DNA from: Actinomycetota bacterium
Lineage (GTDB): Bacteria; Actinomycetota; CADDZG01; WHSQ01
Reading direction: 5' to 3'
NCBI GenBank assembly: GCA_035942255.1
Contig: DASZDG010000103.1
Span: 15,540 to 79,539, forward strand
Length of the DNA stretch: 64,000 nucleotides
In this document: one piece after another, positions 1-64,000 of the stretch
Position numbering within the stretch: position 1 is the stretch's first letter
How the letters are laid out: each line of letters begins with the position of its first letter
Made by a program: the position numbers and the translations under genes
Notes under the pieces: generated by a model
Told to the model about the DNA's origin: nothing
Databases searched by the model: none
What the model saw: the letters and a program-made list of their open reading frames with translations, nothing else

Positions 1-662
1 TCCCGCTGTCGCAGCGCCCGCCCGAGTCGTTCGTCGAGGACGTGCTCGTGAAAGGCCTCGGCGCACGGCTGGTGCTCGTCGGCGCCGGCTGGCGCTTCGG
101 GAAGGGCCGCGCCGGGACGGTCGACCTGCTCGCGGAGCTCGGCCGCAACCTCGGGTTCGAGGCGCGGGGGGTCGAGCTCGAGGAGGTGTCGGGGGAGGCC
201 GCGTCGAGCAGCCGCGTCCGTAAGGCCGTGACGAGCGGCGACGTCGCGCTCGCGGAACGGCTCCTCGGCCGTCCGTTCGACCTCGACGGGATCGTCGAGC
301 ACGGGGACTCGCGCGGCGCCGGCCTCGGCTTCCCGACGGCGAACCTGGCCATCGACCCGTCGATCGCCGCGCCGCCCGTGGGCGTTTACGCCGGGAGGGC
401 GAGAGCGGGGGGAAGCTGGTTCCCCGCGGCGACCAACGTCGGCGTCAACCCCACGTTCGGCGGCGGCGGCCCGCCCCGCATCGAGAGCTACCTCATCGGG
501 TTCGAGGGCGACCTCTACGGGCAGAGCCTCCGCGTCGAGTTCTGGGAGCGCCTGCGCGACGAGGAGCGGTTCGACTCCGCGGAGGCCCTGGTCGAGCAGA
601 TCGAGCGCGACGTGGCGGCGACGCGGGCGCTGGTGGGGGACCTCCCGTCGGGAGCCTCGTGA
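1..662 (+). CDS. ribF: riboflavin kinase / FAD synthetase, C-terminal part (5' end outside window)
   Basis: Frame is open from base 3. Translation carries riboflavin-kinase motifs (GFPTANL, NVGVNPTF, IESYLIGFEGDLYG). Conserved ribF-rpsO-pnp neighbourhood. Confidence 0.85.
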   Translation, partial: PLSQRPPESFVEDVLVKGLGARLVLVGAGWRFGKGRAGTVDLLAELGRNLGFEARGVELEEVSGEAASSSRVRKAVTSGDVALAERLLGRPFDLDGIVEHGDSRGAGLGFPTANLAIDPSIAAPPVGVYAGRARAGGSWFPAATNVGVNPTFGGGGPPRIESYLIGFEGDLYGQSLRVEFWERLRDEERFDSAEALVEQIERDVAATRALVGDLPSGAS

Positions 663-756
663 CCTGCTACGATGACCTCCGCTCGCGGCGGTTTCGTCGA
701 TCCGCGACCGCATTCGATCCGACCTGAAGCGACCCGAAGGGACCTACGTAGCGCGC

Positions 757-1026
757 ATGGCTCTGCTCAAGGAACAGAAGCAAGACATCATCTCGGACAA
801 CGCCCGGGGTAACGCCGACACGGGCTCTCCCGAGGTCCAGATCGCCCTGCTCACGCAGCGGATCTCCGAGCTCACCGAGCACCTGAAGACCCACAAGCAC
901 GACCACCACTCGAGGCGCGGCCTGCTCCGCATGGTCGGCCGCCGCAAGCGGCTGCTCGCATATCTCCAGCGCGAGGACGTCGACCGCTACCGCGCCCTCA
1001 TCGGCAAGCTGGGCCTGCGCCGATAG
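757..1026 (+). CDS. rpsO: 30S ribosomal protein S15
   Basis: 89 aa; ...[48 protein letters not shown]... is typical S15. Confidence 0.95.
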
Positions 1027-1228
1027 CTCCGGCCCCGACTTCGCAAAGGAGGACCGCCGTCGCCCTGACCCCGTAGCAAGCAAGTGGAGAGGGCCGGCCC
1101 CTTCGGTCGGTTATCAGTTGAGACCCCATCTCCGAGGTGGGCCCCCAACTGACAATCGGCCACGGCTGGCGCCTCTCCTCCCACCGAGCCCGTGCAGCAC
1201 AGCGCGGGCCGATCACAGGAGGATTCCT

Positions 1229-3637
1229 ATGTCTACAGGTATGTCGCCCGAGCCGACCTATGTCGAGCGCAAGATCGGCGACGAGGTATTCCGCATCGAG
1301 TCCGGCAGGCTGGCCGGCCAGGCCGGCGGCGCGGTGCTCGCGTCCGTCGGCGAAACCACGGCGTTCGCCGCGGCCACCTCGTCGGCCCCCCGCGGGGACG
1401 CCGACTTCTTCCCGCTGACCGTCGACGTCGAGGAGCGCATGTACGCCGCCGGGAAGATCCCCGGCGGGTTCTTCCGGCGTGAGGGCCGCGCCAGCGAGAA
1501 GGCGATCCTCAACGCGCGCCTGATCGACCGGCCGCTGCGCCCGTCGTTCCCCGACGGCTTCCGCCACGAGGTGCACGTCGTCGTCAACGTGATGGCGGTC
1601 GACGGCAGCAACCCCGTCGACATCCTCTCGATCAACGCCGCGTCCGCGGCCCTCGCGATCTCGGACATCCCGTTCGAGGGCCCGGTCGGTGCCGCCCGCG
1701 TCTCCCACGTCAACGGCAGCTGGGTCGCGAACCCGACGTGGGTGCAGCAGGAGGAGGCCACGATCGAGCTCGTCATCGCGGGCCGCGTCAACGAGGCCGG
1801 CGAGGTCGACATCATGATGATCGAGGCCGGCGCGTCCGACCGTGCGTTCGAGCTCGTCGAAGCGGGTGCGCAGTCCCCGGACGAAGAGCTGATGGCGGAC
1901 GGCATCGAGTACTCGAAGCAGTTCATCGCCGAGGCCATCTCGCTGCAGAACGAGCTCGTGGCGCAGGTCGGCAAGACCAAGGGCACGACGACCGGCGTCG
2001 ACGCCGACTACCCGCTGTTCGTCGACTACTCGCCCGAGCTCTACGCGCGCGTCGAGGAGATCGCGGGCGACCGCATCCGCGAGGCGATCGCGATCACCGA
2101 GAAGGCGCGGCGCCGCGCGACGATCGCCGACGTCTCCGCCGCGGTCGCCGCGGACCTCGCGGAGGAGTTCCCCGAGCAGGAGAAGCCGATCTCGGCGGCG
2201 ATGCGCTCGCTGACCAAGAAGCTCGTCCGACGGCGCATCGTCGAGGACAACGTGCGCCTCGACGGCCGCTCGATCGACCAGGTGCGCCCCATCTGGTCGC
2301 AGACCGGCGTCATCCCCCGCGTCCACGGCTCGGGCCTCTTCACCCGCGGCGAGACGCAGGCGCTGTCGATCACGACGCTCGGCATGCAGCGCATGGAGCA
2401 GATGATCGACGACCTCTCGCCGGAGGACCGCAAGCGCTACATGCACCACTACAACTTCCCGCCGTACTCGACCGGTGAGGCCGGGTTCATGCGGGGGCCG
2501 AAGCGGCGCGAGATCGGGCACGGGGCGCTCGCCGAGAAGGCGCTGCTCCCGCTGATCCCGTCGAAGGACGACTTCCCCTACGCGATCCGCGTGGTCTCCG
2601 AGATCATGTCGTCGAACGGGTCGACGTCGATGGCCAGCGTCTGCGGGTCGTCGCTCTCGCTGATGGACGCGGGCGTCCCGCTGCGCGGCGGCAAGCACTG
2701 CGGCGGCGTGGCGATGGGCCTGATCGCGGAGGGCGGGAACTTCCTCCCGCTGACCGACATCCTCGGTGACGAGGACGCGTTCGGCGACATGGACTTCAAG
2801 GTGGCCGGGACCGAGGAGATGGTGACGGCGCTGCAGCTCGACACGAAGATCTCGGGCGTGCCCGCCGAGGTCCTGCGCGAGGCCCTCATGGCCGCCAAGC
2901 GGGCCCGCCTCCACATCATCGGCGAGATGAACAAGTCGATCTCGGCGCCGCGTTCCGAGCTGGCGCCGCACGCGCCGCGCGTGCTCGCGCTGAAGGTCCC
3001 CGTCGACAAGATCGGCGAGGTCATCGGCCCGAAGGGCAAGAACATCAACATGATCACGACCACGACCGGCGTGGACGTCGACATCGACGACGACGGCACG
3101 ATCCGCATCGGCTCCTCCGACCAGGAGTCGGCCGAGCGGGCGGCTCGCCTGATCGAGGAGATCGTGAACCCGCGCATGCCGGAGGTCGGCGAGCGCATCA
3201 ACGGGACGGTCGTCAAGACCACGACGTTCGGTGCGTTCGTGAACATCGCCCCGGGCCGCGACGGCCTGGTCCACATCTCGAAGCTCGGCGAGGGCCGCAT
3301 CGAGCGGGTCGAGGACGCCGCGAACGTCGGCGACCAGATCGAGGTCGAGATCACGGACATCGACCGGCAGGGGCGCATCAACCTGACGCCGGTCGCGTGG
3401 CTCGAGCGCCAGGTCGCGGCCGGCAAGACGATCGAGGAGGCCCGTGCGCTGGCAACGCAGGGCGGCGGCGGAGGCGGCGGCGACCGCGGCCCCCGGCGCG
3501 AGGGAGGCCGCGACCGCGGCGACCGTGACCGCGGACGCGGCGGAGATCGTGACCGAGGCCGCGGCGGCGACCGCGGCGGAGACAGAGGTCCTCGCCGTGA
3601 GCGCGCACCCCGTCGCGAAGAGGGTGACTCCTTCTAG
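1229..3637 (+). CDS. pnp: polyribonucleotide nucleotidyltransferase (PNPase) with Arg/Gly/Asp-rich C-terminal tail
   Basis: Two RNase PH-like domains plus KH and S1 regions are recognisable (FFRREGR, GDEDAFGDMDFKVAGT, GAFVNIAPGRDGLVHISK). ATG 1229 is preferred over ORF start 1118 because of AGGAGG at 1217-1222. Confidence 0.95.
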   Translation: MSTGMSPEPTYVERKIGDEVFRIESGRLAGQAGGAVLASVGETTAFAAATSSAPRGDADFFPLTVDVEERMYAAGKIPGGFFRREGRASEKAILNARLIDRPLRPSFPDGFRHEVHVVVNVMAVDGSNPVDILSINAASAALAISDIPFEGPVGAARVSHVNGSWVANPTWVQQEEATIELVIAGRVNEAGEVDIMMIEAGASDRAFELVEAGAQSPDEELMADGIEYSKQFIAEAISLQNELVAQVGKTKGTTTGVDADYPLFVDYSPELYARVEEIAGDRIREAIAITEKARRRATIADVSAAVAADLAEEFPEQEKPISAAMRSLTKKLVRRRIVEDNVRLDGRSIDQVRPIWSQTGVIPRVHGSGLFTRGETQALSITTLGMQRMEQMIDDLSPEDRKRYMHHYNFPPYSTGEAGFMRGPKRREIGHGALAEKALLPLIPSKDDFPYAIRVVSEIMSSNGSTSMASVCGSSLSLMDAGVPLRGGKHCGGVAMGLIAEGGNFLPLTDILGDEDAFGDMDFKVAGTEEMVTALQLDTKISGVPAEVLREALMAAKRARLHIIGEMNKSISAPRSELAPHAPRVLALKVPVDKIGEVIGPKGKNINMITTTTGVDVDIDDDGTIRIGSSDQESAERAARLIEEIVNPRMPEVGERINGTVVKTTTFGAFVNIAPGRDGLVHISKLGEGRIERVEDAANVGDQIEVEITDIDRQGRINLTPVAWLERQVAAGKTIEEARALATQGGGGGGGDRGPRREGGRDRGDRDRGRGGDRDRGRGGDRGGDRGPRRERAPRREEGDSF

Positions 3638-4894
3638 ATGACGGTCTTCGCCCGCACCGAGCTCGACTCGGGCATCACCGTGGTGACCGAGTCGATGTCG
3701 GAGGTCAGGTCGGTCTCGGTCGGCTACTGGTTCGACGTCGGCTCGCGCGACGAGCCCGAGGACCTCGCCGGAACGTCGCACTTCCTCGAGCACCTGCTGT
3801 TCAAGGGGACCTCGTCGCGCTCGGCGCGGGAGATCGCCGAAGCGTTCGACGCCGTCGGCGGGGACGTGAACGCCTTCACCGGCAAGGAGTACACGTGCTA
3901 CTACGCGCGGGTCCTCGACGAGGACCTGCCGATGGCAGTCAACGTGCTGACCGACATGATCCGCAACTCCGTGATCGACCCGGACGAGCTCGAGTCCGAG
4001 CGCCGGGTGATCCTCGAGGAGATCGCGATGCACGAGGACGCTCCCGACGAGCTCGTCCACGACCTGTTCTACCGGTCGATGTGGGACGGGCACCCGCTCG
4101 GACGCCCCGTGCTCGGCTACAACGAGACGATCGGGCGGGTCGCGCGCGACCAGGTCGCGGGGTACTGGCGCGAGCGTTACGCGCCGAAGAACCTCGTGGT
4201 CGCGGCCGCCGGCCGCGTGGACCACGACGACCTCGTCCGCCGGACCGAGGAGATCTTCTCCGAGACCGGCGGGATCGAGACGGCGCGCACGGGGGCCGCG
4301 CCGGCGGCGCGCAACGGCGTCAACGTCTTCAAGCGGCCGACCGAGCAGGCCCACATCATGATGGGGACCGAGGCGTTGCGGCGGGGGCATCCCGACCGGC
4401 ACGCGCTCGCGCTGCTCGACAGCGTCCTCGGGAGCGGGATGTCGTCGCGGCTCTTCCAGGAGGTCCGCGAGAAGCGCGGGCTCGCTTATTCCGTCTACTC
4501 CTACCGGTCGATGTTCGCCGACACCGGCGCGTTCTCCGTCTACGCGGGAACGCTCCCGCAGAACGCCGAGACGGTCATGGAGATCGTGTCGAACGAGATC
4601 CAGGCGGTGGCCCGGGACGGGATCACGGAGGCCGAGCTGGCGCGCGCGAAGGGCAACGTGAAGGGGTCGCTCGTGCTGTCGTCGGAGGACCCGGGCAGCC
4701 GGATGAACCGGCTCGGCCGCCAGCAGGTGACGACGGGGGAGATCCTCTCGATCGACGAGATGATCGCCCGCTTCGACGCCCTCACGATGGACGACGTGCG
4801 GCGCGTGGCGGCGCAGGTGCTCGCGGACGCGCGCTTCTCGATCACGGTCGTGGGCCCCTTCGAGGAGGACGCGTTCGACCGGTACGCAGCCTGA
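3638..4894 (+). CDS. M16 family zinc peptidase (PepR-like)
   Basis: Inverted zinc motif HFLEHLLFKG near the N-terminus. The ATG directly follows the pnp stop. The position after pnp is conserved in actinobacteria. Confidence 0.85.
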   Translation: MTVFARTELDSGITVVTESMSEVRSVSVGYWFDVGSRDEPEDLAGTSHFLEHLLFKGTSSRSAREIAEAFDAVGGDVNAFTGKEYTCYYARVLDEDLPMAVNVLTDMIRNSVIDPDELESERRVILEEIAMHEDAPDELVHDLFYRSMWDGHPLGRPVLGYNETIGRVARDQVAGYWRERYAPKNLVVAAAGRVDHDDLVRRTEEIFSETGGIETARTGAAPAARNGVNVFKRPTEQAHIMMGTEALRRGHPDRHALALLDSVLGSGMSSRLFQEVREKRGLAYSVYSYRSMFADTGAFSVYAGTLPQNAETVMEIVSNEIQAVARDGITEAELARAKGNVKGSLVLSSEDPGSRMNRLGRQQVTTGEILSIDEMIARFDALTMDDVRRVAAQVLADARFSITVVGPFEEDAFDRYAA

Positions 4895-4898
4895 GCGG

Positions 4899-5621
4899 AT
4901 GCTGCGCGTAGCGGTCGTCGGCGCGGCCGGCCGGATGGGGTCGGAGGCGTGCCGCGCGATCGAAGCCGACCCCGAGCTCGAGCTGGTCGCGCGCGTAGGC
5001 CGCAGCGACGCGCTGGCGGCGCTGACGGAGGCGGGGGCCGAGGTCGCGGTCGAGCTCACGACGCCGGCGTCGGTGAAGGAGAACGTCAGGTTCTGCCTGA
5101 GCCACGGCATCCACGCGGTCGTCGGCGCCACCGGCATGACCGACGACGACCTCGAGGACGTGAGCGCGTGGTGCCGCGAGGGCCGCGTCAACGCGTTCGT
5201 GGCCCCCAACTTCGCGCTGGGCGCGGTGCTCATGATGTCGTTCGCCGCGGCCGCGGCGCGCCACTTCGACCGCGTCGAGATCGTCGAGCGTCACCACTCC
5301 CGCAAGGCCGACGCCCCGTCGGGCACCGCGCTCCGGACCGCGCGGCTGGTGAACGAGGCTCGGCAGGCCGCGGGCGCCGCGTCCGAAGGGTCGGACGCGA
5401 GCAGGGGCCGTGACGAGCACGGCGTGCGCATCCACTCTTTGCGCCTCCCGGGGTCGGTCGCGCACCAGGAGGTCGTGCTGGGGGCCGAGGGCGAGACGCT
5501 GACGATCCGCCACGACTCGATCGACCGGACGTCGTTCATGCCCGGCATCCTGCTCGCGGTCAAGAAGGTGCCCCACCTCGACGGCCTCGTCGTCGGGCTC
5601 GAGCACCTGCTCGACCTGTGA
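4899..5621 (+). CDS. dapB: 4-hydroxy-tetrahydrodipicolinate reductase
   Basis: N-terminal Rossmann motif VAVVGAAGRMG and the ERHHSRKADAPSGTA motif. Confidence 0.9.
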   Translation: MLRVAVVGAAGRMGSEACRAIEADPELELVARVGRSDALAALTEAGAEVAVELTTPASVKENVRFCLSHGIHAVVGATGMTDDDLEDVSAWCREGRVNAFVAPNFALGAVLMMSFAAAAARHFDRVEIVERHHSRKADAPSGTALRTARLVNEARQAAGAASEGSDASRGRDEHGVRIHSLRLPGSVAHQEVVLGAEGETLTIRHDSIDRTSFMPGILLAVKKVPHLDGLVVGLEHLLDL

Positions 5622-6124
5622 AGAGGACGCGGCTGGCCGCGGCGGTCGCGCTGTCATTGGTGCTGCCGGCCTGCTTCGGGCCGGACCCCAACCTCACCGA
5701 CGACGGGAAGGGCAAGCCCCTTATCACCGCGGACTTCCCGGGCGAGGTCGACGCGGGGTCCGTTGCCACGGCGACGCTGACGGTGGAGAACCCCGGCCCG
5801 GGGGACATCGGGAGCGTCGCGATCGCCTTCGCCGGCGTCGGCGCTCCCGCCGCGTCGGGGCCGTTGCCTGTGGAGCTCGTGCCGATCACGACGTCGCCCG
5901 ACAACCCCGCGATCCGCTCCGTAGAGCCCGAGCCGCGCAAGGTCTCCGACGACGGCGTCGTCTACTTCTTCGGGGTCCTCCCGGAGGGTGAGGCGCTCGA
6001 GGTCGCGTTCGAGATCGTGGCCCCCGACGAGCCGGGCCCCGCCGCGAGCTCCGTGAGCGTCTACGACGGCACCGACACCGATCGCATCCGCGGGTTGCGG
6101 CTCGCGACGGAGGTAACCGGTTAG
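5618..6124 (+). CDS. hypothetical lipoprotein
   Basis: GTG overlaps the dapB stop (GTGA). Signal peptide with lipobox LVLPAC. High third-position GC. Confidence 0.5.
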   Translation: MKRTRLAAAVALSLVLPACFGPDPNLTDDGKGKPLITADFPGEVDAGSVATATLTVENPGPGDIGSVAIAFAGVGAPAASGPLPVELVPITTSPDNPAIRSVEPEPRKVSDDGVVYFFGVLPEGEALEVAFEIVAPDEPGPAASSVSVYDGTDTDRIRGLRLATEVTG

Positions 6125-6167
6125 CGTGGCTGCCACGAACGAAGAACACCCACTAGGAGGCCACCAG

Positions 6168-7070
6168 ATGCCCCGCCCCCGTTTCGGCCGCGTCCTGACG
6201 GCCATGGTCACCCCGTTCGCCGCCGACGGCACCCTCGACGTCAAGGCCGCCCGCCGGCTGGCGGGCCACCTCGTCACCCACGGGTCCGACGGCCTCGTCG
6301 TCTGCGGCACGACGGGCGAGTCGCCGACGCTCTCACACGCCGAGAAGCTCGAGCTGATCGAGGCCGTGCTCGCGGAGGTCGGGGACCGCGCCACGGTGAT
6401 AGCCGGCACCGGCACCTACGACACGAGCGAGTCGGTGTCGCTGACGAAGGAGGTCTGCGCCCTCGGGGTCGACGGCTGTCTGGCAGTGACGCCGTACTAC
6501 TCGAAGCCCCCGCAGGAGGGCCTGCTCGCGCACTTCCGCGCGATCGCCGACGCTTCTGACAAGCCGGTGATGCTCTACGACATCCCGGGCCGGACGGGGC
6601 GGCGGATCGAGCCGTCGACGACCCTCGCGCTGGCGGACCACGAGCGGATCGTCGCGGTGAAGGATGCCGTGGGCGACGCAGGCGAGACCGCGTACCTCCG
6701 CTGTCAGCTCGACCTGACCGGCCACGAGGGGTTCGAGATCTATTCGGGCGACGACCCGCTGCTGCTGCCGCACCTGGCGGCGGGCGCCGTGGGCATCGTC
6801 TCCGTCTGCTCCCATCTGGTGGGCGAGCGCCTCGCGGAGCTGTTCGGGCACTGGGAGGCCGGGCGCGTGGACGAGGCGCGGTCGATCTACACCACGCTGC
6901 TGCCGTTCATGCGCACGATCATGACCGCGTCGGCGAGCCCGATCCCCGTGAAGGCCGCGGTGAACATGCTCGGCCTCGACGTGGGCGAGCCGCGCCTGCC
7001 GCTCGTCCCGCTCGACGCGGACACGTCCGACGAGGTCCGCCGCGCTCTGGAGGCGCAGGGACTGCTGTGA
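6168..7070 (+). CDS. dapA: 4-hydroxy-tetrahydrodipicolinate synthase
   Basis: GTTGESPTL, YDIPGRTG and AVKDAVGD motifs. ATG 6168 has AGGAGG at 6155-6160, so it is preferred over the GTG at 6126. Confidence 0.9.
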   Translation: MPRPRFGRVLTAMVTPFAADGTLDVKAARRLAGHLVTHGSDGLVVCGTTGESPTLSHAEKLELIEAVLAEVGDRATVIAGTGTYDTSESVSLTKEVCALGVDGCLAVTPYYSKPPQEGLLAHFRAIADASDKPVMLYDIPGRTGRRIEPSTTLALADHERIVAVKDAVGDAGETAYLRCQLDLTGHEGFEIYSGDDPLLLPHLAAGAVGIVSVCSHLVGERLAELFGHWEAGRVDEARSIYTTLLPFMRTIMTASASPIPVKAAVNMLGLDVGEPRLPLVPLDADTSDEVRRALEAQGLL

Positions 7071-8707
7071 CGCGCCTCGTCTTCCTCGGGGGCCTCGGCG
7101 AGGTCGGACGCAACATGTTCGCCGTCGAGTCCGCCGGACGCATCCTGGTCGTGGACTGCGGGCTGTCGTTCCCGAACGAGGAGATGCTCGGCGTCGACCT
7201 CGTGCTGCCGGATTTCACGTGGATCGCGGACCGGGCCGACGCGTGTGAGGGCGTGATCCTCACCCACGGCCACGAGGATCACGTCGGCGCCCTGTCGTGG
7301 TTCCTGCGCGAGGTCCCCGTCCCGGTGTACGGGACGCCATTGACGCTCGGCATGGCGCGGCGGCGTCTGAGCGAGTTCGGCGTCGAGGCGGAGCTGATCG
7401 AGATCTCGGAGGGCCGCCGCGAGATCGGGCCGTTCCGCTGCACGTTCCTCGCGATGTCGCACTCGATCCCGGACGCCGTGTCGGTCGCGCTCGACACCGC
7501 CGACGGCCGCATCCTCTACACGAGCGACTTCAAGCTCGACGAGACGCCGATCGACGGCCGGAGGACGGACCTCGAGGGGCTCCGCCGGCTCGGCGACGAG
7601 GGCGTCGACCTGATGCTGTCGGACTCCACCAACGCGGAGACGCCCGGCCGGACGCCGTCCGAGGCGGTGGTCGGGCCGGTCCTGCGCGAGATCTTCGAAG
7701 CGGCGCGCGGCCGCATCGTCGCCGCGTGCTTCGCGTCGAACCTCCACCGCATCCAGCAGGTCTGCGAGATCGCGGAGGACTTCGACCGCAAGGTAGCGTT
7801 CGTCGGCCGCTCGATGATCGCGAATGCCGAGGTGGGCCGCGAGCTCGGCCACCTCCGCATCCGGCCGGACACCGTCGTCGACATCGGCGACGTCGACCGG
7901 CTCCCGCGGGACCGTGCGGTCGTCCTGTGCACGGGCTCGCAGGGTGAGCCGCTGTCGGCCCTCTCGCTGATCGCGGCGGGGGAGCACAAGACCGTGAAGC
8001 TCGGCGCGGGCGACACCGTCATCCTGTCCGCGAGCCCGATCCCCGGCAACGAGTCCGCGGTACACCGCGTGCTGAACGGCATCTACAAAGCGGGCGCGGA
8101 CGTCTACCACTCGGGGAGCGCGGCCGTCCACGTCTCCGGCCACGCCGCCTCCGACGAGCTCGCCGACATGATCCGGACCGTGCGGCCCCGCCATTTGATC
8201 CCGGTCCATGGCGAGTACCGGCAGCTCGCCCTCCACGCGAAGATCGCCCGCGCCAACGGCGTGCCGGAGGACTGCATCACGATCGTCGAGGACGGCCACT
8301 CGATCGAGCTGCGCGACGGCTCGGTCCGCCGCGGCGACTCCGTGCGCGCCGGGATGATCCTGGTCGACGGGCTCGGCGTCGGCGACGTGGGGCCGGTCGT
8401 CCTGCGCGACCGCCGCGTCCTCGCCGGCGACGGCGTGATCATCTGCGTCGTCACGATCGACGGCCAGAACGGCGAGGTCCTGGCGGGCCCGGACCTCGTG
8501 AGCCGGGGCTTCATCTACGAGGACGAGTCCAGGGGCTTCCTCGACGAGGCGTCCGACCGCATCGCCGCGGCCCTCGACGACCTCGAGCGGGACCGCGTCA
8601 CCGACTGGTCGACGATCAAGAAGGCGTGCCGCCACGCGCTGGGCGAGTTCGTGTGGAAGGAGACCCGCCGCCGCCCGATGATCCTCCCGATCGTGATGGA
8701 GGTCTAG
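7067..8707 (+). CDS. rnj: ribonuclease J
   Basis: Metallo-beta-lactamase/beta-CASP protein with HGHEDHVGAL. GTGA overlap with dapA. dapA-rnj linkage is typical of actinobacteria. Confidence 0.9.
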   Translation: MTRLVFLGGLGEVGRNMFAVESAGRILVVDCGLSFPNEEMLGVDLVLPDFTWIADRADACEGVILTHGHEDHVGALSWFLREVPVPVYGTPLTLGMARRRLSEFGVEAELIEISEGRREIGPFRCTFLAMSHSIPDAVSVALDTADGRILYTSDFKLDETPIDGRRTDLEGLRRLGDEGVDLMLSDSTNAETPGRTPSEAVVGPVLREIFEAARGRIVAACFASNLHRIQQVCEIAEDFDRKVAFVGRSMIANAEVGRELGHLRIRPDTVVDIGDVDRLPRDRAVVLCTGSQGEPLSALSLIAAGEHKTVKLGAGDTVILSASPIPGNESAVHRVLNGIYKAGADVYHSGSAAVHVSGHAASDELADMIRTVRPRHLIPVHGEYRQLALHAKIARANGVPEDCITIVEDGHSIELRDGSVRRGDSVRAGMILVDGLGVGDVGPVVLRDRRVLAGDGVIICVVTIDGQNGEVLAGPDLVSRGFIYEDESRGFLDEASDRIAAALDDLERDRVTDWSTIKKACRHALGEFVWKETRRRPMILPIVMEV

Positions 8708-8753
8708 GGCGCCTCCGCGGCTGTTCTCAGCCTCGAAACCTGACCGGTCCACG

Positions 8754-8798
8754 CGGTACACGCGGTACCCGCGTGTACCGGACGTGCCGCGTGTACCG
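8754..8798 (+). repeat. alternative stem-loops downstream of rnj
   Basis: CGGTACACGCG (8754-8764) is the exact reverse complement of CGCGTGTACCG. That 11-mer occurs twice, at 8770-8780 and 8788-8798. CGCGGTAC is also tandemly repeated (8752-8759, 8761-8768). Confidence 0.6.
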
Positions 8799-8896
8799 CC
8801 CACTCTCGCGCCCCACACGTCCGTCGCCCCCCGTAATGCTGTTATTGCTGTTAATTATTGTGTACTTTTGCATGATGCTGATTCAGGAGGGGTTCG

Positions 8897-11254
8897 TTGG
8901 CTACCTCTACCCGTAGTTCCCGTCCCCGGGGGGCCACCCGCTCCGGCTCCCGTTCGAGCCGTTCGGCCTCCCGCTCGAAGGGCCGGACCTCCGCCCGCAG
9001 GCCTGCCCCCCGCAAGGGCTCGTCCCGCGGCCGCAAGCCCCCCTCTCCGGTCCTCAACGCCACCAAGACCGCCGTCACCTGGAGCGCCCGCCACGTCCGC
9101 GATGCGCCAGCCGAGGCGTGGGGCCTCGTGGTCCTCTTCGCCGCGGCGATGGCCGGGCTCGGCATCTACTCGGAAGCCGCGGGCCCCGCGGGGGCCGCGT
9201 TCGACTACCTCGGGAAGCTGCTGGTCGGGCGCCTGGTGATCCTGTTGCCCGGGATCCTGGCGATCGGCGGCGTCCTCGTCGCTATCCCGCGGTTCCGGGG
9301 GCATGCCGCCCGGATCCTGATCGGCCTCGCGCTGCTCAACGTGGCCCTCGCGGGGGTAACGCACCTCCTCAGAGGCAACCGGTCGCTATCGGCCCCGCTC
9401 GAACGCCTCCAGATGATGGGTGGCATCTTCGGCGCCCTGATCGCCCGGCCGGTCAGCGGGCTGATCGGGATCTGGGGGACCTGGGCGCTCCTGGTCGTGC
9501 TGCTGTTCGTCGGGCTCCTGGTCGTCACCCGCACCCCGCTGACCCGCGTCGGCGGCTGGATCGCCTCGGGAGCGTCGAGCGCGGCCGGATTCGTGCGGGG
9601 CCTCGCCTCCGGCAGCCCCGAGGAGGGGGACGGCGAGGACGCCGACGAGACCGAGGACGAGGAGCCCGACGCCGAGGCCGAAGACGAGTACGAGGACGAC
9701 GAGGACCTCGAAGACGAGGAGCAGGAGGCCGCGGCCCCCGCTCCGGTCGCGGGGGCCGGACGGCCGACGCAGCTCGCCATCCTGGTCGGCAACTCGAGGT
9801 CCTACCGGCTGCCGCCGCTGGAGCTCCTGGCGAAGGGCGGCGCCCGGGAGATCTCCGCACGCTCGATCGAGGACACCACCCGCGTGCTGGAGGGGACGCT
9901 CGAGCAGTTCAACGTCGACGCCGCCGTCACCGGCTACACCGCGGGCCCGACCGTCACGCGCTTCGAGATCGAGCTCGGTGCGGGCGTGAAGGTCAACCGC
10001 GTGCTCAGCCTGAGCAACGAGATCAAGTACGCGCTCGCGTCGGGGGAGCTGAGGTTCCTCGCGCCGATCCCGGGCCGCTCCGCGATCGGCATCGAGGTGC
10101 CGAACCGCAGCCGCCAGCTCGTGACGCTCGGCGACGTCCTGCGCGCGAAGGACGCGCAGCGGGACCAGCATCCGCTCGCGGTCGCGCTCGGGCAGGACAT
10201 CTCGGGCGAGACCGTGCTCGCGAACGTCACGGAGATGCCGCACGTCCTGATCGCCGGCGCGACGAACTCCGGCAAGTCGTCGTGCATCAACTCGATGATC
10301 ACGTCGGTGCTCATGCGGGCCCGCCCGGACCAGGTGCGGATGATCCTGATCGACCCGAAGAGGGTCGAGCTCACGCACTTCTCGGGCGTGCCGCACCTGC
10401 TGACGCCGGTCGTGACGGTGCCGAAGAAGGCCGCGTCCGCGCTTGGGTGGGTCGTGCGCGAGATGGAGATGCGCTACGAGACGCTGGCGCACTCCGGCAT
10501 GAGGAACCTCGAGTTCTACAACGAGGCGGTGGCGCGCGGCGCGGTGGTGAAGCGCAGTGACGACGACCCCGACCCGGCCCCCCTTCCGTACATCCTCGTG
10601 GTCGTCGACGAGCTGTCGGACCTGATGATGGTCGCCCCCCGCGACGTCGAGAGCGCGATCTGTCGCATCGCGCAGATGGCGCGCGCGGTCGGCATCCACC
10701 TCGTCGTCGCGACGCAACGCCCTTCGGTCGACGTCGTCACCGGCGTGATCAAGGCGAACATCCCCTCGCGGATCGCGTTCAGCGTCGCGTCGCAGCAGGA
10801 CTCGCGCGTGATCCTCGACCAGGGCGGTGCCGACAAGCTGATCGGACGCGGGGACATGCTGTACCTGCACGCGAACTCGTCGAAGCCGCGGCGCATCCAG
10901 GGCTCCTGGGTGACCGAGAAGGAGATCGCGGCGGTAGTCGGCCACGCTCGCCGGCAGGGGGATCCCGAGTATCTGGAGGGCATCACCGCCGAGGAGCCGG
11001 GCACCGGCAACGCTACGGGCGGCGGTGGTGGCGGCGGTGACGACCTGCTGGAGGAGGCCCTCGAGCTGGTCGTGCGGTCACAGCTCGGATCGACCTCGAT
11101 GCTGCAACGCAAGCTGCAGGTGGGGTTCGCCCGCGCGGGAAGGATCATGGACCTGCTGGAGCAACGGGGCGTCGTCGGGCCGTCACAGGGATCGAAGCCG
11201 CGCGACGTGCTGATGACCGTGGAGGAGCTGGAGGCGCGCGCCGAGTCGGCGTAG
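8897..11254 (+). CDS. ftsK: DNA translocase FtsK/SpoIIIE
   Basis: TTG start 7 nt after AGGAGG (8884-8889). Basic Ser/Arg N-terminus, TM segments, an acidic linker, Walker A (GATNSGKSS) and a C-terminal winged-helix gamma domain. Confidence 0.9.
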   Translation: MATSTRSSRPRGATRSGSRSSRSASRSKGRTSARRPAPRKGSSRGRKPPSPVLNATKTAVTWSARHVRDAPAEAWGLVVLFAAAMAGLGIYSEAAGPAGAAFDYLGKLLVGRLVILLPGILAIGGVLVAIPRFRGHAARILIGLALLNVALAGVTHLLRGNRSLSAPLERLQMMGGIFGALIARPVSGLIGIWGTWALLVVLLFVGLLVVTRTPLTRVGGWIASGASSAAGFVRGLASGSPEEGDGEDADETEDEEPDAEAEDEYEDDEDLEDEEQEAAAPAPVAGAGRPTQLAILVGNSRSYRLPPLELLAKGGAREISARSIEDTTRVLEGTLEQFNVDAAVTGYTAGPTVTRFEIELGAGVKVNRVLSLSNEIKYALASGELRFLAPIPGRSAIGIEVPNRSRQLVTLGDVLRAKDAQRDQHPLAVALGQDISGETVLANVTEMPHVLIAGATNSGKSSCINSMITSVLMRARPDQVRMILIDPKRVELTHFSGVPHLLTPVVTVPKKAASALGWVVREMEMRYETLAHSGMRNLEFYNEAVARGAVVKRSDDDPDPAPLPYILVVVDELSDLMMVAPRDVESAICRIAQMARAVGIHLVVATQRPSVDVVTGVIKANIPSRIAFSVASQQDSRVILDQGGADKLIGRGDMLYLHANSSKPRRIQGSWVTEKEIAAVVGHARRQGDPEYLEGITAEEPGTGNATGGGGGGGDDLLEEALELVVRSQLGSTSMLQRKLQVGFARAGRIMDLLEQRGVVGPSQGSKPRDVLMTVEELEARAESA

Positions 11255-11305
11255 GAAGCTCCGCTTCTATAATGGCGGGCCACCACAACCGACGACCGGA
11301 GCGCG

Positions 11306-12082
11306 GTGACCGAGCCAACCACGATCGGGGGCTACCTCCGTGCTGTTCGGCGCCGCCGCCGGATAAGCATCGAGCGGGCCGCCGAGGACACGAAGATCAG
11401 AGCCGCATTCCTCATGCGGATGGAGTCGGACGAGTTCGACTTCCTCGCGCCCGCGTACGTGCGCGGGTTCCTGAAGTCGTACGCGCGCTACCTGCAGGTC
11501 GAGCCCGAGCCGCTGCTCGAGGAGTTCGAGAACCGCTACGGCGGGGGCCGGATCGAGACGTCGCAGATGGTCGCTCTCCAGCGGCGCGAGAAGGCCGTGC
11601 CGCGCGAGCGGAGACGGTTGAACAGCTGGGCGGTCGCGGGCGGTGCGGCCGCGGTGATCCTCGTGATCCTGGCGATCGTGGGCGTCGCCACCGCGCCCGA
11701 CAAGCAGGAGCCGGCGGGGACGTCGCTGAGCGTCGCGACGCCTTCGCCGGAGCCCGAGCCGTCGCTCAGCCCGTCTGCGCCGGCGGAGCCGACGGACGAC
11801 CCGGAGGACGTCGTCGCTACCAAGGGCATCGAGCTCGTCGTCGACGCGACGACGGGGGACTCGTGGCTCGAGGTGTACGCCGACGGCAAGTCCGTGCCGC
11901 TCTACTACGACACGCTCGCGCACGGGTCGAGCATGACGTTCGAGGCGAACGACGGGATGTTCATCAGGCTCGGCTACCCGGGCAACGTCGAGCTGACCGT
12001 CAACGGGCGGAACGTGGGATCGCCCGGCGGCTCCGACGTGATCGAGCTGACGTTCCCGCAAGACCTCGACGGCCTCATCTAG
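11306..12082 (+). CDS. RodZ-like protein (N-terminal HTH, TM segment, C-terminal DUF4115-like domain)
   Basis: HTH region IGGYLRAVRRRRRISIERAAEDTKIR, one TM helix, a Pro/Ser/Glu linker and a C-terminal beta domain (SWLEVYADGK...VELTVNG). Confidence 0.6.
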   Translation: MTEPTTIGGYLRAVRRRRRISIERAAEDTKIRAAFLMRMESDEFDFLAPAYVRGFLKSYARYLQVEPEPLLEEFENRYGGGRIETSQMVALQRREKAVPRERRRLNSWAVAGGAAAVILVILAIVGVATAPDKQEPAGTSLSVATPSPEPEPSLSPSAPAEPTDDPEDVVATKGIELVVDATTGDSWLEVYADGKSVPLYYDTLAHGSSMTFEANDGMFIRLGYPGNVELTVNGRNVGSPGGSDVIELTFPQDLDGLI

Positions 12083-12085
12083 AGG

Positions 12086-13435
12086 ATGCCGCGCGTAGCG
12101 ATCGTCACGCTCGGCTGCCCTAAGAACTCGATCGACTCCGAGGGCCTCGGCGGGATGCTCGACGCGGCCGGCCACGCGGTCTCCGACGATCCCTCCTCTG
12201 CCGACGTCGTCGTCGTGAACACGTGCGGCTTCATCGACCCCGCGCGGCGCGAGACCGTGCAGGAGGTGCTGGACCTCGCGGAGCTGAAGGAGGACGGGTC
12301 GCTGAAGGGCCTCGTGCTTACCGGTTGCCTGGTCGCGCGCTCCGCCGGTGACCTCGCGGACGCGCTCCCCGAGGTGGACGCGCTCGTCGACTTCGCCGCC
12401 TACCCCCGCATCGCGGAGATCGTCGCGGGAGCGGCCGCGGGGTCCCTCGAGCAGCGCGTGTTCGGCGATCCCGGGACGAAGTTCGACCCCGCGTACTGGG
12501 ACGCGACGATCGCAGGGGGGCCGCGGCTCCGGTTCGGGCGCGCTCCGTGGGCGTACGTGAAGATCGCGGAAGGCTGCGACCGCGGCTGCACGTTCTGCGC
12601 GATCCCGCTCATGCGCGGCAAGTTCCGCTCGCGTTCGCTCGAGACGATCGTGACCGAGGCGCGCCATCTCGTCGCGGCGGGTGTCACGGAGCTCTCGCTC
12701 GTCAGCCAGGACTCGGTGATGTGGGGTCGCGATTCCGGTGAGGGGTCGTTCTCGGACCTGCTACGGGAGCTCGAGGGGGTCGACGGGCTGCGCCGGATGC
12801 GCCTCATGTACCTGCACCCGCAGGGCGTGACCGACGAGCTGATCGACACGATGCTCGACTCCGAGGTCGTCGCCTCGTACTTCGACCTCTCGATGCAGCA
12901 CGTTTCGCCCGCGGTGCTCAGGGCGATGGGCCGGTGGGGGGGCCGCGAGCGGTTCACGCGGATGATCGACCGGATCAGGGCACTCGACCCGGGGGCCGCG
13001 GTCCGCTCGACGTTCATCCTGGGCTTCCCCGGCGAGACCGACGAGGACGCGGACGAGGTCGTGAGCTTCGTGGGCGAGACCGAGCTCGACTGGGTCGGGA
13101 CGTTCACCTACTCGCCGGAGGAGGGGACGCGGTCGTTCGACCTCCCGGGCCGCGTGCCGGAGGCGGTGGCGAGAGAGCGGGCGGAGCGCGTCGCGACGGT
13201 CGCCGACGCGACGATGGAGGAGCGTGCGCGATCGCTCGTCGGGGCGCGTTTCGAGGTGCTGGCCGAGAGGCTCGACGTCTCGTCCGGGAGATGGACGGGG
13301 CGGTCCCACCGCGAGGCCCCCGAGGTGGACGGCGAGATCGAGTTCACCCCCACGCGGCCGCTGAAGGTCGGCGACTACGTCGACGTCCTGATCACCGGCA
13401 GCGACGGCGCCGACCTGTCGGGCACCCAGGTCTAG
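12086..13435 (+). CDS. rimO: ribosomal protein S12 methylthiotransferase
   Basis: MTTase N-terminal domain (LGCPKN...NTCGF), radical-SAM CDRGCTFC and a C-terminal TRAM domain. Confidence 0.85.
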   Translation: MPRVAIVTLGCPKNSIDSEGLGGMLDAAGHAVSDDPSSADVVVVNTCGFIDPARRETVQEVLDLAELKEDGSLKGLVLTGCLVARSAGDLADALPEVDALVDFAAYPRIAEIVAGAAAGSLEQRVFGDPGTKFDPAYWDATIAGGPRLRFGRAPWAYVKIAEGCDRGCTFCAIPLMRGKFRSRSLETIVTEARHLVAAGVTELSLVSQDSVMWGRDSGEGSFSDLLRELEGVDGLRRMRLMYLHPQGVTDELIDTMLDSEVVASYFDLSMQHVSPAVLRAMGRWGGRERFTRMIDRIRALDPGAAVRSTFILGFPGETDEDADEVVSFVGETELDWVGTFTYSPEEGTRSFDLPGRVPEAVARERAERVATVADATMEERARSLVGARFEVLAERLDVSSGRWTGRSHREAPEVDGEIEFTPTRPLKVGDYVDVLITGSDGADLSGTQV

Positions 13436-13446
13436 CGGCACGGCCG

Positions 13447-13977
13447 ATGAACCTCCCGAACGCGATCACGGTCGCGCGAGTCGCGCTCGTCCCCGTGTTC
13501 CTCGTCTTCGCCTACGGCGACACCGACTCCGCCGAGCTCACCGCGTGGGCCGTGTTCCTCGTCGCGTCGTTGTCCGACTCGCTCGACGGCTACCTCGCGC
13601 GCAAGCACGGGACGATCACGCGCTTCGGCCAGTTCGTCGACCCCCTCGCCGACAAGATCCTCGTGGGGGCCGCGCTCGTCGTGCTCGTCGCCGACGAAGG
13701 CTTCCCGCTGTGGGCCGCGCTCGTGATCGCGGTACGCGAGCTCGCGGTGCAGGTCCTGAGGATCCGGCGCACGACCGGGGGACGCACGATGCCCGCGTCG
13801 CAGTTCGCCAAGGCGAAGACCGCGACGCAGATCACGATGGTCTCGTGGTGGCTGCTTCCGTGGGACTCGACGAACCCGGGGCACTGGGCGTGGCTCGTGG
13901 CTGCCCTGGTGACGACGATCGCGTCCGGATGGGAGTACTTCGCGCGGGCTCCCGCGCCGGCGCGGGTTAAGACGTGA
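13447..13977 (+). CDS. pgsA: CDP-diacylglycerol--glycerol-3-phosphate 3-phosphatidyltransferase
   Basis: CDP-alcohol phosphatidyltransferase motif DSLDGYLARKHG...GQFVDPLADK. Starts at the ATG within the longer listed ORF 12934-13977. Confidence 0.85.
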   Translation: MNLPNAITVARVALVPVFLVFAYGDTDSAELTAWAVFLVASLSDSLDGYLARKHGTITRFGQFVDPLADKILVGAALVVLVADEGFPLWAALVIAVRELAVQVLRIRRTTGGRTMPASQFAKAKTATQITMVSWWLLPWDSTNPGHWAWLVAALVTTIASGWEYFARAPAPARVKT

Positions 13978-15209
13978 GGGCCGAGATCGTCGCGGTCGGG
14001 ACAGAGCTGCTGCTCGGCCAGATAGCGAACACGAACGCGCAGGTGATCTCCGAGGCGCTCGCGCGCTCCGGTGTCGACGTCTACTTCCACACGACCGTCG
14101 GCGACAACCTCGGCCGGATGACCGACGTGATAGCGACGGCGCTGGCGCGCTCGGACGCGGTCGTGATCACGGGCGGGATCGGCCCGACGCCCGACGACAT
14201 CACGCGCGAGGGCGTCGCCGCGGCGACGGGGCGCGCCCTCGTCCGAGACGAGCGGCTCGTCGAGGTGATCCGCGGCGTGTTCGAGAAGCTCGGCCGCCGG
14301 TCGATGCCGGACTCGAACCTCAGGCAGGCGGACCTCCCGGAAGGGGCCGAGCCGATAGAGCCCGAGGGGACGGCCCCCGGGTTCGTGCTCGAGCACGAGG
14401 GGACGACGCTGTTCGCGCTTCCCGGCGTCCCGTGGGAGATGCGGGCGATGCTCGACAAGGCGGTGCTGCCGCGTCTGCGCGCGGCCGGTGGCGGCGGCGC
14501 GATCGTGAGCAGCGAGGTCCTCGTCGTGGGCGTCGGTGAGTCGCACGTGAACGAGACGATCTCGGACCTGTGCGACGCGCAGACGAACCCGACGATCGCC
14601 TTCCTCGCGGGCGGGGGCCGCGTGCGCGTCCGGATCACCGCGAAGGCCGCGACCGAGGCGGACGCGCAGACGCTGATCGCGCCGGTCGAGGCGGACGTAC
14701 GAGGGCGGCTCGGCGTCAACGCCATAGCGCCCGGGCACGACTCGGTCGCCGCCGAGCTCGGCGCGCTCCTGCGCGAACAAGGAGCGACGCTCGCCGTGGC
14801 GGAGTCGTTGACCGGCGGCGGCATCGGGGCGGAGGTCACGCGGCTCCCGGGCGCGAGCGACTTCTTCCTCGGTTCGCTCGTCGCGTACGCCGACGCCGCG
14901 AAGACGCGCGTCGCCGGGATCGACCCCGCGCTGCTCGAGGAGCACGGCGCCGTGAGCGAGGAGGCCGCCGCCGCTCTCGCTCGCGCTGCCGCCGAACGTT
15001 TCGGCGCGGACCTCGGCATCTCCGCCACCGGCGTGGCCGGGCCGGCCGAGCAGGAGGGCAAGCCGCCCGGGACGGTCTTCGTCGGCGCGTGGCTGCGCGG
15101 CCGCAGCGAGGTCCGCAAGCCCCGCGCGTACGGCGACCGCGGGCACATCCGCGAGATCTCCGCGACGTGGGCGCTCGACCTCGGGCGGCGGCTCCTGCGC
15201 GAGCGATGA
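13974..15209 (+). CDS. cinA: competence/damage-inducible protein CinA (MoCF-type domain + nicotinamide-nucleotide amidase domain)
   Basis: MRAEIVAVGTELLLGQIANTN... N-terminus and a C-terminal ESLTGG motif. GTGA overlap with pgsA. Confidence 0.85.
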   Translation: MRAEIVAVGTELLLGQIANTNAQVISEALARSGVDVYFHTTVGDNLGRMTDVIATALARSDAVVITGGIGPTPDDITREGVAAATGRALVRDERLVEVIRGVFEKLGRRSMPDSNLRQADLPEGAEPIEPEGTAPGFVLEHEGTTLFALPGVPWEMRAMLDKAVLPRLRAAGGGGAIVSSEVLVVGVGESHVNETISDLCDAQTNPTIAFLAGGGRVRVRITAKAATEADAQTLIAPVEADVRGRLGVNAIAPGHDSVAAELGALLREQGATLAVAESLTGGGIGAEVTRLPGASDFFLGSLVAYADAAKTRVAGIDPALLEEHGAVSEEAAAALARAAAERFGADLGISATGVAGPAEQEGKPPGTVFVGAWLRGRSEVRKPRAYGDRGHIREISATWALDLGRRLLRER

Positions 15210-15787
15210 CGGGTGAGAAGCTCCGCCTCTTCACCGCGGTCGTGGTGCCGGAGCCGCAGCTGACGTGGCTGGACGAGGCGGTGGCCGAGCTGAGGCCGTT
15301 GCCCGGCGCGCGCTGGGCGCCCGTCGAGAACCAGCACGTGACGCTGAACTTCCTCGGGTGGGTCCCTGCGGAGGACCTGGAGCGCGTCGTGGAGCGCGTC
15401 GACGCGGTGGCGCCGCTGCATCGCGCGTCGAACGCGGCCCTCGGCGGGCTCGGCGCGTTCCCGCGGGAGCGGCGGGCGCGCGTGCTGTGGGCGGGGATCG
15501 ACGATCCCACCGGCTTGCTGGCGGGGCTCGCGGCGGATCTCGGCGACGAGCTGCGCGCGGTGGGATACGAGCCGGAGGAGCGCGCGTACACGCCGCACCT
15601 GACGCTCGCGCGCTTCAAGACCCCGCGGTCGCTGACCGGGCTCCTTCCCGCGCTGCCCCCGCCCCCGGGCACGTTCCCGATCGACCGCGTCACGCTGTTC
15701 CGCAGCAGGCTGAGCCCGTCGGGCTCCCGTTACGAAGTCGTGCACGAGGCGTATCTGGGGGCAGACGACGGCGGCGTGTCGCAGTAG
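15206..15787 (+). CDS. thpR: RNA 2',3'-cyclic phosphodiesterase (2H phosphoesterase, LigT/ThpR)
   Basis: Two HxT motifs (HVTLNFLG, HLTLARF). ATG 15206 overlaps the cinA stop. Confidence 0.75.
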   Translation: MTGEKLRLFTAVVVPEPQLTWLDEAVAELRPLPGARWAPVENQHVTLNFLGWVPAEDLERVVERVDAVAPLHRASNAALGGLGAFPRERRARVLWAGIDDPTGLLAGLAADLGDELRAVGYEPEERAYTPHLTLARFKTPRSLTGLLPALPPPPGTFPIDRVTLFRSRLSPSGSRYEVVHEAYLGADDGGVSQ

Positions 15788-15813
15788 GGACGCCGGTCTG
15801 CTATCCCGTAGGT

Positions 15814-16374
15814 GTGAAGTCCGACAAGAGGAGAGACGTGATCGCCATCAAGGTCGTACCGGTGGCCGCGCTCGCGCTCGCGGTGCTGGCGGGCCCTGCC
15901 GCCGCGCACGGCGACATCCAGGCGACCGATCCCGAGGAGCTGGCGCGCGTCCGGAGGGCGCCGGGGTCGGTCGCGATCACGTTCACGGAGGCCCCCACGG
16001 CACAGGCCGTGCTGAACGTCCGCGACGGTTGCAGGCGCGACGTCACGCAGGGCATCGAGGTCACCGACGCGACCGCGACCGCTCGTGTCGCCGTTGGGCA
16101 ACCGGGGCGGTGGCGCGTCTCGTACCGGGTGATCTCCGCGCTGGACGGGCACGAGACCAAGGGTTTCTACACGTTCACGGTCGCCGGCCGGAAGGACTGC
16201 ACGCCGGACGAGCCGCCGGCCACCGGGACACCCGACGGGGGAGGCACGCGCGCCGTCGAGACGCCCAACGGCGATGACGTGACGGGATCGAGCCCGCCCG
16301 TCGTGCCGATCGCGTTCGGGGCCCTCGCCGTGATCGTGCTCGCGTTCATCGTGAGGCGGTCCGGCACGGGATGA
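15814..16374 (+). CDS. CopC-domain copper-binding protein, membrane anchored
   Basis: Signal peptide ending AAAHG. A CopC-like beta domain (SVAITFTEAP...YRVISALDGHETKGFYTFTV) and a C-terminal TM helix. Confidence 0.65.
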   Translation: MKSDKRRDVIAIKVVPVAALALAVLAGPAAAHGDIQATDPEELARVRRAPGSVAITFTEAPTAQAVLNVRDGCRRDVTQGIEVTDATATARVAVGQPGRWRVSYRVISALDGHETKGFYTFTVAGRKDCTPDEPPATGTPDGGGTRAVETPNGDDVTGSSPPVVPIAFGALAVIVLAFIVRRSGTG

Positions 16375-17669
16375 TCGACCCCGTCCTCGCGCACGGGGTC
16401 GGGCGCGTCTACGAGTCGCCGATCCCGGCCTACCTGTACGCGGTCGGCGCCGGGCTGACCGTCATGGTGTCGTTCCTGCTGCGGGCGCTGGCGGGCGATC
16501 GCGCAGCGGTCGAGAAGAACCGGCGCGTCGCAGGGCCCGGCGCCGCCCGCGCGCTCGCGACGGTCCTGAGGATCGCCGCCCTCGTCTTCCTCGCGTTGCT
16601 CGTTGCGTCTGCAGTGCTCGAGCGACAGCGCGGGCTGACGCTCGCGCCGCTGCTCTTCTGGGTCGGTCTCGTAGTCGGCATGACGACGCTCTGCCTGTTG
16701 CTCGGCCACGCGTGGGAGGCCGCGGACCCGTGGAGCACGCTCGAGGGCTTCTACCGGATCGAGGACCCCGAGACCGAGACGCTCGAGCCGCCGTGGTGGC
16801 TCGGCCCCCTGCTCCTCTACGCGCTCTTCTGGTTCGAGCTCGTCTCCGGCGTGGGCTTCGAGTCCGCCGGCGTCCTGGGGGCGGTCGTCGTCTACTCCGT
16901 CCTCGTCTTCACGGTCCGCCACCGGTTCGGCGAACGGTGGGGGCTGGTCGACCCCCTGTCGATCGTCTTCGGCTTCGCGTCGGCGACGTCGCCCCTCGCG
17001 TTGCGTGACGACGGCGTCTACTACCGCGGGCTCGGCGGCGTCGACCGCCGCGACCCGATGCCGCGCGCGCTGTTCGCATCGGTGTTCGTGCTCCTCGCGT
17101 CGACGACGCTCGACAACGTCACCGAGACCGTCGGGTGGTCGAGCTTCCTCCGGTCGACGGGGCTCGACGCTCTGTCCGCGGAGCTCGTCGAGTCGCTCGC
17201 GTTCGCCGCGTTCGCGCTGCTGTTCCTCGCACCGTTCCTCGCGTCGGTCGCAGCGGGAGGCGAGAAGGCGCGCGGCAACGCGACGGTGGGGGCCGCGGCG
17301 CGCAGCTTCGGCTGGTCCCTCATCCCGATCGGCGTCGCCTACGTGATCGCGCACAACGTCCCCCTGTTGATCACCGGGGTGCCTCAGCTCCTGCGGGAGC
17401 TGGCCGACCCGTTCGCTCTGGATTGGAACCTGCTGGGGCTGCGCGAGCTGTGGAGCGGGTTCGCGCCGTCGCCGCAGCTCGTCTGGTACCTGGAGATCCT
17501 GCTGATCGTCGGCGGGCACGTGCTCGGCGTGCTCGTCGCGCACCGGACCGCGGTGCGGATCGCGGGCGACCACGCGGCCGCCGTGCGCAGCCAGTGGGCA
17601 CTCACCGCGCTGATGAGCGTCTACACGATCGCCACCCTGTGGCTGCTCGCGCAGCCGCTCGTCGCCTAG
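16371..17669 (+). CDS. polytopic membrane protein of unknown function
   Basis: ATGA overlap with the upstream CopC gene. About ten or more hydrophobic segments. No family recognised by eye. Confidence 0.55.
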   Translation: MIDPVLAHGVGRVYESPIPAYLYAVGAGLTVMVSFLLRALAGDRAAVEKNRRVAGPGAARALATVLRIAALVFLALLVASAVLERQRGLTLAPLLFWVGLVVGMTTLCLLLGHAWEAADPWSTLEGFYRIEDPETETLEPPWWLGPLLLYALFWFELVSGVGFESAGVLGAVVVYSVLVFTVRHRFGERWGLVDPLSIVFGFASATSPLALRDDGVYYRGLGGVDRRDPMPRALFASVFVLLASTTLDNVTETVGWSSFLRSTGLDALSAELVESLAFAAFALLFLAPFLASVAAGGEKARGNATVGAAARSFGWSLIPIGVAYVIAHNVPLLITGVPQLLRELADPFALDWNLLGLRELWSGFAPSPQLVWYLEILLIVGGHVLGVLVAHRTAVRIAGDHAAAVRSQWALTALMSVYTIATLWLLAQPLVA

Positions 17670-17678
17670 GAGGCCCCC

Positions 17679-18173
17679 ATGCCGCTCGCGCACACCGCCG
17701 CCTCGGGTGGCCCGAACACCGAGATCCTCCTGCTGGGGCTCGGCATGGTCGTGCTCGCGCTCGTCTTCTTCTTCCAGAAGACGGCGTCACGGCGCGCGAG
17801 CGTCGTCCTGCTCGTCCTCGGTGCGGCCGCGATCACCGGGGCGTTCACGCTCGCGAGCTCGTCCGGCGACGACCACCACGGCGCGGCGATCTCGATCGCA
17901 TCGCCCGCGGAGGGCGCCACCGTCGACGCGTCCGAGCCGGTCCCACTGGAGATCGAGCTGGAGGGGGCGTCGCTCGCGTCGGAGTCCACGGACGAGGACG
18001 CGGGGCACCTCCACGTCTACGTCGACGGCGAGTCGAGGGGCATGCCGGCGACGCTCGACGTCACCGTCGACCTCGAGCCCGGCGAGCACGAGGTCGAGAT
18101 CGAGTTCGTGGACGCGGAGCACCGCCCGCTCGACCCGCCGGTGACCGACTCCGTGACCGTTACGGCCGAGTAG
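17679..18173 (+). CDS. membrane-anchored protein, DUF4399-like
   Basis: SD GGAGG upstream. N-terminal TM followed by a beta-rich domain with GHLHVYVDGE. Confidence 0.5.
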   Translation: MPLAHTAASGGPNTEILLLGLGMVVLALVFFFQKTASRRASVVLLVLGAAAITGAFTLASSSGDDHHGAAISIASPAEGATVDASEPVPLEIELEGASLASESTDEDAGHLHVYVDGESRGMPATLDVTVDLEPGEHEVEIEFVDAEHRPLDPPVTDSVTVTAE

Positions 18174-18286
18174 CCCCCCGGCAGGGTCTCGGGTGCTCAC
18201 GGAGTACCTCAACCACATAGGGGCCGCGCCTCGGCTCGGCCGCGCCCGGCGTGCCGTAAGCGTGCCCCGCACGTACCCTGGAGAGG

Positions 18287-19099
18287 ATGGACGCGATGAT
18301 CGGATCGAGAAGCTCGCGGGCGGCCGTGTCGGCCTTGTTCGCCGCGATCCTGGTCCTAGCCGTGGCCCCCGCCGCGTCCGCGCACGCTGCGTACAAGGAC
18401 TCGACGCCCGCCGACGGCGCCACGGTGTCCAGCCCTCCGTCCACGATCAACGCCGAGTTCACCGAGCCGATCACGAACAGCTCGTACCTCGAGGTCTACG
18501 ACCCCTGCGGGCAGCGGGTCGACGACGGCAACTCGCAGATCAGCGGCTACGAGATGTCGATCTCGATGTCGGCCGACAAGGCCGGCGAGTACGTCGTCGA
18601 GTTCGCCGCGCAGTCCGTCGACACCCACGTCACGTACGGCAGCTTCTCGTTCACGTCGTCGGGCGGGTCGGCGTGCGCGGGGAGCGAGCCCGAGCAGCCC
18701 ACCGGCGGCGGAGGAGGCTCGACGGACGGCGGCGGGGGCTCGTCCGGCGGCGGAGGCGGCTCGTCTTCGGACGGCGGCTCCGGCCCGGCCTCGGCGTCCG
18801 GAGGCGGGAACGGCGGGATGTCGGGAGGCGGCGGAGCGGCCGCATCCGGCCGTCACGCGAAGCACCGGGACCGCGGCGGCAAGAAGGCGGCGGACCGGCC
18901 GGGCCGCGACGCGAAGGACCCGGCGGCGCGCGACGAGCCGGTGGAGTTCGAGCCCACCCGTGGCACCGCCCCCGAGCCGGCACCGGCCGCGTGGGATCTC
19001 CCGCTCGGGGCGGTCCTGATGGCGCTCGTCCTTTGCGTGATGATCGGCGCGGCCGGAGGAAGGGTCTACGCGGGCATCGTCGCCCCACCGCGGCGGTGA
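18287..19099 (+). CDS. CopC-domain protein with Gly-rich linker and C-terminal TM anchor
   Basis: Signal peptide ...ASAHAAY. CopC-like STPADGATVSSPPSTINAEFTEPI...SVDTHVTYGSFSF, then a GGGS-rich region, then a TM helix. Confidence 0.65.
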   Translation: MDAMIGSRSSRAAVSALFAAILVLAVAPAASAHAAYKDSTPADGATVSSPPSTINAEFTEPITNSSYLEVYDPCGQRVDDGNSQISGYEMSISMSADKAGEYVVEFAAQSVDTHVTYGSFSFTSSGGSACAGSEPEQPTGGGGGSTDGGGGSSGGGGGSSSDGGSGPASASGGGNGGMSGGGGAAASGRHAKHRDRGGKKAADRPGRDAKDPAARDEPVEFEPTRGTAPEPAPAAWDLPLGAVLMALVLCVMIGAAGGRVYAGIVAPPRR

Positions 19100-19721
19100 G
19101 CTCCGCCCCTTCCGAGACCGAGCGTGTCAGGACGATCTGGGATCGCCTCTCGTCCAGCTTCGACCGGCGCGTCGGCTTCTTCGAGCGCGTGCTGTTCGAA
19201 GGGGGCCGCGAGTGGGTCTGCTCGCGGGCGCGCGGCGACACGCTGGAGATCGCCGTCGGCACCGGGCGCAACCTCGCGTTCTACTCGCCCGACGTGAGGC
19301 TGACCGGAATCGAGCTCAGCCCCGCGATGCTCGACGTCGCGCGGGAACGCGCGGCGCGACTGCGGATGGAGCCCGACCTCCGCGTCGGCGACGCGCAGGC
19401 GCTCGAGTTCCCGGACGAGAGCTTCGACACCGTCACGTGCACGATCTCGCTGTGCAGCATCCCGGACGATCGTGCGGCGGTGCGCGAGGTACGGCGCGTG
19501 CTGCGCCCCGGCGGGCGCTTCGTGATGATGGAGCACGTCCGCAGCCCGGTGCTGCCGGTGTACGCGGTGCAGCGTGCGATCGAACGCTGACGGTCAGGTT
19601 CGAGGGCGACCACATGACCCGCGAGCCGCTCGACCACCTGGGGGCGGAGGGGTTCGAGATCGAGGCCGTCGAGCGCCTCAAGTGGGGGATCGTCGAGCGC
19701 ATCGCGGCCCGCAAGCCGTAG
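19096..19721 (+). pseudogene. class I SAM-dependent methyltransferase interrupted by a 1-nt frameshift near 19585
   Basis: Frame 1 reads LEIAVGTGRN...RPGGRFVMMEHVRSP...VQRAIER and stops at 19588-19590. The family-typical C-terminus LTVRFEGDHMTREPLDHLGAEGFEIEAVERLKWGIVERIAARKP continues in the next frame to 19721. Confidence 0.6.
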
Positions 19722-19736
19722 CTCCCGTTCTCTCTA

Positions 19737-19758
19737 GCGGGATCGCAAGCGATCCCGC
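19737..19758 (+). terminator. GC-rich hairpin after the methyltransferase
   Basis: GCGGGATCG caag CGATCCCGC, a 9-bp stem. Confidence 0.45.
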
Positions 19759-19870
19759 CCTATGCCTGAGCGGCTCTCCCCTCAGGTTCGTCGCCTTCGG
19801 CGACGGTGGACCCGGTAGAATCACACCCGGGTAACTACGCCGGGGTGATTCGCCGCAAATCCCGGCACCC

Positions 19871-19882
19871 GAACGTGTGTTC
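19871..19882 (+). promoter_or_regulatory. LexA (Cheo-type SOS) box upstream of recA
   Basis: cGAACGTGTGTTCg matches the GAAC-N4-GTTC palindrome used by Gram-positive/actinobacterial LexA. It lies about 83 nt upstream of the recA start. Confidence 0.8.
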
Positions 19883-19964
19883 GGCTATTTTTGTCGTACC
19901 CCATCTCTAGGTTCTGCCTCCGCAGGGCCCCGAGGCGGGCCCCACGGCATAAGGAGGCACTCGG

Positions 19965-21056
19965 GTGGCAGGAATCAGGGAATCGAGAGCGGCCGTCACC
20001 GACACCAGCCGCGACGTGAAGGGGCGTGACACCGCCCTCGACATGGCGCTCGCCCAGATCGAGAAGCAGCACGGCAAGGGCTCGATCATGCGGCTCGGCG
20101 ACGCCGGCCCGGGCACGGGCATCGAGGCGGTCCCGACGGGTTCGCTCGCGCTCGACCTCGCGCTCGGCATCGGCGGCCTGCCGCGCGGCCGGATCGTCGA
20201 GATCTACGGCCCCGAGGGCTCCGGCAAGACGACGGTCAGCTTGCACGTGATCGCCGAGGCGCAGAAGTCCGGGGGCCTCGTCGCGTTCATCGACGCGGAG
20301 CACGCTCTCGACCCGACGTACGCGAAGGCGCTCGGCGTCGACATCGACAACCTGCTCTGCTCCCAGCCCGACACCGGCGAGCAGGCTCTCGAGATCGCCG
20401 ACACGCTCGTGCGATCGGGCGCGATGGACGTCATCGTCGTCGACTCGGTCGCCGCGCTCGTGCCGCGCGCCGAGATCGAAGGCGAGATGGGCGACAGCCA
20501 CGTCGGCCTCCAGGCGCGGCTGATGTCGCAGGCGCTCCGCAAGCTCGCGGGAAGCGTCAACCGATCGAAGACGATCCTGATCTTCATCAACCAGATCAGG
20601 GAGAAGATCGGCGTGATGTTCGGCTCCAACGAGACCACTCCCGGGGGCCGCGCGCTGAAGTTCTACTCGTCGGTGCGGATGGACGTACGCCGGATCGACT
20701 CGCTGAAGGACGGCGCGGAGGTCGTCGGCTCGAGGGTGCGCGTGAAGGTCGTCAAGAACAAGGTGAGCGCGCCGTTCAAGAAGGCCGAGTTCGACATCCA
20801 GTACGGGTTCGGGATCTCGAAGGAGGGCAGCCTCCTCGACGTGGCGATCGACCACGGCATCGTGCGGAAGTCCGGGGCCTGGTTCATCTACGGCGACGAC
20901 CAGCTGGGTCAGGGACGCGAGAACGCCAAGTCGTTCCTCGCCGGGAACCCCGACATCGCGACCGAGATCGAGCTCAAGATCAAGGACAAGCTGGGGCTGC
21001 TCGGCACCGACGGCGACGAGGACGAGCCGATCACCGTTCCCGAGGTCGCTACCTAG
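19965..21056 (+). CDS. recA: recombinase RecA
   Basis: [30 protein letters not shown]... throughout. AAGGAGG lies upstream of the GTG start. Confidence 0.97.
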
Positions 21057-21059
21057 CCG

Positions 21060-21605
21060 ATGGGCTCGCTACAGGAGGCTCTGCCGGGGATCGGCGCGGG
21101 CGCAGCGCCCGATGCCGCCCCGGCTGGCCTCCTGGACGGCGCCCGGCGCGAGGCGATGGCGCGGGCCGGGCGCCTGCTCGCCGCCCGGGCCCACACCGAG
21201 AAGGAGTTGAGCGACCGGCTGGCGGAGGCAGGTTTCGAGCCCGCGGTTGTCGGCGCCGCGCTGGACCGGCTGAGGGCGCTGGGGCTCGTCGACGACCACG
21301 ACTTCGCGGTCCAGTGGGTGCAGGCCCGGTCGGCGCGCAAGAAGCTGTCGCGCCGCGCTCTGATCCACGAGCTGCGCGGCAAGGGGGTGCCGGCCGACGT
21401 CGCCGAGGCGGCGCTCGCAGAGGGGGCCGTGGACGAGGAGGCCCAGGCCGTCGAGCTCGCCGCCCGCTACGTCCGGCGTGTCGCGGCGAAGCCGCTACCC
21501 GAGCAGCTCACGAGGATCCAGCAGATGCTCGTCCGCCGCGGCTATGCGTACGACGTAGCGGGGGCCGCGGCCCGCAAGGTCCTCCCGCCCGAGGGCTGGG
21601 ACTGA
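21060..21605 (+). CDS. recX: recombination regulator RecX
   Basis: Immediately follows recA. Three-helix repeat protein (...LSRRALIHELRGKGV...). Confidence 0.85.
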   Translation: MGSLQEALPGIGAGAAPDAAPAGLLDGARREAMARAGRLLAARAHTEKELSDRLAEAGFEPAVVGAALDRLRALGLVDDHDFAVQWVQARSARKKLSRRALIHELRGKGVPADVAEAALAEGAVDEEAQAVELAARYVRRVAAKPLPEQLTRIQQMLVRRGYAYDVAGAAARKVLPPEGWD

Positions 21606-22012
21606 CCTCCGTAGGCCGGGGCGGGCGATCGAGCCGCGGCGAGCAACTTCGTCCCTCTGCCCCCGCTCAGCGGGTTGGCGGGACAGATATCGGGTCACGC
21701 GCCGCCCGATGAGGCCTCGTCGACCTCCCAGAACATGGGTGAGTGACACCAACCGGCGGCCCGGCGTACCATAGGGGTGAACTATTCACAAAGCACACCC
21801 ATAGGTACGAACGAACCCACGAGAGTTCCCTAACCATTCATGACGACTACCGAACGAGAGACCAGACGCAGCGGCAGGGGCGGGGCCATGGCTCCTCCCG
21901 GTCGAATGCATTCTCGTATCCAATAGCCGCCTGAGGCTTTCGTAGTTCGCTCGTGCCGGGTGCCGCCCGGCTCTTCGCCGTGCCGGCGCCCTGGACGCGA
22001 AAGGAGCGAGGC

Positions 22013-23545
22013 ATGGAGATCGTGATCGGTCTCTTCCTCGGCCTGCTTATCGGAGCCGGCGCTGGCTACGCATACCGCCAGTCGGTCGCGCAGAAGGAAG
22101 TCACCTCCGCCGAGGCGCGGGCCCGCACGGTTCTTGCGGACGCCGAGCGCGAGGCCGAGGCGGCAAAGCGTGAAGCTCTAGTAGAGGCCAAGGATGAGAT
22201 CTTCCGCATGCGCACCGACGCCGAGCAAGAGGTCAAACGGCGGACGGCGGAGGTCGACCGCAAGGAAGACCGGCTCGCCCAGCGGGAGTCGAACCTGGAC
22301 TCCCGGAGCGAGTCGCTCGACCGCAAGGAGCGGGCGATCGAGGCGAAGGAGAGCGAGCTGAAGGCGGCCCAGCAGGAGCTGGACCGCATCGCCGACCGGG
22401 CCCGGGTCGAGCTCGAGCGGGTCGCCGGGATGACGCAGGGCGACGCGAAGCAGGCCCTCATCGAGCAGATCGAGGAGGAGGCCAAGCGCGAGGCGATGGT
22501 GATCGTCCGCGACGTCGAGGCGAAGGCCCGGGAAGAGGCCGACAAGCGCGCTCGCAAGATCATCGCGATCTCGATGCAGCGGGTGGCGTCGGACCTCACG
22601 ACGGAATCGACCGTCACGACCGTCACGCTCCCCAACGAGGACATGAAGGGCCGGATCATCGGCCGGGAGGGCCGCAACATCCGCGCGTTCGAGGCGGCGA
22701 CCGGGACGAACCTGATCATCGACGACACGCCCGAGGCCGTCGTGCTCTCGTGCTTCGACCCGATCCGCCGGGAGATGGCGCGGCTCACGCTCGAGAAGCT
22801 CATCAGCGACGGACGCATCCAGCCGGCCCGCATCGAGGACATCCACGAGAAGTCCCGCGCCGAGGTCGAGCGCGAGATCCGCGAGGGCGGCGAGTGGGCA
22901 GTGCTCGAGACCGGCATCACCGACATGCACCCCGAGCTCGTGCGCGTCGTCGGACGGCTGAAGTTCCGGACCTCCTACGGGCAGAACGTGCTGAAGCACT
23001 CGGTCGAGGCGTCGCATATCGCCGGGATGATCGCGGCAGAGCTCGGCACCGACATCGCGCTGGCGAAGCGGTGCACGCTCCTCCACGACATCGGCAAGGC
23101 CGTCACCCACGAGGTCGAGGGCTCGCACGCCATCATCGGCGCAGAGATCGCACGCCGGCTCAAGGAGCCGCCTGCCGTATGCCACGCGATCGAGGCACAC
23201 CACGGCGAGGTCGAGCAGCGCACGATCGAGGCCGTGATCACGCAGACCGCAGACGCCATCTCGGGCGCGCGCCCGGGGGCCCGGCGAGAGACGCTCGAGA
23301 CCTACGTGAAGCGGCTCGAGCGGCTCGAGTCGATAGCGATGGAGTTCTCCGGCGTCGACAAGGTCTACGCGATGCAGGCGGGCCGGGAGGTGCGCGTCAT
23401 GGTGAAGCCGAACGACGTCGACGACCTGCAGGCCGAGGTCGTCGCGCGCGACATCGCCAAGAAGATCGAGGAGGAGCTCCAGTACCCGGGGCAGATCCGC
23501 ATCACGGTGATCCGGGAGACACGTTCGTCCGCGTACGCGAAGTAG
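22013..23545 (+). CDS. rny: ribonuclease Y
   Basis: N-terminal TM (MEIVIGLFLGLLIGAGAG), a coiled coil, a KH domain and an HD domain (LLHDIGKA). AAGGAG at 22001-22006 supports ATG 22013 over ORF start 21953. Confidence 0.9.
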   Translation: MEIVIGLFLGLLIGAGAGYAYRQSVAQKEVTSAEARARTVLADAEREAEAAKREALVEAKDEIFRMRTDAEQEVKRRTAEVDRKEDRLAQRESNLDSRSESLDRKERAIEAKESELKAAQQELDRIADRARVELERVAGMTQGDAKQALIEQIEEEAKREAMVIVRDVEAKAREEADKRARKIIAISMQRVASDLTTESTVTTVTLPNEDMKGRIIGREGRNIRAFEAATGTNLIIDDTPEAVVLSCFDPIRREMARLTLEKLISDGRIQPARIEDIHEKSRAEVEREIREGGEWAVLETGITDMHPELVRVVGRLKFRTSYGQNVLKHSVEASHIAGMIAAELGTDIALAKRCTLLHDIGKAVTHEVEGSHAIIGAEIARRLKEPPAVCHAIEAHHGEVEQRTIEAVITQTADAISGARPGARRETLETYVKRLERLESIAMEFSGVDKVYAMQAGREVRVMVKPNDVDDLQAEVVARDIAKKIEEELQYPGQIRITVIRETRSSAYAK

Positions 23546-23549
23546 GCAG

Positions 23550-23582
23550 GTAGCGGGGCGCCCCGAAAGGGGCGCCTGCTAC
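23550..23582 (+). terminator. hairpin between rny and miaB
   Basis: GTAGCggGGCGCCCC gaaa GGGGCGCCtGCTAC, directly after the rny stop. Confidence 0.5.
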
Positions 23583-23593
23583 GCTCGTTCGAC

Positions 23594-24994
23594 ATGAGCC
23601 AGGCCCCCAGCACCTACTACATCCGGACGTTCGGGTGCCAGATGAACGAGCACGACTCCGAGCGGATGGCGGGCCTCCTCGAGGCCGAGGGCTACCGCGC
23701 GGTCGACGGGCCGGAGGAGGCCGGTGTCGTCGTGTTCAACACGTGCTGCATCCGGGAGAACGCCGACACGCGCCTGTACGGGAACCTCGGCCACATGAAG
23801 GCGCTGAAGGACCGCCGACCGGGGCTCCGGATCGTCGTCGGCGGGTGCCTCGCCCAGAAGGACCGCAAGACGATCCAGGAGCGCGCGCCGTATGTCGACG
23901 TCGTGCTGGGCACGCACAACCTCGCTAGCCTGCCGAGGCTGCTGGCGGAGTCGGCCGAGGCCCCCGCGTTCGAGATCCTCGAGCAGACCGAGACGTTCCC
24001 GTCCGCGCTCCCGGCGCGGCGGCTGTCGCCGTGGCACGCGTGGGTGTCGATCTCGATCGGCTGCAACAACTCCTGCACGTTCTGCATCGTGCCCGCGGTG
24101 CGGGGGGCCGAGATCTCGCGCCGCATGGGCGACATCGTCGCCGAGGTCGAGGGCCTCGTCGCGGACGGCGTCGTCGAGGTCACGCTGCTCGGGCAGAACG
24201 TCAACTCGTACGGGCGCGACCTCGACGGGACGCCGCTGTTCTCCAAGCTCCTGTACGCGCTCGACGACATCGACGGGCTGCAGCGCGTGCGGTTCACGAG
24301 CCCGCACCCGAAGGACTTCCGCGCCGACACCGTCGAGGCGATGGCGGAGTGCAGGACGGTGTGCGAGCACATCCACCTCCCGCTCCAGTCCGGCTCCGAC
24401 CGCGTGCTGAAGTCGATGAAGCGCGCGTACACGCGCCGCCGCTATCTCGAGAAGGTCGAGATGGTGCGCGCCGCGATCCCCGGCGTCGCGATCACGACCG
24501 ACATCATCGTCGGCTTCCCCGGCGAGACCGAAGCCGACTTCCGCGAGACGCTCGAGGTCGTCCAGGCGTCGCAGTACGACAGCGCGTTCACGTTCCAGTA
24601 CTCGCCGCGCCCGATGACCGAGGCCGCCGGGTTCCCGGACCAGCTCCCCAAAGAGGTGGTGCAGGAGCGCTACGACCGGCTCGTCGAGCTCCAGGACCGC
24701 ATCTCGTTCGAGCGGAACCGCGCCCAGGTCGGGAAAGTGGAGGAGGTCCTGGTCGAAGGTCCCTCCAAGAAGGACCCGGACAAGCTCACCGGCCGAACGC
24801 GCACGAACAAGCTGGTCCACTTCCCGTCGGACGGAGCGGACGAGGGCACCTTCCGGACGGTCCGCATAGCGGCCGCGCACCCGCACTTCCTGGGAGGCGA
24901 CCTCGTCGGCGACGCGGGGGCCGCGCCGCGGCGCAAGGCCGGGCTCGCGCTGCCGCTCCTGTCGTCGCCGCAAGGATGCGCTAGCTGCAACTAG
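23594..24994 (+). CDS. miaB: tRNA-2-methylthio-N6-dimethylallyladenosine synthase
   Basis: MTTase N-terminal domain (FGCQMNEHDSE, NTCCIRE), radical-SAM CNNSCTFC and a TRAM domain. Confidence 0.9.
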   Translation: MSQAPSTYYIRTFGCQMNEHDSERMAGLLEAEGYRAVDGPEEAGVVVFNTCCIRENADTRLYGNLGHMKALKDRRPGLRIVVGGCLAQKDRKTIQERAPYVDVVLGTHNLASLPRLLAESAEAPAFEILEQTETFPSALPARRLSPWHAWVSISIGCNNSCTFCIVPAVRGAEISRRMGDIVAEVEGLVADGVVEVTLLGQNVNSYGRDLDGTPLFSKLLYALDDIDGLQRVRFTSPHPKDFRADTVEAMAECRTVCEHIHLPLQSGSDRVLKSMKRAYTRRRYLEKVEMVRAAIPGVAITTDIIVGFPGETEADFRETLEVVQASQYDSAFTFQYSPRPMTEAAGFPDQLPKEVVQERYDRLVELQDRISFERNRAQVGKVEEVLVEGPSKKDPDKLTGRTRTNKLVHFPSDGADEGTFRTVRIAAAHPHFLGGDLVGDAGAAPRRKAGLALPLLSSPQGCASCN

Positions 24995-25023
24995 CCGCCG
25001 GCGCCGTCGTCCCTCACGCGCCG

Positions 25024-25692
25024 TTGCTGCTGCCGGAGGTCGCGGGGCGAGACGTCGCTCCGGCCGTGACGTCTGCCGCGCGCGAGCTACGCCTGGGTGA
25101 GGCGGACGCGGTCGTTCTCGCCTCGCCGCACGGCGCCTCCACCGGGGTCTACGCGAAGCCTGCCGGGAGCCTGGACGCGTTCGGCCCCCGCGGCATCGCC
25201 GCCGCCGCTCCTACGGACGAGGAGCTCCTCCGTACCCTGGCGGACGCGTGGGGGCCCCCGGTCCTCGACGCGCCCGCCGACCACGGGATCGTGGTGCCGC
25301 TGCGCCTGCTCGGCGGCGTGACGGCCCCGGTGATCGCGGTGACGTTCGCCGAGGCGACGGACGGGCTCGTGGAAGGTGCCGCGCTCGCGGCCGCGCTCGC
25401 TGACCTCGACGCGACGGTCGCGTTCGTCGCGAGCGCGCACACGTCCGCCGGGCTGACCGAACACGCGCCACTCCCTTCGCTCCCCGGCGCCGTCGCGGCG
25501 GAGCGCGCCGCCCTCGACGCGCTCATGACCGATCCGCGCCTTCTGCCCGATCGTCTCCCCGCGCTGGCGGCGGCCGGCTCCTGCGCGTCCGGCCCCCTCG
25601 CGGCCCTCGCCTTCGTCCTCGGTGAGCGCCCCTGCGAGCTCCGCGCATACGAGCACCCGTTCGGCGTGGGCTACGCGGTCGCCGTGTCGTGA
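25024..25692 (+). CDS. class III extradiol dioxygenase subunit B-like (LigB/Memo-like) protein
   Basis: DHGIVVPLRLL motif and Ala/Leu-rich composition. It sits between miaB and miaA. The conserved-looking N-terminus (AVVPHAPLLLPE) begins upstream of the first canonical start, so a CTG at 24985 is possible. Confidence 0.5.
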   Translation: MLLPEVAGRDVAPAVTSAARELRLGEADAVVLASPHGASTGVYAKPAGSLDAFGPRGIAAAAPTDEELLRTLADAWGPPVLDAPADHGIVVPLRLLGGVTAPVIAVTFAEATDGLVEGAALAAALADLDATVAFVASAHTSAGLTEHAPLPSLPGAVAAERAALDALMTDPRLLPDRLPALAAAGSCASGPLAALAFVLGERPCELRAYEHPFGVGYAVAVS

Positions 25693-26594
25693 CGAAGGTC
25701 GCGGCCATCGTCGGGCCGACCGCGGTCGGCAAGACCGCGATCTCGCTCGAGGTCGCCGAGGCCCTCGGCGCCGAGATCGTCTCGGTGGACAGCATGCAGA
25801 TCTACCGCGGCATGGACGTAGGCACGGCGAAGCCGTCGCGACCCGCCATGGAGCGCGTGCACCACCACCTGATCGATCTCCGCGACCCGGGCCACGAGCT
25901 GACCGTGGCCGAGTTCCAGGAGCTCGGGCGCGCGGCCATCGACGACGTAGCGGGCCGCGGCGCGCTCCCGCTGCTCGTAGGAGGCAGCGGGCTCTACTTC
26001 CGCGCGCTGGTCGACGACCTCGAGTTCCCCCCGCGCTCCGAGCCCGTGCGGCGCGGGCTCGAGGCCGAGGCTGAGGAGCTGGGGGCCGCGGCGCTGTACG
26101 ACCGCCTGCGGGATGCCGACCCGGTCGCCGCGGCGCGCATCGAGCCGGGCAACGTCCGGCGGATCGTGCGCGCGCTCGAGGTCATCGAGCTCACCGGCGC
26201 GCGCTTCTCCGACAACGTCACGTGGGAGCGGTACGAGAGCAGGTACGAGCTCGCGGTGGCGGGGCTCGAGCGCGACCGGACCGATCTCCAACAACGTATC
26301 GATGCGCGCGTCGCCGCGATGCTCGCGGAAGGGCTCCTCGAAGAGGCCGAGCGCCTGCGCGCTGCGCGGCCCGGCAGGACGGCCGCGCAGGCCCTCGGCT
26401 ACCGGCAGCTCCTCGAAGGTGAGGCCGACCCGCAGACCGCGATCGCGATCGCGACCGCGACGCGGCGGTTCGCGCGCCGCCAGCTGGCGTGGTTCAAGGC
26501 CGATCCGCGCGTGCGCTGGTTCGACGCCGCTGCCCCCGACCTCGGCCCGCGTCTCGTCGCGTTCTTTCGCAGCGCACTGGCCTTACCCTTGTGA
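25689..26594 (+). CDS. miaA: tRNA dimethylallyltransferase
   Basis: P-loop [12 protein letters not shown] and [22 protein letters not shown] overlap with the upstream gene. Confidence 0.9.
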
Positions 26595-26619
26595 CCATGC
26601 GATCCCGGAAGGTGGCCAC

Positions 26620-27915
26620 CTGACCCACTCGACCAGGCCCGAGCGCGAGAAGGCGATCCTCGTCGGGGCGGTCTTCGGCGAGGGCTCGGCCGAGGAGGCC
26701 GAGTGGTCGCTCGAGGAGCTCGAAGCGCTCGCAGACACCGCCGGAGCGGACTCGCTCGACCGCATCGTCCAGCGCCGCGACCACCCCCACCCCGCCACCT
26801 ACCTGGGCCGCGGCAAGGTCCAGGAGGTCGTCGAGACCGCCACCGCGCTCGACGCCGACATGCTGATCTTCGACGACGAGCTGACGCCCGCGCAGGGCCG
26901 CAACCTGGAGGAGATCGCCGGCGTGAACCCGCTCGCGGAGCGGGGGCTCAAGATCATCGACCGGACGGGGTTGATCCTCGACATCTTCGCCCAGCACGCG
27001 CGCAGCGCCGAGGGCAAGCTCCAGGTCGAGCTCGCGCAGCTCAACTACCGGCTCCCGCGGCTGCGAGGCTGGGGCGACGTCCTCTCGCGCCTCGGCGGCG
27101 GGATCGGGACGAGGGGGCCGGGCGAGACCGCGCTCGAGGCCGAGCGCCGCGCGATCCTGCGGCGGATCCAGCGCGTGAAGAAGGACCTCGAGGACCTCGA
27201 GCGCACGCGCCTCGTCAAACGCAAGCAGCGCACGCGCACGGGGATCTCGGTGGTCGCTCTCGTCGGGTACACCAATGCTGGGAAGTCGACCCTGCTCCGG
27301 CGGCTTACGTCTGCCGACGTGCTAGTGCAGAACCAGCTGTTCTCGACGCTCGACCCGACGACGCGCCGCCTCGCTTTGCCGGGGGAGCGCGAGGCGCTCC
27401 TCACCGACACGGTCGGATTCGTGCGCAAGCTCCCGCACCAGCTCGTCGAGGCGTTCCGCTCCACGCTCGAGGAGGTCCGCGACGCCAGCATGCTGCTCCA
27501 CGTCGTCGACGCGAGCCGCGACCCGGAGCGCCAGATAGCCGCGGTCGACACGGTGCTGCGCGAGATCGACGCGGCGGGGAAGCCGACGGTGCTCGCGCTC
27601 AACAAGAGCGACCTGCTGACCGAGCCCGAGCGCGACAAGCTGCGCGGCAGGTTCCCCGACGCGGTGCTGTGCTCGGCCGCGCGCGACGAGGGGATGGAGG
27701 AGCTCGTCGCGAAGGTGGGGGCCGAGCTCGCCCGGCTGAAGGTCGAGGTCGTCCTCGACGTGCCGTTCGAGCGCGGCGACGTCGTCGCGCGCGTCCACGC
27801 CGAGGGCGACGTCCTCGAGGAGTCCCATTCGGCCGCGGGCACGCATCTCGTAGCGCGCGTGAACCGCGGCGCGCTCGGCGACCTCGCGCCGTACCTCGCG
27901 TTTACGACCGAGTGA
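26620..27915 (+). CDS. hflX: GTPase HflX (start codon uncertain, no canonical start available)
   Basis: HflX N-domain (PAQGRNLEE..., [40 protein letters not shown]) and G domain ([18 protein letters not shown]). The first in-frame ATG/GTG/TTG lies well inside the conserved N-domain. CTG 26620 follows GGAAGGTGG. Confidence 0.8.
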
Positions 27916-28484
27916 GCCCGAAGGGGAGCCTCGCGGGGGTCTGCTCGGTCCTTCCGGAGGAGGCGTCCGCGCGTATCGAGGGCCTGTGGGCGGAGCTGGA
28001 GAGCGAGGTCGGGTTGAAGGCGGCGACGATCTCGCCCCTCCCGCACTTCAGCTACCAGGTCGCCCGCGACTACGACCTCGACGTCCTCTCCGAGGTGGTG
28101 GAGAAGGTGGCGCGGGGAGCGCGGGCGCTGCGCGTGCAGACGGCGGGGCTCGGCGTGTTCACCGGCGCGGCCCCCGTCCTGCACGTCCCGATCGTGCGGA
28201 GCCCCGAGCTCGCTCGGTTCCACGTCGCGGTCTGGAGCGCCGCCGCGATGGCGGCGGAGAAGATCGACCGGCACTACCACCCGGCGTCGTGGATCCCCCA
28301 CGTCACGCTCGCGTCCGGAGACACCACGCCGGAGAAGGCCGCGGCGGCAGCGGCGCTGCTGGCGGACCGCGACCTGGCGTGGGACCTCGAGGTGGACAAC
28401 CTGGCGATCATCAAGGGGGCCGGCAACAAGCCGCAGGAGCTCGTCGCGCGCTTCCCGCTCGAGGGCGTCGCCCGCAACTTCTAG
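27912..28484 (+). CDS. 2H phosphoesterase superfamily protein (2'-5' RNA ligase-like)
   Basis: Two H-x-S/T motifs ([14 protein letters not shown]). GTGA overlap with hflX. Confidence 0.55.
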
Positions 28485-28486
28485 AT

Positions 28487-28505
28487 GTTCTAGCTATACT
28501 AGAAC
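28487..28505 (+). promoter_or_regulatory. perfect inverted repeat / probable GntR operator overlapping a -10 element
   Basis: GTTCTAG-ctata-CTAGAAC, with a third TTCTAG half-site at 28479-28484. TATACT at 28495-28500 ends 6 nt before the ATG at 28507. Confidence 0.6.
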
Positions 28506-28506
28506 A

Positions 28507-28854
28507 ATGCTAATAAGGGTCGACCATGCGGGCGCGGCCCCCCTGTACGCGCAGATTGCGGCCGAGCTCCGGTCCGCGATCGCCCGGGGCGACGTCTCGG
28601 AAGGCGAGCGGCTCCCCGCGGCGCGCACGCTCGCCGGCTCACTCGGCGTGAACATGCACACGGTCCTGCGGGCGTACGCGCAGCTGAAGGACGAGGGGCT
28701 CCTGCAGCTGCGGCAGGGAACGGGCGCAGTCGTCCGCGCGGGCGGCAGGAAGGACGCGGGGCGGCTCGAGAAGATGGCCGAGCGCCTCGTGTCGTACGCG
28801 CGGGCGCAGGGGCTGTCGCGGGACGACCTGCTCGCGCTCATCCAGCGGATGTAG
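28507..28854 (+). CDS. GntR family transcriptional regulator (short YtrA-like type)
   Basis: PLYAQIAAELRSAIARGDVSEGERLPAARTLAGSLGVNMHTVLRAYAQLKDEGLL winged-helix. 115 aa with no effector domain. Confidence 0.8.
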   Translation: MLIRVDHAGAAPLYAQIAAELRSAIARGDVSEGERLPAARTLAGSLGVNMHTVLRAYAQLKDEGLLQLRQGTGAVVRAGGRKDAGRLEKMAERLVSYARAQGLSRDDLLALIQRM

Positions 28855-28857
28855 GAC

Positions 28858-29823
28858 GTGGCGAGGCGGACGCAGCTCTACTGGTTCCCGCTGGCGAGCA
28901 CGCTGGCGCTCGCCGGCGTGGCGTTGCTGCTCGACCTCCCGGCGCGCGGCGTCCTCGCCGGGGGCGAGCACGCCGGCGTCTGGATCGTGCGCGTCGACAC
29001 CACGTCGTTCGTCGTCTGGTCGGGCGTTGCGCTCGCCGCGCTGTGGACGCTCCAGGCGGCGACGGACCGGCCGCGGCGGCCGTCGCCGTGGTCGCACCAC
29101 GCGTATTACGTCGCGTTCGCGATCCTCTGCACCGATGCCGTTTTCCTCGCCGTGAACCACGGCGGAGGCGCGCCTTCGGTGTGGCTGTACGCGCTCCCGG
29201 TGGGGGCCGCGTGGCTCGGCAGGTTCGTCGCCGCGCGGTTCGAGGACGCCCGCGCTCGGGAGGAGGGCGAGTGGGACGCCGATGGCGCGACGCGGCCGTC
29301 GCTGTCCCTGCGCGGGAGCGAGCGGGCGCTGTGGGTCGGGACGAAGCGCGGCTGGGGCTACCGCACGCAGCTCGTCGGCGCCCCCGTCGCTACGTTGGCG
29401 CTGATCGTGATGCAGTTGTCGGTTCGACCCGGCGCCGGCTTCTGGTGGGACGACGCGCTCTGGATCGGCTTCGCGTTGAGCATGCTCGTCTACGGCTTCC
29501 TCACGATGTCGGTCTCGGTGACGGTGGGCGAGTCGGCCGTGACGGTGGCGGGCGGGCCCTTCCGGATACCGCTGTGGACGATCCCGCTCGAGGACCTTGT
29601 CGAGGCGAGGGCCGAGCGCGTGCGCCCGCGGCAGTACGGCGGATGGGGCTACCACGCGAAGGGCGGCCGGCGCTGCCTGATCGTGCGCGCGGGCGACGCT
29701 CTGGTCCTGAAGAGGAAGGCCGCGGCGGACGTAGTCGTCACAGTGGACGGAGCCGGTGAGGGGGCCGCGCTGGTCAACGCGCTGATCGCGCGCCGGGCCC
29801 CCGACCAGGTCGTCGCTTCCTGA
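28858..29823 (+). CDS. membrane protein of unknown function (partner of the YtrA-like regulator)
   Basis: Several TM segments followed by a soluble C-terminal domain. Starts 3 nt after the GntR stop. Confidence 0.5.
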   Translation: MARRTQLYWFPLASTLALAGVALLLDLPARGVLAGGEHAGVWIVRVDTTSFVVWSGVALAALWTLQAATDRPRRPSPWSHHAYYVAFAILCTDAVFLAVNHGGGAPSVWLYALPVGAAWLGRFVAARFEDARAREEGEWDADGATRPSLSLRGSERALWVGTKRGWGYRTQLVGAPVATLALIVMQLSVRPGAGFWWDDALWIGFALSMLVYGFLTMSVSVTVGESAVTVAGGPFRIPLWTIPLEDLVEARAERVRPRQYGGWGYHAKGGRRCLIVRAGDALVLKRKAAADVVVTVDGAGEGAALVNALIARRAPDQVVAS

Positions 29824-29826
29824 GGC

Positions 29827-30468
29827 TCAGACCTTCCGGAAGACCGCGACTACCTTCCCGAGGATCTCCGTTCCCTGCGGCGCCTCGAACGGCTGCAGGG
29901 CCGGGTTCGCCGGCTCGAACCACACCGCGGAGCCCCGGTGGCGGATCGTCTTCACGGTCGCCTCGGGGGCGTCGCCGAACTCGCTCGGCATCATCGCGGC
30001 GACGATCTCGCCCGAGTGCGCCGTCGGCTGCTGGCGGATGATCACGAAGTCCCCGTCGAGGATCCCCGCGTCGATCATCGAGTCGCCGTGGACCTGGAGC
30101 ATGAAGACGTTGCCGTCGCCGACGAGCTCCGCCGGCATCGGGTAGATCTCGTCGACGTGCTCCTCGGCCAGGATGGGCGTGCCCGCCGCGATGCGCCCGA
30201 GGAGCGGGACGGAACGGGCCGGGCTCCGCTCGGCAGCCAGCCCGGTCTCCGCGTCGTAGAGCAGCTCGATCGCCCGCGGCTTCGTCGGGTCGATCCGGAG
30301 GTAGCCCTTGCGCTGGAGCGCTTGCATGTGGGAGTGGACGGTGGAGCTCGACGCGAGCCCGAGGGCCTCGCAGATCTCGCGGACCGACGGGGGATAGCCC
30401 CGGTCCGAGACGGTCTCGGCGATGAACTCGAGCGTCTGGCGCTGGCGGTCCGTCAGTCCCTCGACCAT
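29827..30468 (-). CDS. lexA: LexA repressor
   Basis: wHTH (PSVREICEALGLASSSTVHSHMQALQRKGYL) and an S24 peptidase domain (GDSMIDAGI...VKT). The MVEGLTDRQ start is preferred; the listed ORF extends to 30498. Confidence 0.9.
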   Translation of the reverse strand: MVEGLTDRQRQTLEFIAETVSDRGYPPSVREICEALGLASSSTVHSHMQALQRKGYLRIDPTKPRAIELLYDAETGLAAERSPARSVPLLGRIAAGTPILAEEHVDEIYPMPAELVGDGNVFMLQVHGDSMIDAGILDGDFVIIRQQPTAHSGEIVAAMMPSEFGDAPEATVKTIRHRGSAVWFEPANPALQPFEAPQGTEILGKVVAVFRKV

Positions 30469-30539
30469 CGCGAAGCCTCCCGTTCCTAGGGGTCCCATTG
30501 CGGGGATCCCATTGCGGTCCGATGCCGGCCATTCTGGCC

Positions 30540-30649
30540 GAACGCACGTTCGCTACGGTACGCGATTCGGCCCCCGGGTGCAAGAACACACGTTCGAACT
30601 CGCTCTTGCTCTCGAACGGACGTTCGCCTAGCATAGCGAACAGACGTTC
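30540..30649 (+). promoter_or_regulatory. array of four LexA boxes in the lexA / LysM-gene divergent intergenic region
   Basis: GAACGCACGTTC 30540-30551, GAACACACGTTC 30584-30595, GAACGGACGTTC 30614-30625, GAACAGACGTTC 30638-30649. All are perfect GAAC-N4-GTTC, and three have flanking C...G. Confidence 0.8.
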
Positions 30650-30734
30650 GGGGCAGGCGCGAAAACTGTCGTACCCCCTCGCTAGCGTCGATCCCGGCTC
30701 CACCACACACGGCGGTGACAAAGGAGGATCAACG

Positions 30735-31091
30735 ATGGCGGTTCGCAGCGAAGACCTCGTCTTTCGCCCGGAAGCGGTCGTCTACCGGTTCCCGGCGGCG
30801 GCCCGGCGCCGGGCCCGCCGCCGGATGATGTTCCGGCGCAGGCTCACGCTCGGGACGACGGCCCTGCTCGTGGTCGCCGCCACGCTCGCCGGCGGCGGGG
30901 TGGCCGAGACAGCGCCCCAGGGGCGGGCGCCGAAGACCGTCCGGGTCCAGCCCGGCGACACGCTCTGGGGGATCGCAGGGGAGTTCGCGCCTTCCGGGAC
31001 CGACATCCGGGCGTACGTGGACGCGCTGATCGAGCTCAACGGGCTCGAGGGCGGGCTCCAGGCGGGGACCCGTCTGCGGCTTCCGAAATAG
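30735..31091 (+). CDS. LysM domain protein (ChiZ/Rv2719c-like), divergent from lexA
   Basis: AAGGAGG at 30721-30727. One TM segment plus a LysM motif (VRVQPGDTLWGIAGEF...LIELNGL...LQAGTRLRLP). Confidence 0.75.
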   Translation: MAVRSEDLVFRPEAVVYRFPAAARRRARRRMMFRRRLTLGTTALLVVAATLAGGGVAETAPQGRAPKTVRVQPGDTLWGIAGEFAPSGTDIRAYVDALIELNGLEGGLQAGTRLRLPK

Positions 31092-31158
31092 TCCGTTTTT
31101 CTTCCCGACTTACCTTGACTCGCGGGCGTCACCTGCGCGTAATTACACATCTGTGATG

Positions 31159-31174
31159 CCCCCATATGTTGTGG
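31159..31174 (+). promoter_or_regulatory. NrdR box 1
   Basis: ccccCATATgTTGTGg matches all strongly conserved positions of the published NrdR-box consensus acaCwAtATaTwGtgt. Confidence 0.65.
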
Positions 31175-31190
31175 TGGGCGAGGTGAGAAG

Positions 31191-31206
31191 GCCCTAGATG
31201 TGGTGG
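31191..31206 (+). promoter_or_regulatory. NrdR box 2
   Basis: gccCTAgATgTgGTGg. It is 16 bp after box 1 (centres 32 bp apart), which is the usual tandem NrdR arrangement. Confidence 0.65.
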
Positions 31207-31247
31207 ATTCCTGCGGATCGAGCCGGTCAGGGCATGGGAGAATAGCA

Positions 31248-34088
31248 GTGGCCGAGGAACCGTCCGAGGCCGCTCGGAAGGGGGCAGTCGGCGTGGCAGG
31301 AGCGACCACCAAGAGCAGCGCCATCGAGGGGCTCGGCATCCGCCGTCACTTCACCACCGAGGGCGTCCATCCCTACGACGAGATCGAGTGGGAGCTGAGG
31401 GACGCCGTCATCCAGAACTACCGGACCGGTGAGGTCGCGTTCGAGCAGAAGGACATCGAGTTCCCGAAGGCCTGGTCGCAGAACGCCACGAACATCGTCG
31501 CCCAGAAGTACTTCCGGGGCGCCCTCGACTCCCCGAACCGCGAGCGCTCGGTCAAGCAGATGATCGACCGGGTCGTCGGCCGCTACGAGGAGGAGGGGCT
31601 CTCCCGCGGGTACTTCGCCGACGCCGCCGAGGCGAAGACGTTCGCCGAGGAGCTGACCCACCTGCTCGTGACGCAGAAGGCCGCGTTCAACTCGCCGGTC
31701 TGGTTCAACGTCGGGTGGCGCCCCAAGGGCGAGGAGCAGGTGAGCGCGTGCTTCATCCTCGCCGTCGAGGACCAGATGAAGTCGATCCTCAACTGGTACG
31801 TCGAGGAGGGCACGATCTTCAAGGGCGGGTCCGGCTCGGGGATCAACCTCTCCACGATCCGCTCGTCGAAGGAGCGGCTGAAGTCCGGCGGCACCGCGTC
31901 GGGCCCGGTGTCGTTCATGCGCGGCGCGGACGCGTCGGCCGGGACGATCAAGTCCGGAGGCGCCACGCGGCGCGCCGCGAAGATGGTCGTGCTGAACGTC
32001 GACCACCCCGACATCAAGGAGTTCATCTGGTGCAAGGCTCTCGAGGAGCGCAAGGCGCGCGCTCTGCGTGAGGCCGGGTTCGACATGGACCTCGACGGCA
32101 ACGACGGCCACTCGATCCAGTACCAGAACGCAAACAACTCGGTGCGCGTCACCGACGAGTTCATGAACGCCGCGGTGAAGGACGAGGACTGGGAGCTGAA
32201 GGCGGTCACGACCGGCGAGACGATCGAGACCCTCAAGGCGAAGGACCTCCTGCGCCAGATCTCGGAGGCCGCGTGGCAGTGCGCCGACCCCGGCGTGCAG
32301 TACGACACGACGATCAACGACTGGCACACGTGCCCGAACTCGGGCCGGATCAACGCGTCGAACCCGTGCTCCGAGTACGTCCACGTCGACAACTCCTCGT
32401 GCAACCTTGCGTCCCTGAACCTCATGAAGTTCGTCGACGAGAACGACAACTTCGACGTCGAGGGCTTCATGCACGCGGTCCAGATCGTGTTCATCGCGCA
32501 GGAGATCTCGGTCGGCTTCGCGTCGTACCCGACGCCGAAGATCGCCGAGAACTCGTACCGCTTCCGCCAGCTCGGCCAGGGCTACGCGAACCTCGGCGCG
32601 CTGCTGATGAGCCAGGGCCTCGCCTACGACTCCGACGACGGCCGCGCCTGGGCCGCGGCGATCACGGCGCTGATGACCGGCCACTGCTACGCGACGTCGG
32701 CGCGGCTCGCGCACCGGGTCGGCCCGTTCGCGGCGTTCCCCGAGAACCGCGAGCCGATGCTCCGGGTCATGAACAAGCACCGTGCCGCGGCGTACGAGAT
32801 CCCCGAGGGCCTGGCCCCCGCGCCGTTGCTCGAGGCCGCGCATTCCGCCTGGGACGACGCCGTCGCGCTGGGTGACGACCACGGCTACCGCAACGCGCAG
32901 GCGACCGTGCTCGCCCCGACCGGGACGATCGGGCTGATGATGGACTGCGACACGACCGGGATCGAGCCCGACCTGGCGCTGAAGAAGATGAAGAAGCTGG
33001 TCGGCGGCGGGACGATGTCGATCGTCAACCAGACGGTCCCGCGGGCACTGCGGAAGCTCGGCTACGGCGAGTCGCAGATCGCCGAGATCGTCGCCTACAT
33101 CGACGAGAACTCGCACGTGGTGGGGGCCCCGCACCTCCGCGAGGAGCACATGTCGGTCTTCGACACCGCGATGGGCGAGCGCTCGATCCACTACATGGGG
33201 CACATCCGGATGATGGCGGCGGCCCAGCCGTTCCTCAGCGGCGCGATCAGCAAGACCGTGAACATGCCCGAGGACGTGACGGTCGAGGACATCGAGCAGG
33301 CGTACCTCGAGGGGTGGCGCCGAGGGCTGAAGGCGCTCGCGATCTACCGGGACAACTGCAAGACCGCGCAGCCGCTCTCGATCTCGAAGAAGCAGCCGGT
33401 CGAGGAGCCGGCCGAGAAGAAGCTCGCGACGGACCTGCCGGAGCCGGTGCGGCGCAGGCTGCCGCAGGCCCGCCGTTCGATCACGTTCAAGTTCCGGGTC
33501 GCCGACACGGAGGGGTACCTCACCGCCGGCGAGTTCCCCGACCGCCGCGTCGGCGAGATCTTCCTGCGGGTCGCCAAGCAGGGCTCGACGCTCGCCGGGA
33601 TCATGGACGCCTTCGCGATCTCGATCTCGATGGGCCTCCAGTACGGCGTCCCGCTGTCGGCGTACGTGAAGCAGTTCGCCAACACCCGTTTCGAGCCGTC
33701 GGGGATGACCGACGACCCCGAGTTCCGGATCGCCACGTCGATCCTCGACTACGTGTTCAAGCGGCTCGCCGTCGAGTACCTCTCGGTCGACGAGCGCCAC
33801 GCTCTGGGCATCAGGACGTCGGGCGAGCGCCAGGCCGAGATCGAGGCGAAGCTCGACCCGGTCGCCGGCGAGACGGTGAACGGGAACGGCAATGGCAATG
33901 GCGATGGGAACGGCCACGGCAACGGGCACGCCAAGACGGCCGAGCCCGAAGGTGTGATCGTGCTCGGCCCGGTCGCGGGGGCCAACGCCGGGTCGCTCCC
34001 GTTCTGCGGGACGTGCGGCGTGCAGATGAACCCCGCCGGCTCGTGCTTCGCCTGCCCCTCGTGCGGCTCGACCAGCGGCTGTTCCTGA
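31248..34088 (+). CDS. nrdJ: vitamin B12-dependent (class II) ribonucleotide reductase
   Basis: NATNIVAQKYFRG, SACFIL, NPCSEY and CNLASLNL motifs, plus a C-terminal Cys-rich tail CGTCG...CFACPSCG. The GTG at 31248 is preferred because ORF start 31200 lies inside NrdR box 2. Confidence 0.9.
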   Translation: MAEEPSEAARKGAVGVAGATTKSSAIEGLGIRRHFTTEGVHPYDEIEWELRDAVIQNYRTGEVAFEQKDIEFPKAWSQNATNIVAQKYFRGALDSPNRERSVKQMIDRVVGRYEEEGLSRGYFADAAEAKTFAEELTHLLVTQKAAFNSPVWFNVGWRPKGEEQVSACFILAVEDQMKSILNWYVEEGTIFKGGSGSGINLSTIRSSKERLKSGGTASGPVSFMRGADASAGTIKSGGATRRAAKMVVLNVDHPDIKEFIWCKALEERKARALREAGFDMDLDGNDGHSIQYQNANNSVRVTDEFMNAAVKDEDWELKAVTTGETIETLKAKDLLRQISEAAWQCADPGVQYDTTINDWHTCPNSGRINASNPCSEYVHVDNSSCNLASLNLMKFVDENDNFDVEGFMHAVQIVFIAQEISVGFASYPTPKIAENSYRFRQLGQGYANLGALLMSQGLAYDSDDGRAWAAAITALMTGHCYATSARLAHRVGPFAAFPENREPMLRVMNKHRAAAYEIPEGLAPAPLLEAAHSAWDDAVALGDDHGYRNAQATVLAPTGTIGLMMDCDTTGIEPDLALKKMKKLVGGGTMSIVNQTVPRALRKLGYGESQIAEIVAYIDENSHVVGAPHLREEHMSVFDTAMGERSIHYMGHIRMMAAAQPFLSGAISKTVNMPEDVTVEDIEQAYLEGWRRGLKALAIYRDNCKTAQPLSISKKQPVEEPAEKKLATDLPEPVRRRLPQARRSITFKFRVADTEGYLTAGEFPDRRVGEIFLRVAKQGSTLAGIMDAFAISISMGLQYGVPLSAYVKQFANTRFEPSGMTDDPEFRIATSILDYVFKRLAVEYLSVDERHALGIRTSGERQAEIEAKLDPVAGETVNGNGNGNGDGNGHGNGHAKTAEPEGVIVLGPVAGANAGSLPFCGTCGVQMNPAGSCFACPSCGSTSGCS

Positions 34089-34098
34089 GGAGGCCGGC

Positions 34099-34296
34099 AT
34101 GGCGGACGTGAAGCATTGCAGCGAGTGCGGGGCGGAGCTCAGGCTCCGTCCCGCCTCCTGCCCACTCTGTGGGCGCGAGACGCCGTTCGTGCCGAAGGAA
34201 CGGGTGCACATCGACCTCGACGACTACCAGAGCAACGTGCGGTCGTTGCGGGACGAGCTGTACCGGATCAGGCGTGACGACGCGGAGGCGGTCTGA
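34099..34296 (+). CDS. small zinc-ribbon protein
   Basis: GAGGAGG upstream. CSECG-x11-CPLCG. 65 aa. Confidence 0.45.
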   Translation: MADVKHCSECGAELRLRPASCPLCGRETPFVPKERVHIDLDDYQSNVRSLRDELYRIRRDDAEAV

Positions 34297-34310
34297 CGGA
34301 TACTGGCGGC

Positions 34311-35033
34311 ATGAGAAGACTCGCCACAGCCCTCGTCCCCGCCCTCCTCACGCTCGGGCTCGCGGCCCCCACGACCGCTGCCGGCAAGACGTTCGAGCTG
34401 CACCTCAAGAGCCATCACCGGCCGGGAGCACCGGTCATCATCGTGCTGCAGAACCTCTCCGACGAGGCACAGCGATTCGGAAGCCCCTGGACGATCACCC
34501 GCGCCAAGAGCGACGAGGTCGTGGCGCAGTTCCACTGGTCGCGGGCCGAGCAGCGACTTGCTCCCGGTGAGACCGCCATATGGGAGTGGGACCAGCGTGA
34601 GGGGCCGCACAACACCGAGCCGGCTCCGCCCGAGGAAGGCGCGCTCGCGGGCCCCGGCGGCTACGCCGTCGCGATCGAGACGCCGGAGCGAACGATCACG
34701 CGGCGTTTCCAGATCGGACGTTTCTTCACGCTCGGGTTCGAGGGCCGCGACGCCTCGTTCGTCGTGTTCGTCAACGAGCGCAAGCCGATAAAGCTGATGA
34801 GGGCCGAGGCCAACGCGGAAGACAAGACGCTGATCGTCTCTGGAAAGATCAGGGGCGAGCGCCGCTACAACCGCGACTGGTCCTACTCGATGGGCCCGGG
34901 ATCGATCGTCCTCGGCGAGGTCTTCATCGAGGTCTGTGACGGGAGCCCGCGCTACGTCGAGCGCCACAAGAAGGACTGGCTCGGCAAGCGATGGTGCCCG
35001 TGGTCGTCGTACGTGGCGGCGGCCGGGCGCTGA
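34311..35033 (+). CDS. secreted protein of unknown function
   Basis: Signal peptide MRRLATALVPALLTLGLAAPTTAAG. Coding-like codon usage. Confidence 0.5.
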   Translation: MRRLATALVPALLTLGLAAPTTAAGKTFELHLKSHHRPGAPVIIVLQNLSDEAQRFGSPWTITRAKSDEVVAQFHWSRAEQRLAPGETAIWEWDQREGPHNTEPAPPEEGALAGPGGYAVAIETPERTITRRFQIGRFFTLGFEGRDASFVVFVNERKPIKLMRAEANAEDKTLIVSGKIRGERRYNRDWSYSMGPGSIVLGEVFIEVCDGSPRYVERHKKDWLGKRWCPWSSYVAAAGR

Positions 35034-35034
35034 C

Positions 35035-35505
35035 GTGCGCTGCCCCTATTGCGCCGTCGAGGAGGACAAGGTAGTCGACTCCCGCGTCGCGGAGGAGGGG
35101 CGTGTGATCCGCCGCCGGCGCGAGTGCCTCGGGTGCGGCCGCCGGTACACGACGTTCGAGCGCGCGGAGGAGGTGCCGCTGCTCGTGGTCAAACGCAACG
35201 GCGGCGAGGAGCCTTTCGATCGGGCGAAGGTCGTCGAAGGGATCAGACGGGCGTGCAAGAACCGTCCGGTCACGGGGGCCGAGATCGATGAGCTCGTCGA
35301 CGACGTCGAGGAGTCGATGAAGGCGAGCGGCGAGCGTCCGGTGCCTACCTCGGTCATCGGCCGCGAGGTCCTCGAGCGGCTGCGCAACCTCGACGAGGTC
35401 GCTTACCTACGCTTCGCCTCGGTCTACAAGGACTTCCAGGAGCTCACGGACTTCGAGCGCGAGCTCGGCCGGCTGTTGAAGAAGTCGCCCCCGAAGACGC
35501 CGTGA
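35035..35505 (+). CDS. nrdR: transcriptional repressor NrdR
   Basis: VRCPYC...CLGCGRR zinc ribbon plus an ATP-cone domain. Confidence 0.92.
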
Positions 35506-35933
35506 AGGTCCGCGTCCGCCGGCTGGACCCCGGCCTGCCCCTGCCCGCGTACGCAAGGCCCGGAGACGCGGGGTTGGACCTCTACGCGGCCGAGTCGTGT
35601 GTCTTGAAGCCCGGCGACCGGGCGGCGGTGGCGACGGGCCTCGCCGTCGAGATCCCGCGCGGCTACGCCGGCTTCGTCCACGCGCGCTCGGGGCGAGCTC
35701 TGCGGGAGGGCCTCGCGCTCGTCAACGCGCCGGGTCTGATCGACGCCGGGTACCGCGGCGAGATCAAGGTCGTAGTCGCGAACCTCGATCCCGCGATGCC
35801 GATCCACGTCGAGCGCGGCGACAAGATCGCTCAGCTGGTGGTCCAGCCGGTCGTCGAGGCCGAGCTCGAGGAGGTCGACGCCCTCGAGGTGAGCGAGCGC
35901 GGCGCGGGGGGCTTCGGGAGCACGGGCCGCTAG
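35502..35933 (+). CDS. dut: dUTP diphosphatase
   Basis: [12 protein letters not shown] and [11 protein letters not shown] motifs. GTGA overlap with nrdR. Confidence 0.9.
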
Positions 35934-35936
35934 GGA

Positions 35937-36305
35937 CTAACGGGAGAGGGCGCGGGCGAGCTCCTCCTTCGACATCCCCGAGCGCCCCGACACGCCCGCC
36001 TTCTTCGCCAGCTCGTAGAGCTCGGCCCTCGTCTTCCCGTCGACGTTCCCGGCGTAGCCGTTGCCGCCGTCCTCGGTCCGTAGCGCGCCGGCGAACCCTC
36101 GGAGCGCGCTCTCTGCGGTGGTGCGGACCTTCTTCGTCGACAACGCGGCCGCCGCGAGCGCGACCGCACCGGCGACCACCGGCTTGCCGCGTGGTGCGTG
36201 GGATTGCGGCGTGGGCACTACGTCCGCGTCGCGAGCCGTCGCGAGCCACCTCATTGCCGTCGTCGACGCGAATCCTCCGGCGCGACGTGCGATCTTCTTG
36301 ATCAC
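35937..36305 (-). CDS. small protein with Ala-rich hydrophobic segment and C-terminal Rho_N/SAP-like motif
   Basis: GGAAGGGAGGA precedes the GTG. The C-terminus reads KTRAELYELAKKAGVSGRSGMSKEELARAL. It is the last gene in line with the gvp operon. Confidence 0.45.
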   Translation of the reverse strand: MIKKIARRAGGFASTTAMRWLATARDADVVPTPQSHAPRGKPVVAGAVALAAAALSTKKVRTTAESALRGFAGALRTEDGGNGYAGNVDGKTRAELYELAKKAGVSGRSGMSKEELARALSR

Positions 36306-36324
36306 GTGATCCTCCCTTCCTCCG

Positions 36325-36663
36325 TCACAACAGCCGTCCGAGGGGGCCGAGGTCGAGATTGAGATCCTCGGCCTCCAGCCCGAAGTGCTCGCGCAGCTCG
36401 GCCATCCGCTGCTCGAGCTTCATGAACGTGTCGCCCATCGCCTCCACCTGCTCGTCGGAGACGGTGCCGGCCTCCATCCGCCGGATCGCCTGTCGCTCCA
36501 TCAGCTGGCGGAGGAGCTCGACGATCGTCAGCACGAGCTGCGCGAGCCCGCGCTCCGCGCCGTCGCGCGCCACGTCGATGCGCGCGCTCGGCGGCGCGAG
36601 CTCGTGCGAGATCCGTCCGAGGTCGTCGATCGGCTCGGCGAGGGCTGCGAGCGCGTCGTTCAT
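36325..36663 (-). CDS. gvpK: gas vesicle protein K
   Basis: GLAQLVLTIVELLRQLMERQAIRRMEAGTVSDEQVEAMGDTFMKLE is the GvpK signature. ATGA overlap with the upstream gene. Confidence 0.85.
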   Translation of the reverse strand: MNDALAALAEPIDDLGRISHELAPPSARIDVARDGAERGLAQLVLTIVELLRQLMERQAIRRMEAGTVSDEQVEAMGDTFMKLEQRMAELREHFGLEAEDLNLDLGPLGRLL

Positions 36664-36863
36664 CGCCCGGCCCCCGAGACCGTGTCGACGGAGGCGAGCA
36701 GGAGGTTGAGGTCGAGCTTGACGAGGTCGACGTCCGCGACGCTCAGCACCACCTGACCGCGCACCACCGCGCCTTTGTCGAGTATCCGGTCGACGAGGTC
36801 CAGCAGCGTGACCTGCCGCTGGAGGTCAGCCGCCGTGGCGTCAGGAACGAGGCCCGGTGACAT
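36660..36863 (-). CDS. small GvpA/J/M-family gas vesicle protein (GvpS/M-like)
   Basis: LLDLVDRILDKGAVVRGQVVLSVADVDLVKLDLNLLLASVDTV core. An internal ATG is used rather than ORF start 36947. Confidence 0.7.
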   Translation of the reverse strand: MSPGLVPDATAADLQRQVTLLDLVDRILDKGAVVRGQVVLSVADVDLVKLDLNLLLASVDTVSGAGR

Positions 36864-37584
36864 CCGCGCTCGTGAAGTTGTAGGGGGGCCACGGCCCGGT
36901 GACCTCGAACGTGCACTCCCCGTGCACGCGCTGGAGCGCGTCGACACGCTGCATGAAGGTGTCCCGCGCGCGGTGCGCCACCAGGTAGGCCGCGTTGACC
37001 GCGGCGGGCGTCCGGGAGGTCACGAGCACGGCCTCGTCCGCGACTCCCGACAGGGCCGCGTGCACCGAGCGGGCCAGCTCCGCCGCGGCCTCGGCCGCGC
37101 CTGCGCGCGCGTCGAGGCGACCCTTCTTCTGCAGGAGGTAGTCACGGCCGGAGCGCGGGGCAACGGCGGCCTCTTCCAGATCCCGGGGCTCCGGCGCGTG
37201 GACCTTCAGCCCCCACTCCGAACGGCCGGTGACGCGCTCGAGGCATCGTTCGAACTCGGTCTCGTTCGCCGCGAGCATGCCGCGGAGGGCGCTCTCGCTC
37301 GAGAAGATGGCACCGAACCGCATCGGGACGACCGCCGTCCGGGCGAGGGTCCCTTCGAGGACCGCGTGGTGCGCGCGCACCTTCGACTCGAGCCACTCCG
37401 GCGCCGCCGCGTTGCGCTCGAGCGCGTCGCCCTCGAACTCGTCGACGTCGACCTCGCTGACTATTGCCGCCAGCGCGCCGTGCTCGACCACTCCCGGGGA
37501 CCGCTCGGGGTCGATCGCCGGGCCCGACGGGGGAGCGGGCAGGCCGCGCGCGGCGACGCCGTAGACGTAGAGCCCGGACGTCAC
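36841..37584 (-). CDS. gvpL: GvpL/GvpF family gas vesicle protein
   Basis: LYVYGV...VVPMRFG... family pattern. The GTG start forms a GTGA overlap with the gvpJ stop. Confidence 0.8.
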   Translation of the reverse strand: MTSGLYVYGVAARGLPAPPSGPAIDPERSPGVVEHGALAAIVSEVDVDEFEGDALERNAAAPEWLESKVRAHHAVLEGTLARTAVVPMRFGAIFSSESALRGMLAANETEFERCLERVTGRSEWGLKVHAPEPRDLEEAAVAPRSGRDYLLQKKGRLDARAGAAEAAAELARSVHAALSGVADEAVLVTSRTPAAVNAAYLVAHRARDTFMQRVDALQRVHGECTFEVTGPWPPYNFTSADVTGPRS

Positions 37585-37925
37585 TGTCCGTCCTCCTCTG
37601 ACGGGAGCAGCTTCGTCAGCGCGGTTTCGATCCTTTCGAGTCGCGCCTCCACGTCGGACGCCGGCCCGTCGGGCAGAGACTCGCGGGCGTTGCCGGACAG
37701 GAACGGGTCGTTCTCCCACCAGTCGATGCCCATCTTCTTGGCGGTGTCGGCGGACGCGATCAGTAGGCGCAGCTTGATCGTCAAGAGCTCGATGTCGAGG
37801 AGGTTGATCGCTATGTCGCCCGCGACCACGATGCCCTTGTCGAGCACTCGCTCGAGGATGTCGGCGAGGTCGCCACCTCCCCCCGAGACGGGTGGTGCAG
37901 CGCGTGAGTAGCGTTCGGTCTGCAT
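37581..37925 (-). CDS. gvpJ: gas vesicle protein J
   Basis: LADILERVLDKGIVVAGDIAINLLDIELLTIKLRLLIASADTAKKMGIDWWE. Confidence 0.85.
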   Translation of the reverse strand: MQTERYSRAAPPVSGGGGDLADILERVLDKGIVVAGDIAINLLDIELLTIKLRLLIASADTAKKMGIDWWENDPFLSGNARESLPDGPASDVEARLERIETALTKLLPSEEDGQ

Positions 37926-37927
37926 CC

Positions 37928-38224
37928 TTACTCCTTGTCCACCTGGTTCCGGGTGTACCGGCGGGTGCGCTCCATGTCGAGGAGCGATCCCTCGCCGTCG
38001 AGGCGGATCTCGTACGTCGCGAGGAGGTCGGTCGAGGACGGCACCCTGGTCAGCTCGACGACGTCGACACCGACCTCCCAGCCCCCTCCGTCGGTGCGGT
38101 TGAGCCGGGAGATCCCCTCCGGCTGCCGGCCCGTCAGCTCCACGACCACCTCGCGGGCGCTCCAGATCGCGGCTGCGGCCGAGAGCGCGTTCCCCGGCGA
38201 GCCGTTCGACGCCCCCTCGCTCAC
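37928..38224 (-). CDS. gvpO: gas vesicle protein O
   Basis: ...ELTGRQPEGISRLNRTDGGGWEVGVDVVELTRVPSSTDLLATYEIRLDGEG... The GTG forms a GTGA overlap with the gvpG stop. Confidence 0.75.
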   Translation of the reverse strand: MSEGASNGSPGNALSAAAAIWSAREVVVELTGRQPEGISRLNRTDGGGWEVGVDVVELTRVPSSTDLLATYEIRLDGEGSLLDMERTRRYTRNQVDKE

Positions 38225-38457
38225 GTGAGACCTCCCGGAGCCCTCAAGCGCTGGAACACGGCCTCTTCGATCCGCTCGAGCTCCTCCGACGCGATCTCCC
38301 CGCGGCGGCACGCCTCTTCCGCCTCGTGGAGGCGCGCCCTCAGGGCGCGCGGGGCGTCGAGCTCGTTCGCTGCCATGTCCTCGAGCAACCGCGCCAGCCA
38401 GACCATGCCCTGCAGCGGCAGGAGCGGGAGCAGGAGGACGTTGGCGACCACGCCCAT
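38221..38457 (-). CDS. gvpG: gas vesicle protein G
   Basis: [32 protein letters not shown]... ATGA overlap with the gvpF stop. It is the 3' end of a longer spurious listed ORF. Confidence 0.7.
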   Translation of the reverse strand: MGVVANVLLLPLLPLQGMVWLARLLEDMAANELDAPRALRARLHEAEEACRRGEIASEELERIEEAVFQRLRAPGGLT

Positions 38458-39197
38458 CACGATGTCACCAGCGCGCCGGCGTCGACGAAGCTGTACGGAG
38501 GAAGGGAGCCCACCGCGCGCAGCGCCGCCCGGTCCGACAGCGCCTCTGCGGCGCGGGCGGCCGCGGTGTCGAACTCCGGCAGGTCCGTCCGCGCCACCAG
38601 GAAGGCCGCGTCGACCAGCCCGTACTCGCCCGCCGCATCTCCCACGGCGACGTCCTGCGCGTGCGGCGACAGCGCGTCCACGATCGCGCGCGCGTCGGAG
38701 TACCGCTGCCGGTCGAGCGCCTGCGCGAAGCGGTGGCCGAGGTCGATCATGCCGTCGACGTCGCCGCGGTCGCGCGCCCGCCGTTGCAGGCGCGCGATCG
38801 CGGGATCCGACGCGGCGACCGCGCGCGCCACGGCCTCTTCGTCGTACTCGCCCTTCACCTGGACCTCGACGAGCCCATGGGTTCGCCGGAGCATCCGGAC
38901 GAGCTCGTCGTGGTTCGGGCGGAGGAAGCCGGCGGACAGCTCTTCCACGGAGGTGAACAGGGTGCCGAACCCCACCGGCAGCACGTCGTGCGCGCCCACG
39001 ATCTCCTGCAACACGTCGGAGTGAGCCATGAGGTCTGCTCGTCCCGCGACGAAGTCCGCCGGGACGGCCGCCGTGACGGCCGCGACCTCCCCTTCGGCGA
39101 GGAGGGTCGTGTCCGCACCGGCCACGCCGCGGCAACGGACGGCCCGTGGCATGTCGGACGTCGAGACGATCCCGTAGAGGTAGAGGGCCGTCGTCAC
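38457..39197 (-). CDS. gvpF: GvpF/GvpL family gas vesicle protein
   Basis: ALYLYGIV...[10 protein letters not shown]... GTGA overlap with the gvpA stop. Only the last 246 codons of listed ORF 38457-40556 belong to it. Confidence 0.8.
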
Positions 39198-39586
39198 GAC
39201 CTGGCCTCCGCGTGCTCCCTGTCGCCGTCGCTGTTCTCGCTGCCCTTGCCTGGGAGCTTGTCGCGCAGGCCCTCGAGCGCGCCCTTCGTCGCGTGCTTCG
39301 CGCTCTTCTCGCCTGCGCCGGAGACGAGGTCGCCGAGCGTCTGCGAGTTGTTGACCTGGAGGAGGTCGAGCCGGTTCACGGCCTCCGCGAACCTGAGGTA
39401 GGTGTCGACGCTGGCTACGACCACCCGGGCGTCGATCGTGAGCAGCTCGATGCCGACGAGGGAGACGCGCACGAACGCGTCGATCACGAGGCCCTTGTCG
39501 AGTAGCACGTCGAGGACGTCGGCGAGCCCGCTCGGCCCCCCGCGACTCAGAGACTGTTGCGCGGCATACCGTTGCGCCATCGCCAT
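39194..39586 (-). CDS. gvpA: gas vesicle structural protein GvpA (copy 2) with charged C-terminal tail
   Basis: [50 protein letters not shown]. Confidence 0.9.
39323..39544 (-). repeat. 222-nt gvpA core, paralogous to 40118-40339
   Basis: Hand alignment gives 11 nucleotide differences in 222 nt, all synonymous. Confidence 0.85.
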
Positions 39587-39892
39587 CTACTTCACCCCCC
39601 GCGCCCCGCGCAGCGACGCCCACAGCGCGCTGACCCCGAGGAACCCGTACGCGGCGCGGCCGGGCACCGACTTCTTCTTCGCAACGGCCTGCACGAGGTC
39701 GAAGTTGAAGAGGCTCACCGAGATCCAGTTGGCGAAACCCAGCAGCAACGCGGCCGCGGTGAGGGAATCGACCTTGTTCGGCTTCTTCGACGTCGTGAGC
39801 TTCTTCGCGGTGCCGGCCGCGCCGCTCTTGACCGCGGCCCCCGCGTCGGCGACGCGGTCCGTCATTCCTTTCCTGCGTCCGAGCATCTGCAT
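39587..39892 (-). CDS. DUF378-like small membrane protein
   Basis: GGAGGA SD. GFANWISVSLFNFDLVQAV...AAYGFLGVSALWASL resembles the DUF378 two-helix pattern (NWGLVGLF.FDLV...YxLVGLSAL). Confidence 0.55.
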   Translation of the reverse strand: MQMLGRRKGMTDRVADAGAAVKSGAAGTAKKLTTSKKPNKVDSLTAAALLLGFANWISVSLFNFDLVQAVAKKKSVPGRAAYGFLGVSALWASLRGARGVK

Positions 39893-39901
39893 CCTCCTCG
39901 G

Positions 39902-40390
39902 CTAGAAGACCTGACCTCGTTCCTTGATGCGGGTGAGAAGCCCTTTGTCGTCGTCGACGCCGTCGTCGTTCTCGTGCGGGGGGTTCTCGGGGGCCGCGGG
40001 CTCGTCGCGCTGTTGCGCATGACCGTCGCCGGAGGGTTCCTCCTTCGCCGGCTCGGGCTCCGCGCGGGACGAGAGCGCGCTGGGGGCCGAGTCGCCGTTC
40101 TCTTTCTTCGGAGCGCCGACGAGGTCCCCGAGCGTCTGCGAGTTGTTCACCTGCAGGAGGTCTAGGCGGTTCACGGCCTCCGCGAACCTGAGGTAGGTGT
40201 CGACGCTTGCGACGACCACCCGGGCGTCGATCGTGAGCAGCTCGATGCCGACGAGGGAGACGCGCACGAAGGCGTCGATCACGAGGCCCTTGTCGAGGAG
40301 GACGTCGAGCACGTCGGCGAGCCCGCTCGGCCCCCCGCGGCCCATGCCCTGCTGAGCGAGGTGGACCTGCTGCCGTTGAGCGAGAGCCAT
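39902..40390 (-). CDS. gvpA: gas vesicle structural protein GvpA (copy 1) with long acidic C-terminal tail
   Basis: Same 74-aa core as copy 2. ATG 40390 is preceded by GGAAGGAGGG. The listed ORF start 40477 is rejected. Confidence 0.9.
40118..40339 (-). repeat. 222-nt gvpA core, paralogous to 39323-39544
   Basis: See the partner entry. Confidence 0.85.
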
Positions 40391-40573
40391 CGGTCCCTCC
40401 TTCCGGTCGCGGTCGGATCGTGGGCGTCTGTACCCGGTGCGTAGTCGGACAAACACGGTCAGCGACAGAAACTTCACGCCCCGTATCTGACCGGTTTCGG
40501 TCCGCAGTTAGTGGGTACGCCGCGTGGCAGATCGGATGCGTACGGTGTCCGGCCACCCGAAGGGAGGACCCAC

Positions 40574-40723
40574 ATGGCGAACGACACCCAGCAGCGGGCG
40601 ATGCAGTTCGTGGACCTGATGCTCGAGCGCGTCGAGATGACGAAGTACCCGAGCAAGGACCTCCTCGACAGGATCGAGCGGGCGCTGGTGCTCTTCTGGG
40701 AGGAGGAGCAGGCGAGGGCCTGA
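40574..40723 (+). CDS. small hypothetical protein divergent from the gvp operon
   Basis: GGGAGGA lies 6 nt upstream of the ATG. 49 aa, helical-looking (QRAMQFVDLMLERVEMTKYPSKDLLDRIERAL). Confidence 0.35.
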   Translation: MANDTQQRAMQFVDLMLERVEMTKYPSKDLLDRIERALVLFWEEEQARA

Positions 40724-40762
40724 GGCGGCGCGCCCGCTAGCCGGGCGGGAGGTCGATTCCTC

Positions 40763-40768
40763 TATAAT
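40763..40768 (+). promoter_or_regulatory. -10 element (TATAAT) of the tRNA-Gly promoter
   Basis: A perfect TATAAT ends 10 nt before the first tRNA base. Confidence 0.5.
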
Positions 40769-40778
40769 GGGGCGCGTT

Positions 40779-40850
40779 GCGGGCGTGGCTCAGTGGTAGA
40801 GCATCACCTTGCCAAGGTGAGGGTCGCCAGTTCGAATCTGGTCGCCCGCT
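40779..40850 (+). tRNA. tRNA-Gly (anticodon GCC), CCA not encoded
   Basis: Folded by hand into a cloverleaf: acceptor GCGGGCG/CGCCCGC, D arm GCTC-AGTGGTA-GAGC, anticodon arm TCACC-TTGCCAA-GGTGA and T arm GCCAG-TTCGAAT-CTGGT. Discriminator is U. Confidence 0.95.
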
Positions 40851-40855
40851 CGGTA
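40809..40855 (+). repeat. att core, left copy (3' 42 nt of tRNA-Gly plus 5 nt)
   Basis: Identical over 47 bp to 60012-60058. Confidence 0.9.
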
Positions 40856-40868
40856 AAGAAGCGCAGGT

Positions 40869-40890
40869 CAGGGGCCCTTTCGGGCCCCTG
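40869..40890 (+). terminator. hairpin downstream of tRNA-Gly
   Basis: CAGGGGCCC tttc GGGCCCCTG, a 9-bp stem. A diverged copy follows the second att core near 60072. Confidence 0.55.
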
Positions 40891-40921
40891 CTTCGCGTCA
40901 AGCCGAAGCTCGAAAACCCCT

Positions 40922-40942
40922 TTTGGGCCCGCATTTGGGCCA
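40922..40942 (+). repeat. paired TTTGGGCC(C/A) motifs, possible arm-type recombinase sites
   Basis: TTTGGGCCC at 40922-40930 and TTTGGGCCA at 40934-40942. Equivalent pairs are at 59881-59900 and 60124-60142. Confidence 0.4.
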
Positions 40943-41130
40943 CGGGTGTTCATTTTCCACGGTCCCAGATAGCCGGGTCGCTCGGCTGCGTTCGCGACGA
41001 AAAGTTTCACCGCCGACGCATACGTTCCCGCCGGTCTAGCGCGGGCAACCACCCGCCGAACCGCGAGGCGCCCCCGAGGTCGCCGACCGAGACGGAACCC
41101 GGGGGACGTATTCCGAAGGAGAGCGCCCCG

Positions 41131-41424
41131 ATGAAACTGGTTCGGCCGCGCGTAGGCGCGGTGCTGCGGCGGGTTCTCGGTCACCCCCACCGTCGCTCCC
41201 GACTCCGACTCAGGACGGGCGTGAAGTGCCCTCGATGCCACGAGCTCTTCCGAACTACGGTCGACAGGAGCGGGCGCATCGCTCTCGTCTGTGACAGGTG
41301 CCGAGGCCACGCGATCAACGTCGTGAATCACGCAGCTGAAAGGATTGCAGCCCCCTCGTCCGTGCCGCGACGGTTCCCGTCCTCGGGTAGGAACCGTCCG
41401 CCCCCATGGGTGCTCCGGGGATAG
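41131..41424 (+). CDS. small zinc-ribbon protein (hypothetical)
   Basis: AAGGAG lies 8 nt upstream of the ATG. CPRC-x17-CDRC. Codon bias is weaker than in neighbouring genes. Confidence 0.35.
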   Translation: MKLVRPRVGAVLRRVLGHPHRRSRLRLRTGVKCPRCHELFRTTVDRSGRIALVCDRCRGHAINVVNHAAERIAAPSSVPRRFPSSGRNRPPPWVLRG

Positions 41425-41458
41425 ACCAGAGGTCACATAGTGGGCGAGGTCGCGGGCC

Positions 41459-42697
41459 TCACGATGCTCGGGTGCGCGGCACCGTCTCGACCCGGATGAG
41501 GGCAGCGGCGCGCTCGGCGACCGCCGCGGATTCTCGTCCGCTCTCGCCGGACGTGATCACGTGGCCGATGAGGTCACCGTCCGAGGTCGGGCGCGCGACC
41601 TCGGCTCCGGGCTCCACCCACAGCTGCAGGTCCTCAACGCCCGGCACAGCCGCAGCTTCCTCGGCGCCGACGATCGCCTCGACGACGCCGTCCTCTTCGA
41701 CCCAGAGGTCGCGCATCGTGCTCGCGCGGCGAGCGCGCGGCGGCGCAACCGTGGACTCGCCGAGATAGCGCCCCAAGACGTACGCGATCGAGTCCGAGCC
41801 CGACGCGTGATCGAGACAGAGGTGGGCCCGCCCGCCGATCAGCCGAGGGTTCAGCTCGACCAGTCGCGGTCCGTCGCCCGTCGTGATCAGCTCGAGGTGG
41901 AACGCGCCGAAGTCGTAGCCGGCCGCCTTTGTCACCAGCCGCACGAAGTCGTCCGCCGCGGCGCAGGGGCGGTCTGCCGAGAACGTCGACCGCACCTCCA
42001 CGAAGTACGGGTACCCCGCGAGCACGCGGTCGGAGTACCCCCAGATCTCGACCTCGTCACCGTCGACGAAACCTTCAGCGCTCGTCAACGGCCCCCGGAG
42101 CTCCTCCTCCAGGAGCAAGACGTGCTTCGGCTCCACCCGGCCCCCATAGAGCGCGCGCTCCCGGTGAGCGCGGACCGCTTCCTCCAGCTCTCGGTCGTCG
42201 GCCACGCGCACCACGTCCCAGCTTGCAAGGCCGTCGACCGGCTTGACGACGCACGGGAAGCCGATCGGCGACGTGGGTGCGCGCTCGTCCGCGGGGACGA
42301 CCGCCCACTTCGGATTGGGGATCCCCGCCCCGTCGAGAGCGCGCCGCACCGCGGACTTGTCGCGGGCGAGCGCCGGCGCGTCCGGCGTTGCTGCGCGCAG
42401 ACCGAGGAGCCGTCCAGCCTCGCTCGTGGCGCGGCCGGTGAAGAGGTCGCTGAACGTAAGCAGACCGCGGGCGTCGGTGCCGTCGGCCGCCGCCGCCATC
42501 GCCGCAGCGGAATGCGTGTCGCAACGCCTCCACTCGTCGACGAGCTCGTGTACCCGGGCGGGATAGTTCGCCGGGTTCGCAGACAGGACGACATTCCGGT
42601 AGCCGAGCTCGCGACTCAGACGGAGCCCCTCGGACCCCGGGCTCGGGACGTCGGGCCCCGCCGGGCTGAGGTGGACCTCTACGAAGAGGACGTCCAC
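41459..42697 (-). CDS. ATP-grasp domain ligase
   Basis: FPCVVKPVDGLASWDV, LLLEEELRG and FHLELITTGDGPRLVELNPRLIGG are typical ATP-grasp segments. Confidence 0.8.
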   Translation of the reverse strand: MDVLFVEVHLSPAGPDVPSPGSEGLRLSRELGYRNVVLSANPANYPARVHELVDEWRRCDTHSAAAMAAAADGTDARGLLTFSDLFTGRATSEAGRLLGLRAATPDAPALARDKSAVRRALDGAGIPNPKWAVVPADERAPTSPIGFPCVVKPVDGLASWDVVRVADDRELEEAVRAHRERALYGGRVEPKHVLLLEEELRGPLTSAEGFVDGDEVEIWGYSDRVLAGYPYFVEVRSTFSADRPCAAADDFVRLVTKAAGYDFGAFHLELITTGDGPRLVELNPRLIGGRAHLCLDHASGSDSIAYVLGRYLGESTVAPPRARRASTMRDLWVEEDGVVEAIVGAEEAAAVPGVEDLQLWVEPGAEVARPTSDGDLIGHVITSGESGRESAAVAERAAALIRVETVPRTRAS

Positions 42698-43873
42698 GCG
42701 GGCTCCGTGCGGGGCATGGCTCGTTGCGCGTCGTCGATTGCTGCCAGGAGGGGCGGGTACGTGTTGGCCTCGCGCAGAGCGTCGAATCTCGCCCTAGCGG
42801 CATCGTCGAGCCTCCGCCTGAAAAGTCCCTCGCCCTCTTCCAGAAACACCGCGGACCACAGCGGGAACAGGCGGCCGCCGCGGGTCACTTTCGCCTCGAA
42901 CGCCTCTGTGCCCAGATGGACTTGCTCGAGGTCGTTCTCGATCGCGTACTGCAGGGGCGCGTAGAGGACGAGTGGGAAGTACGCGCCACGGACCGAGGGG
43001 TCGTCGTAGTCGAAACCCGCCGACCTCAGGAAGAGGTGACGGCCCCACCGGTACGCGAGGCAGTAGCCGATCACCGCGTCGTCGTTGTTCAACACGAACG
43101 CGACGCTGTGCCGGTTCGCTTCCTCGGACGCGAGCCGGAGGCTCTTCTCGAGAGCGCCTTCGTCGGCCGCGCTCCCGTAACGCCTCTGGACGTTGGCGAG
43201 AAGACGCGCCATGACGTTCTCGAGACCCGCTTGTCGCGTCGGCTCGATGGATAGGCCCGAGCGTTCGAAGCGTCCGATCTCACGCTTAATAGCGTTGCGA
43301 CGATCGCGGGAGAACGATCCGAGATATTCGTCAAAGGTCCTCCACTGCACCGCGAGCCGGGCCTCGAAGGTCTCCAGGTAGACGACGTAACCCCTCGGCG
43401 TCAGGACGGGCGACGCTTCCGCGGCCGCGCCGTCGGTCAGGTACATGAGTCCACAGCCGCGAGCGCCCCAGCGGCGCGCCTGCCGCTCCATCTCCTCGAC
43501 GATTCGCGTGGCGACTTCCCCTCGCGCGGCCGGAAGGGCGTCCGGGAGTAGGAGCTGGGAGCGGAAGCCGAGCCTTCCACCCCCCAGCACGAAGGGATGC
43601 AGTGGCTCTTCGACCGGCCCGCCGAGGACGCCGGCCAGGGATTCGGATGGGTCGTAGGGGGACGGCGAGGGTGCGGCCGCGAGGTAGAGGGGGAGACCGC
43701 CGGCGAACTCGTCGTCGACGACGGCCTCCACGCAGGCTTCAGGCCCACTCCATCCGCGGCCCATCGCACGCAGCCACGCGTGTGACGAGTAGAAGCCGTC
43801 GGGCGGAACGAGGCCGTCCCATTGCCCTGCCGGGACGTCGAGGATCGAGGGCGCGACGCGCGTCTCGACGCGG

Positions 43874-43887
<14 letters not shown>
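42679..43887 (-). CDS. FemAB-like / DUF482-type GNAT-fold acyltransferase
   Basis: WDGLVPPDGFYSSHAWLRAM...LYLAAAP...FDEYLGSFSRDRRNAIKRE...YCLAYRWGRHLFLRSAGFDYD...YAIENDLEQVHLGT. The GTG at 43887 is chosen, and the His-Arg repeat N-terminus of the listed ORF is rejected. Confidence 0.6.
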
Positions 43888-45232
<1,345 letters not shown>

Positions 45233-45359
45233 CTCCGCCTGTACCCCCGATGCCGCGTCATCCGTCCCCCTCTTGCGACGCCACCGGCGAGCGTAACCGC
45301 TCCTTCTTTCGCGGCCCGGGCGTGGAGTTACCCTGACGCGCCCCGACGCAGGCGTCCCC

Positions 45360-46571
45360 GTGGGAGGGCCAGGGATCGTGAGATTGGCGGAGATCCGGTC
45401 GCTCGTCCGGGTCGTCGCGCCCCGTCCAGGAGGCGCGGCGCGCCTGACCCGGATCGTCTCGATCGAAGATCTCAGGCGCGCCGCGCGCCGGTCCGTCCCG
45501 CGCGCGGTCTTCGACTCGATCGACGGCGGTGCGGAGGGGGAAGTCACGCTCCGCAGGAACGTGGCCGCGTTCGAGCGTCTCGAGCTTCTCCCTCGAATCC
45601 TGCGGGACGTCAGCGACGTCGACACGCGGACGACGCTGCTGGGGACGCCCTCCGCGGTTCCGTTCGCGCTCGGGCCCGCGGGATACACACGGGTTGCGGA
45701 CCCGTCGGGGGGCGAGCTCGCCGTAGCCCGCGCCGCGGCGAAGGCGGAGATCCCGTACTGCCTGTCCACGGTGTCCTCGACTTCGATCGAGCAGACCGCG
45801 GCGGCCGGAGACCGGATGTGGTTCCAGCTCTACGTCCAGGAGGACCGTGGCGTCACGAGGGAGCTCGTCGCCCGCGCCCGGGAGGCGGGCTACCGCGCGC
45901 TCCTCGTGACCGTCGACGCACTCGTCACGGGGGGTCGCGAGCGCGACAGGCACAACGCGTTCACGATCCCGCCTACGGTCGGCCCGCGGTCTCTCGTCGA
46001 CGCGGCGTTCCATCCGCGGTGGTGGTGGCGGTTCGTGACGAGTCCACCGGTGACGTTCGCCAACCTGGGAGATGAGGCTGCGGTTCCCGGCGTGCTGCGC
46101 GGGGTCGGTGTGTCGCCGTGGATGGTCTGGTCGGACCTCGAATGGATCGTCGACGAGTGGGACGGCCCTATTGCGCTCAAGGGCGTGATGGCCGCAGCCG
46201 ACGCCGAGCGGGCGGCCGAAGCGGGGGTCTCCGTCATCGTCTCGAACCACGGTGGGCGGCAGCTCGACCACGTCCCGGCCACCATCGAGGTGCTTCCCGA
46301 GATAGTCGACGCCGTGGGCGGACGCGTCGACGTCTATCTCGACTCGGGAATCCGCCGCGGGACCGACGTCGTCAAGGCCCTCGCGCTCGGCGCGAAGGGC
46401 GTATTGGTCGTGAGGCCCTACCTCTACGGCCTCGCGGCGGAAGGCGAGAGCGGAGCGGCGCACGCGATCGCGTTGCTCGCGGCAGAGCTGCGACGTGCGA
46501 TGGCGCACCTCGGGGCCACGAGGCTCGACGATCTCTCGCCGGAGATGGTGCGGCCCCGGGCGACCCGGTGA
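45360..46571 (+). CDS. FMN-dependent alpha-hydroxy acid oxidase/dehydrogenase (LldD / hydroxymandelate oxidase family)
   Basis: FDSIDGGAEGEVTLRRN, WFQLY and VSNHGGRQLD motifs. Confidence 0.85.
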   Translation: MGGPGIVRLAEIRSLVRVVAPRPGGAARLTRIVSIEDLRRAARRSVPRAVFDSIDGGAEGEVTLRRNVAAFERLELLPRILRDVSDVDTRTTLLGTPSAVPFALGPAGYTRVADPSGGELAVARAAAKAEIPYCLSTVSSTSIEQTAAAGDRMWFQLYVQEDRGVTRELVARAREAGYRALLVTVDALVTGGRERDRHNAFTIPPTVGPRSLVDAAFHPRWWWRFVTSPPVTFANLGDEAAVPGVLRGVGVSPWMVWSDLEWIVDEWDGPIALKGVMAAADAERAAEAGVSVIVSNHGGRQLDHVPATIEVLPEIVDAVGGRVDVYLDSGIRRGTDVVKALALGAKGVLVVRPYLYGLAAEGESGAAHAIALLAAELRRAMAHLGATRLDDLSPEMVRPRATR

Positions 46572-46582
46572 GGGGACGCCGG

Positions 46583-46879
46583 CTACGCTGGCGGTGACCC
46601 CGTCATCGCGTCGATCGCGGCCGCCGCCTCGGCGACCGTCGGGTTCTCGAAGAAGAAGCTCAAGCCGAGGTCGGCGCCGAGAGCCTCGCGGATCTGCCCG
46701 GCGATCTGCGCGGCCTTCAGCGAGTCCCCGCCGGTCTCGAAGAAGTCGTCGTGGAGGCCGACCTCGGTCCCGAAGGCAGTCGACCAGGCCGCGGCTACCG
46801 CTCCTTGGGTCGACGACGCGGCGCCGTTCCCGCCGCCGCGTGATGCGTCGTCCACCTGAACCTCCGTTCGTCCGTCCAC
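46583..46879 (-). CDS. free-standing acyl/peptidyl carrier protein
   Basis: Phosphopantetheine attachment motif FFETGGDSLKAAQI. Confidence 0.75.
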   Translation of the reverse strand: MDGRTEVQVDDASRGGGNGAASSTQGAVAAAWSTAFGTEVGLHDDFFETGGDSLKAAQIAGQIREALGADLGLSFFFENPTVAEAAAAIDAMTGSPPA

Positions 46880-47033
46880 CCTTGGCCCCGTAGCGAAGTC
46901 TAGCCCTCAAGGCACACGGGATCCCGCGGAGCGCGCGCCGTCTACAAGGGCGCGAAAAAGTCTCGAACGCCCGGTCCGGCGGGCCGTTTTGGGCCATTCG
47001 GTGTCACGGACTTGCCCACGGACATCACTCCAG

Positions 47034-47063
47034 TTGACACCGCGAGTTCGGATGCCGGATACT
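47034..47063 (+). promoter_or_regulatory. sigma-70-type promoter (TTGACA-18 nt-GATACT)
   Basis: A perfect -35 hexamer at 47034-47039 and an A2/T6-containing -10 at 47058-47063, in a locally lower-GC spacer. Confidence 0.5.
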
Positions 47064-47096
47064 TGATTGGATAGGCGTCGAACAGGAGGTGGGGGC

Positions 47097-47174
47097 ATGT
47101 CCGCAGCTGTGTTGACCGAGTCCGCGGTCCGTCCGATGGAGAGCGCGATCCTCATGGAGTCCGCGGTCCTCTAA
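47097..47174 (+). CDS. 25-codon ORF MSAAVLTESAVRPMESAILMESAVL: candidate RiPP precursor peptide or regulatory uORF
   Basis: AGGAGG at 47084-47089 lies 7 nt before the ATG. 21 of 24 sense codons after the ATG end in G/C. The peptide has a triplicated ESA(V/I) motif. It is below the 60-aa cut-off of the ORF track. Confidence 0.45.
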   Translation: MSAAVLTESAVRPMESAILMESAVL

Positions 47175-47190
47175 TCGTCTCGGCGTAGAC

Positions 47191-47210
47191 CGTCTGCCTG
47201 ATGGCAGACG
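47191..47210 (+). promoter_or_regulatory. hairpin sequestering the methyltransferase start codon
   Basis: CGTCTGCC tgat GGCAGACG. ATG 47201-47203 spans the loop/stem junction. Confidence 0.5.
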
Positions 47211-48007
47211 CTGCAAGCTTCTTCGACCGCGCGGCTACCCGCTACGAGATCGACTTCGGCGACGCCTCCGTCTGGAGCATCGCCCACCGCGTCGCCGCGC
47301 GCATTCTCGACGACCACCTCCGGGAGTCGCCGCCTGACCGCGTCCTCGACGTGGGGTGCGGCACCGGCAAATGGGGGATGCCGTTCATCCGCCGCGGCGC
47401 GTCCGTGACGTTCACCGACGTCTCGCAGAGCATGCTGGCGACGGCGGTAGGGACGGCGACCGAGCTGGCGCGCGACGCGGACGTGAGGGGGTTCTGCGTG
47501 CCCGTCGAAGCGATGTCCGGCACCGTCGGGACCGGCGCGTTCGACCTCACGCTGTGCATGGGTGACCCCCTGTCGTACTGCGGCGACCACCGCGAGGGCA
47601 TCGCGGAGCTCGTCGCCGTGACGCGGCCCGGAGGGACGATCTTCCTGAGCGTCGACAGCCGTCTCGGCTACCTGAGGGTCTTCAAGGAGCGCGACGGGTA
47701 CGACCTTCGGCGACTCCGCGAGTACCTACGGACGGGCGAGCTGATCAGCTGGGAGGACCTCCCAATCCATACGTTCCTCCCCGGCGAGCTGCGGGACGGG
47801 TTCGCGGCCGCGGGGGCGGGATGCCGCGGGCTGTGGACGCTCCCCACGGTCTCCGCGTACTTCCTCTTCGACCCCGCGTTCAGGGAGATGCTCGAGGACG
47901 AGGCGTTTCGTGAGGAGCTGACCGACATCGAGATCGAGGCGCTCGGCATGGGCCAGGCGCCCCCCGGAAGCCATCACATCTACGCGCTCTTCGTCAGGGA
48001 CGAGTGA
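47201..48007 (+). CDS. class I SAM-dependent methyltransferase
   Basis: Motif I VLDVGCGTGKWG. Confidence 0.8.
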   Translation: MADAASFFDRAATRYEIDFGDASVWSIAHRVAARILDDHLRESPPDRVLDVGCGTGKWGMPFIRRGASVTFTDVSQSMLATAVGTATELARDADVRGFCVPVEAMSGTVGTGAFDLTLCMGDPLSYCGDHREGIAELVAVTRPGGTIFLSVDSRLGYLRVFKERDGYDLRRLREYLRTGELISWEDLPIHTFLPGELRDGFAAAGAGCRGLWTLPTVSAYFLFDPAFREMLEDEAFREELTDIEIEALGMGQAPPGSHHIYALFVRDE

Positions 48008-48804
48008 AGGGCCCCCTCGGCGGCGGCCCCGGTGAGCCGCCGCACGACACCGCGTCGTTCCTCGAAGGGCTGCGAAGCATCCGGCGGTTCGACGACCGGG
48101 ACGTCCCCGACGAGGTCGTGCGCCGCGCCATCGAGATAGGACAGCGCGCGCCGTCTGCCTCGAATCATCAGCCGTACTCGGTCATCGTCGTCAAGGACCG
48201 CGGGCTCCGCCACGAGCTCGAGACCACGCTGCGGGTCCAGCGCTTCGTCGAGGACGCGCCGGTCTTTCTGGTCGTTTGCGTGGACTGGTCGAGACAGGAC
48301 GCGGTCGCGCTCGAGGTCGGCGGGCCCACGCAGATGAACCAGCTCAGCCGGCTGGTGATCGGGATGACCGATTGCTCGATCTTCGCCCATCATCTAACGC
48401 TCGCCCTGATGGCGTTCGGGCTGGGCGTGTGCTTCGTCGCGAACCCCGTGCTCGCGCTCGACGAGACCGCGCGGATCCTGTCGTTGCCGAAGATCTCGTG
48501 CGTGCCGCTGCACGTGGTCGTCGCGGGATATCCCGCCGAGGACCCTCCGTTGCGCCCCCGCTATCCGACGGACCTCGTCGTCTTCGAGGACCGCGGATGG
48601 CACCCGCCCGACGTGGACGCCGTGCGCGACTACCTGCGGCGCGGCGACGAGCGCCTCCGGGAGGAGTCCTACTTCGAGGTGACGGGTGACGACGTGGGGA
48701 CCTGGTACGAACACTACGCCGTGAAATACGGGGACCGCGCGCTGAACCGGACTTGGGCGCCGCTCGCGAGCCAGATCCTGGGCTTCCTCGACCCTCATGC
48801 GTAA
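48004..48804 (+). CDS. nitroreductase-family FMN oxidoreductase (positioned as an azoline dehydrogenase)
   Basis: RSIRRFDDRDVPDEVVRRAIEIGQRAPSASNHQPY. Overlaps the methyltransferase stop and directly precedes the YcaO gene. Confidence 0.75.
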   Translation: MKGPLGGGPGEPPHDTASFLEGLRSIRRFDDRDVPDEVVRRAIEIGQRAPSASNHQPYSVIVVKDRGLRHELETTLRVQRFVEDAPVFLVVCVDWSRQDAVALEVGGPTQMNQLSRLVIGMTDCSIFAHHLTLALMAFGLGVCFVANPVLALDETARILSLPKISCVPLHVVVAGYPAEDPPLRPRYPTDLVVFEDRGWHPPDVDAVRDYLRRGDERLREESYFEVTGDDVGTWYEHYAVKYGDRALNRTWAPLASQILGFLDPHA

Positions 48805-50877
48805 GTGACGTCCGGGGCGGACGTTTACTGCCGCCTGGCGCGCGGCGGCGCGTGTGGTCCCGCCGCCGCCGGCTTCTTCGCCGAGGCAGGGGGCCGGTTC
48901 TTTCGATGGAAGGTCGATGCGCCGGCGGTCGACCGGCTCCTGTGGGCACTGATGCTGCGCCAGGGCGTCTACGTCCGGGATCTACTGCGGTGGGCCGGGA
49001 GATACCGCGGGGGCCTGCGGACGATCGTCGACCACGGGCTCGCCGAAGGCTGGCTCGAGGGCGAGCGCGATGCGCCGGCGGACCCTGCTCTCCATCCGGC
49101 GGGAGCCGCGCTTCTTCTCGGCTCGCCGTCGTTGATACCGCCGGGGGTCGCGGTCTCCTCCGCCGACGCCGGTCCCGCGGCTCGTATCGAAGCGTCTCTC
49201 TCCCTAGACGCGAGCGTGGTCGTCTACGAGGGCGCTCGCATGCGGTGGCGGGGTTTCGCCGCGCTGTGCGAGGTGCCCGCCGCCGTCCCGGTGGTCGCTC
49301 ACCTGGACCTCGGTCACGAGGTGCTCGTCGTGACGCTCCCGGCGGGCTGCGGCGCGTGTCTCGAGTGCGCGCTCCGATGGTACGAGGGGTCGTCGCCGAA
49401 CGCCCGTGAGGTGAGCGAATGGGTGAGGTCGGTGGTCGCGCAGCCGCTCACAGACGTCGCGGGTCCTCCGGCGGCGGCCGGGGTCGTGTGCCTGCGCGTG
49501 AGCGAGGTCCTGGAGGGCACGCGAACGCGCGCCTCGATCGACCTCGTTCGGGTTCCGGACGAAGCAAGCGAGGAGGTCCCCCTCGTGCGCCATCCGTCTT
49601 GTGGCGGCGGAACATCCGTGCACGGCGCCATGGCGGCGTCGCAGGGACCGGAAAGCTTGGCGGCTGCGATTGGCAGGGGCCGGATCATCCACGGCTTCGC
49701 GACCGAGGACATCGGGACGCCCGCGGGTGCTCCCGCGTACCACCTCGCACGGGCGGCGCCCAACTCCGCCACGAGGACGAGGACGGTCGACCCGGTCTTC
49801 TGCTTCGGCGACGACACCGACCCCGCGGTCGCGCGCATCCGCTGCATCGCGGAGTGCCTCGAGCGGTACTGCATCTTCCATTACGACGGGGCGCGCCTCG
49901 TGAGGAGCACTCGCGCTGACCTCCCCGCCGCGGTCGATCCGCGCTCTCTTCCGTTGTTCCCGGACGACCGTTACGACGACCGAGGGTTTGGTTTCGCCCC
50001 TTACGTGGAGCCGGCCGAGCTCGACTGGGTGGAGGGGACCAGGCTCCGCGACGGGTCGTCCGCATGGGTTCCTGCGGAGGCCGTCTTCCTCGGGTACGAA
50101 CCGCCCGGGCTACCGCTCCTGCCGGCATCCTCGACGGGCGTGGCGGTCGCGGCTTCGACGGAGGCTGCGGTGGAGGGCGCGTTGCTGGAGGTGCTCGAAC
50201 GAGACGCGCTCGCCCTCGCGTTCTTGTTGCGGATGCGGTTGCCCCGCGAGGACCTGAGCGCCGACGAGCACATCGCCCCTCTCGTCGAGCGGATGCAGTC
50301 GGAGGGGTTCGTCGTCACCGCGTTCTCGTTGCGCCTCGACGTGGACGTGCCGGCGTTCCTCGTGACGGCCGTACGGGTCGAGGGCGACGCGCCACGCCTC
50401 CTGCGGGGAGCGGCTGCGTCGCCCGACGCGAGCGACGCGTTGAGGCATGCCTTCAGGGAGACATGGAGGAGCTTTCTCTACTACCGCAGCTATCCGCGCA
50501 CGCTGCCGGTAGCGCTGGAGGACGTGTCGCCGAACAGCATCGAGTACAACATCGCGTATTACCAGGACGCGACTTGCGTGAGGGAGTTGGACTTCCTCGC
50601 CGGCGGCCGAGCCGGGCCTGGTGATGCGAGCACGCAGTCGGCGCGCTCGGTCGTCGAGCGCGTGGGGGAGCGTGGTTACGAGCCCATACACGTCGACTGC
50701 ACCTTGCCGGAGGTCGCTAGCCTGGGCTTTCGTTGTGCGCGCGTGATCGTCCCGGGGATGCAACCCCTCAGCTTCGGCAGACAGCCGTGGCGTCTGGCGG
50801 AGGAGCGGATCGCGGCGATTGCCGGGCGCGCCGTCCCGCGAGATTCGCTCAACACCGGCACGCACTTCTTCGCCTGA
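48805..50877 (+). CDS. YcaO-domain protein with ~280-aa N-terminal extension (fused cyclodehydratase-like)
   Basis: YcaO region: AECLERYCIF...ASSTGVAVAASTEAAVEGALLEVLERDA...VIVPGMQPL. The N-terminal part has a wHTH-like stretch and a Cys cluster (CGACLEC...HPSCGGG). Confidence 0.75.
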   Translation: MTSGADVYCRLARGGACGPAAAGFFAEAGGRFFRWKVDAPAVDRLLWALMLRQGVYVRDLLRWAGRYRGGLRTIVDHGLAEGWLEGERDAPADPALHPAGAALLLGSPSLIPPGVAVSSADAGPAARIEASLSLDASVVVYEGARMRWRGFAALCEVPAAVPVVAHLDLGHEVLVVTLPAGCGACLECALRWYEGSSPNAREVSEWVRSVVAQPLTDVAGPPAAAGVVCLRVSEVLEGTRTRASIDLVRVPDEASEEVPLVRHPSCGGGTSVHGAMAASQGPESLAAAIGRGRIIHGFATEDIGTPAGAPAYHLARAAPNSATRTRTVDPVFCFGDDTDPAVARIRCIAECLERYCIFHYDGARLVRSTRADLPAAVDPRSLPLFPDDRYDDRGFGFAPYVEPAELDWVEGTRLRDGSSAWVPAEAVFLGYEPPGLPLLPASSTGVAVAASTEAAVEGALLEVLERDALALAFLLRMRLPREDLSADEHIAPLVERMQSEGFVVTAFSLRLDVDVPAFLVTAVRVEGDAPRLLRGAAASPDASDALRHAFRETWRSFLYYRSYPRTLPVALEDVSPNSIEYNIAYYQDATCVRELDFLAGGRAGPGDASTQSARSVVERVGERGYEPIHVDCTLPEVASLGFRCARVIVPGMQPLSFGRQPWRLAEERIAAIAGRAVPRDSLNTGTHFFA

Positions 50878-50880
50878 TCC

Positions 50881-52008
50881 TCAGGCGCGGACCAGCCGGA
50901 GCTCCTCGACCGACCGGAACCCGACACGCCGCCGCCACCTAGGGGGGTGCGCGATCGTCCACGAGCGCATGAAGATCCGCGCCCGGGGGACGAGGACGTT
51001 CATCTCCGCACGCGCCAGCGCGGCGCCGAGACAGTAGTGGGGGCCGTAACCGAACGAGAGGTGGCGTGGGGTACGTCCACCGTCGGCGACTTCGAACGAG
51101 GAGCGGTCGAGGTTCGCCGCGGCCAGGACGAGGTAGACGTGCTCGTGGTCACGCACCTCGAGCGAGCCTAGGGAGATCGCTTCCCGCGCGACGCGGCCGA
51201 CCGACTGCGCGGGCGAAACCAGCCGCAGCAGCTCGTCGATTCCTCTGGGCTCGCGTCGGGTGGAGGCGTCGCGGAGGACCGTGCCGACGAGGAAGTTCGC
51301 CGAGTTCTCGAACCCGGCGTGGAGTAGCACGGACGGTGTCACCGTTGCCTCCCTCTGGGTTACGGCACCGGACGCGCGTGCGTCTTCGAGGTGGCCGACC
51401 AGGGCGCTCGACGAGGCGAGGCTCCCGAAGCGGTCGTCGAAGTACCGCAACAGCTCGAACGACGCCCTCGACCCCGCGACGCGCTCGGACGGCTCCTCGA
51501 ACGGCTCGATCGTCGCGGTAACGCGGCGGAGCTGCGGGAGGAGCTCGTCGACCTCTTTCGCCGCGAGCCCGAGCAGACCCCCGATGATCCGCGCGGTAGC
51601 GGGCTGCGCGACGTCGGTCAGGAAGTCGATCGAGTCCCGACCTCCGACGCCCTCGATGACTTCGTCCCACGTCTGCGCGACGAAGTCGTCGAGCGACACG
51701 CGGTTCGCGCCGTGAGAGATCGCGTCGTAGACGACCTTCCGGAGGCGCGCATGCTCCGGCCCGTCCATGAACAGGAGGTTCCCCGACTCACCACTCGCCG
51801 CCGAGACCGGCCGCCGATCGGCCGCGAGCCGAGGGTCGGTGAGAAGCCCCCGGCACAGGCCGTAGTCGGCGACCCAAACCCGTCCGGCGCGGCGATCCCA
51901 TCCACCCGCGTCCGCCAAAGCCCGGTAGAAGGGGGCGGGGTCCTCGAAGAACGAATCGGGAAGCGGGTCCGGCTGCGCCTGTGGGGCAGGGGCCGCGGCG
52001 TCACTCAT
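50881..52008 (-). CDS. cytochrome P450
   Basis: Heme loop FGYGPHYCLGAALAR. I-helix-like HAGFENS. Confidence 0.85.
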   Translation of the reverse strand: MSDAAAPAPQAQPDPLPDSFFEDPAPFYRALADAGGWDRRAGRVWVADYGLCRGLLTDPRLAADRRPVSAASGESGNLLFMDGPEHARLRKVVYDAISHGANRVSLDDFVAQTWDEVIEGVGGRDSIDFLTDVAQPATARIIGGLLGLAAKEVDELLPQLRRVTATIEPFEEPSERVAGSRASFELLRYFDDRFGSLASSSALVGHLEDARASGAVTQREATVTPSVLLHAGFENSANFLVGTVLRDASTRREPRGIDELLRLVSPAQSVGRVAREAISLGSLEVRDHEHVYLVLAAANLDRSSFEVADGGRTPRHLSFGYGPHYCLGAALARAEMNVLVPRARIFMRSWTIAHPPRWRRRVGFRSVEELRLVRA

Positions 52009-52963
52009 CTACGTGCTCGAGCCACGACGCGTACTCGTCGATCTCCCCCTTGATCGCCGAGTAGAACGTCTCCTGGATCTTCTTCGTGATGACGCCGGGG
52101 CCTCCGAGCTCGTGGTCGTCGATCGAACGGATCGGGACGACCTCGGCTGCAGTCCCGGTGAGAAACGCTTCGTCAGCGACGTAGACGTCGGCTCGGTTGA
52201 GCTTCGCTTCGCGGGTGACCCATCCCAGGTCTGCTGCGATCCGTACGACCGAGTCCTGGGTGATCCCCCGGAGCGCGCCCAGTGACGCCGGGGGTGTAAC
52301 CAGCTCGTCGTTCAGCACGGCGAAGAAGTTGAGCGTCGTCCCCTCCGCGACGTATCCGCCCGGGCTGAGGAGGATCGCGTCGTCGTACCCCGCCCGGACG
52401 GCCTCCACCTTGGCGAGTGACGAGTTTATGTAGCGCCCCGTCGCCTTCGCCTGCGGGGGGATCGCGTTCGAGTCGATCAGCCGGAAGCTCGAGATCTTCG
52501 CGCGGATGCCGTTGCGGATCGCGTCGTCGCCCAGAGACGTCCTCAGGGGGAACGCGATTATGGCGACCCTGCTCTCCGAGACGAGGGGGTTCAACCCGAT
52601 CTCTCCGTCGCGCAAGAAAACGATCGGCCGGATGTAGCACGACGCCAGGTCGTTCACGCGGACGAGGTCCTTCGTCGCGGCGACGAGCTCTTCGACCGAG
52701 TACGGGACGTCCAGCGTGAGCATCCGCGCCGAGCGGTGCAGCCGCCGCATGTGGTCGGTGAGCCGGAACGCCGCGGGGCCCCGGGCGCTCTCGTAAGTCC
52801 GGATGCCCTCGTACACGCCCCACCCGTAGTGAAGCGAGGGCGTCAGGACGTGGATGTTCGCGTCGGCCCAGTCGACGAGCGCGCCGTCCATCCAGATCTT
52901 CTCGGTCTTCGCAACGGGCACGTCCGCCTCCGGAGTCCGCGGCGGCCGACCGGCCACCCCCAC
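52001..52963 (-). CDS. class IV (branched-chain / D-amino acid type) aminotransferase
   Basis: WMDGALVDWADANIHVLTPSLHYGWGVYEGIRTY...GITQDSV... An alternative GTG start is at 52921. Confidence 0.8.
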   Translation of the reverse strand: MGVAGRPPRTPEADVPVAKTEKIWMDGALVDWADANIHVLTPSLHYGWGVYEGIRTYESARGPAAFRLTDHMRRLHRSARMLTLDVPYSVEELVAATKDLVRVNDLASCYIRPIVFLRDGEIGLNPLVSESRVAIIAFPLRTSLGDDAIRNGIRAKISSFRLIDSNAIPPQAKATGRYINSSLAKVEAVRAGYDDAILLSPGGYVAEGTTLNFFAVLNDELVTPPASLGALRGITQDSVVRIAADLGWVTREAKLNRADVYVADEAFLTGTAAEVVPIRSIDDHELGGPGVITKKIQETFYSAIKGEIDEYASWLEHVDE

Positions 52964-53016
52964 CCGCGTCGCCTGCGAGAATAACCTCGTCCGGGGTCGC
53001 CGAGCGGGGGTGGACG

Positions 53017-54165
53017 GTGGACGCGAAGGAAGCGGCGCGACAGCGGTTGGAGCGGGAGCGTGAGCGGCTGATCGACCTTAGCCACCGGATCCACGCGACG
53101 CCCGAGCTTGCGTTCGAGGAGGAGCGTTCCTCGGCCTGGACGGCAGAGGCGCTGTCGGGTGCAGGGTTCGCGGTGACTCCGAACGTCGCAGGTCTGCCGA
53201 CGGCTTTCACCGCACGCGCGGGCGAAGGTCCGCTGCGCGTCGCGATTTGCGCCGAGTACGACTGCCTGCCCGGGATCGGTCACGCGTGCGGCCACAACAT
53301 CATCGCCGCGAGCGCGGTCGGAGCCGCGATCGCGGCAGCGGCCGTGGCCGACGACCTCGGCCTCACCGTCACGGTCGTGGGGACACCGGCCGAGGAGAGC
53401 GGCGGCGGCAAGATCATCCTGCTCGAGGACGGCGTGTTCGCCGGCCAGCACGCGGCGATGATGGTCCACCCGGCGCCTTACGACGCGGTCCGCAGGCCCC
53501 TCCTCGCGATGACCCAGTTCGGCGTCACGTATCGCGGGAAGGCATCTCATGCCTCGGCCTACCCGGAGCTGGGCGTGAATGCCGCCGACGCGCTGACGGT
53601 CGCGCAGACCGCGATCGGGCTCCTGCGCCAACACCTCCGGCCCGCCGACCGCGTGCACGGGATCGTCACGCATGCGGGCGACGCGCCGAACGTCGTCCCG
53701 GCGCTCGCGACCGCGACCTATCAGGTCCGAGCCACGACGGTCGACGACCTCGACGACGTCTATCGCAAGGTGAGGAGGTGCTTCGACGCCGGCGCTCTCG
53801 CGACGGGCGCGGAGCTCTCGGTCGAGGAGGCGTGGAAGCCGTACGCCGAGATGCGGCACGACGCGGAGCTCGCGACGCTCTACCGCGCGAACGCGGAGCG
53901 ATTGGGGCGCACGTTCTCCGACACGGTCGAGGCGAAACCCCCAGCGGCGTCGACCGACATGGGGAACGTCTCGCAGATGCTCCCGTCGATCCATCCCTTC
54001 GTCGGGATCGATTCGTCCCCGGCGGTGAACCACGAGCCCGCGTTCGCGGCGCATTGCGTAACGCCGGCTGCGGACAAGGCCCTGGCGGACGGAGCGCTCG
54101 GGCTCGCGTGGACGGCGATAGACATCGCCTCGGACGAATCGCTGGCGGCGCGGCTGATGGGTTAG
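53017..54165 (+). CDS. M20 family amidohydrolase
   Basis: IHATPELAFEE, EYDCLPGIGHACGHN and GTPAEESGGGK. Confidence 0.85.
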   Translation: MDAKEAARQRLERERERLIDLSHRIHATPELAFEEERSSAWTAEALSGAGFAVTPNVAGLPTAFTARAGEGPLRVAICAEYDCLPGIGHACGHNIIAASAVGAAIAAAAVADDLGLTVTVVGTPAEESGGGKIILLEDGVFAGQHAAMMVHPAPYDAVRRPLLAMTQFGVTYRGKASHASAYPELGVNAADALTVAQTAIGLLRQHLRPADRVHGIVTHAGDAPNVVPALATATYQVRATTVDDLDDVYRKVRRCFDAGALATGAELSVEEAWKPYAEMRHDAELATLYRANAERLGRTFSDTVEAKPPAASTDMGNVSQMLPSIHPFVGIDSSPAVNHEPAFAAHCVTPAADKALADGALGLAWTAIDIASDESLAARLMG

Positions 54166-55052
54166 TCGCTCGGCGAGGGCTGCGCCACCTTCGTCGCGAG
54201 GAGATCGTCGAGCGCCCCCGCAAGTCCTGGACTGACCTGTGTCAGCGGGAGGCGGCACTGCGGGGACCGGATGAGCCCCATCCGCCACAGGCAGTGCTTG
54301 AGGGGCATCGGATTCGGTTCTGCGAACAGCATCGAGACGATCGGGGCGAGGAGCTTCCACTCACGGCGCGCGCTCTCCACATCGTTCTCCCGTATGCGTC
54401 TCTCGACGCCGACGAACGTCTCCGTGGCGACGTGTGCGGCCGCGAGGATGCCTCCGGCCGCGCCGTTCGCGAGCACGGTGAAGAACTGGTTGTCCTCGCC
54501 GGTGAGCACGGCGAGCCGGTCCCCGGCGCGCGCTAGGAGGTCGGCCGTCTGAGCCAGCGAGCCGGACGAGTCCTTCACGGCGACGACGTTTCGACATGAG
54601 TCCGCGAGCGCGAGGAGCGTGTCGTTCTCGATGTTGATCCCCGTCCGGTACGGGATGTTGTAGACGATGATCGAGCGCGACGTGCTGCTGGCGACGCGCT
54701 CGAAGTGCGCCAGGATCCCGTCCTGCGGCGGACGGTTGTAGTAGGGGCATACGACGAGGTAGCCGGCGACGTCGAACCGCTCGAGGTGGTGGATCGTCTC
54801 GACGACCGACCGCGTCACGTTCCCGCTGACGCCGACGTACACCGGCGCGCGCCCCGCGACGGTCTGCACCGTCGCGTCGACGATCCGGTCGCGCTCGTCG
54901 GGAGTTATGGCGGGACTCTCACCGGTCGTGCCGAGTGGGATGACACCCGCGACGCCGGCGCGGACGTAATGCTCGATCAGTCCGACATAGGAGTCGAGAT
55001 CGACTTCGTCGTCCACGAACGGCGTGATGGCCGGCAGGTACACACCGTTCAA
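54162..55052 (-). CDS. DapA/HTPA-synthase family class I aldolase (second copy in window)
   Basis: GTTGESPAIT, YNIPYRTG and AVKDSSG. The TTG at 55052 is preceded by GGAGGAG. The rest of listed ORF 54162-56189 is antisense to the ligase gene. Confidence 0.8.
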   Translation of the reverse strand: MNGVYLPAITPFVDDEVDLDSYVGLIEHYVRAGVAGVIPLGTTGESPAITPDERDRIVDATVQTVAGRAPVYVGVSGNVTRSVVETIHHLERFDVAGYLVVCPYYNRPPQDGILAHFERVASSTSRSIIVYNIPYRTGINIENDTLLALADSCRNVVAVKDSSGSLAQTADLLARAGDRLAVLTGEDNQFFTVLANGAAGGILAAAHVATETFVGVERRIRENDVESARREWKLLAPIVSMLFAEPNPMPLKHCLWRMGLIRSPQCRLPLTQVSPGLAGALDDLLATKVAQPSPSD

Positions 55053-55132
55053 GCGGATCTCCTCCCCGCGGTCGCGTTCACATCCCTGCGCTATCGTAGT
55101 CGCCGAGTCGTCGGGGAGGGGACGAACGTGCC

Positions 55133-56674
55133 GTGCCGCCGCATCCGGCCCTGCCTCCGAGTCGAGTTGCCGGAGGTGCCGACGTGGATACCGGGTTCGC
55201 TCGCTCCCGAGATGCTGCCGGATCGGCCCTCGCACGCGCGCACCAGGTCTACCTCGAGCGTCCCGACGACCCGGCTCTCGTCGTCGACGGTCGCGACGTC
55301 CTGACGTATCGGGAGCTTCACGAACGTTCGCAAGGCATCGCGGACGACCTGCGCGGTCGCGGCCTCGAGCCCGGCGACCGGGTCCTGTTGTCGTTTGCGG
55401 CGACCGAGTGGGCATCATTCCTGCCCGTGTGGCTGGGCGTGGTGAGGGCGGGGCTGGTCGCCGTCTCCGTCTCCACGCGCTTTGCCGAGCGCGAGCTGGC
55501 CAGGGTCGTCCAAGACGCCCGGCCCGCGCTCGGGATCGTCTCGCCGTCGGGCCCGCGGCCCGTGAGCACGTCGGTCCCGCTCGTCGCCACGTCCGACGTC
55601 TACGCCGCGCCCGCGCGCACCGCCGACGCCCTCGTCGTCGAGGAGTCCGCTCTGGCCGCGATCCTGTACACCTCCGGGACGACCGGGACGACCAAAGGGG
55701 TCGCATGCCCGCACGGTTCGCTCGTCGCGGCGAGCTTCCCCGAACCGAGGCGGTCGATCCATGCGTTCCCGTTCGACGCCGCGGCGGGACAGAACGTCTT
55801 CGTGCGCGCTCTCCTCGGGTCGCCCACGCACGCGCTGTCGACCTTCGCGCCTGGCCGGTTCGTCGACCTGGTTGCCGGCCACGACATCGAGTGGGCGGGC
55901 ATCGTCCCCACCATGGGAACGATGCTCGTGCGCTCGGGTGTCCTGCACCACCGCGCCCTGCCGTCGCTCCGCGTCCTCTGTCTGGCCGGCGCGCCAAGCC
56001 CACCGGTCCTCCTCGACCGGCTGCAGCGCGAGCTCCCGGACGCCCAGATCGTGAACCACTACACGCTGACAGAGGCAGGGCCGATGTTCCTCGCGCAGGT
56101 CTACGAGCCGTCGCGTCCCACCGCGGTGGGCCCGACGAGCGGCGACGTCGAGGTGCGCGTGCTCGACGAGGGGGGCCGGGAGGCCTCACGCGGCGACGTG
56201 GGGGAGATCGCGCTGCGCGCCCGGTGGCCGACAGTTGCGCGCTGCTACTTCGGTGACGAAGAGGCGACCGCGCGCACGTTCTCTCCAGACGGGTGGCTTC
56301 GCACGGGCGACCTGGGGTTCGTGGACGAGGACGGGTTCCTGCATCTCGTCGACCGCAAGAAGGATCTCATCATCCGCGCGGGCCGGAACATCTCTTGTCT
56401 GGAGGTGGAGGCGGTCATCGCCGAGCATCCGGACGTGGCGGACGTCGCGGTCTTCGGCTTGCCGCACGACGCGGTGGGCGAGATCGTCGCGACGGCGGTA
56501 GTGCTGGAGAGACCGGTGACGGAGCGGGCTCTCCGCGACCATGTCCGCCGCCATCTGACAGAGGAGAAGGTCCCGGAGGTCGTCGTAGTGCGCGACTCGC
56601 TGCCGCGGACCGAGACGGGCAAGGTCCTGAAACGCGTGCTCGCGGCCGAAACGGCGGGACGTCTCCGGGGTTAG
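55133..56674 (+). CDS. AMP-dependent synthetase/ligase (stand-alone adenylating enzyme)
   Basis: LYTSGTTGTTKGV, GDLGFVDEDGFLHLVDRKKDLI and a terminal GKVLKR. The start may lie a few codons downstream. Confidence 0.85.
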   Translation: MPPHPALPPSRVAGGADVDTGFARSRDAAGSALARAHQVYLERPDDPALVVDGRDVLTYRELHERSQGIADDLRGRGLEPGDRVLLSFAATEWASFLPVWLGVVRAGLVAVSVSTRFAERELARVVQDARPALGIVSPSGPRPVSTSVPLVATSDVYAAPARTADALVVEESALAAILYTSGTTGTTKGVACPHGSLVAASFPEPRRSIHAFPFDAAAGQNVFVRALLGSPTHALSTFAPGRFVDLVAGHDIEWAGIVPTMGTMLVRSGVLHHRALPSLRVLCLAGAPSPPVLLDRLQRELPDAQIVNHYTLTEAGPMFLAQVYEPSRPTAVGPTSGDVEVRVLDEGGREASRGDVGEIALRARWPTVARCYFGDEEATARTFSPDGWLRTGDLGFVDEDGFLHLVDRKKDLIIRAGRNISCLEVEAVIAEHPDVADVAVFGLPHDAVGEIVATAVVLERPVTERALRDHVRRHLTEEKVPEVVVVRDSLPRTETGKVLKRVLAAETAGRLRG

Positions 56675-56679
56675 GCGGC

Positions 56680-57435
56680 TCAGCGGGACAGCACCCCGGC
56701 CCCGGCCAGCTCCTCGAGGAGGATCGGCGCGAACGCAGGGTCGTGCACGAAGAAGTGGGAGCCCGGGACGACGCGCCACCGGAAGACGCCGCCTGCGTGC
56801 GCGCCCCACGCCTCGCAGGCATCCGGCGAGACGCGTTCGTCCGCAGCTCCCGTGAACGCGAGCAGCGGACATGCGACGCGATCGCCGTCCTCGTGACGGT
56901 AGGCCTCCGCCGCGGCGACGTCGGCACGCAACGCAGGGACGAGGTCCTTCAGGATCTGCGGCTTGTTGAGGAGCTCGTTGGGGATCCCTCCGAGGCGCGC
57001 GACCGCGGCGATCAGCTCTGCGTCGGAGAGATGGCCGAACCCGGCCCCCCGCCGCGGGCGGTGCGGCGCCCTCGCACCGGAGACGACGAGGGCCGCCGGG
57101 ACAGCGCGACGCTGGAGCGCCCGCGCCACCTCGTACGCGACGACCGCCCCGAAGCTGTGTCCGTAGAGCACGAACGGGATCTCTGCGACCTGGGCGAGGA
57201 TCGGGGGCACGACCTCGTCGACGACGTCGGAGACGCGCGTCGCCGGCACGTCCCGCAACCGGTTCTGCCGCCCGGCCAGCTGCACCCCCACGACGCGTAG
57301 CTGCGGCAGACGATCGGCCCACGGCCGGTACGCGGTAGCCGGAGCACCCGCGTGCGGGAACGCGATCAAGACCGGCCGGTCCTCCGGGACGTCCTGCGAC
57401 AGGACGACGAGCGGCCGTGTCCGGCTGGGGTCCAC
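56680..57435 (-). CDS. type II thioesterase
   Basis: LIAFPHAGAPA..., GHSFGA nucleophile elbow and a C-terminal HFF motif. Confidence 0.85.
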   Translation of the reverse strand: MDPSRTRPLVVLSQDVPEDRPVLIAFPHAGAPATAYRPWADRLPQLRVVGVQLAGRQNRLRDVPATRVSDVVDEVVPPILAQVAEIPFVLYGHSFGAVVAYEVARALQRRAVPAALVVSGARAPHRPRRGAGFGHLSDAELIAAVARLGGIPNELLNKPQILKDLVPALRADVAAAEAYRHEDGDRVACPLLAFTGAADERVSPDACEAWGAHAGGVFRWRVVPGSHFFVHDPAFAPILLEELAGAGVLSR

Positions 57436-57578
57436 CGCACGAGCTTAGGTCTAGGTCCGTGACGGGGCCTTCGGAGTCGCGCGAGTATTAACTCGTGTTG
57501 CCTTGCTTGCTAACGTTCGAGTTGCAGCACTAGGCTCTCGTCAGGCGATCGAGACGCGGACGACACAGGGGGTGGGAG

Positions 57579-58028
57579 ATGCGCGCATCGCTTTCGTACC
57601 GGATGCTCCTCATGGTGGCCCTGGTCACCGGCACGACGGTGGGTGGTATAGCCGGAGCACACTCGGAGTGTTGGGTCGAGAGCCACAGTGAGGACCACTG
57701 GTACGGCGACGAGCACGCCAACACCTGCGATGCGGGAAGCGGCGGGGACAGCATGTACGGCTACGGCGACGGGGACGACCTGACCGGCGGGGGCGGCGAC
57801 GACAAGCTCCGCGGTGCGACGGGCAACGACCACCTCCGAGAGGGCCAGAGCGACGGGGACACCGACCTGTTCTGCGACGGCGACGGCTGGGACAACATCC
57901 ACATGGGCGACAGCGACGGTGCCGATCACTTCCATCGGGTCGTGGACAACCACAACGACTCGATCGATTGGAGCAGCGGCGACACGTGGCACGAGGGAAC
58001 CACCGCCCACTCCGACTGCCCTATGTAG
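57579..58028 (+). CDS. small secreted Asp/Gly/His-rich protein with RTX-like calcium-binding repeats
   Basis: Signal peptide. GDGDDLTGGGGDDKLRGATGNDHL resembles GGxGxD nonapeptide repeats. Four Cys. Confidence 0.5.
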   Translation: MRASLSYRMLLMVALVTGTTVGGIAGAHSECWVESHSEDHWYGDEHANTCDAGSGGDSMYGYGDGDDLTGGGGDDKLRGATGNDHLREGQSDGDTDLFCDGDGWDNIHMGDSDGADHFHRVVDNHNDSIDWSSGDTWHEGTTAHSDCPM

Positions 58029-58093
58029 GAGCGCGACCTTTTCCGGGCTCGGGAGTCTTTGTAGAGGGTCCCCGCAATAGGTCTAGGGAAGCT

Positions 58094-58609
58094 ATGGAAA
58101 CCGTCGAATCGATCAGAGCTGGAGACAGCTGGCGACGACGCCTCGAAGGGCTGTACGCGGCGGAGTACCCGTCGGTCGTGAAGCTCGCCTACCTCCTTAC
58201 AGGAGAACGCGACGCCGCCGAGGACGTAGCGCAGGAGGCGTTCGTCCGCCTCTTCGCGCGGTTCCAGGATCGCAAGGAACCCGAGGTCGTAGGAGCGTAC
58301 CTGCGCCGGATCGTCGTCAACCTGAGTCGCTCTCGAGTGCGGCGTCTCGTCAACGACAGACGGAAGATCGAGCGAGCCGCGAGTCTTCCGCAGCCGCCGG
58401 AGGCGGACCCGGTGAGCCCCGCGCTCACGCGCGAGCTGCTCATGAGGCTGCCCGTGCGCCAGCGGGCGGCGCTGTACCTCCGCTACTACGAGGGGCGATC
58501 AGAGCGAGAGACGGCAGAGGCGCTCGGTTGTTCGATCGGCGCCGTCAAGTCACTGGTGATGCGGGCGGCGAGGACCGTTCGTTCCGAAGAGGGAGGTCGA
58601 GATGGATAA
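58094..58609 (+). CDS. ECF-type RNA polymerase sigma factor
   Basis: Region 2 (AEDVAQEAFVRLF) and region 4 (RQRAALYLRYYEGRSERETAEALGCSIGAVKS). Confidence 0.85.
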   Translation: METVESIRAGDSWRRRLEGLYAAEYPSVVKLAYLLTGERDAAEDVAQEAFVRLFARFQDRKEPEVVGAYLRRIVVNLSRSRVRRLVNDRRKIERAASLPQPPEADPVSPALTRELLMRLPVRQRAALYLRYYEGRSERETAEALGCSIGAVKSLVMRAARTVRSEEGGRDG

Positions 58610-59579
58610 CGAGTTCCGGGATCGATTGAAGAGCCTCGTCGACTCCGGTCCACAGCCGGATCCGAGCCGTGGCTCGTTGCCCGCGCTCGAGCGTCGCATC
58701 GCGAGGCGGCGCCCGGTATGGGCCGCCGGGCTGGCTGCGGTCGTGATGGCAGTGGGCGCCGCCGGCTTCGTCGCCGGCGAAACCGTCCTCCGGAGCTCCA
58801 GGTCGGCGACGCCGTCCGAGGGAAGGATCGCCCCGGCTCAGCAGGGTCCGGCGGAGCAGGGGCAGGAGGGCCGCGAGGAGGCGCGCGTCATCGCCTCGGG
58901 GCAGCGCGATGGCCGGGGATGGGAGCTTCGAGGCTTCCGCGCTGAGGCCGCCCGGAGTCCTCGACCGCTGTGCCTCGAGTGGGTCCAGCCGCCGGTCGAC
59001 ACGGGCGGCACGGCCTGCACGACCGACCTCTCCGAGGGACTCCCCTCGGGTGAGCTCTTGGTCACGCAGACGGCCGACAGCCCGTTCTTCGGGGAAGTCT
59101 CGCCTGACGTAGCGCGCCTCGAGATCCGCGCCGAGGACGGGACCGTCAGCGTCGCCCGGATCGTCGACGCGCCACGGGCACTCGACGTCCCGTATCACTT
59201 CTTCGTCGGTTTCAATACCGGATCCGGCGACATGACGCTCGTCGCGCTGGACGAGGACGGCAACGTCCTGGAGGAAGAGGTCCATGCCGCCCTGCCGCTC
59301 CTGCTCGTCGAGAAGGACGGTGACGGATCGGGACGCGTCTCGGGCTACTCGACCGAAGAGGCGCAATGCGGGTCCGAGTGTCCCGAGGCCACGCGCTGGA
59401 TCGACTGTGGGGACGTCTGCGCGGTCGAGCTGGACGACGCGACGATCACGCTCGAGGCGGAGCCCGAGGACGGGTCGGTGTTCGTCGGATGGTCGGGAGC
59501 GTGCCAGGGCACGGGGCCATGCACGATCACCGTCGACTCCGATCGAGTGGTGGTCGCGACGTTCGAGAGCGCTCCCTAG
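58602..59579 (+). CDS. membrane-anchored protein, probable anti-sigma factor
   Basis: 8-nt overlap with the sigma gene. One TM helix after about 45 aa. C-terminal repeat-like FVGWSGAC...GPCTITV. Confidence 0.5.
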   Translation: MDNEFRDRLKSLVDSGPQPDPSRGSLPALERRIARRRPVWAAGLAAVVMAVGAAGFVAGETVLRSSRSATPSEGRIAPAQQGPAEQGQEGREEARVIASGQRDGRGWELRGFRAEAARSPRPLCLEWVQPPVDTGGTACTTDLSEGLPSGELLVTQTADSPFFGEVSPDVARLEIRAEDGTVSVARIVDAPRALDVPYHFFVGFNTGSGDMTLVALDEDGNVLEEEVHAALPLLLVEKDGDGSGRVSGYSTEEAQCGSECPEATRWIDCGDVCAVELDDATITLEAEPEDGSVFVGWSGACQGTGPCTITVDSDRVVVATFESAP

Positions 59580-59880
59580 AAGCGTCCCAATCGCAGAGCC
59601 GGTCACCGGACCGGCCCCATAGATCGCGCTGCCCGCCGGGGACGGACTCGTCCCCGGCGGCCCGCGTGCGCAGCGTAATGGTTCGAACCAATCAACGATG
59701 CCGAGGCCATAGCCGGAGTGACGAGTCGCGTCTGGAGTCCTGGCGCGTGGCAGGCGTGCCCGGCTCGATGTCGCCACGTATCCCCGCGTAGATTCTTGCC
59801 GGTGATACCCTGGCCACGTCGTCGGAGCAGATCTTTCGTCATGTGGCTGCCTCGCCGGGAGCCGCAACGTCAGATAACGA

Positions 59881-59900
59881 TCTGGGCCACATTTGGGCCA
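59881..59900 (+). repeat. paired TCTGGGCCA / TTTGGGCCA motifs about 110 nt inside the right att core
   Basis: TCTGGGCCA at 59881-59889 and TTTGGGCCA at 59892-59900. Confidence 0.4.
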
Positions 59901-60011
59901 CATCACTCCTGATTCCTGCTGTATCTGGGTGGCTATTGGTGACAGCAAAAACCAGCCGTCTACCTGCGGAACGCGGAATCGGCGCAGGTCAGGGAGACCG
60001 GTTCCAAGTCT

Positions 60012-60058
60012 TTGCCAAGGTGAGGGTCGCCAGTTCGAATCTGGTCGCCCGCTCGGTA
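60012..60058 (+). repeat. att core, right copy (orphan 3' half of tRNA-Gly)
   Basis: Identical over 47 bp to 40809-40855. The tRNA 5' half is absent here. Confidence 0.9.
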
Positions 60059-60123
60059 GAGAAGTGCAGGAGCAGGGGCCCCAAAGGGCCCCTGCTTCGC
60101 GTCAGGAGGACGCTCGAAGACGT

Positions 60124-60142
60124 TCTGGGCCATATCTGGGCA
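60124..60142 (+). repeat. paired TCTGGGCCA / TCTGGGCA motifs about 66 nt after the right att core
   Basis: Same offset from the core as the 40922-40942 pair. Confidence 0.4.
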
Positions 60143-60500
60143 CAGGTGTTTATTTCCAGGTCTTCGACTGGTGGTGAACGAGGTTCTTCTCGCGACAAAA
60201 AGGTGTCACCGCCGGTGCATACGTTGCCGCCGGCCTAGGCGCCGGGTTCTCCCTTCTTCAGCGACGCCTTCTCAATCAGGTTCGTGAGAACAGGTTCGGT
60301 CGGCGACGCTAGCCGACGTCCCCCGAGGGATCGCGCGCCATCTTCAGTACCCTTGACCCGTTAGTTAACGAGCGCGACAGTCAATGACAAGAAGCAGGGC
60401 TAGGGACGAGCTATCGAGCATCCTTTTTTCAAGTGGAGCATCCCGAGAGGTGTCCAGGCCCGTAGGTGAGCCCCGCTGCCCATGACATGGGAGGCGGAAC

Positions 60501-62681
60501 ATGATCATCAAGAAGGGATCGGCTCGGCGACCCGAGGAGCCCGCGGCCGGTAGCGCCGAAGCCGCAATTTCTGGACCGCTCCCCAACCCGGCGCCGCCGG
60601 TGAGCGGCTTGTACAAGTACCAGGCTTCGAGGATCAGCCCGCGCCTGCCCCTGCCGGGCGCGCAAGGGGCCGGCGCTTCGGTCGAGCTCGCGCCCACGCT
60701 GTTCCCGTTCCTCGCGGAGGAGCTGCGCCTCGACGTCGACGGGCGCTATCCGCAGCTGGCCGTGAGCGGCATGGTGCCGGCGGGGTTCTCGAGGGTCTCG
60801 TGGATAGCCAAGCTCGTCGCGGCCGGGACGAACCACTGGACCGGCACGATCTTCTACAAGGAAGGCTCGTCGGCGTTCCCGTACACGACTGTGGACGTGG
60901 TAGCCGCCCCGAGCTGGGTCCCCGCGAACCGGGCGGTGACGGTCGTCTTCAGCGCCGGCTCGGTGACGAGGACCCGCATCTACAAGTTCACCTCGCCTTA
61001 CTTCCACAACGTCGACTTCGAGTTCGACAACACCCCGGGTGAGGTCGCGACCACTAGCGTCAACACGTGTGCGCACCCGAACCGTCCGTCGACGCTTCCG
61101 TGCGAGACGCTGTCTATCCCGACGGTCTTCGAGCGCGCCGGCTTCGGCGTCACGACGTCCCCCGGAGGAACCGTCCCGATGGCGAAAGCCGGCTCCAACC
61201 TCAAGTGGAGTGACCAGGAGATGCACGACGCCATGCAGGCTTACTGGTCGAAGTTCTCCGCGACCAGCAAGTGGGCGATGTGGGTCTTCTTCGCGTCGTT
61301 GCACGAGACGGGGACCTCGTTGGGCGGCATCATGTTCGACCAGATCGGTCCGAACCACCGCCAGGGGACGGCGATCTTCAACGACGCGTTCATCTCGCAG
61401 CCCCCGGGCGGCGACCTCGCTCCGGCCGCGTGGGTCCAGCGGATGATCTTCTGGACGGCCTGTCACGAGATGGGGCATTCCTTCAACCTGGCGCATTCCT
61501 GGCAGAAGGCGATGGGGGGAAGGTGGCTGCCAGGGCTCGTGAACGAGCCCGAGGCCCGTAGCTTCATGAACTACCCGTACTACGTCACCGGAGGACAGGC
61601 GGCCTTCTTCGCAAGCTTCCAATATCGCTTCAGCGACGCCGAGCTGATGTTCCTGCGGCACGCCCCGGGCAAGTTCGTCCAGATGGGCAACGCCGCCTGG
61701 TTCGACAACCACGGCTTCAGCGGCGCCAACGTCGCGCCCGAGGCGCGGCTGACGCTCGAGCTGAGGGTCAACCGCAACCGCCGGCTGTTCGAGTTCATGG
61801 AGCCGGTCACCGTTGAGCTCAAGCTGACGAACGTCACCGATCAGCCGCAGCTGTTGGACGTGAACGTCCTCAAGCACTTCGACTCGATGGTCGTGATCGT
61901 GAAGAAGGACGGGAAGAGCGCGCGCCAGGTGATCCCCTTCGCGCAGTACTGCTACATGCCCGACAAGATGGCGCTGCTGCCGGGAGAGTCCGTCTACCAG
62001 CCCCTCCTCATCTCGGGAGGACAGGGCGGATGGGACCTCGCGGAGCCGGGGCGGTACGTCGTCCAGATCGCGCTGCGGAACGACGACGAGGACATCGTCT
62101 CGAACCCGCTGCCCCTCAGGGTCGCCCCGCCCAGGAGCTACGACGAAGAGCTCGTGGCGCAGGACTTCTTCGTCGACGACGTGGCGCGGACGTTCGCGTT
62201 CGGCGGCAGCGAGGTGCTCTCGAGCGCGAGGGACACGCTCATGGAGGTGATCGAGCGAACCCCGGACCGCAGGGCCGCTCTGCACTCCTCGCTGGTCCTG
62301 GGCAGCGTCGCGCGGCGCGACTACAAGGTCCTAGTCGAGGACCCCGAGGCCGAAGCCGGCATCGGGATGCGGACGCGCGCAGCGCAGCCGGAGAACGCGC
62401 GCGAGCTCCTCGACAAAGCGCTGCTCCGGAGGCCGCACGACGCGGCGGAGACGCTGGGGCACATCCGTTACCGCCGGCACGTCGAACGTCTCAGTGACTG
62501 GCTTGCCGACTCCGACGAGCCGGCGGCCGCGGCCGACGCTCAAGACGTGCTCTACGAGACGCTGTCGTCGCGGGAGGTGCAAGGGCGCAAGGTGCTGGGG
62601 GGCGTTCTCGACGAGGTTGCGAGGAAGCGCGACGCTTTCAGGTCCGAGGCCAACGGCGGAAAGAGAGCCAAGACTCGCTAG
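60501..62681 (+). CDS. 726-aa protein with metzincin-type zinc motif, no signal peptide
   Basis: GGGAGG SD. HEMGHSFNLAHS (HExxHxxNxxH) is followed about 30 residues later by a Met-turn-like SFMNYP. The first codons are AT-rich (ATGATCATCAAGAAG). Confidence 0.6.
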   Translation: MIIKKGSARRPEEPAAGSAEAAISGPLPNPAPPVSGLYKYQASRISPRLPLPGAQGAGASVELAPTLFPFLAEELRLDVDGRYPQLAVSGMVPAGFSRVSWIAKLVAAGTNHWTGTIFYKEGSSAFPYTTVDVVAAPSWVPANRAVTVVFSAGSVTRTRIYKFTSPYFHNVDFEFDNTPGEVATTSVNTCAHPNRPSTLPCETLSIPTVFERAGFGVTTSPGGTVPMAKAGSNLKWSDQEMHDAMQAYWSKFSATSKWAMWVFFASLHETGTSLGGIMFDQIGPNHRQGTAIFNDAFISQPPGGDLAPAAWVQRMIFWTACHEMGHSFNLAHSWQKAMGGRWLPGLVNEPEARSFMNYPYYVTGGQAAFFASFQYRFSDAELMFLRHAPGKFVQMGNAAWFDNHGFSGANVAPEARLTLELRVNRNRRLFEFMEPVTVELKLTNVTDQPQLLDVNVLKHFDSMVVIVKKDGKSARQVIPFAQYCYMPDKMALLPGESVYQPLLISGGQGGWDLAEPGRYVVQIALRNDDEDIVSNPLPLRVAPPRSYDEELVAQDFFVDDVARTFAFGGSEVLSSARDTLMEVIERTPDRRAALHSSLVLGSVARRDYKVLVEDPEAEAGIGMRTRAAQPENARELLDKALLRRPHDAAETLGHIRYRRHVERLSDWLADSDEPAAAADAQDVLYETLSSREVQGRKVLGGVLDEVARKRDAFRSEANGGKRAKTR

Positions 62682-62684
62682 CCG

Positions 62685-62984
62685 TCAGACATAGCCGAAG
62701 GGGTCCTTGGAGAGACGGCAGACGATGTCGCCGGAAGCGACCGATGCGCCGAGGTAAAGGCGGTCTTCCAGCGTGACGTCTACCTTCTCTTCGAGGCCCC
62801 GCTCCGGGAGGGCGATCGTGACCTCGACCTCGCCGGGCGGGAGGTCGAGGTCCCACGAGTCGGCCAGCCCGATCTGCAGCCTGGTGCTCACCTTGTCGTT
62901 GCGGTAGACCTCACGGCCTCCGATCGACACGACCACGCGGTCGTTCTCGAATCCCTCCTCCAGAGCAATGCTTATAGAAGGCAC
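62685..62984 (-). CDS. 99-aa beta-rich hypothetical protein
   Basis: GTG start with AGAAGG upstream. Convergent with the metzincin-like gene, with stops 3 nt apart. Confidence 0.4.
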   Translation of the reverse strand: MPSISIALEEGFENDRVVVSIGGREVYRNDKVSTRLQIGLADSWDLDLPPGEVEVTIALPERGLEEKVDVTLEDRLYLGASVASGDIVCRLSKDPFGYV

Positions 62985-63393
62985 CTTCTAATCGTCGCAG
63001 ACTAGGGCTGAGGGCGTGCAGCCCTTCAGGCGCGCGACCGTGGTCTCCGGACGACCGGCCCCCGACGAGGTCGATGCCCTCCTTCTCGAGGAGCCGGGCC
63101 TGCTCTTCCTGGTGGGGGGAGACGAGCCTCCCGTCGGCGCGGACGACTCGCCACCAGGGGAGGCCCTCGTTGCTCGCGAGGAGGTTCCCGACCGCTCTTG
63201 CGGCGCCGGCAAAGCCCGCCTCCTCGGCGACCTCGCCATACGAAGCGACTTCACCGGGGCCGAGCGCCCTGATGACCGCCATCACCGCGGCCTCGAAGGA
63301 TCCCGAGTGTCTCAGCTGCTCGGCTCCTATAGGGCGGCCGCCCCCGTGGCCCCCGTAGACGGGGGGCGCCGGTGGCGGGACCTCCATGGCCAT
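62911..63393 (-). CDS. alkyltransferase-like (ATL) protein: MGMT DNA-binding fold without the active-site Cys
   Basis: GEVASYGEVAEEAGFAGAARAVGNLLASNEGLPWWRVVRADG has PWWRV where MGMT has PCHRV. The start is uncertain, and the listed ORF extends to 63645. Confidence 0.6.
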   Translation of the reverse strand: MAMEVPPPAPPVYGGHGGGRPIGAEQLRHSGSFEAAVMAVIRALGPGEVASYGEVAEEAGFAGAARAVGNLLASNEGLPWWRVVRADGRLVSPHQEEQARLLEKEGIDLVGGRSSGDHGRAPEGLHALSPSLRRLEGAFYKHCSGGGIRERPRGRVDRRP

Positions 63394-63606
63394 TGCTCCG
63401 ACCTCCTCGCAGGCTTCGTCCACAGCTCCAACGTAGAGAAACGGGCCCGCTTCCGGGTAGGCCCTTTCTCGAATTGCCTGGCGACACTTACGCCTTGCGA
63501 GCGTGGCGGAAGCACCGACATCGCCGACGAAGAGTCGTTCCGTCGCCGACGGCCAGTTCGGAGAGGGAGACGTAGGTTCAGCCGTCAGCAGGGGACCGGG
63601 GGCAGC

Positions 63607-64000
63607 ATGTTCGTGGGGATCGATCTGGGGCAGCGGCGCGTTCACGTCGTCGCGCTGGATGAACAGCTCCGACTGCAGACCGCAACCGTAGTGGACGTGG
63701 CCGATCTGGAGTCACTACGGTCGTGCCTCAAGGACGCCGAGGTCGTTGCTATCGATGCCCCCGAGGCCCTCAGCACGGCTCCACACGCATACGACGAGTC
63801 TCTAAGTCGCAAGTTCCGAAGCGCCCGCTGTGCCGAGATCGCGTTGGGACGTGAGCACCGAATCTGGGTGCCGTGGGTGACGCCGACGATCGATCAGGTC
63901 CTGCCGCTGTGGATGGACGTCGGCTTCCAGGTCTTCGACCTCACCCGAAGCTGCGACGCCGAGGCGGTGGAGGTCTTCCCGCACGCAGGCTTCCGCGTCC
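63607..64000 (+). CDS. DUF429-like protein (predicted RNase H-fold), 3' end outside window
   Basis: The frame is open from ATG 63607 to the window end, so it is absent from the ORF track. MFVGIDLG...VVAIDAP...CAEIAL...LWMDVGF...EVFPHAGF. Confidence 0.45.
   Translation, partial: MFVGIDLGQRRVHVVALDEQLRLQTATVVDVADLESLRSCLKDAEVVAIDAPEALSTAPHAYDESLSRKFRSARCAEIALGREHRIWVPWVTPTIDQVLPLWMDVGFQVFDLTRSCDAEAVEVFPHAGFRV

Follow-up and report, generated by a model that had tools for sequence, protein, structure and literature searches.

The window analysed here, a 64,000-nt stretch of actinobacterial DNA, contains one tRNA gene by ARAGORN, tRNA-Gly(GCC) at 40779-40851, and neither ARAGORN nor Rfam calls a second. 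Its left flank is made of conserved housekeeping genes (ribF, pnp, dapB, dapA, rnj, ftsK, recA, recX, rny, miaB, hflX, lexA, nrdJ, nrdR and dut) followed by a gas-vesicle cluster, in agreement with the preliminary description of this DNA. To the right of the tRNA, 19.2 kb of cargo alone, namely a YcaO/NRPS-like gene cluster and an ECF sigma/anti-sigma pair, lies ahead of a second copy of the tRNA 3' part and a further foreign segment, here called region B. The Pfam assignments thus uphold the earlier statement that the DNA between the repeats is entirely accessory. The features are as follows.

40779-40850, +: tRNA-Gly(GCC), intact (Rfam RF00005, 70.6 bits, full model, 1-71)
40809-40855, +: left core repeat (attL core), 47 nt, TTGCCAAGGTGAGGGTCGCCAGTTCGAATCTGGTCGCCCGCTCGGTA, within and after tRNA-Gly
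40856-41048, +: island left arm (P'-like), ~79% identical to 60059-60244 (alignments, motif searches)
41049-41458, no strand: non-coding spacer from left arm to first cargo gene (no gene in the public-contig gene calls)
41459-42697, -: ATP-grasp L-amino-acid-ligase-like enzyme (Pfam LAL_C2 3.6e-20, ATP-grasp_4)
42679-43887, -: FemAB-like protein (aminoacyl-tRNA-dependent transferase family), 402 aa (Pfam FemAB_like 2.8e-13)
43874-45232, -: MFS exporter (Pfam MFS_1 9e-39; NCBIfam MFS families)
45378-46571, +: FMN-dependent alpha-hydroxy-acid dehydrogenase/oxidase (Pfam FMN_dh 3.4e-132)
46583-46855, -: stand-alone carrier protein, PP-binding (precomputed Pfam PF00550, public contig)
47098-47175, +: candidate precursor/scaffold peptide, 25 aa, MSAAVLTESAVRPMESAILMESAVL (GGAGG 7 nt upstream)
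47201-48007, +: SAM methyltransferase (Pfam)
48004-48804, +: nitroreductase-family protein (Pfam)
48805-50877, +: YcaO, 690 aa (Pfam)
50881-52008, -: P450-like (Pfam, gene calls)
52001-52921, -: class IV aminotransferase (Pfam, gene calls)
53017-54165, +: M20 peptidase (Pfam, gene calls)
54162-55052, -: DHDPS family (Pfam, gene calls)
55184-56674, +: stand-alone adenylation enzyme (Pfam, gene calls)
56680-57435, -: type II thioesterase (Pfam, gene calls)
57579-58028, +: 149-aa protein, weak Ca-binding-repeat similarity (NCBIfam, weak RTX-like matches)
58094-58609, +: ECF sigma factor (Pfam Sigma70_r2/r4_2)
58602-59579, +: anti-sigma-like protein (NCBIfam antisigma 8.7e-5)
59580-60011, +: island right arm (P-like), non-coding (motif searches, alignment)
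60012-60058, +: second core repeat, displaced tRNA 3' part without a 5' half (sequence match, arm-like motifs on both sides)
60059-60244, +: arm-like flank of the next segment, homologue of 40856-41048 (alignments, motifs)
60245-64000, no strand: start of region B, second compositionally foreign segment (composition, gene content)
60501-62681, +: HEMGH-motif protein, 726 aa (region B gene content)
62685-62987, -: partner protein, ~99 aa (region B gene content)

The SAM methyltransferase, nitroreductase-family and YcaO genes form an operon (47201-50877, +) that follows the candidate peptide gene. Behind the sole YcaO relative lies a 42-aa ORF built of eight (M/W)ESA(I/V) units. It is conceivable, though rather improbable, that the cargo is a new RiPP/NRPS-hybrid pathway for which a peptide of tandem (M)ESA(V/I) units serves as scaffold.

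The left core runs from the first base of the tRNA-Gly anticodon loop to 5 nt beyond the tRNA 3' end and recurs at 60012-60058 as a direct repeat with 47/47 identity, exactly as the preliminary description had it; the chance expectation of such an exact 47-mer pair in the window is ~1e-16. A probe for the T-arm and acceptor (28 nt, up to 3 mismatches) matches only the two core sites. The claim that the right copy lacks a tRNA 5' half also held, since elsewhere nothing matches the 30-nt 5' half better than 20/30, a background level. This geometry, with the intact tRNA gene on the left and the displaced anticodon-loop-to-3' copy on the right, is the scar usually left by site-specific integration into the anticodon-loop sublocation of a tRNA gene. 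According to work by Williams in 2002, as cited in PMC9897764, the anticodon loop is reportedly the preferred crossover sublocation of tRNA-targeting integrases.

The exact core is not the whole of the homology but sits within a diverged duplication of ~235 nt that carries arm-like motifs. With the core included, identity is 57/59 up to 40867/60070, and similarity continues at 70-85% per 20-nt bin to about 41048/60244; the flanks to the right of both copies are ~79% identical over ~190 nt. This two-tier identity (47/47, then 70-85%) fits a recombination core with diverged homologous arms and not a uniformly decaying duplication. The left arm contains a hairpin at 40869-40892 (CAGGGGCCC-tttc-GGGCCCCTG), the motif TGGGCCCGCATTTGGGCCAC at 40924-40943 and a conserved block, TCACCGCCG..GCATACGTT.CCGCCGG, at about 41003-41040; the flank at 60059-60244 has its hairpin at 60071-60094 and the motif TGGGCCATATCTGGGCAC at 60126-60143. 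Moreover, the right arm carries TGGGCCACATTTGGGCCAC at 59883-59901, oriented like the motifs to the right of both cores. The pattern TGGGCC-N5/6-TGGGC occurs at exactly three sites in the 64 kb, all on the + strand, lying 73 nt past the tRNA end, 72 nt past the corresponding position in copy 2 and 114 nt upstream of that copy, with no more copies in the following 12 kb. Aligned at the motif, the right arm scored better against the two right-hand arms than 293/300 and 300/300 shuffles, although the arm motif is short and, with looser alignment scoring, arm-to-arm similarity outside it was not significant. The island thus retains both attL- and attR-type ends, with perfect cores and arm-like flanks that have motifs in common.

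Searches with Pfam, NCBIfam and PHROGs found no integrase, excisionase, transfer or phage family among the island ORFs or the six-frame fragments of its end regions, which bears out the earlier remark that no intact integrase or excisionase is present. The same searches found no integrase remnant in the spacer at 41049-41458, and the right arm (59580-60011) gave a protein-family match in no frame. Only ten sequences went into the PHROGs scan, all of them unannotated proteins or end-region ORFs from the island and from region B; the MFS transporter gave the sole match, and the family it matched has no known function. Between 40856 and 60011 there is no integrase gene, no conjugation module (T4SS or FtsK-like Tra) and no replication gene, the sole FtsK in the window being the housekeeping gene at 8882-11254. 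Nor were phage structural, packaging or regulatory genes found in the island, or matches to phage genomes; its genes are only biosynthetic, transport and sigma/anti-sigma genes.

The composition of the island is unlike that of the core, its genes having a GC3 of 0.868 against a value of 0.929 for the 28 core genes of the flank (Mann-Whitney p = 8e-7). The comparison proposed in the preliminary description therefore came out as expected for GC3, whereas the tetranucleotide shift is small (island r = 0.97-0.98 versus 0.97-0.99 for the core). Region B, which extends at least 8.7 kb beyond the window end, is more atypical than the island, with a GC of 0.61-0.68 over at least 12 kb and a GC3 of 0.71-0.90. 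Its opening gene pair has a patchy distribution, with homologues at 51-68% identity, and the named matches of this two-gene module come from Brocadia, Deltaproteobacteria, Ignavibacteria, Chloroflexi and Geodermatophilus. Region B also holds an MGMT-like and a DUF429 gene. In the 15 kb available downstream, it showed no integrase, transfer gene or third core copy. Its composition and its arm-like flank suggest that region B may be a former element. Because the DNA to its right is even more atypical and arm-like motifs lie on both sides of it, the second repeat reads as an internal, attP-like junction and not as a border between island and chromosome. The attL/attR signature proposed earlier is standard in its scar geometry, but the right copy would not adjoin native chromosome. 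With at least 12 kb of DNA past the right repeat more foreign than the island itself, the 19.2 kb most likely represents a single unit within a composite array of tandem segments.

The lineage is represented by one sample and the collections yielded no syntenic relative, which accounts for the failure to find an empty tRNA-Gly site. The nearest GvpF/L homologue, 75% identical, comes from a contig of 1.9 kb; in gvp clusters that are more distant, the tRNA is missing. Scans of viral and metagenome contigs for the att-arm pattern gave no match, BLAST against plasmids and phages matched the tRNA only, and no excised circle or integrase-bearing related element was found. Since an empty site, a circle and an integrase-bearing relative were all missing from these searches, it is from the anatomy of the locus that we infer the integration. 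The type of recombinase, the sequence of events, the origin in tandem and any mobility that is left are likewise inferred; the repeat, the arms with their motifs, the gene content, the shifts in composition and the missing integrase gene are direct observations.

The best reading, which we hold to be probable, is that of a tRNA hotspot where a decayed CIME-like island forms a tandem with a second foreign segment. Under it, 40856-60011 would be the cargo-only remnant of an integrative element that entered tRNA-Gly(GCC) through site-specific recombination of the tyrosine-recombinase type, the crossover falling within the anticodon-loop region. The incoming element would have brought a new tRNA 3' half, now within the working gene at 40809-40850, and would have displaced the old 3' half by 19.2 kb, so that it now lies downstream at 60012-60058. 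Rather than naked chromosome, the target was probably a tRNA behind which a related segment (region B, from 60059) had already integrated; such tandem accretion, with the island supplying the P arm and region B the P' arm, would explain why the second core has arm-like DNA on both sides. Keeping its att sites without recombinase, excisionase or transfer genes, the island would be CIME-like (cis-mobilizable-element-like) in ICE/IME terms, presumably unable to move alone and excised or carried only through a cognate integrase encoded elsewhere. That it is a still-mobilisable, recombinase-free "cluster cassette" of an undescribed tRNA-Gly-targeting family in uncultured Actinomycetota, its perfect core and the arm motifs conserved on either side kept because a helper integrase encoded elsewhere excises and moves the cluster, seems to us quite improbable.

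It is also conceivable, though unlikely, that there was a single integration at the native site, with region B being GC-poorer ordinary chromosome and 60059-60244 the original sequence downstream of the tRNA; the likeness of the arms would then be due to an attP that had captured the tRNA 3' end and flank from a related former host, for instance by imprecise excision. The common flank opens with a hairpin where the tRNA terminator would sit, region B shows neither a mobility gene nor a right-hand att copy in 15 kb, and no further member of the family turned up in the pattern scans of viral and metagenome contigs. However, the TGGGCC..TGGGC motif to the right of copy 2 is shared with the unique right arm of the island, something unexpected for an attB flank, and region B is the compositionally most foreign part of the contig and opens with a horizontally scattered gene pair. 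We give a much smaller chance to a history without site-specific recombination, in which either a piece of ~235 nt, comprising the tRNA 3' half and the spacer downstream of it, was duplicated or a tandem second tRNA-Gly was truncated, 19 kb was then acquired or rearranged between the copies, and 47 nt were held identical by gene conversion. The homology is indeed longer than a typical att core and a recombinase is absent; of the larger segmental duplication with a full second tRNA that the preliminary description had named as counter-evidence, the extended homology was found, but a second full tRNA was not, within the window. Such a history leaves unexplained that the repeat starts precisely at the anticodon loop, an established crossover sublocation, that identity drops sharply from 100% to ~79% after the tRNA plus 5 nt, unlike uniform decay, that a remnant of a second 5' half is nowhere found, and that the arm motif is also present on the far side of copy 2, beyond the duplicated piece.

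An assembly artefact, by which two genomes were joined through shared tRNA-Gly 3' sequence so that the housekeeping flank and the island were never contiguous in a cell, is very improbable. All the data are short-read metagenome assemblies from one environmental population, and GC3 changes across the tRNA. We compared an independent assembly of the same sample, the Logan contigs (k=31) of run SRR12473535, which does not bridge the repeat: contig L091 terminates at window position 40826, 30 nt into copy 1, contig L093 terminates at 60058, and contig L002 begins at 60029, 30 nt into copy 2. Breakage of k=31 contigs at the repeat edges indicates that a two-copy repeat of at least 31 nt is truly present in the reads. 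The exact repeat of 47 nt (57/59 with its extension) is far below the k=141 of the bridging assembly (contigs k141_...), and the window is identical in structure to the ENA and Logan contigs, with 3 SNPs between them. Moreover, a chimeric join would leave one shared copy and not a 5'-less tRNA fragment after unique DNA, and even with a chimeric left join the island stays bounded by tRNA-Gly and its fragment.

The decayed, CIME-like island would be a complete, apparently very rare natural-product cluster that sits, self-contained and att-bounded, at a tRNA hotspot in a barely sampled actinobacterial lineage. Its precise att boundaries make it a natural 19.2-kb cloning unit for heterologous expression, and the exact junction sequences allow excision products (attB, attP) to be sought in reads.

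In actinobacteria, tRNA genes serve as attB for integrative and conjugative elements of actinomycetes, such as pSAM2, SLP1 and similar elements, and for mycobacteriophage L5, which integrates in a tRNA-Gly; their cores are of ~40-60 nt and their attP carries arm-type integrase sites. Unlike these, the island is without counterparts of int, xis, rep or tra, and its sequence matches phage and plasmid records only at the tRNA. The yersiniabactin HPI and colibactin pks islands are found at tRNA-Asn. The PYG1 island of Pyrococcus yayanosii is likewise integrated in a tRNA gene, with 44-bp repeats of tRNA-Gln (PMC9897764). Like these Islander-type islands, the one described here has a complete tRNA at one end and a ~45-nt 3' fragment at the other, accessory or biosynthetic cargo and an atypical composition; however, they carry their own tyrosine integrase, usually beside the tRNA, and it has none.

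CIMEs and their tandem accretion at att sites, including ICESt1/CIME of Streptococcus thermophilus, have been reviewed (PMC5704250). As in CIMEs, attL/attR-type repeats at the 3' end of the target gene enclose the island, genes for integration or transfer are absent, and an internal att site separates the island from a further foreign segment in tandem with it (PMC5704250). In contrast to ICESt1/CIME, no partner ICE or IME with a cognate integrase is visible in the 15 kb available, and no functional relative is known from which the island could have decayed. Because tRNA integration, decay to CIME and tandem accretion are already well documented, the general lesson is confirmatory and not new: the island is a known kind of genomic island, with the usual mobile-element scar and no recombinase gene, ahead of more foreign DNA. 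A precedent for this architecture is the toxicogenic region TR1 of Streptomyces scabiei, a 20-kb thaxtomin CIME with an internal att site between it and the neighbouring ICE TR2 (PMC8369830, citing Zhang and Loria 2017). TR integrates in aviX1 and not in a tRNA, whereas the present island uses tRNA-Gly with a 47-nt core, and TR2 is a demonstrated ICE whose transfer was shown experimentally, whereas the neighbour of our island is a putative former element (PMC8369830). Nonetheless, TR1 and the present island are alike in being actinobacterial, of ~20 kb, integrase-less and att-bounded, in consisting wholly of a natural-product cluster, and in having an internal att site between the island and a second acquired region (PMC8369830).

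The preliminary description reported a perfect 47-bp repeat of the 3′ half of tRNA-Gly lacking a second 5′ half, and ARAGORN, Rfam, alignment and the independent Logan assembly bear this out as written. The two copies of the 47-nt string, referred to here as the first and second core, are identical, and the anticodon lies at 40811-40813, so that the repeat begins with the first base of the anticodon loop. The expectation for an exact 47-mer pair arising by chance in the window is about 1e-16. A probe made of the 28-nt T arm and acceptor stem, with 3 mismatches allowed, matched at both cores and nowhere else, while no second copy of the 30-nt tRNA 5′ half was detected (best other match, 20/30). 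The features concerned are listed below.

Features of the tRNA-Gly locus and of the DNA around the second core
40779-40851 (ARAGORN) or 40779-40850 (Rfam, full model matched): tRNA-Gly(GCC), the sole tRNA in the window
40809-40855: first core
60012-60058: second core
40869-40892 and 60071-60094: GC hairpin directly after the tRNA, in the stretch common to both copies
40924, + strand: TGGGCC-N5/6-TGGGC, 73 nt past the tRNA end
60126, + strand: TGGGCC-N5/6-TGGGC, 72 nt past the equivalent point of the second copy
59883, + strand: TGGGCC-N5/6-TGGGC, 114 nt ahead of the second copy, in otherwise unique DNA
60501-62681, + strand: 726-aa protein with an invariant HEMGH(x5)H-type motif, opening the segment to the right of the second copy
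62685-62987, - strand: partner of the 726-aa protein, about 99 aa

The length of 47 bp holds for the exact core, but similarity between the copies runs on to about 41048/60244. Identity is 57/59 up to 40867/60070, then 70-85% per 20-nt bin as far as that point, and random thereafter. Besides the hairpin, the stretch common to both copies contains the conserved blocks CTTCGCGTCA and TCACCGCCG..GCATACGTT.CCGCCGG and a tandem half-site motif. Within the 64 kb there are exactly three instances of TGGGCC-N5/6-TGGGC, all on the + strand, and a 12-mer, CATTTGGGCCAC, is common to 59890-59901 and 40932-40943 (chance between two 250-nt arms, about 0.02). In local alignment, the right arm of the island (59580-60011) matched the two right-hand flanks (40856-41048 and 60059-60244) better than 293/300 and 300/300 shuffles; under looser scoring, no significance was found outside the motif. 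The second core thus has arm motifs on both sides and the first core on its right side only. Direct-repeat motifs on both attP arms are the usual layout of the arm-type sites of tyrosine integrases. The arrangement implies that joining the island ends through the core would rebuild a site resembling attP, in which both arms carry similar direct-repeat motifs.

The gene content agrees with the earlier view of conserved housekeeping DNA to the left of the tRNA and accessory DNA between the repeats. The left flank carries ribF, pnp, an M16 peptidase gene, dapB, dapA, RNase J, ftsK, rimO, cinA, recA, recX, rny, miaB, hflX, lexA, nrdJ, nrdR and dut, followed by a gas-vesicle cluster whose codon usage resembles that of the core. 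This cluster is complete (gvpA, F/L, G, O, K and DUF378) and lies immediately left of the tRNA; two gvpA-type genes, of 130 aa and 162 aa, account for a 241-nt direct repeat of 92% identity (39323-39563 and 40118-40358), and the gene order, including a 49-51-aa ORF, is also present in distant relatives without the tRNA. The island encodes an ATP-grasp ligase, a FemAB-like protein, an MFS exporter, an FMN-dependent hydroxy-acid dehydrogenase, a carrier protein, a methyltransferase, a nitroreductase-family protein, a 690-aa YcaO, a P450-like protein, a class IV aminotransferase, an M20 peptidase, a DHDPS-family protein, a stand-alone adenylation enzyme, a type II thioesterase, a 149-aa protein, an ECF sigma factor and an anti-sigma-like protein. 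Family searches of the island ORFs and of six-frame fragments of the 603-bp and 432-bp non-coding ends gave no match to any family of integrases, excisionases, relaxases, translocases or phage proteins, in line with the reported lack of an intact integrase or excisionase. Integrase pseudogene remnants were likewise absent from the two ends, where the sole match was a weak zinc ribbon in an uncalled ORF. This 97-aa ORF (41131-41424, + strand), in the spacer beside the left arm, has two CxxC pairs and a weak Zn_ribbon_TFIIB match (7e-4); it was not accepted by any gene caller, and in codon bias it is unlike coding sequence. At the overlap of the FemAB-like and MFS ORFs (43900-44008, minus strand) there are five copies, at 80-100%, of the 12-nt repeat GCGGTGGCGGTG. 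This coding repeat is of low complexity and may give rise to variation in length.

The YcaO of the island had a single homologue among 5.8 billion proteins (38% identity, contig L086). Just upstream of the methyltransferase/nitroreductase/YcaO operon there is a 25-aa ORF, MSAAVLTESAVRPMESAILMESAVL (47098-47175, + strand), with a GGAGG ribosome-binding site, and on L086 the YcaO homologue is followed by a 42-aa ORF (2732-2860, + strand) of eight tandem (M/W)ESA(I/V) units. A small ORF of (M)ESA(V/I) repeats adjoins YcaO in both known clusters of this type and is conserved. The peptide could serve as scaffold or multi-core precursor in an undescribed pathway combining YcaO with carrier-protein, adenylation, ATP-grasp and M20 functions. 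This side observation adds some interest to the cargo and none to the mechanism of the island.

The compositional comparison proposed earlier gave a GC3 of 0.868 for the island genes versus 0.929 for 28 left-flank genes (Mann-Whitney p = 8e-7), with a small tetranucleotide shift. The DNA to the right of the second copy (region B) deviates more than the island, with GC of 0.61-0.68 and GC3 of 0.71-0.90 over at least 12 kb, up to the end of the public contig. The second repeat is therefore not a border between foreign and native DNA, and the idea that it marks the far end of the foreign DNA has to be given up. A search for the right end of region B, or for a third, decayed tRNA fragment on the upstream side of the second copy, found neither. 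The 726-aa protein has no match in Pfam, NCBIfam, PHROGs, PADLOC or PDB, and PADLOC and PDB sequence searches of the region B proteins gave nothing informative. It has more than 1500 homologues at E <= 1e-5, the best 120 listed being 51-68% identical, and the named matches of the pair include Brocadia, Deltaproteobacteria, Ignavibacteria, Chloroflexi and Geodermatophilus. The ~99-aa protein adjoins in 4/5 of the homologue contexts examined (including L087, L088 and L095), and the two genes form an uncharacterised, horizontally scattered module. We considered the larger gene as a novel recombinase and rejected this, as an HEMGH metalloprotease-type motif is invariant throughout the family and no association with tRNA is seen; tRNA, att-like DNA and integrase were all absent near the homologue loci (L087-L089, L094 and L095). 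Further right, beyond the window, the public contig L001 ends inside a 1319-aa protein with an adenylation domain at its start (20951-22181 of L001, corresponding to 71.4-72.7 kb in window numbering), which indicates that the low-GC DNA following the island holds a second NRPS-like locus.

The organism, an uncultured 'Actinomycetota bacterium' MAG, has been met in a single population, and exact look-ups of flank and island proteins returned that population alone (ENA ERZ27247910 and Logan SRR12473535). A GvpA search of genome contigs for an empty site by way of the left flank, with a query that proved too conserved, gave 80 distant gvp loci, none tRNA-syntenic and one with an unrelated tRNA match. 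The nearest GvpF/L homologue (75% identical) is on a 1.9-kb contig, and the more distant relatives L084 and L085 have no tRNA beside the gvp cluster. Pattern scans for the att flanks and arm motifs in metagenome and viral contigs found nothing, and the att region, when compared with plasmids and phages by BLAST, matched them in the tRNA alone or not at all. These searches revealed no relative that shares the tRNA neighbourhood, and no empty site, related att site or cognate integrase. Since no comparable relative was found, we infer integration into tRNA-Gly from the anatomy of the locus and its composition, in place of a comparison.

A tandem insertion is the most economical reading of the island, and on balance we hold it to be probable. 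An element of the tyrosine-recombinase type would have entered tRNA-Gly at the anticodon-loop sublocation, supplying a new 3′ half and displacing the old one. The target would already have held an earlier, related insertion, and recombination of the incoming attP with the resident attL would yield tRNA-core-P′(new) ... P(new)-core-P′(old), exactly as observed. The new unit would be without recombination and transfer genes, either through loss or from the outset. A single integration by an element whose attP had taken up DNA from downstream of the tRNA is the next most probable reading, and we regard it as unlikely.

Duplication without site-specific recombination appears quite improbable next to a repeat that begins at the anticodon loop and has arm motifs about it. 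Least probable of all is a chimeric contig.

The repeat itself finds support in the Logan assembly (k=31, run SRR12473535), whose contigs end at 40826 (L091) and 60058 (L093) and start at 60029 (L002), that is, k-1 = 30 nt into the exact repeat or at its end; breaks of this kind at the repeat edges are just what reads containing two genuine copies would give. Three single-base substitutions (32672, 36401 and 55996) set the window apart from the ENA and Logan contigs of its population, and the island structure is identical in all, which makes the window a separate assembly or a strain variant.

As a finding, the repeat-bounded island is sound and neat, yet would hardly surprise a specialist; of use in practice is that a very rare gene cluster now has exact boundaries. 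Islands bounded by tRNA genes, cis-mobilizable elements (CIMEs), tandem accretion and natural-product clusters on such units are already documented. In Streptomyces scabiei, the 20-kb thaxtomin cluster is a CIME (TR1) with an internal att site between TR1 and the ICE TR2 (PMC8369830). TR1 and TR2 provide a close actinobacterial precedent for the arrangement proposed here for the island and region B.

Follow-up and report, generated by a model that had tools for sequence, protein, structure and literature searches.

Does the short open reading frame (ORF) in front of a methyltransferase-nitroreductase-YcaO operon in this Actinomycetota DNA constitute a gene, and is its peptide the substrate of the YcaO enzyme encoded downstream? 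The window analysed here is the whole 64,000-nucleotide stretch, and all positions are counted from its first letter. A first-pass annotation of the same DNA had taken the ORF for a RiPP precursor gene, with a regulatory uORF as the alternative. The ORF lies in a 321-bp spacer (about 320 bp by the earlier estimate) between the start of the carrier-protein gene (46879, minus strand) and the methyltransferase ATG (47201). A predicted sigma-70-like promoter on the plus strand (47034-47063), comprising TTGACA (47034-47039), 18 nt and GATACT (47058-47063), matched 10 of 12 consensus positions. It was the only promoter-like site between 46500 and 47600, a region for which shuffled sequences predicted 0.1. 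The Shine-Dalgarno sequence AGGAGG (47084-47089, plus strand) is followed seven nt 3' by the ATG at 47097. From there the 25-codon repeat-peptide gene, the proposed precursor, extends on the plus strand to a TAA at 47172-47174 (47097-47174), and its translation is MSAAVLTESAVRPMESAILMESAVL. All these signals were present where they had been placed, and recounting reproduced both the 25 codons and the 21 of 24 codons with G or C in the third position.

The peptide is built of three units encoded on the plus strand: TESAV (47115-47129; ACC GAG TCC GCG GTC), MESAI (47136-47150; ATG GAG AGC GCG ATC) and MESAV (47154-47168; ATG GAG TCC GCG GTC). Ser in the second unit is encoded by AGC, not TCC. 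At the DNA level, the 64-kb window contains exactly two copies of GAGTCCGCGGTCC, one at 47118 and one at 47157, against an expected number of 0.06 (two copies were reached in none of 100 shuffles), so the threefold iteration and the repeated DNA string described earlier were both recovered. A six-frame scan of the whole window for two [ED]S[AG][VILM] motifs within 8 residues returned this ORF as the sole stop-free stretch. The exact 25-mer had no match among about 15 billion predicted proteins, and was thus not called as a gene in those protein sources. This agrees with its description as unlisted and invisible to length-limited ORF calling; if the precursor reading is right, a length cut-off of this kind hides the key gene of the locus.

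Other ways of reading the region were examined and rejected. Starting at an in-frame TTG (47067) would lengthen the product to 35 aa, but this codon has no ribosome-binding site, stands 4 nt past the -10 hexamer and falls inside the predicted promoter and transcription-start region. ATG 47097 is therefore the likely start. Two minus-strand ORFs (46907-47155 and 47025-47216) were discarded because their frames contain stops in the related loci L124 and L125 and no motif is conserved in them.

Relatives of the window YcaO were sought by an exhaustive HMMER search, and the contigs encoding them were fetched. The search found six further full-length relatives with 31-43% identity (P0004-P0009), and just under them ranked P0010 and P0011, each about 410 aa long and made up of the YcaO part alone. 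The family is rare, with ten YcaO representatives among 1.8 billion cluster representatives plus one 125-aa fragment, and its relatives all come from metagenomic contigs, several of them short. The window YcaO itself has very few close relatives; an identical protein is present in an Actinomycetota metagenome-assembled genome. When the YcaO, as a single sequence or as a profile, was used in a word-indexed search, only the query itself, P0002 and one distant match came back; the family came to light only through the exhaustive search. No match to the YcaO was obtained by tblastn in a plasmid collection, and a metagenome scan with a family-specific YcaO motif yielded 38 pattern matches, none of which was confirmed.

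An ORF of xESA(V/I/L) repeats was found in the operon at all six distinct loci with flanks (the window, L001, L124, L125, L249/L250 and L252). With units and spacers set off by hyphens, the window peptide reads MSAAVL-TESAV-RP-MESAI-L-MESAV-L. The L001 peptide reads MVV-MESAI-MESAV-WESAI-MESAI-MESAV-WESAI-MESAI-MESA, that of L124 MELIDGVVP-LESAV-QL-LEAAQ-P-LESAV-QV-LESAV-QP-LESAV-QL-FESAV-QP-FESAV-HA, and that of L125 MMTHT-TESAL-FESAL-P-VESAL-FESAV-AP-FESAL-FESAV-LMGALSLDL. L249 encodes MMYSAYI-VESAI-TESAI-TESAI-AELCI-VESAI-VESAI-TESA, identical in L250, and L252 encodes MPFDAYL-FESAI-TESAI-SESAI-TESAI-TESAI-TESAI-SESAI-TESA. The ORFs of the relatives have 41-57 codons and consist almost wholly of 6-8 copies of x-E-S-A-(V/I/L), so that the copy number ranges from 3 in the window to 8. 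The period of the unit differs by locus (5, 6 or 7 residues), with spacers of 1 to 3 residues, and three of the peptides (L001, L249, L252) end exactly in ESA. Only 3-9 residues precede the first unit; the family peptides thus have no leader. A purine-rich Shine-Dalgarno-like motif lies 4-12 nt before the ATG in each of the six ORFs. The position in the operon varies. The L001 ORF is located downstream of the YcaO gene and upstream of a luciferase-like monooxygenase gene, and in L249 and L252 the next gene after the ORF is DapA-like, not a methyltransferase gene.

Four loci lacked a repeat ORF (L123, L126, L127 and L128). In these contigs the sequence starts within the methyltransferase or nitroreductase gene or shortly before it, which makes them uninformative. 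The next-ranked YcaO (P0012, locus L253) is accompanied by a quite different precursor, a Cys-rich peptide of 92 aa, indicating that the repeat peptide tracks this YcaO clade. The gene listing of the P0008 contig includes a 49-aa gene upstream of a methyltransferase/nitroreductase/YcaO-type module. Most of the short family peptides are missing from the protein collection, where the L125 peptide alone is present, and the 42-aa L001 peptide gave no match in a word-indexed protein search. The first-pass annotation had proposed to ask whether the ESA(V/I) repeats are kept beside homologous YcaO operons while synonymous sites vary, and this was the pattern seen. Among the observations that it had named as speaking against a precursor were frame-disrupting indels and a better precursor gene nearby. 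The family loci showed neither frame-disrupting changes nor a better candidate.

The codons of 22 units from four loci were tallied, and all reading frames were examined in these four. Glu, Ser and Ala are invariant in 22 of 22 units, and the residue that follows is aliphatic. The codons are free to change: Glu is encoded by GAG (17) and GAA (5), Ser by TCG (9), TCC (5), AGC (4), TCT (3) and TCA (1), and all four Ala codons are used. The exchange of TCC for AGC in the second window unit implies that Ser is kept in this reading frame only. The ESA frame alone is open in all four loci; the other five frames carry stop codons in L124 and L125 and show nothing conserved. On these sequence comparisons, we infer that 47097-47174 is a translated gene whose coding sequence is under selection on the peptide.

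In RiPP clusters, the gene for the small precursor peptide typically has a hairpin behind it. In four of the relatives, stems of 15-19 bp were found directly 3' of the stop codon with z values of -4.2 to -6.3: 19 bp in L125 (z = -6.3), 18 bp in L124 (z = -4.3), 16 bp in L001 (z = -4.45) and 16 bp in L252 (z = -4.2). The hairpin after the L249 ORF was not significant. In the window, a weak 7-bp hairpin (GUCUGCC-UGAU-GGCAGAC, 47192-47209, plus strand) encloses the methyltransferase start codon, and the surrounding stretch was not significant (z = -1.1).

The YcaO of the window (48805-50877, plus strand) is a 690-aa protein with a fused N-terminal peptide-clamp/E1-like half, as assigned from Pfam PF02624 (202 bits) and a fold model. 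Its best NCBIfam match was TIGR03604, the azole-forming SagD family, at 205.5 bits, just below the cutoff of 219; the match to TIGR03882 was weak. The AlphaFold2 model, built from an 8-sequence alignment, had a pLDDT of 81.9 and a pTM of 0.86. In Foldseek comparisons it matched LynD, TruD and MusD over its own full length (E = 1e-28 to 1e-23, TM 0.55-0.62), with about 14-15% identity in the structural alignments, and its N-terminal half also matched MccB and ThiF. These matches of a predicted structure suggested the peptide-clamp/E1-like/YcaO architecture of the cyanobactin heterocyclases. By phmmer, the relation to TruD was distant (E = 5.5e-11). All eight sequences of the family alignment have the ExxER and ExxERD motifs unchanged, and a CxxC...HPSC set in the N-terminal half is kept; presumably these serve in ATP/Mg and Zn binding, respectively. 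As judged from sequence and modelled fold, the window YcaO belongs to the azoline-forming kind. L249 and L252 encode YcaO-only proteins (409-412 aa) that lack the N-terminal peptide-binding half, yet the repeat peptide is present in both loci.

The coding regions of the methyltransferase, the nitroreductase and the YcaO abut or overlap. The first encodes a class I SAM-dependent methyltransferase (47201-48007, plus strand; Methyltransf_25) that is 43-58% identical to those of L124, L125, L126, L249 and L252; it gave no diagnostic match. The second (48004-48804, plus strand) encodes an NfsA/NfrA1-like flavin oxidoreductase of the nitroreductase family, with 45-71% identity across the family. Within the family, both vary less than the YcaO does. 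The best match of the flavoprotein was NfsA (NF008033, 109 bits), and the structures matched were NfrA1, NfsA and FRP. We rejected its assignment as a SagB/McbC-type azoline dehydrogenase because no SagB-type model or McbC chain was matched. The earlier label of FMN-oxidoreductase needs correcting in this respect, the flavoprotein being of NfsA-like rather than SagB/McbC-like kind.

Several further genes recur around the operon. The gene for a free-standing carrier protein (PP-binding; 46583-46879, minus strand) points away from the small ORF, and its product shares 44-48% identity with the counterparts in L001 and L123. The AMP-binding genes of L001 and L123 show 53-54% identity, and that of L126 shows 47%, to an acyl-CoA-ligase-like adenylating enzyme of the window (55133-56674, plus strand). 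The adenylating function takes two forms. In the window, L001 and L123, an enzyme of the acyl-CoA-ligase type is accompanied by a free carrier protein (L126 has the ligase only); in L124 and L249, a PaaK-like ligase is accompanied by a thioester-reductase-like SDR. A DapA-like class I aldolase is encoded at 54162-55100 on the minus strand (TIGR00674, 253.8 bits, cutoff 206), with a start that is not fixed and lies near 55070. DapA-like genes, scoring above the dapA cutoff, recur in L124, L249 and L252 and at the end of L123. An M20 amidohydrolase of the TIGR01891 type (53017-54165, plus strand) lies 2 kb from the YcaO gene; in L123, L124, L125 and the P0008 contig an M20 gene comes after the YcaO gene, and L001, L126 and L249 likewise contain one. 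An ATP-grasp L-amino-acid-ligase-like enzyme is encoded at 41459-42697 on the minus strand (LAL_C2, ATP-grasp_4), and L-amino-acid-ligase or DdaF-like ATP-grasp enzymes are found in the window, L001 and L252. The P0008 contig runs on into a trans-AT PKS.

The same kind of short repeat peptide is thus encoded beside related YcaO, nitroreductase and methyltransferase genes in five other distantly related bacteria, and for this reason the ORF is most likely the ribosomal substrate of a natural-product pathway not described before. Taken together, the sequence comparisons make it quite probable that the window ORF is a real gene and the substrate of the YcaO system, and the conservation of the repeat ORF in homologous operons supports the original proposal of a RiPP precursor. 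Counted against it were the mere three units of the window peptide and its weak downstream hairpin, the missing N-terminal half of the L249 and L252 YcaOs, the TIGR03604 score under the cutoff, the NfsA-like rather than SagB/McbC-type character of the flavoprotein, and the M20 enzyme of the window, which at 25-28% identity to the M20s of the relatives is not a close orthologue. The peptide had been called unusually short for a leader plus core. Short it is, but the expectation of a leader did not hold, as the whole peptide is made of repeats, and a family without any leader explains the shortness.

We propose the following route from this precursor to a product. The strong promoter and ribosome-binding site would supply the peptide in excess over the enzymes, to which the hairpin past the stop codon would add in the relatives. 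With ATP, the YcaO would phosphorylate the Glu-Ser backbone amide, and the Ser hydroxyl would close an oxazoline in each cassette. Cyclodehydration of Glu-Ser appears to be the most probable first step, because Ser is the sole invariant nucleophile and the YcaO is predicted to be of the azoline-forming type. This fits the earlier remark that Ser and Thr are the sole candidates for azoline formation in a peptide without Cys: the units contain no Cys, and of the two Ser alone is invariant. That Ser in the cassettes is converted to an oxazol(in)e has, on this reasoning, about an even chance. An oxazole may then arise through oxidation by the co-conserved flavoprotein, and a methyl group may be added by the methyltransferase; both steps are plausible, but family membership lends them no support.

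Peptidases, for which the recurrent M20 amidohydrolase is a candidate, would subsequently cleave on the C-terminal side of Ala and remove the variable spacer residues, so that each precursor would give several copies of one short ESA-derived product. Such cutting and trimming are suggested by the conservation of only E-S-A and an aliphatic residue, by the spacers of 1 to 3 residues and by the three peptides that end in ESA. By analogy with known systems and from these sequence features, excision as ESA-sized pieces is possible, though somewhat doubtful. The product may pass to the recurrent adenylating enzyme and carrier protein, to the ATP-grasp ligase or to the DapA-like aldolase. In its most extended form, the cassettes would become methylated, oxazol(in)e-containing tripeptide-like units that are excised and used as building blocks by the recurrent non-ribosomal machinery, an idea we regard as speculative and rather unlikely. 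The machinery in question would be the DapA-like aldolase, the ATP-grasp enzyme of the L-amino-acid-ligase type and an adenylating enzyme paired with either a carrier protein or a thioester reductase; in one relative, a trans-AT PKS adjoins. Recognition in that case would be by the cassette itself and not by a leader, given that some family YcaOs are without an RRE/E1-like domain.

A precursor of the same system might instead be kept whole save for minor trimming, yielding a linear peptide with one oxazol(in)e per cassette and nothing excised. The YcaO is of the LAP/cyanobactin type, as this would require, and no dedicated endoprotease was identified in the window cluster; an S8 peptidase was absent from the contiguous ORFs between 41.4 and 57.4 kb. 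The different unit spacing from locus to locus (5, 6 or 7 residues) would also be tolerable for a polymer. However, a product of this kind leaves aside that E, S, A and the aliphatic residue alone are conserved while length and copy number are free. The endings in ESA and the recurrence of M20 amidohydrolases point the other way as well, and the precedent of thiovarsolin yields tripeptides. Within the precursor reading, retention of the whole peptide is a tentative and less likely alternative.

The peptide might have no role of its own, its translation merely controlling the methyltransferase-nitroreductase-YcaO genes through a hairpin. Such a regulatory uORF would suit the 26 nt that separate the end of the ORF from the methyltransferase ATG, the location of this ATG in a small hairpin without an obvious ribosome-binding site, and the hairpins 3' of the ORF in the relatives. 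But it is the amino acids that are conserved, with synonymous change free and Ser switching between TCN and AGC, and the copy number varies from 3 to 8. The ORF comes after the YcaO gene in L001 and before a DapA-like gene in L249 and L252. It contains no run of a single regulatory codon, and no RNA family in Rfam matched 46500-47500. The uORF offered as the alternative by the first-pass annotation is accordingly disfavoured and very unlikely.

The amphipathic repeats might also form a small accessory protein that stays unmodified and serves the cluster, for example in immunity, as a scaffold or as a helper. Conservation and co-location with the enzymes would suit this, and the L124 peptide does match helical proteins weakly, below threshold. 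It is nevertheless very unlikely: a repeat period of 5, 6 or 7 residues does not go with a conserved helical fold, the peptides of 25-57 aa contain no hydrophobic stretch of the length that a membrane protein needs, and in its position and expression signals the ORF is like a precursor gene. Finally, a chance ORF in a simple DNA repeat has next to no probability: ESA-like low-complexity repeats are indeed numerous in public sequence, both in a genome_contigs DNA scan for two adjacent ESA(V/I) units and in metagenomes scanned for three such units, where 120 simple repeats matched, but the family YcaO, nitroreductase and methyltransferase lie near none of the former among the matches listed and near none of the latter, the six informative loci all have a start, a stop and a Shine-Dalgarno-like motif, and the DNA has diverged where the peptide motif has not.

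With the ORF thus read as the precursor gene of the YcaO system, we compared the family with described ones. None of the six peptides gave a match above threshold in Pfam and NCBIfam searched with E up to 10; a spurious sub-threshold match to XseB/coiled-coil entries was obtained for L124 only. In the literature covered, which leaves most subscription journals outside and so does not prove absence, the repeat strings occurred in no relevant context and the gene combination nowhere. The sequences therefore point to a YcaO-dependent RiPP family with a leaderless tandem-cassette precursor and unusual partner enzymes that no searchable curated model or paper describes. If this is true, it represents a new type of YcaO precursor, one without a leader and consisting only of very short cassettes with invariant Glu-Ser-Ala, distributed from Actinomycetota to apparently Gram-negative bacteria. 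How a leaderless substrate is recognized by YcaOs, both those that have the RRE/E1-like half and those that lack it, would then need explaining. The product would probably be small, made in several copies per translation event, and tied to enzymes unusual in RiPP clusters, namely the DapA-like aldolase, the acyl-AMP ligases, the carrier protein and the M20 amidohydrolase. Were the cassettes indeed handed over as building blocks, this would amount to a RiPP-to-thiotemplate transfer giving a small molecule. Further members might be found by a simple rule: x-E-S-A-[VIL] in at least 3 copies beside a YcaO gene.

Among known systems, thiovarsolin of Streptomyces varsoviensis invites the first comparison. 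There, the repeating VarA, the YcaO VarY and the TfuA protein VarT give N-acetylated, thioamidated APR tripeptides (PMC6511847), and the cluster also contains an ATP-grasp ligase and an MFS transporter, with NRPS/PKS-type genes adjoining (PMC6511847). Imperfect tandem repeats, a repeat number that varies between species and a YcaO as key enzyme are common to both. The conserved tripeptide of each repeat becomes the product in thiovarsolin; the counterpart here would be the invariant ESA, in place of the core APR. Unlike VarA, which has a predicted leader, the present peptides have 3-9 residues before the first unit. Thioamidation needs TfuA, whereas no TfuA was found among the window cluster ORFs or in the called genes of L001, L123-L126, L249 and L252. 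The conserved pair of methyltransferase and NfsA-like flavoprotein is present here, but not in the thiovarsolin clusters.

The three-domain fold of the window YcaO resembles that of PatD, TruD and LynD of the cyanobactins and MusD of muscoride. MusD also carries out an ATP-dependent removal of C-terminal residues (PMC10885120), a precedent that a YcaO of this fold can do so. Precursors of the PatE type can hold several core cassettes, as in the present family, and their Ser/Thr can be cyclised, as is proposed here. In contrast to the cyanobactins, no PatA/PatG-type subtilisin proteases were found here, and the peptides have no leader and no RSI-RSIII recognition sequences; the cassettes are of 5-7 residues with fixed ESA, and two of the YcaOs (L249, L252) are without the N-terminal half. 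With the LAP/TOMM systems (microcin B17, streptolysin S, plantazolicin), the family shares a YcaO cyclodehydratase, a flavoprotein of the nitroreductase superfamily and a small precursor gene heading the operon. A methyltransferase is also present in plantazolicin-type clusters. The family differs from them in the NfsA-like flavoprotein, in the absence of a leader and of Cys, in the single Ser per 5-7-residue unit, and in the DapA-like aldolase, adenylating enzymes, carrier protein and M20 amidohydrolase.

A further comparison concerns small molecules cut from ribosomal peptides. Pantocin A derives from Glu-Glu-Asn, mycofactocin from a C-terminal Val-Tyr and PQQ from Glu and Tyr; in each of these the precursor contains the motif just once and is processed by other enzyme families (the E1-like PaaA, radical SAM enzymes). 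As in these systems, the ribosomal peptide proposed here would serve only to carry a motif of two or three residues that becomes the small molecule.

The start codon of the methyltransferase gene (47201) lies 26 nt downstream of the stop codon of the small ESA-repeat ORF, and no Shine-Dalgarno motif is obvious in front of it. The start codon also falls within a 7-bp hairpin (47192-47209), where it occupies part of the loop and of the 3' arm. Ribosomes that have just completed the small ORF may be needed for translation of the methyltransferase.

ESA-repeat peptides of the window-family type also accompany YcaO proteins of a truncated type. At two related loci, L249 (2925-4163) and L252 (2112-3341), the YcaO is only 409-412 aa long and the entire N-terminal RRE/E1-like half is missing. 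L249 also has genes for an RND adaptor and for an efflux protein of the outer membrane, which suggests that its host is Gram-negative. Tandem ESA(V/I/L)-like repeats were common in public genomes and metagenomes among the matches listed (L003-L122 and L129-L248), where they were low-complexity stretches within large proteins or non-coding repeats. Because repeats of this kind are so widespread as low-complexity sequence, the motif is usable as a search key only with enzyme context.

Several further genes lie in or beside the window cluster. Immediately to the left of the cluster is a 699-aa ORF (38457-40556, reverse strand), the C-terminal 245 residues of which match the gas-vesicle protein GvpL/GvpF; this ORF probably marks the cluster boundary. 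Additional cluster-like genes, all on the reverse strand (41459-44031, 50881-52963 and 56680-57435), encode a FemAB-like/GNAT protein, an MFS transporter, a P450, a class IV (branched-chain-type) aminotransferase and an alpha/beta-hydrolase weakly similar to the Pks13 thioesterase region. These five were seen at the window locus only. Two DapA-family genes are present, one in the cluster (54162 to about 55070, reverse strand) and a second about 48 kb away (6126-7070, forward strand), with 34% identity to each other. Each of the two is roughly as distant from the DapA-like genes of the related loci L124, L249 and L252 as from the other. The cluster copy could be a biosynthetic or resistance copy.

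An FMN-dependent alpha-hydroxy-acid dehydrogenase/oxidase (45360-46571, forward strand) is convergent to the carrier-protein gene. The protein matches lactate dehydrogenase models, and scores 276 bits, under the cutoff, against the model of the pre-mycofactocin synthase MftD, whose substrate is a RiPP-derived small molecule.

Among the YcaO relatives, the P0008 contig (JGI 3300048101) carries the same methyltransferase-nitroreductase-YcaO-M20 module as the family, with a 49-aa gene upstream and, directly after it, an acyltransferase and a trans-AT PKS of >5,000 aa. In the next-closest YcaO clade the precursor is 92 aa long (L253, 6554-6832) and ends in ...NSINCCACCCCGQADPTENNPN, a typical Cys-rich azole-type core; a BLAST comparison of the L253 nitroreductase with the window-family nitroreductases gave no match. 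The distant Conexibacter YcaO (P0003, locus L002) is adjoined by an 87-aa NHase-alpha-type (NHLP-like) precursor (4235-4498) and by an ABC transporter with a C39 peptidase, and represents an unrelated RiPP system.
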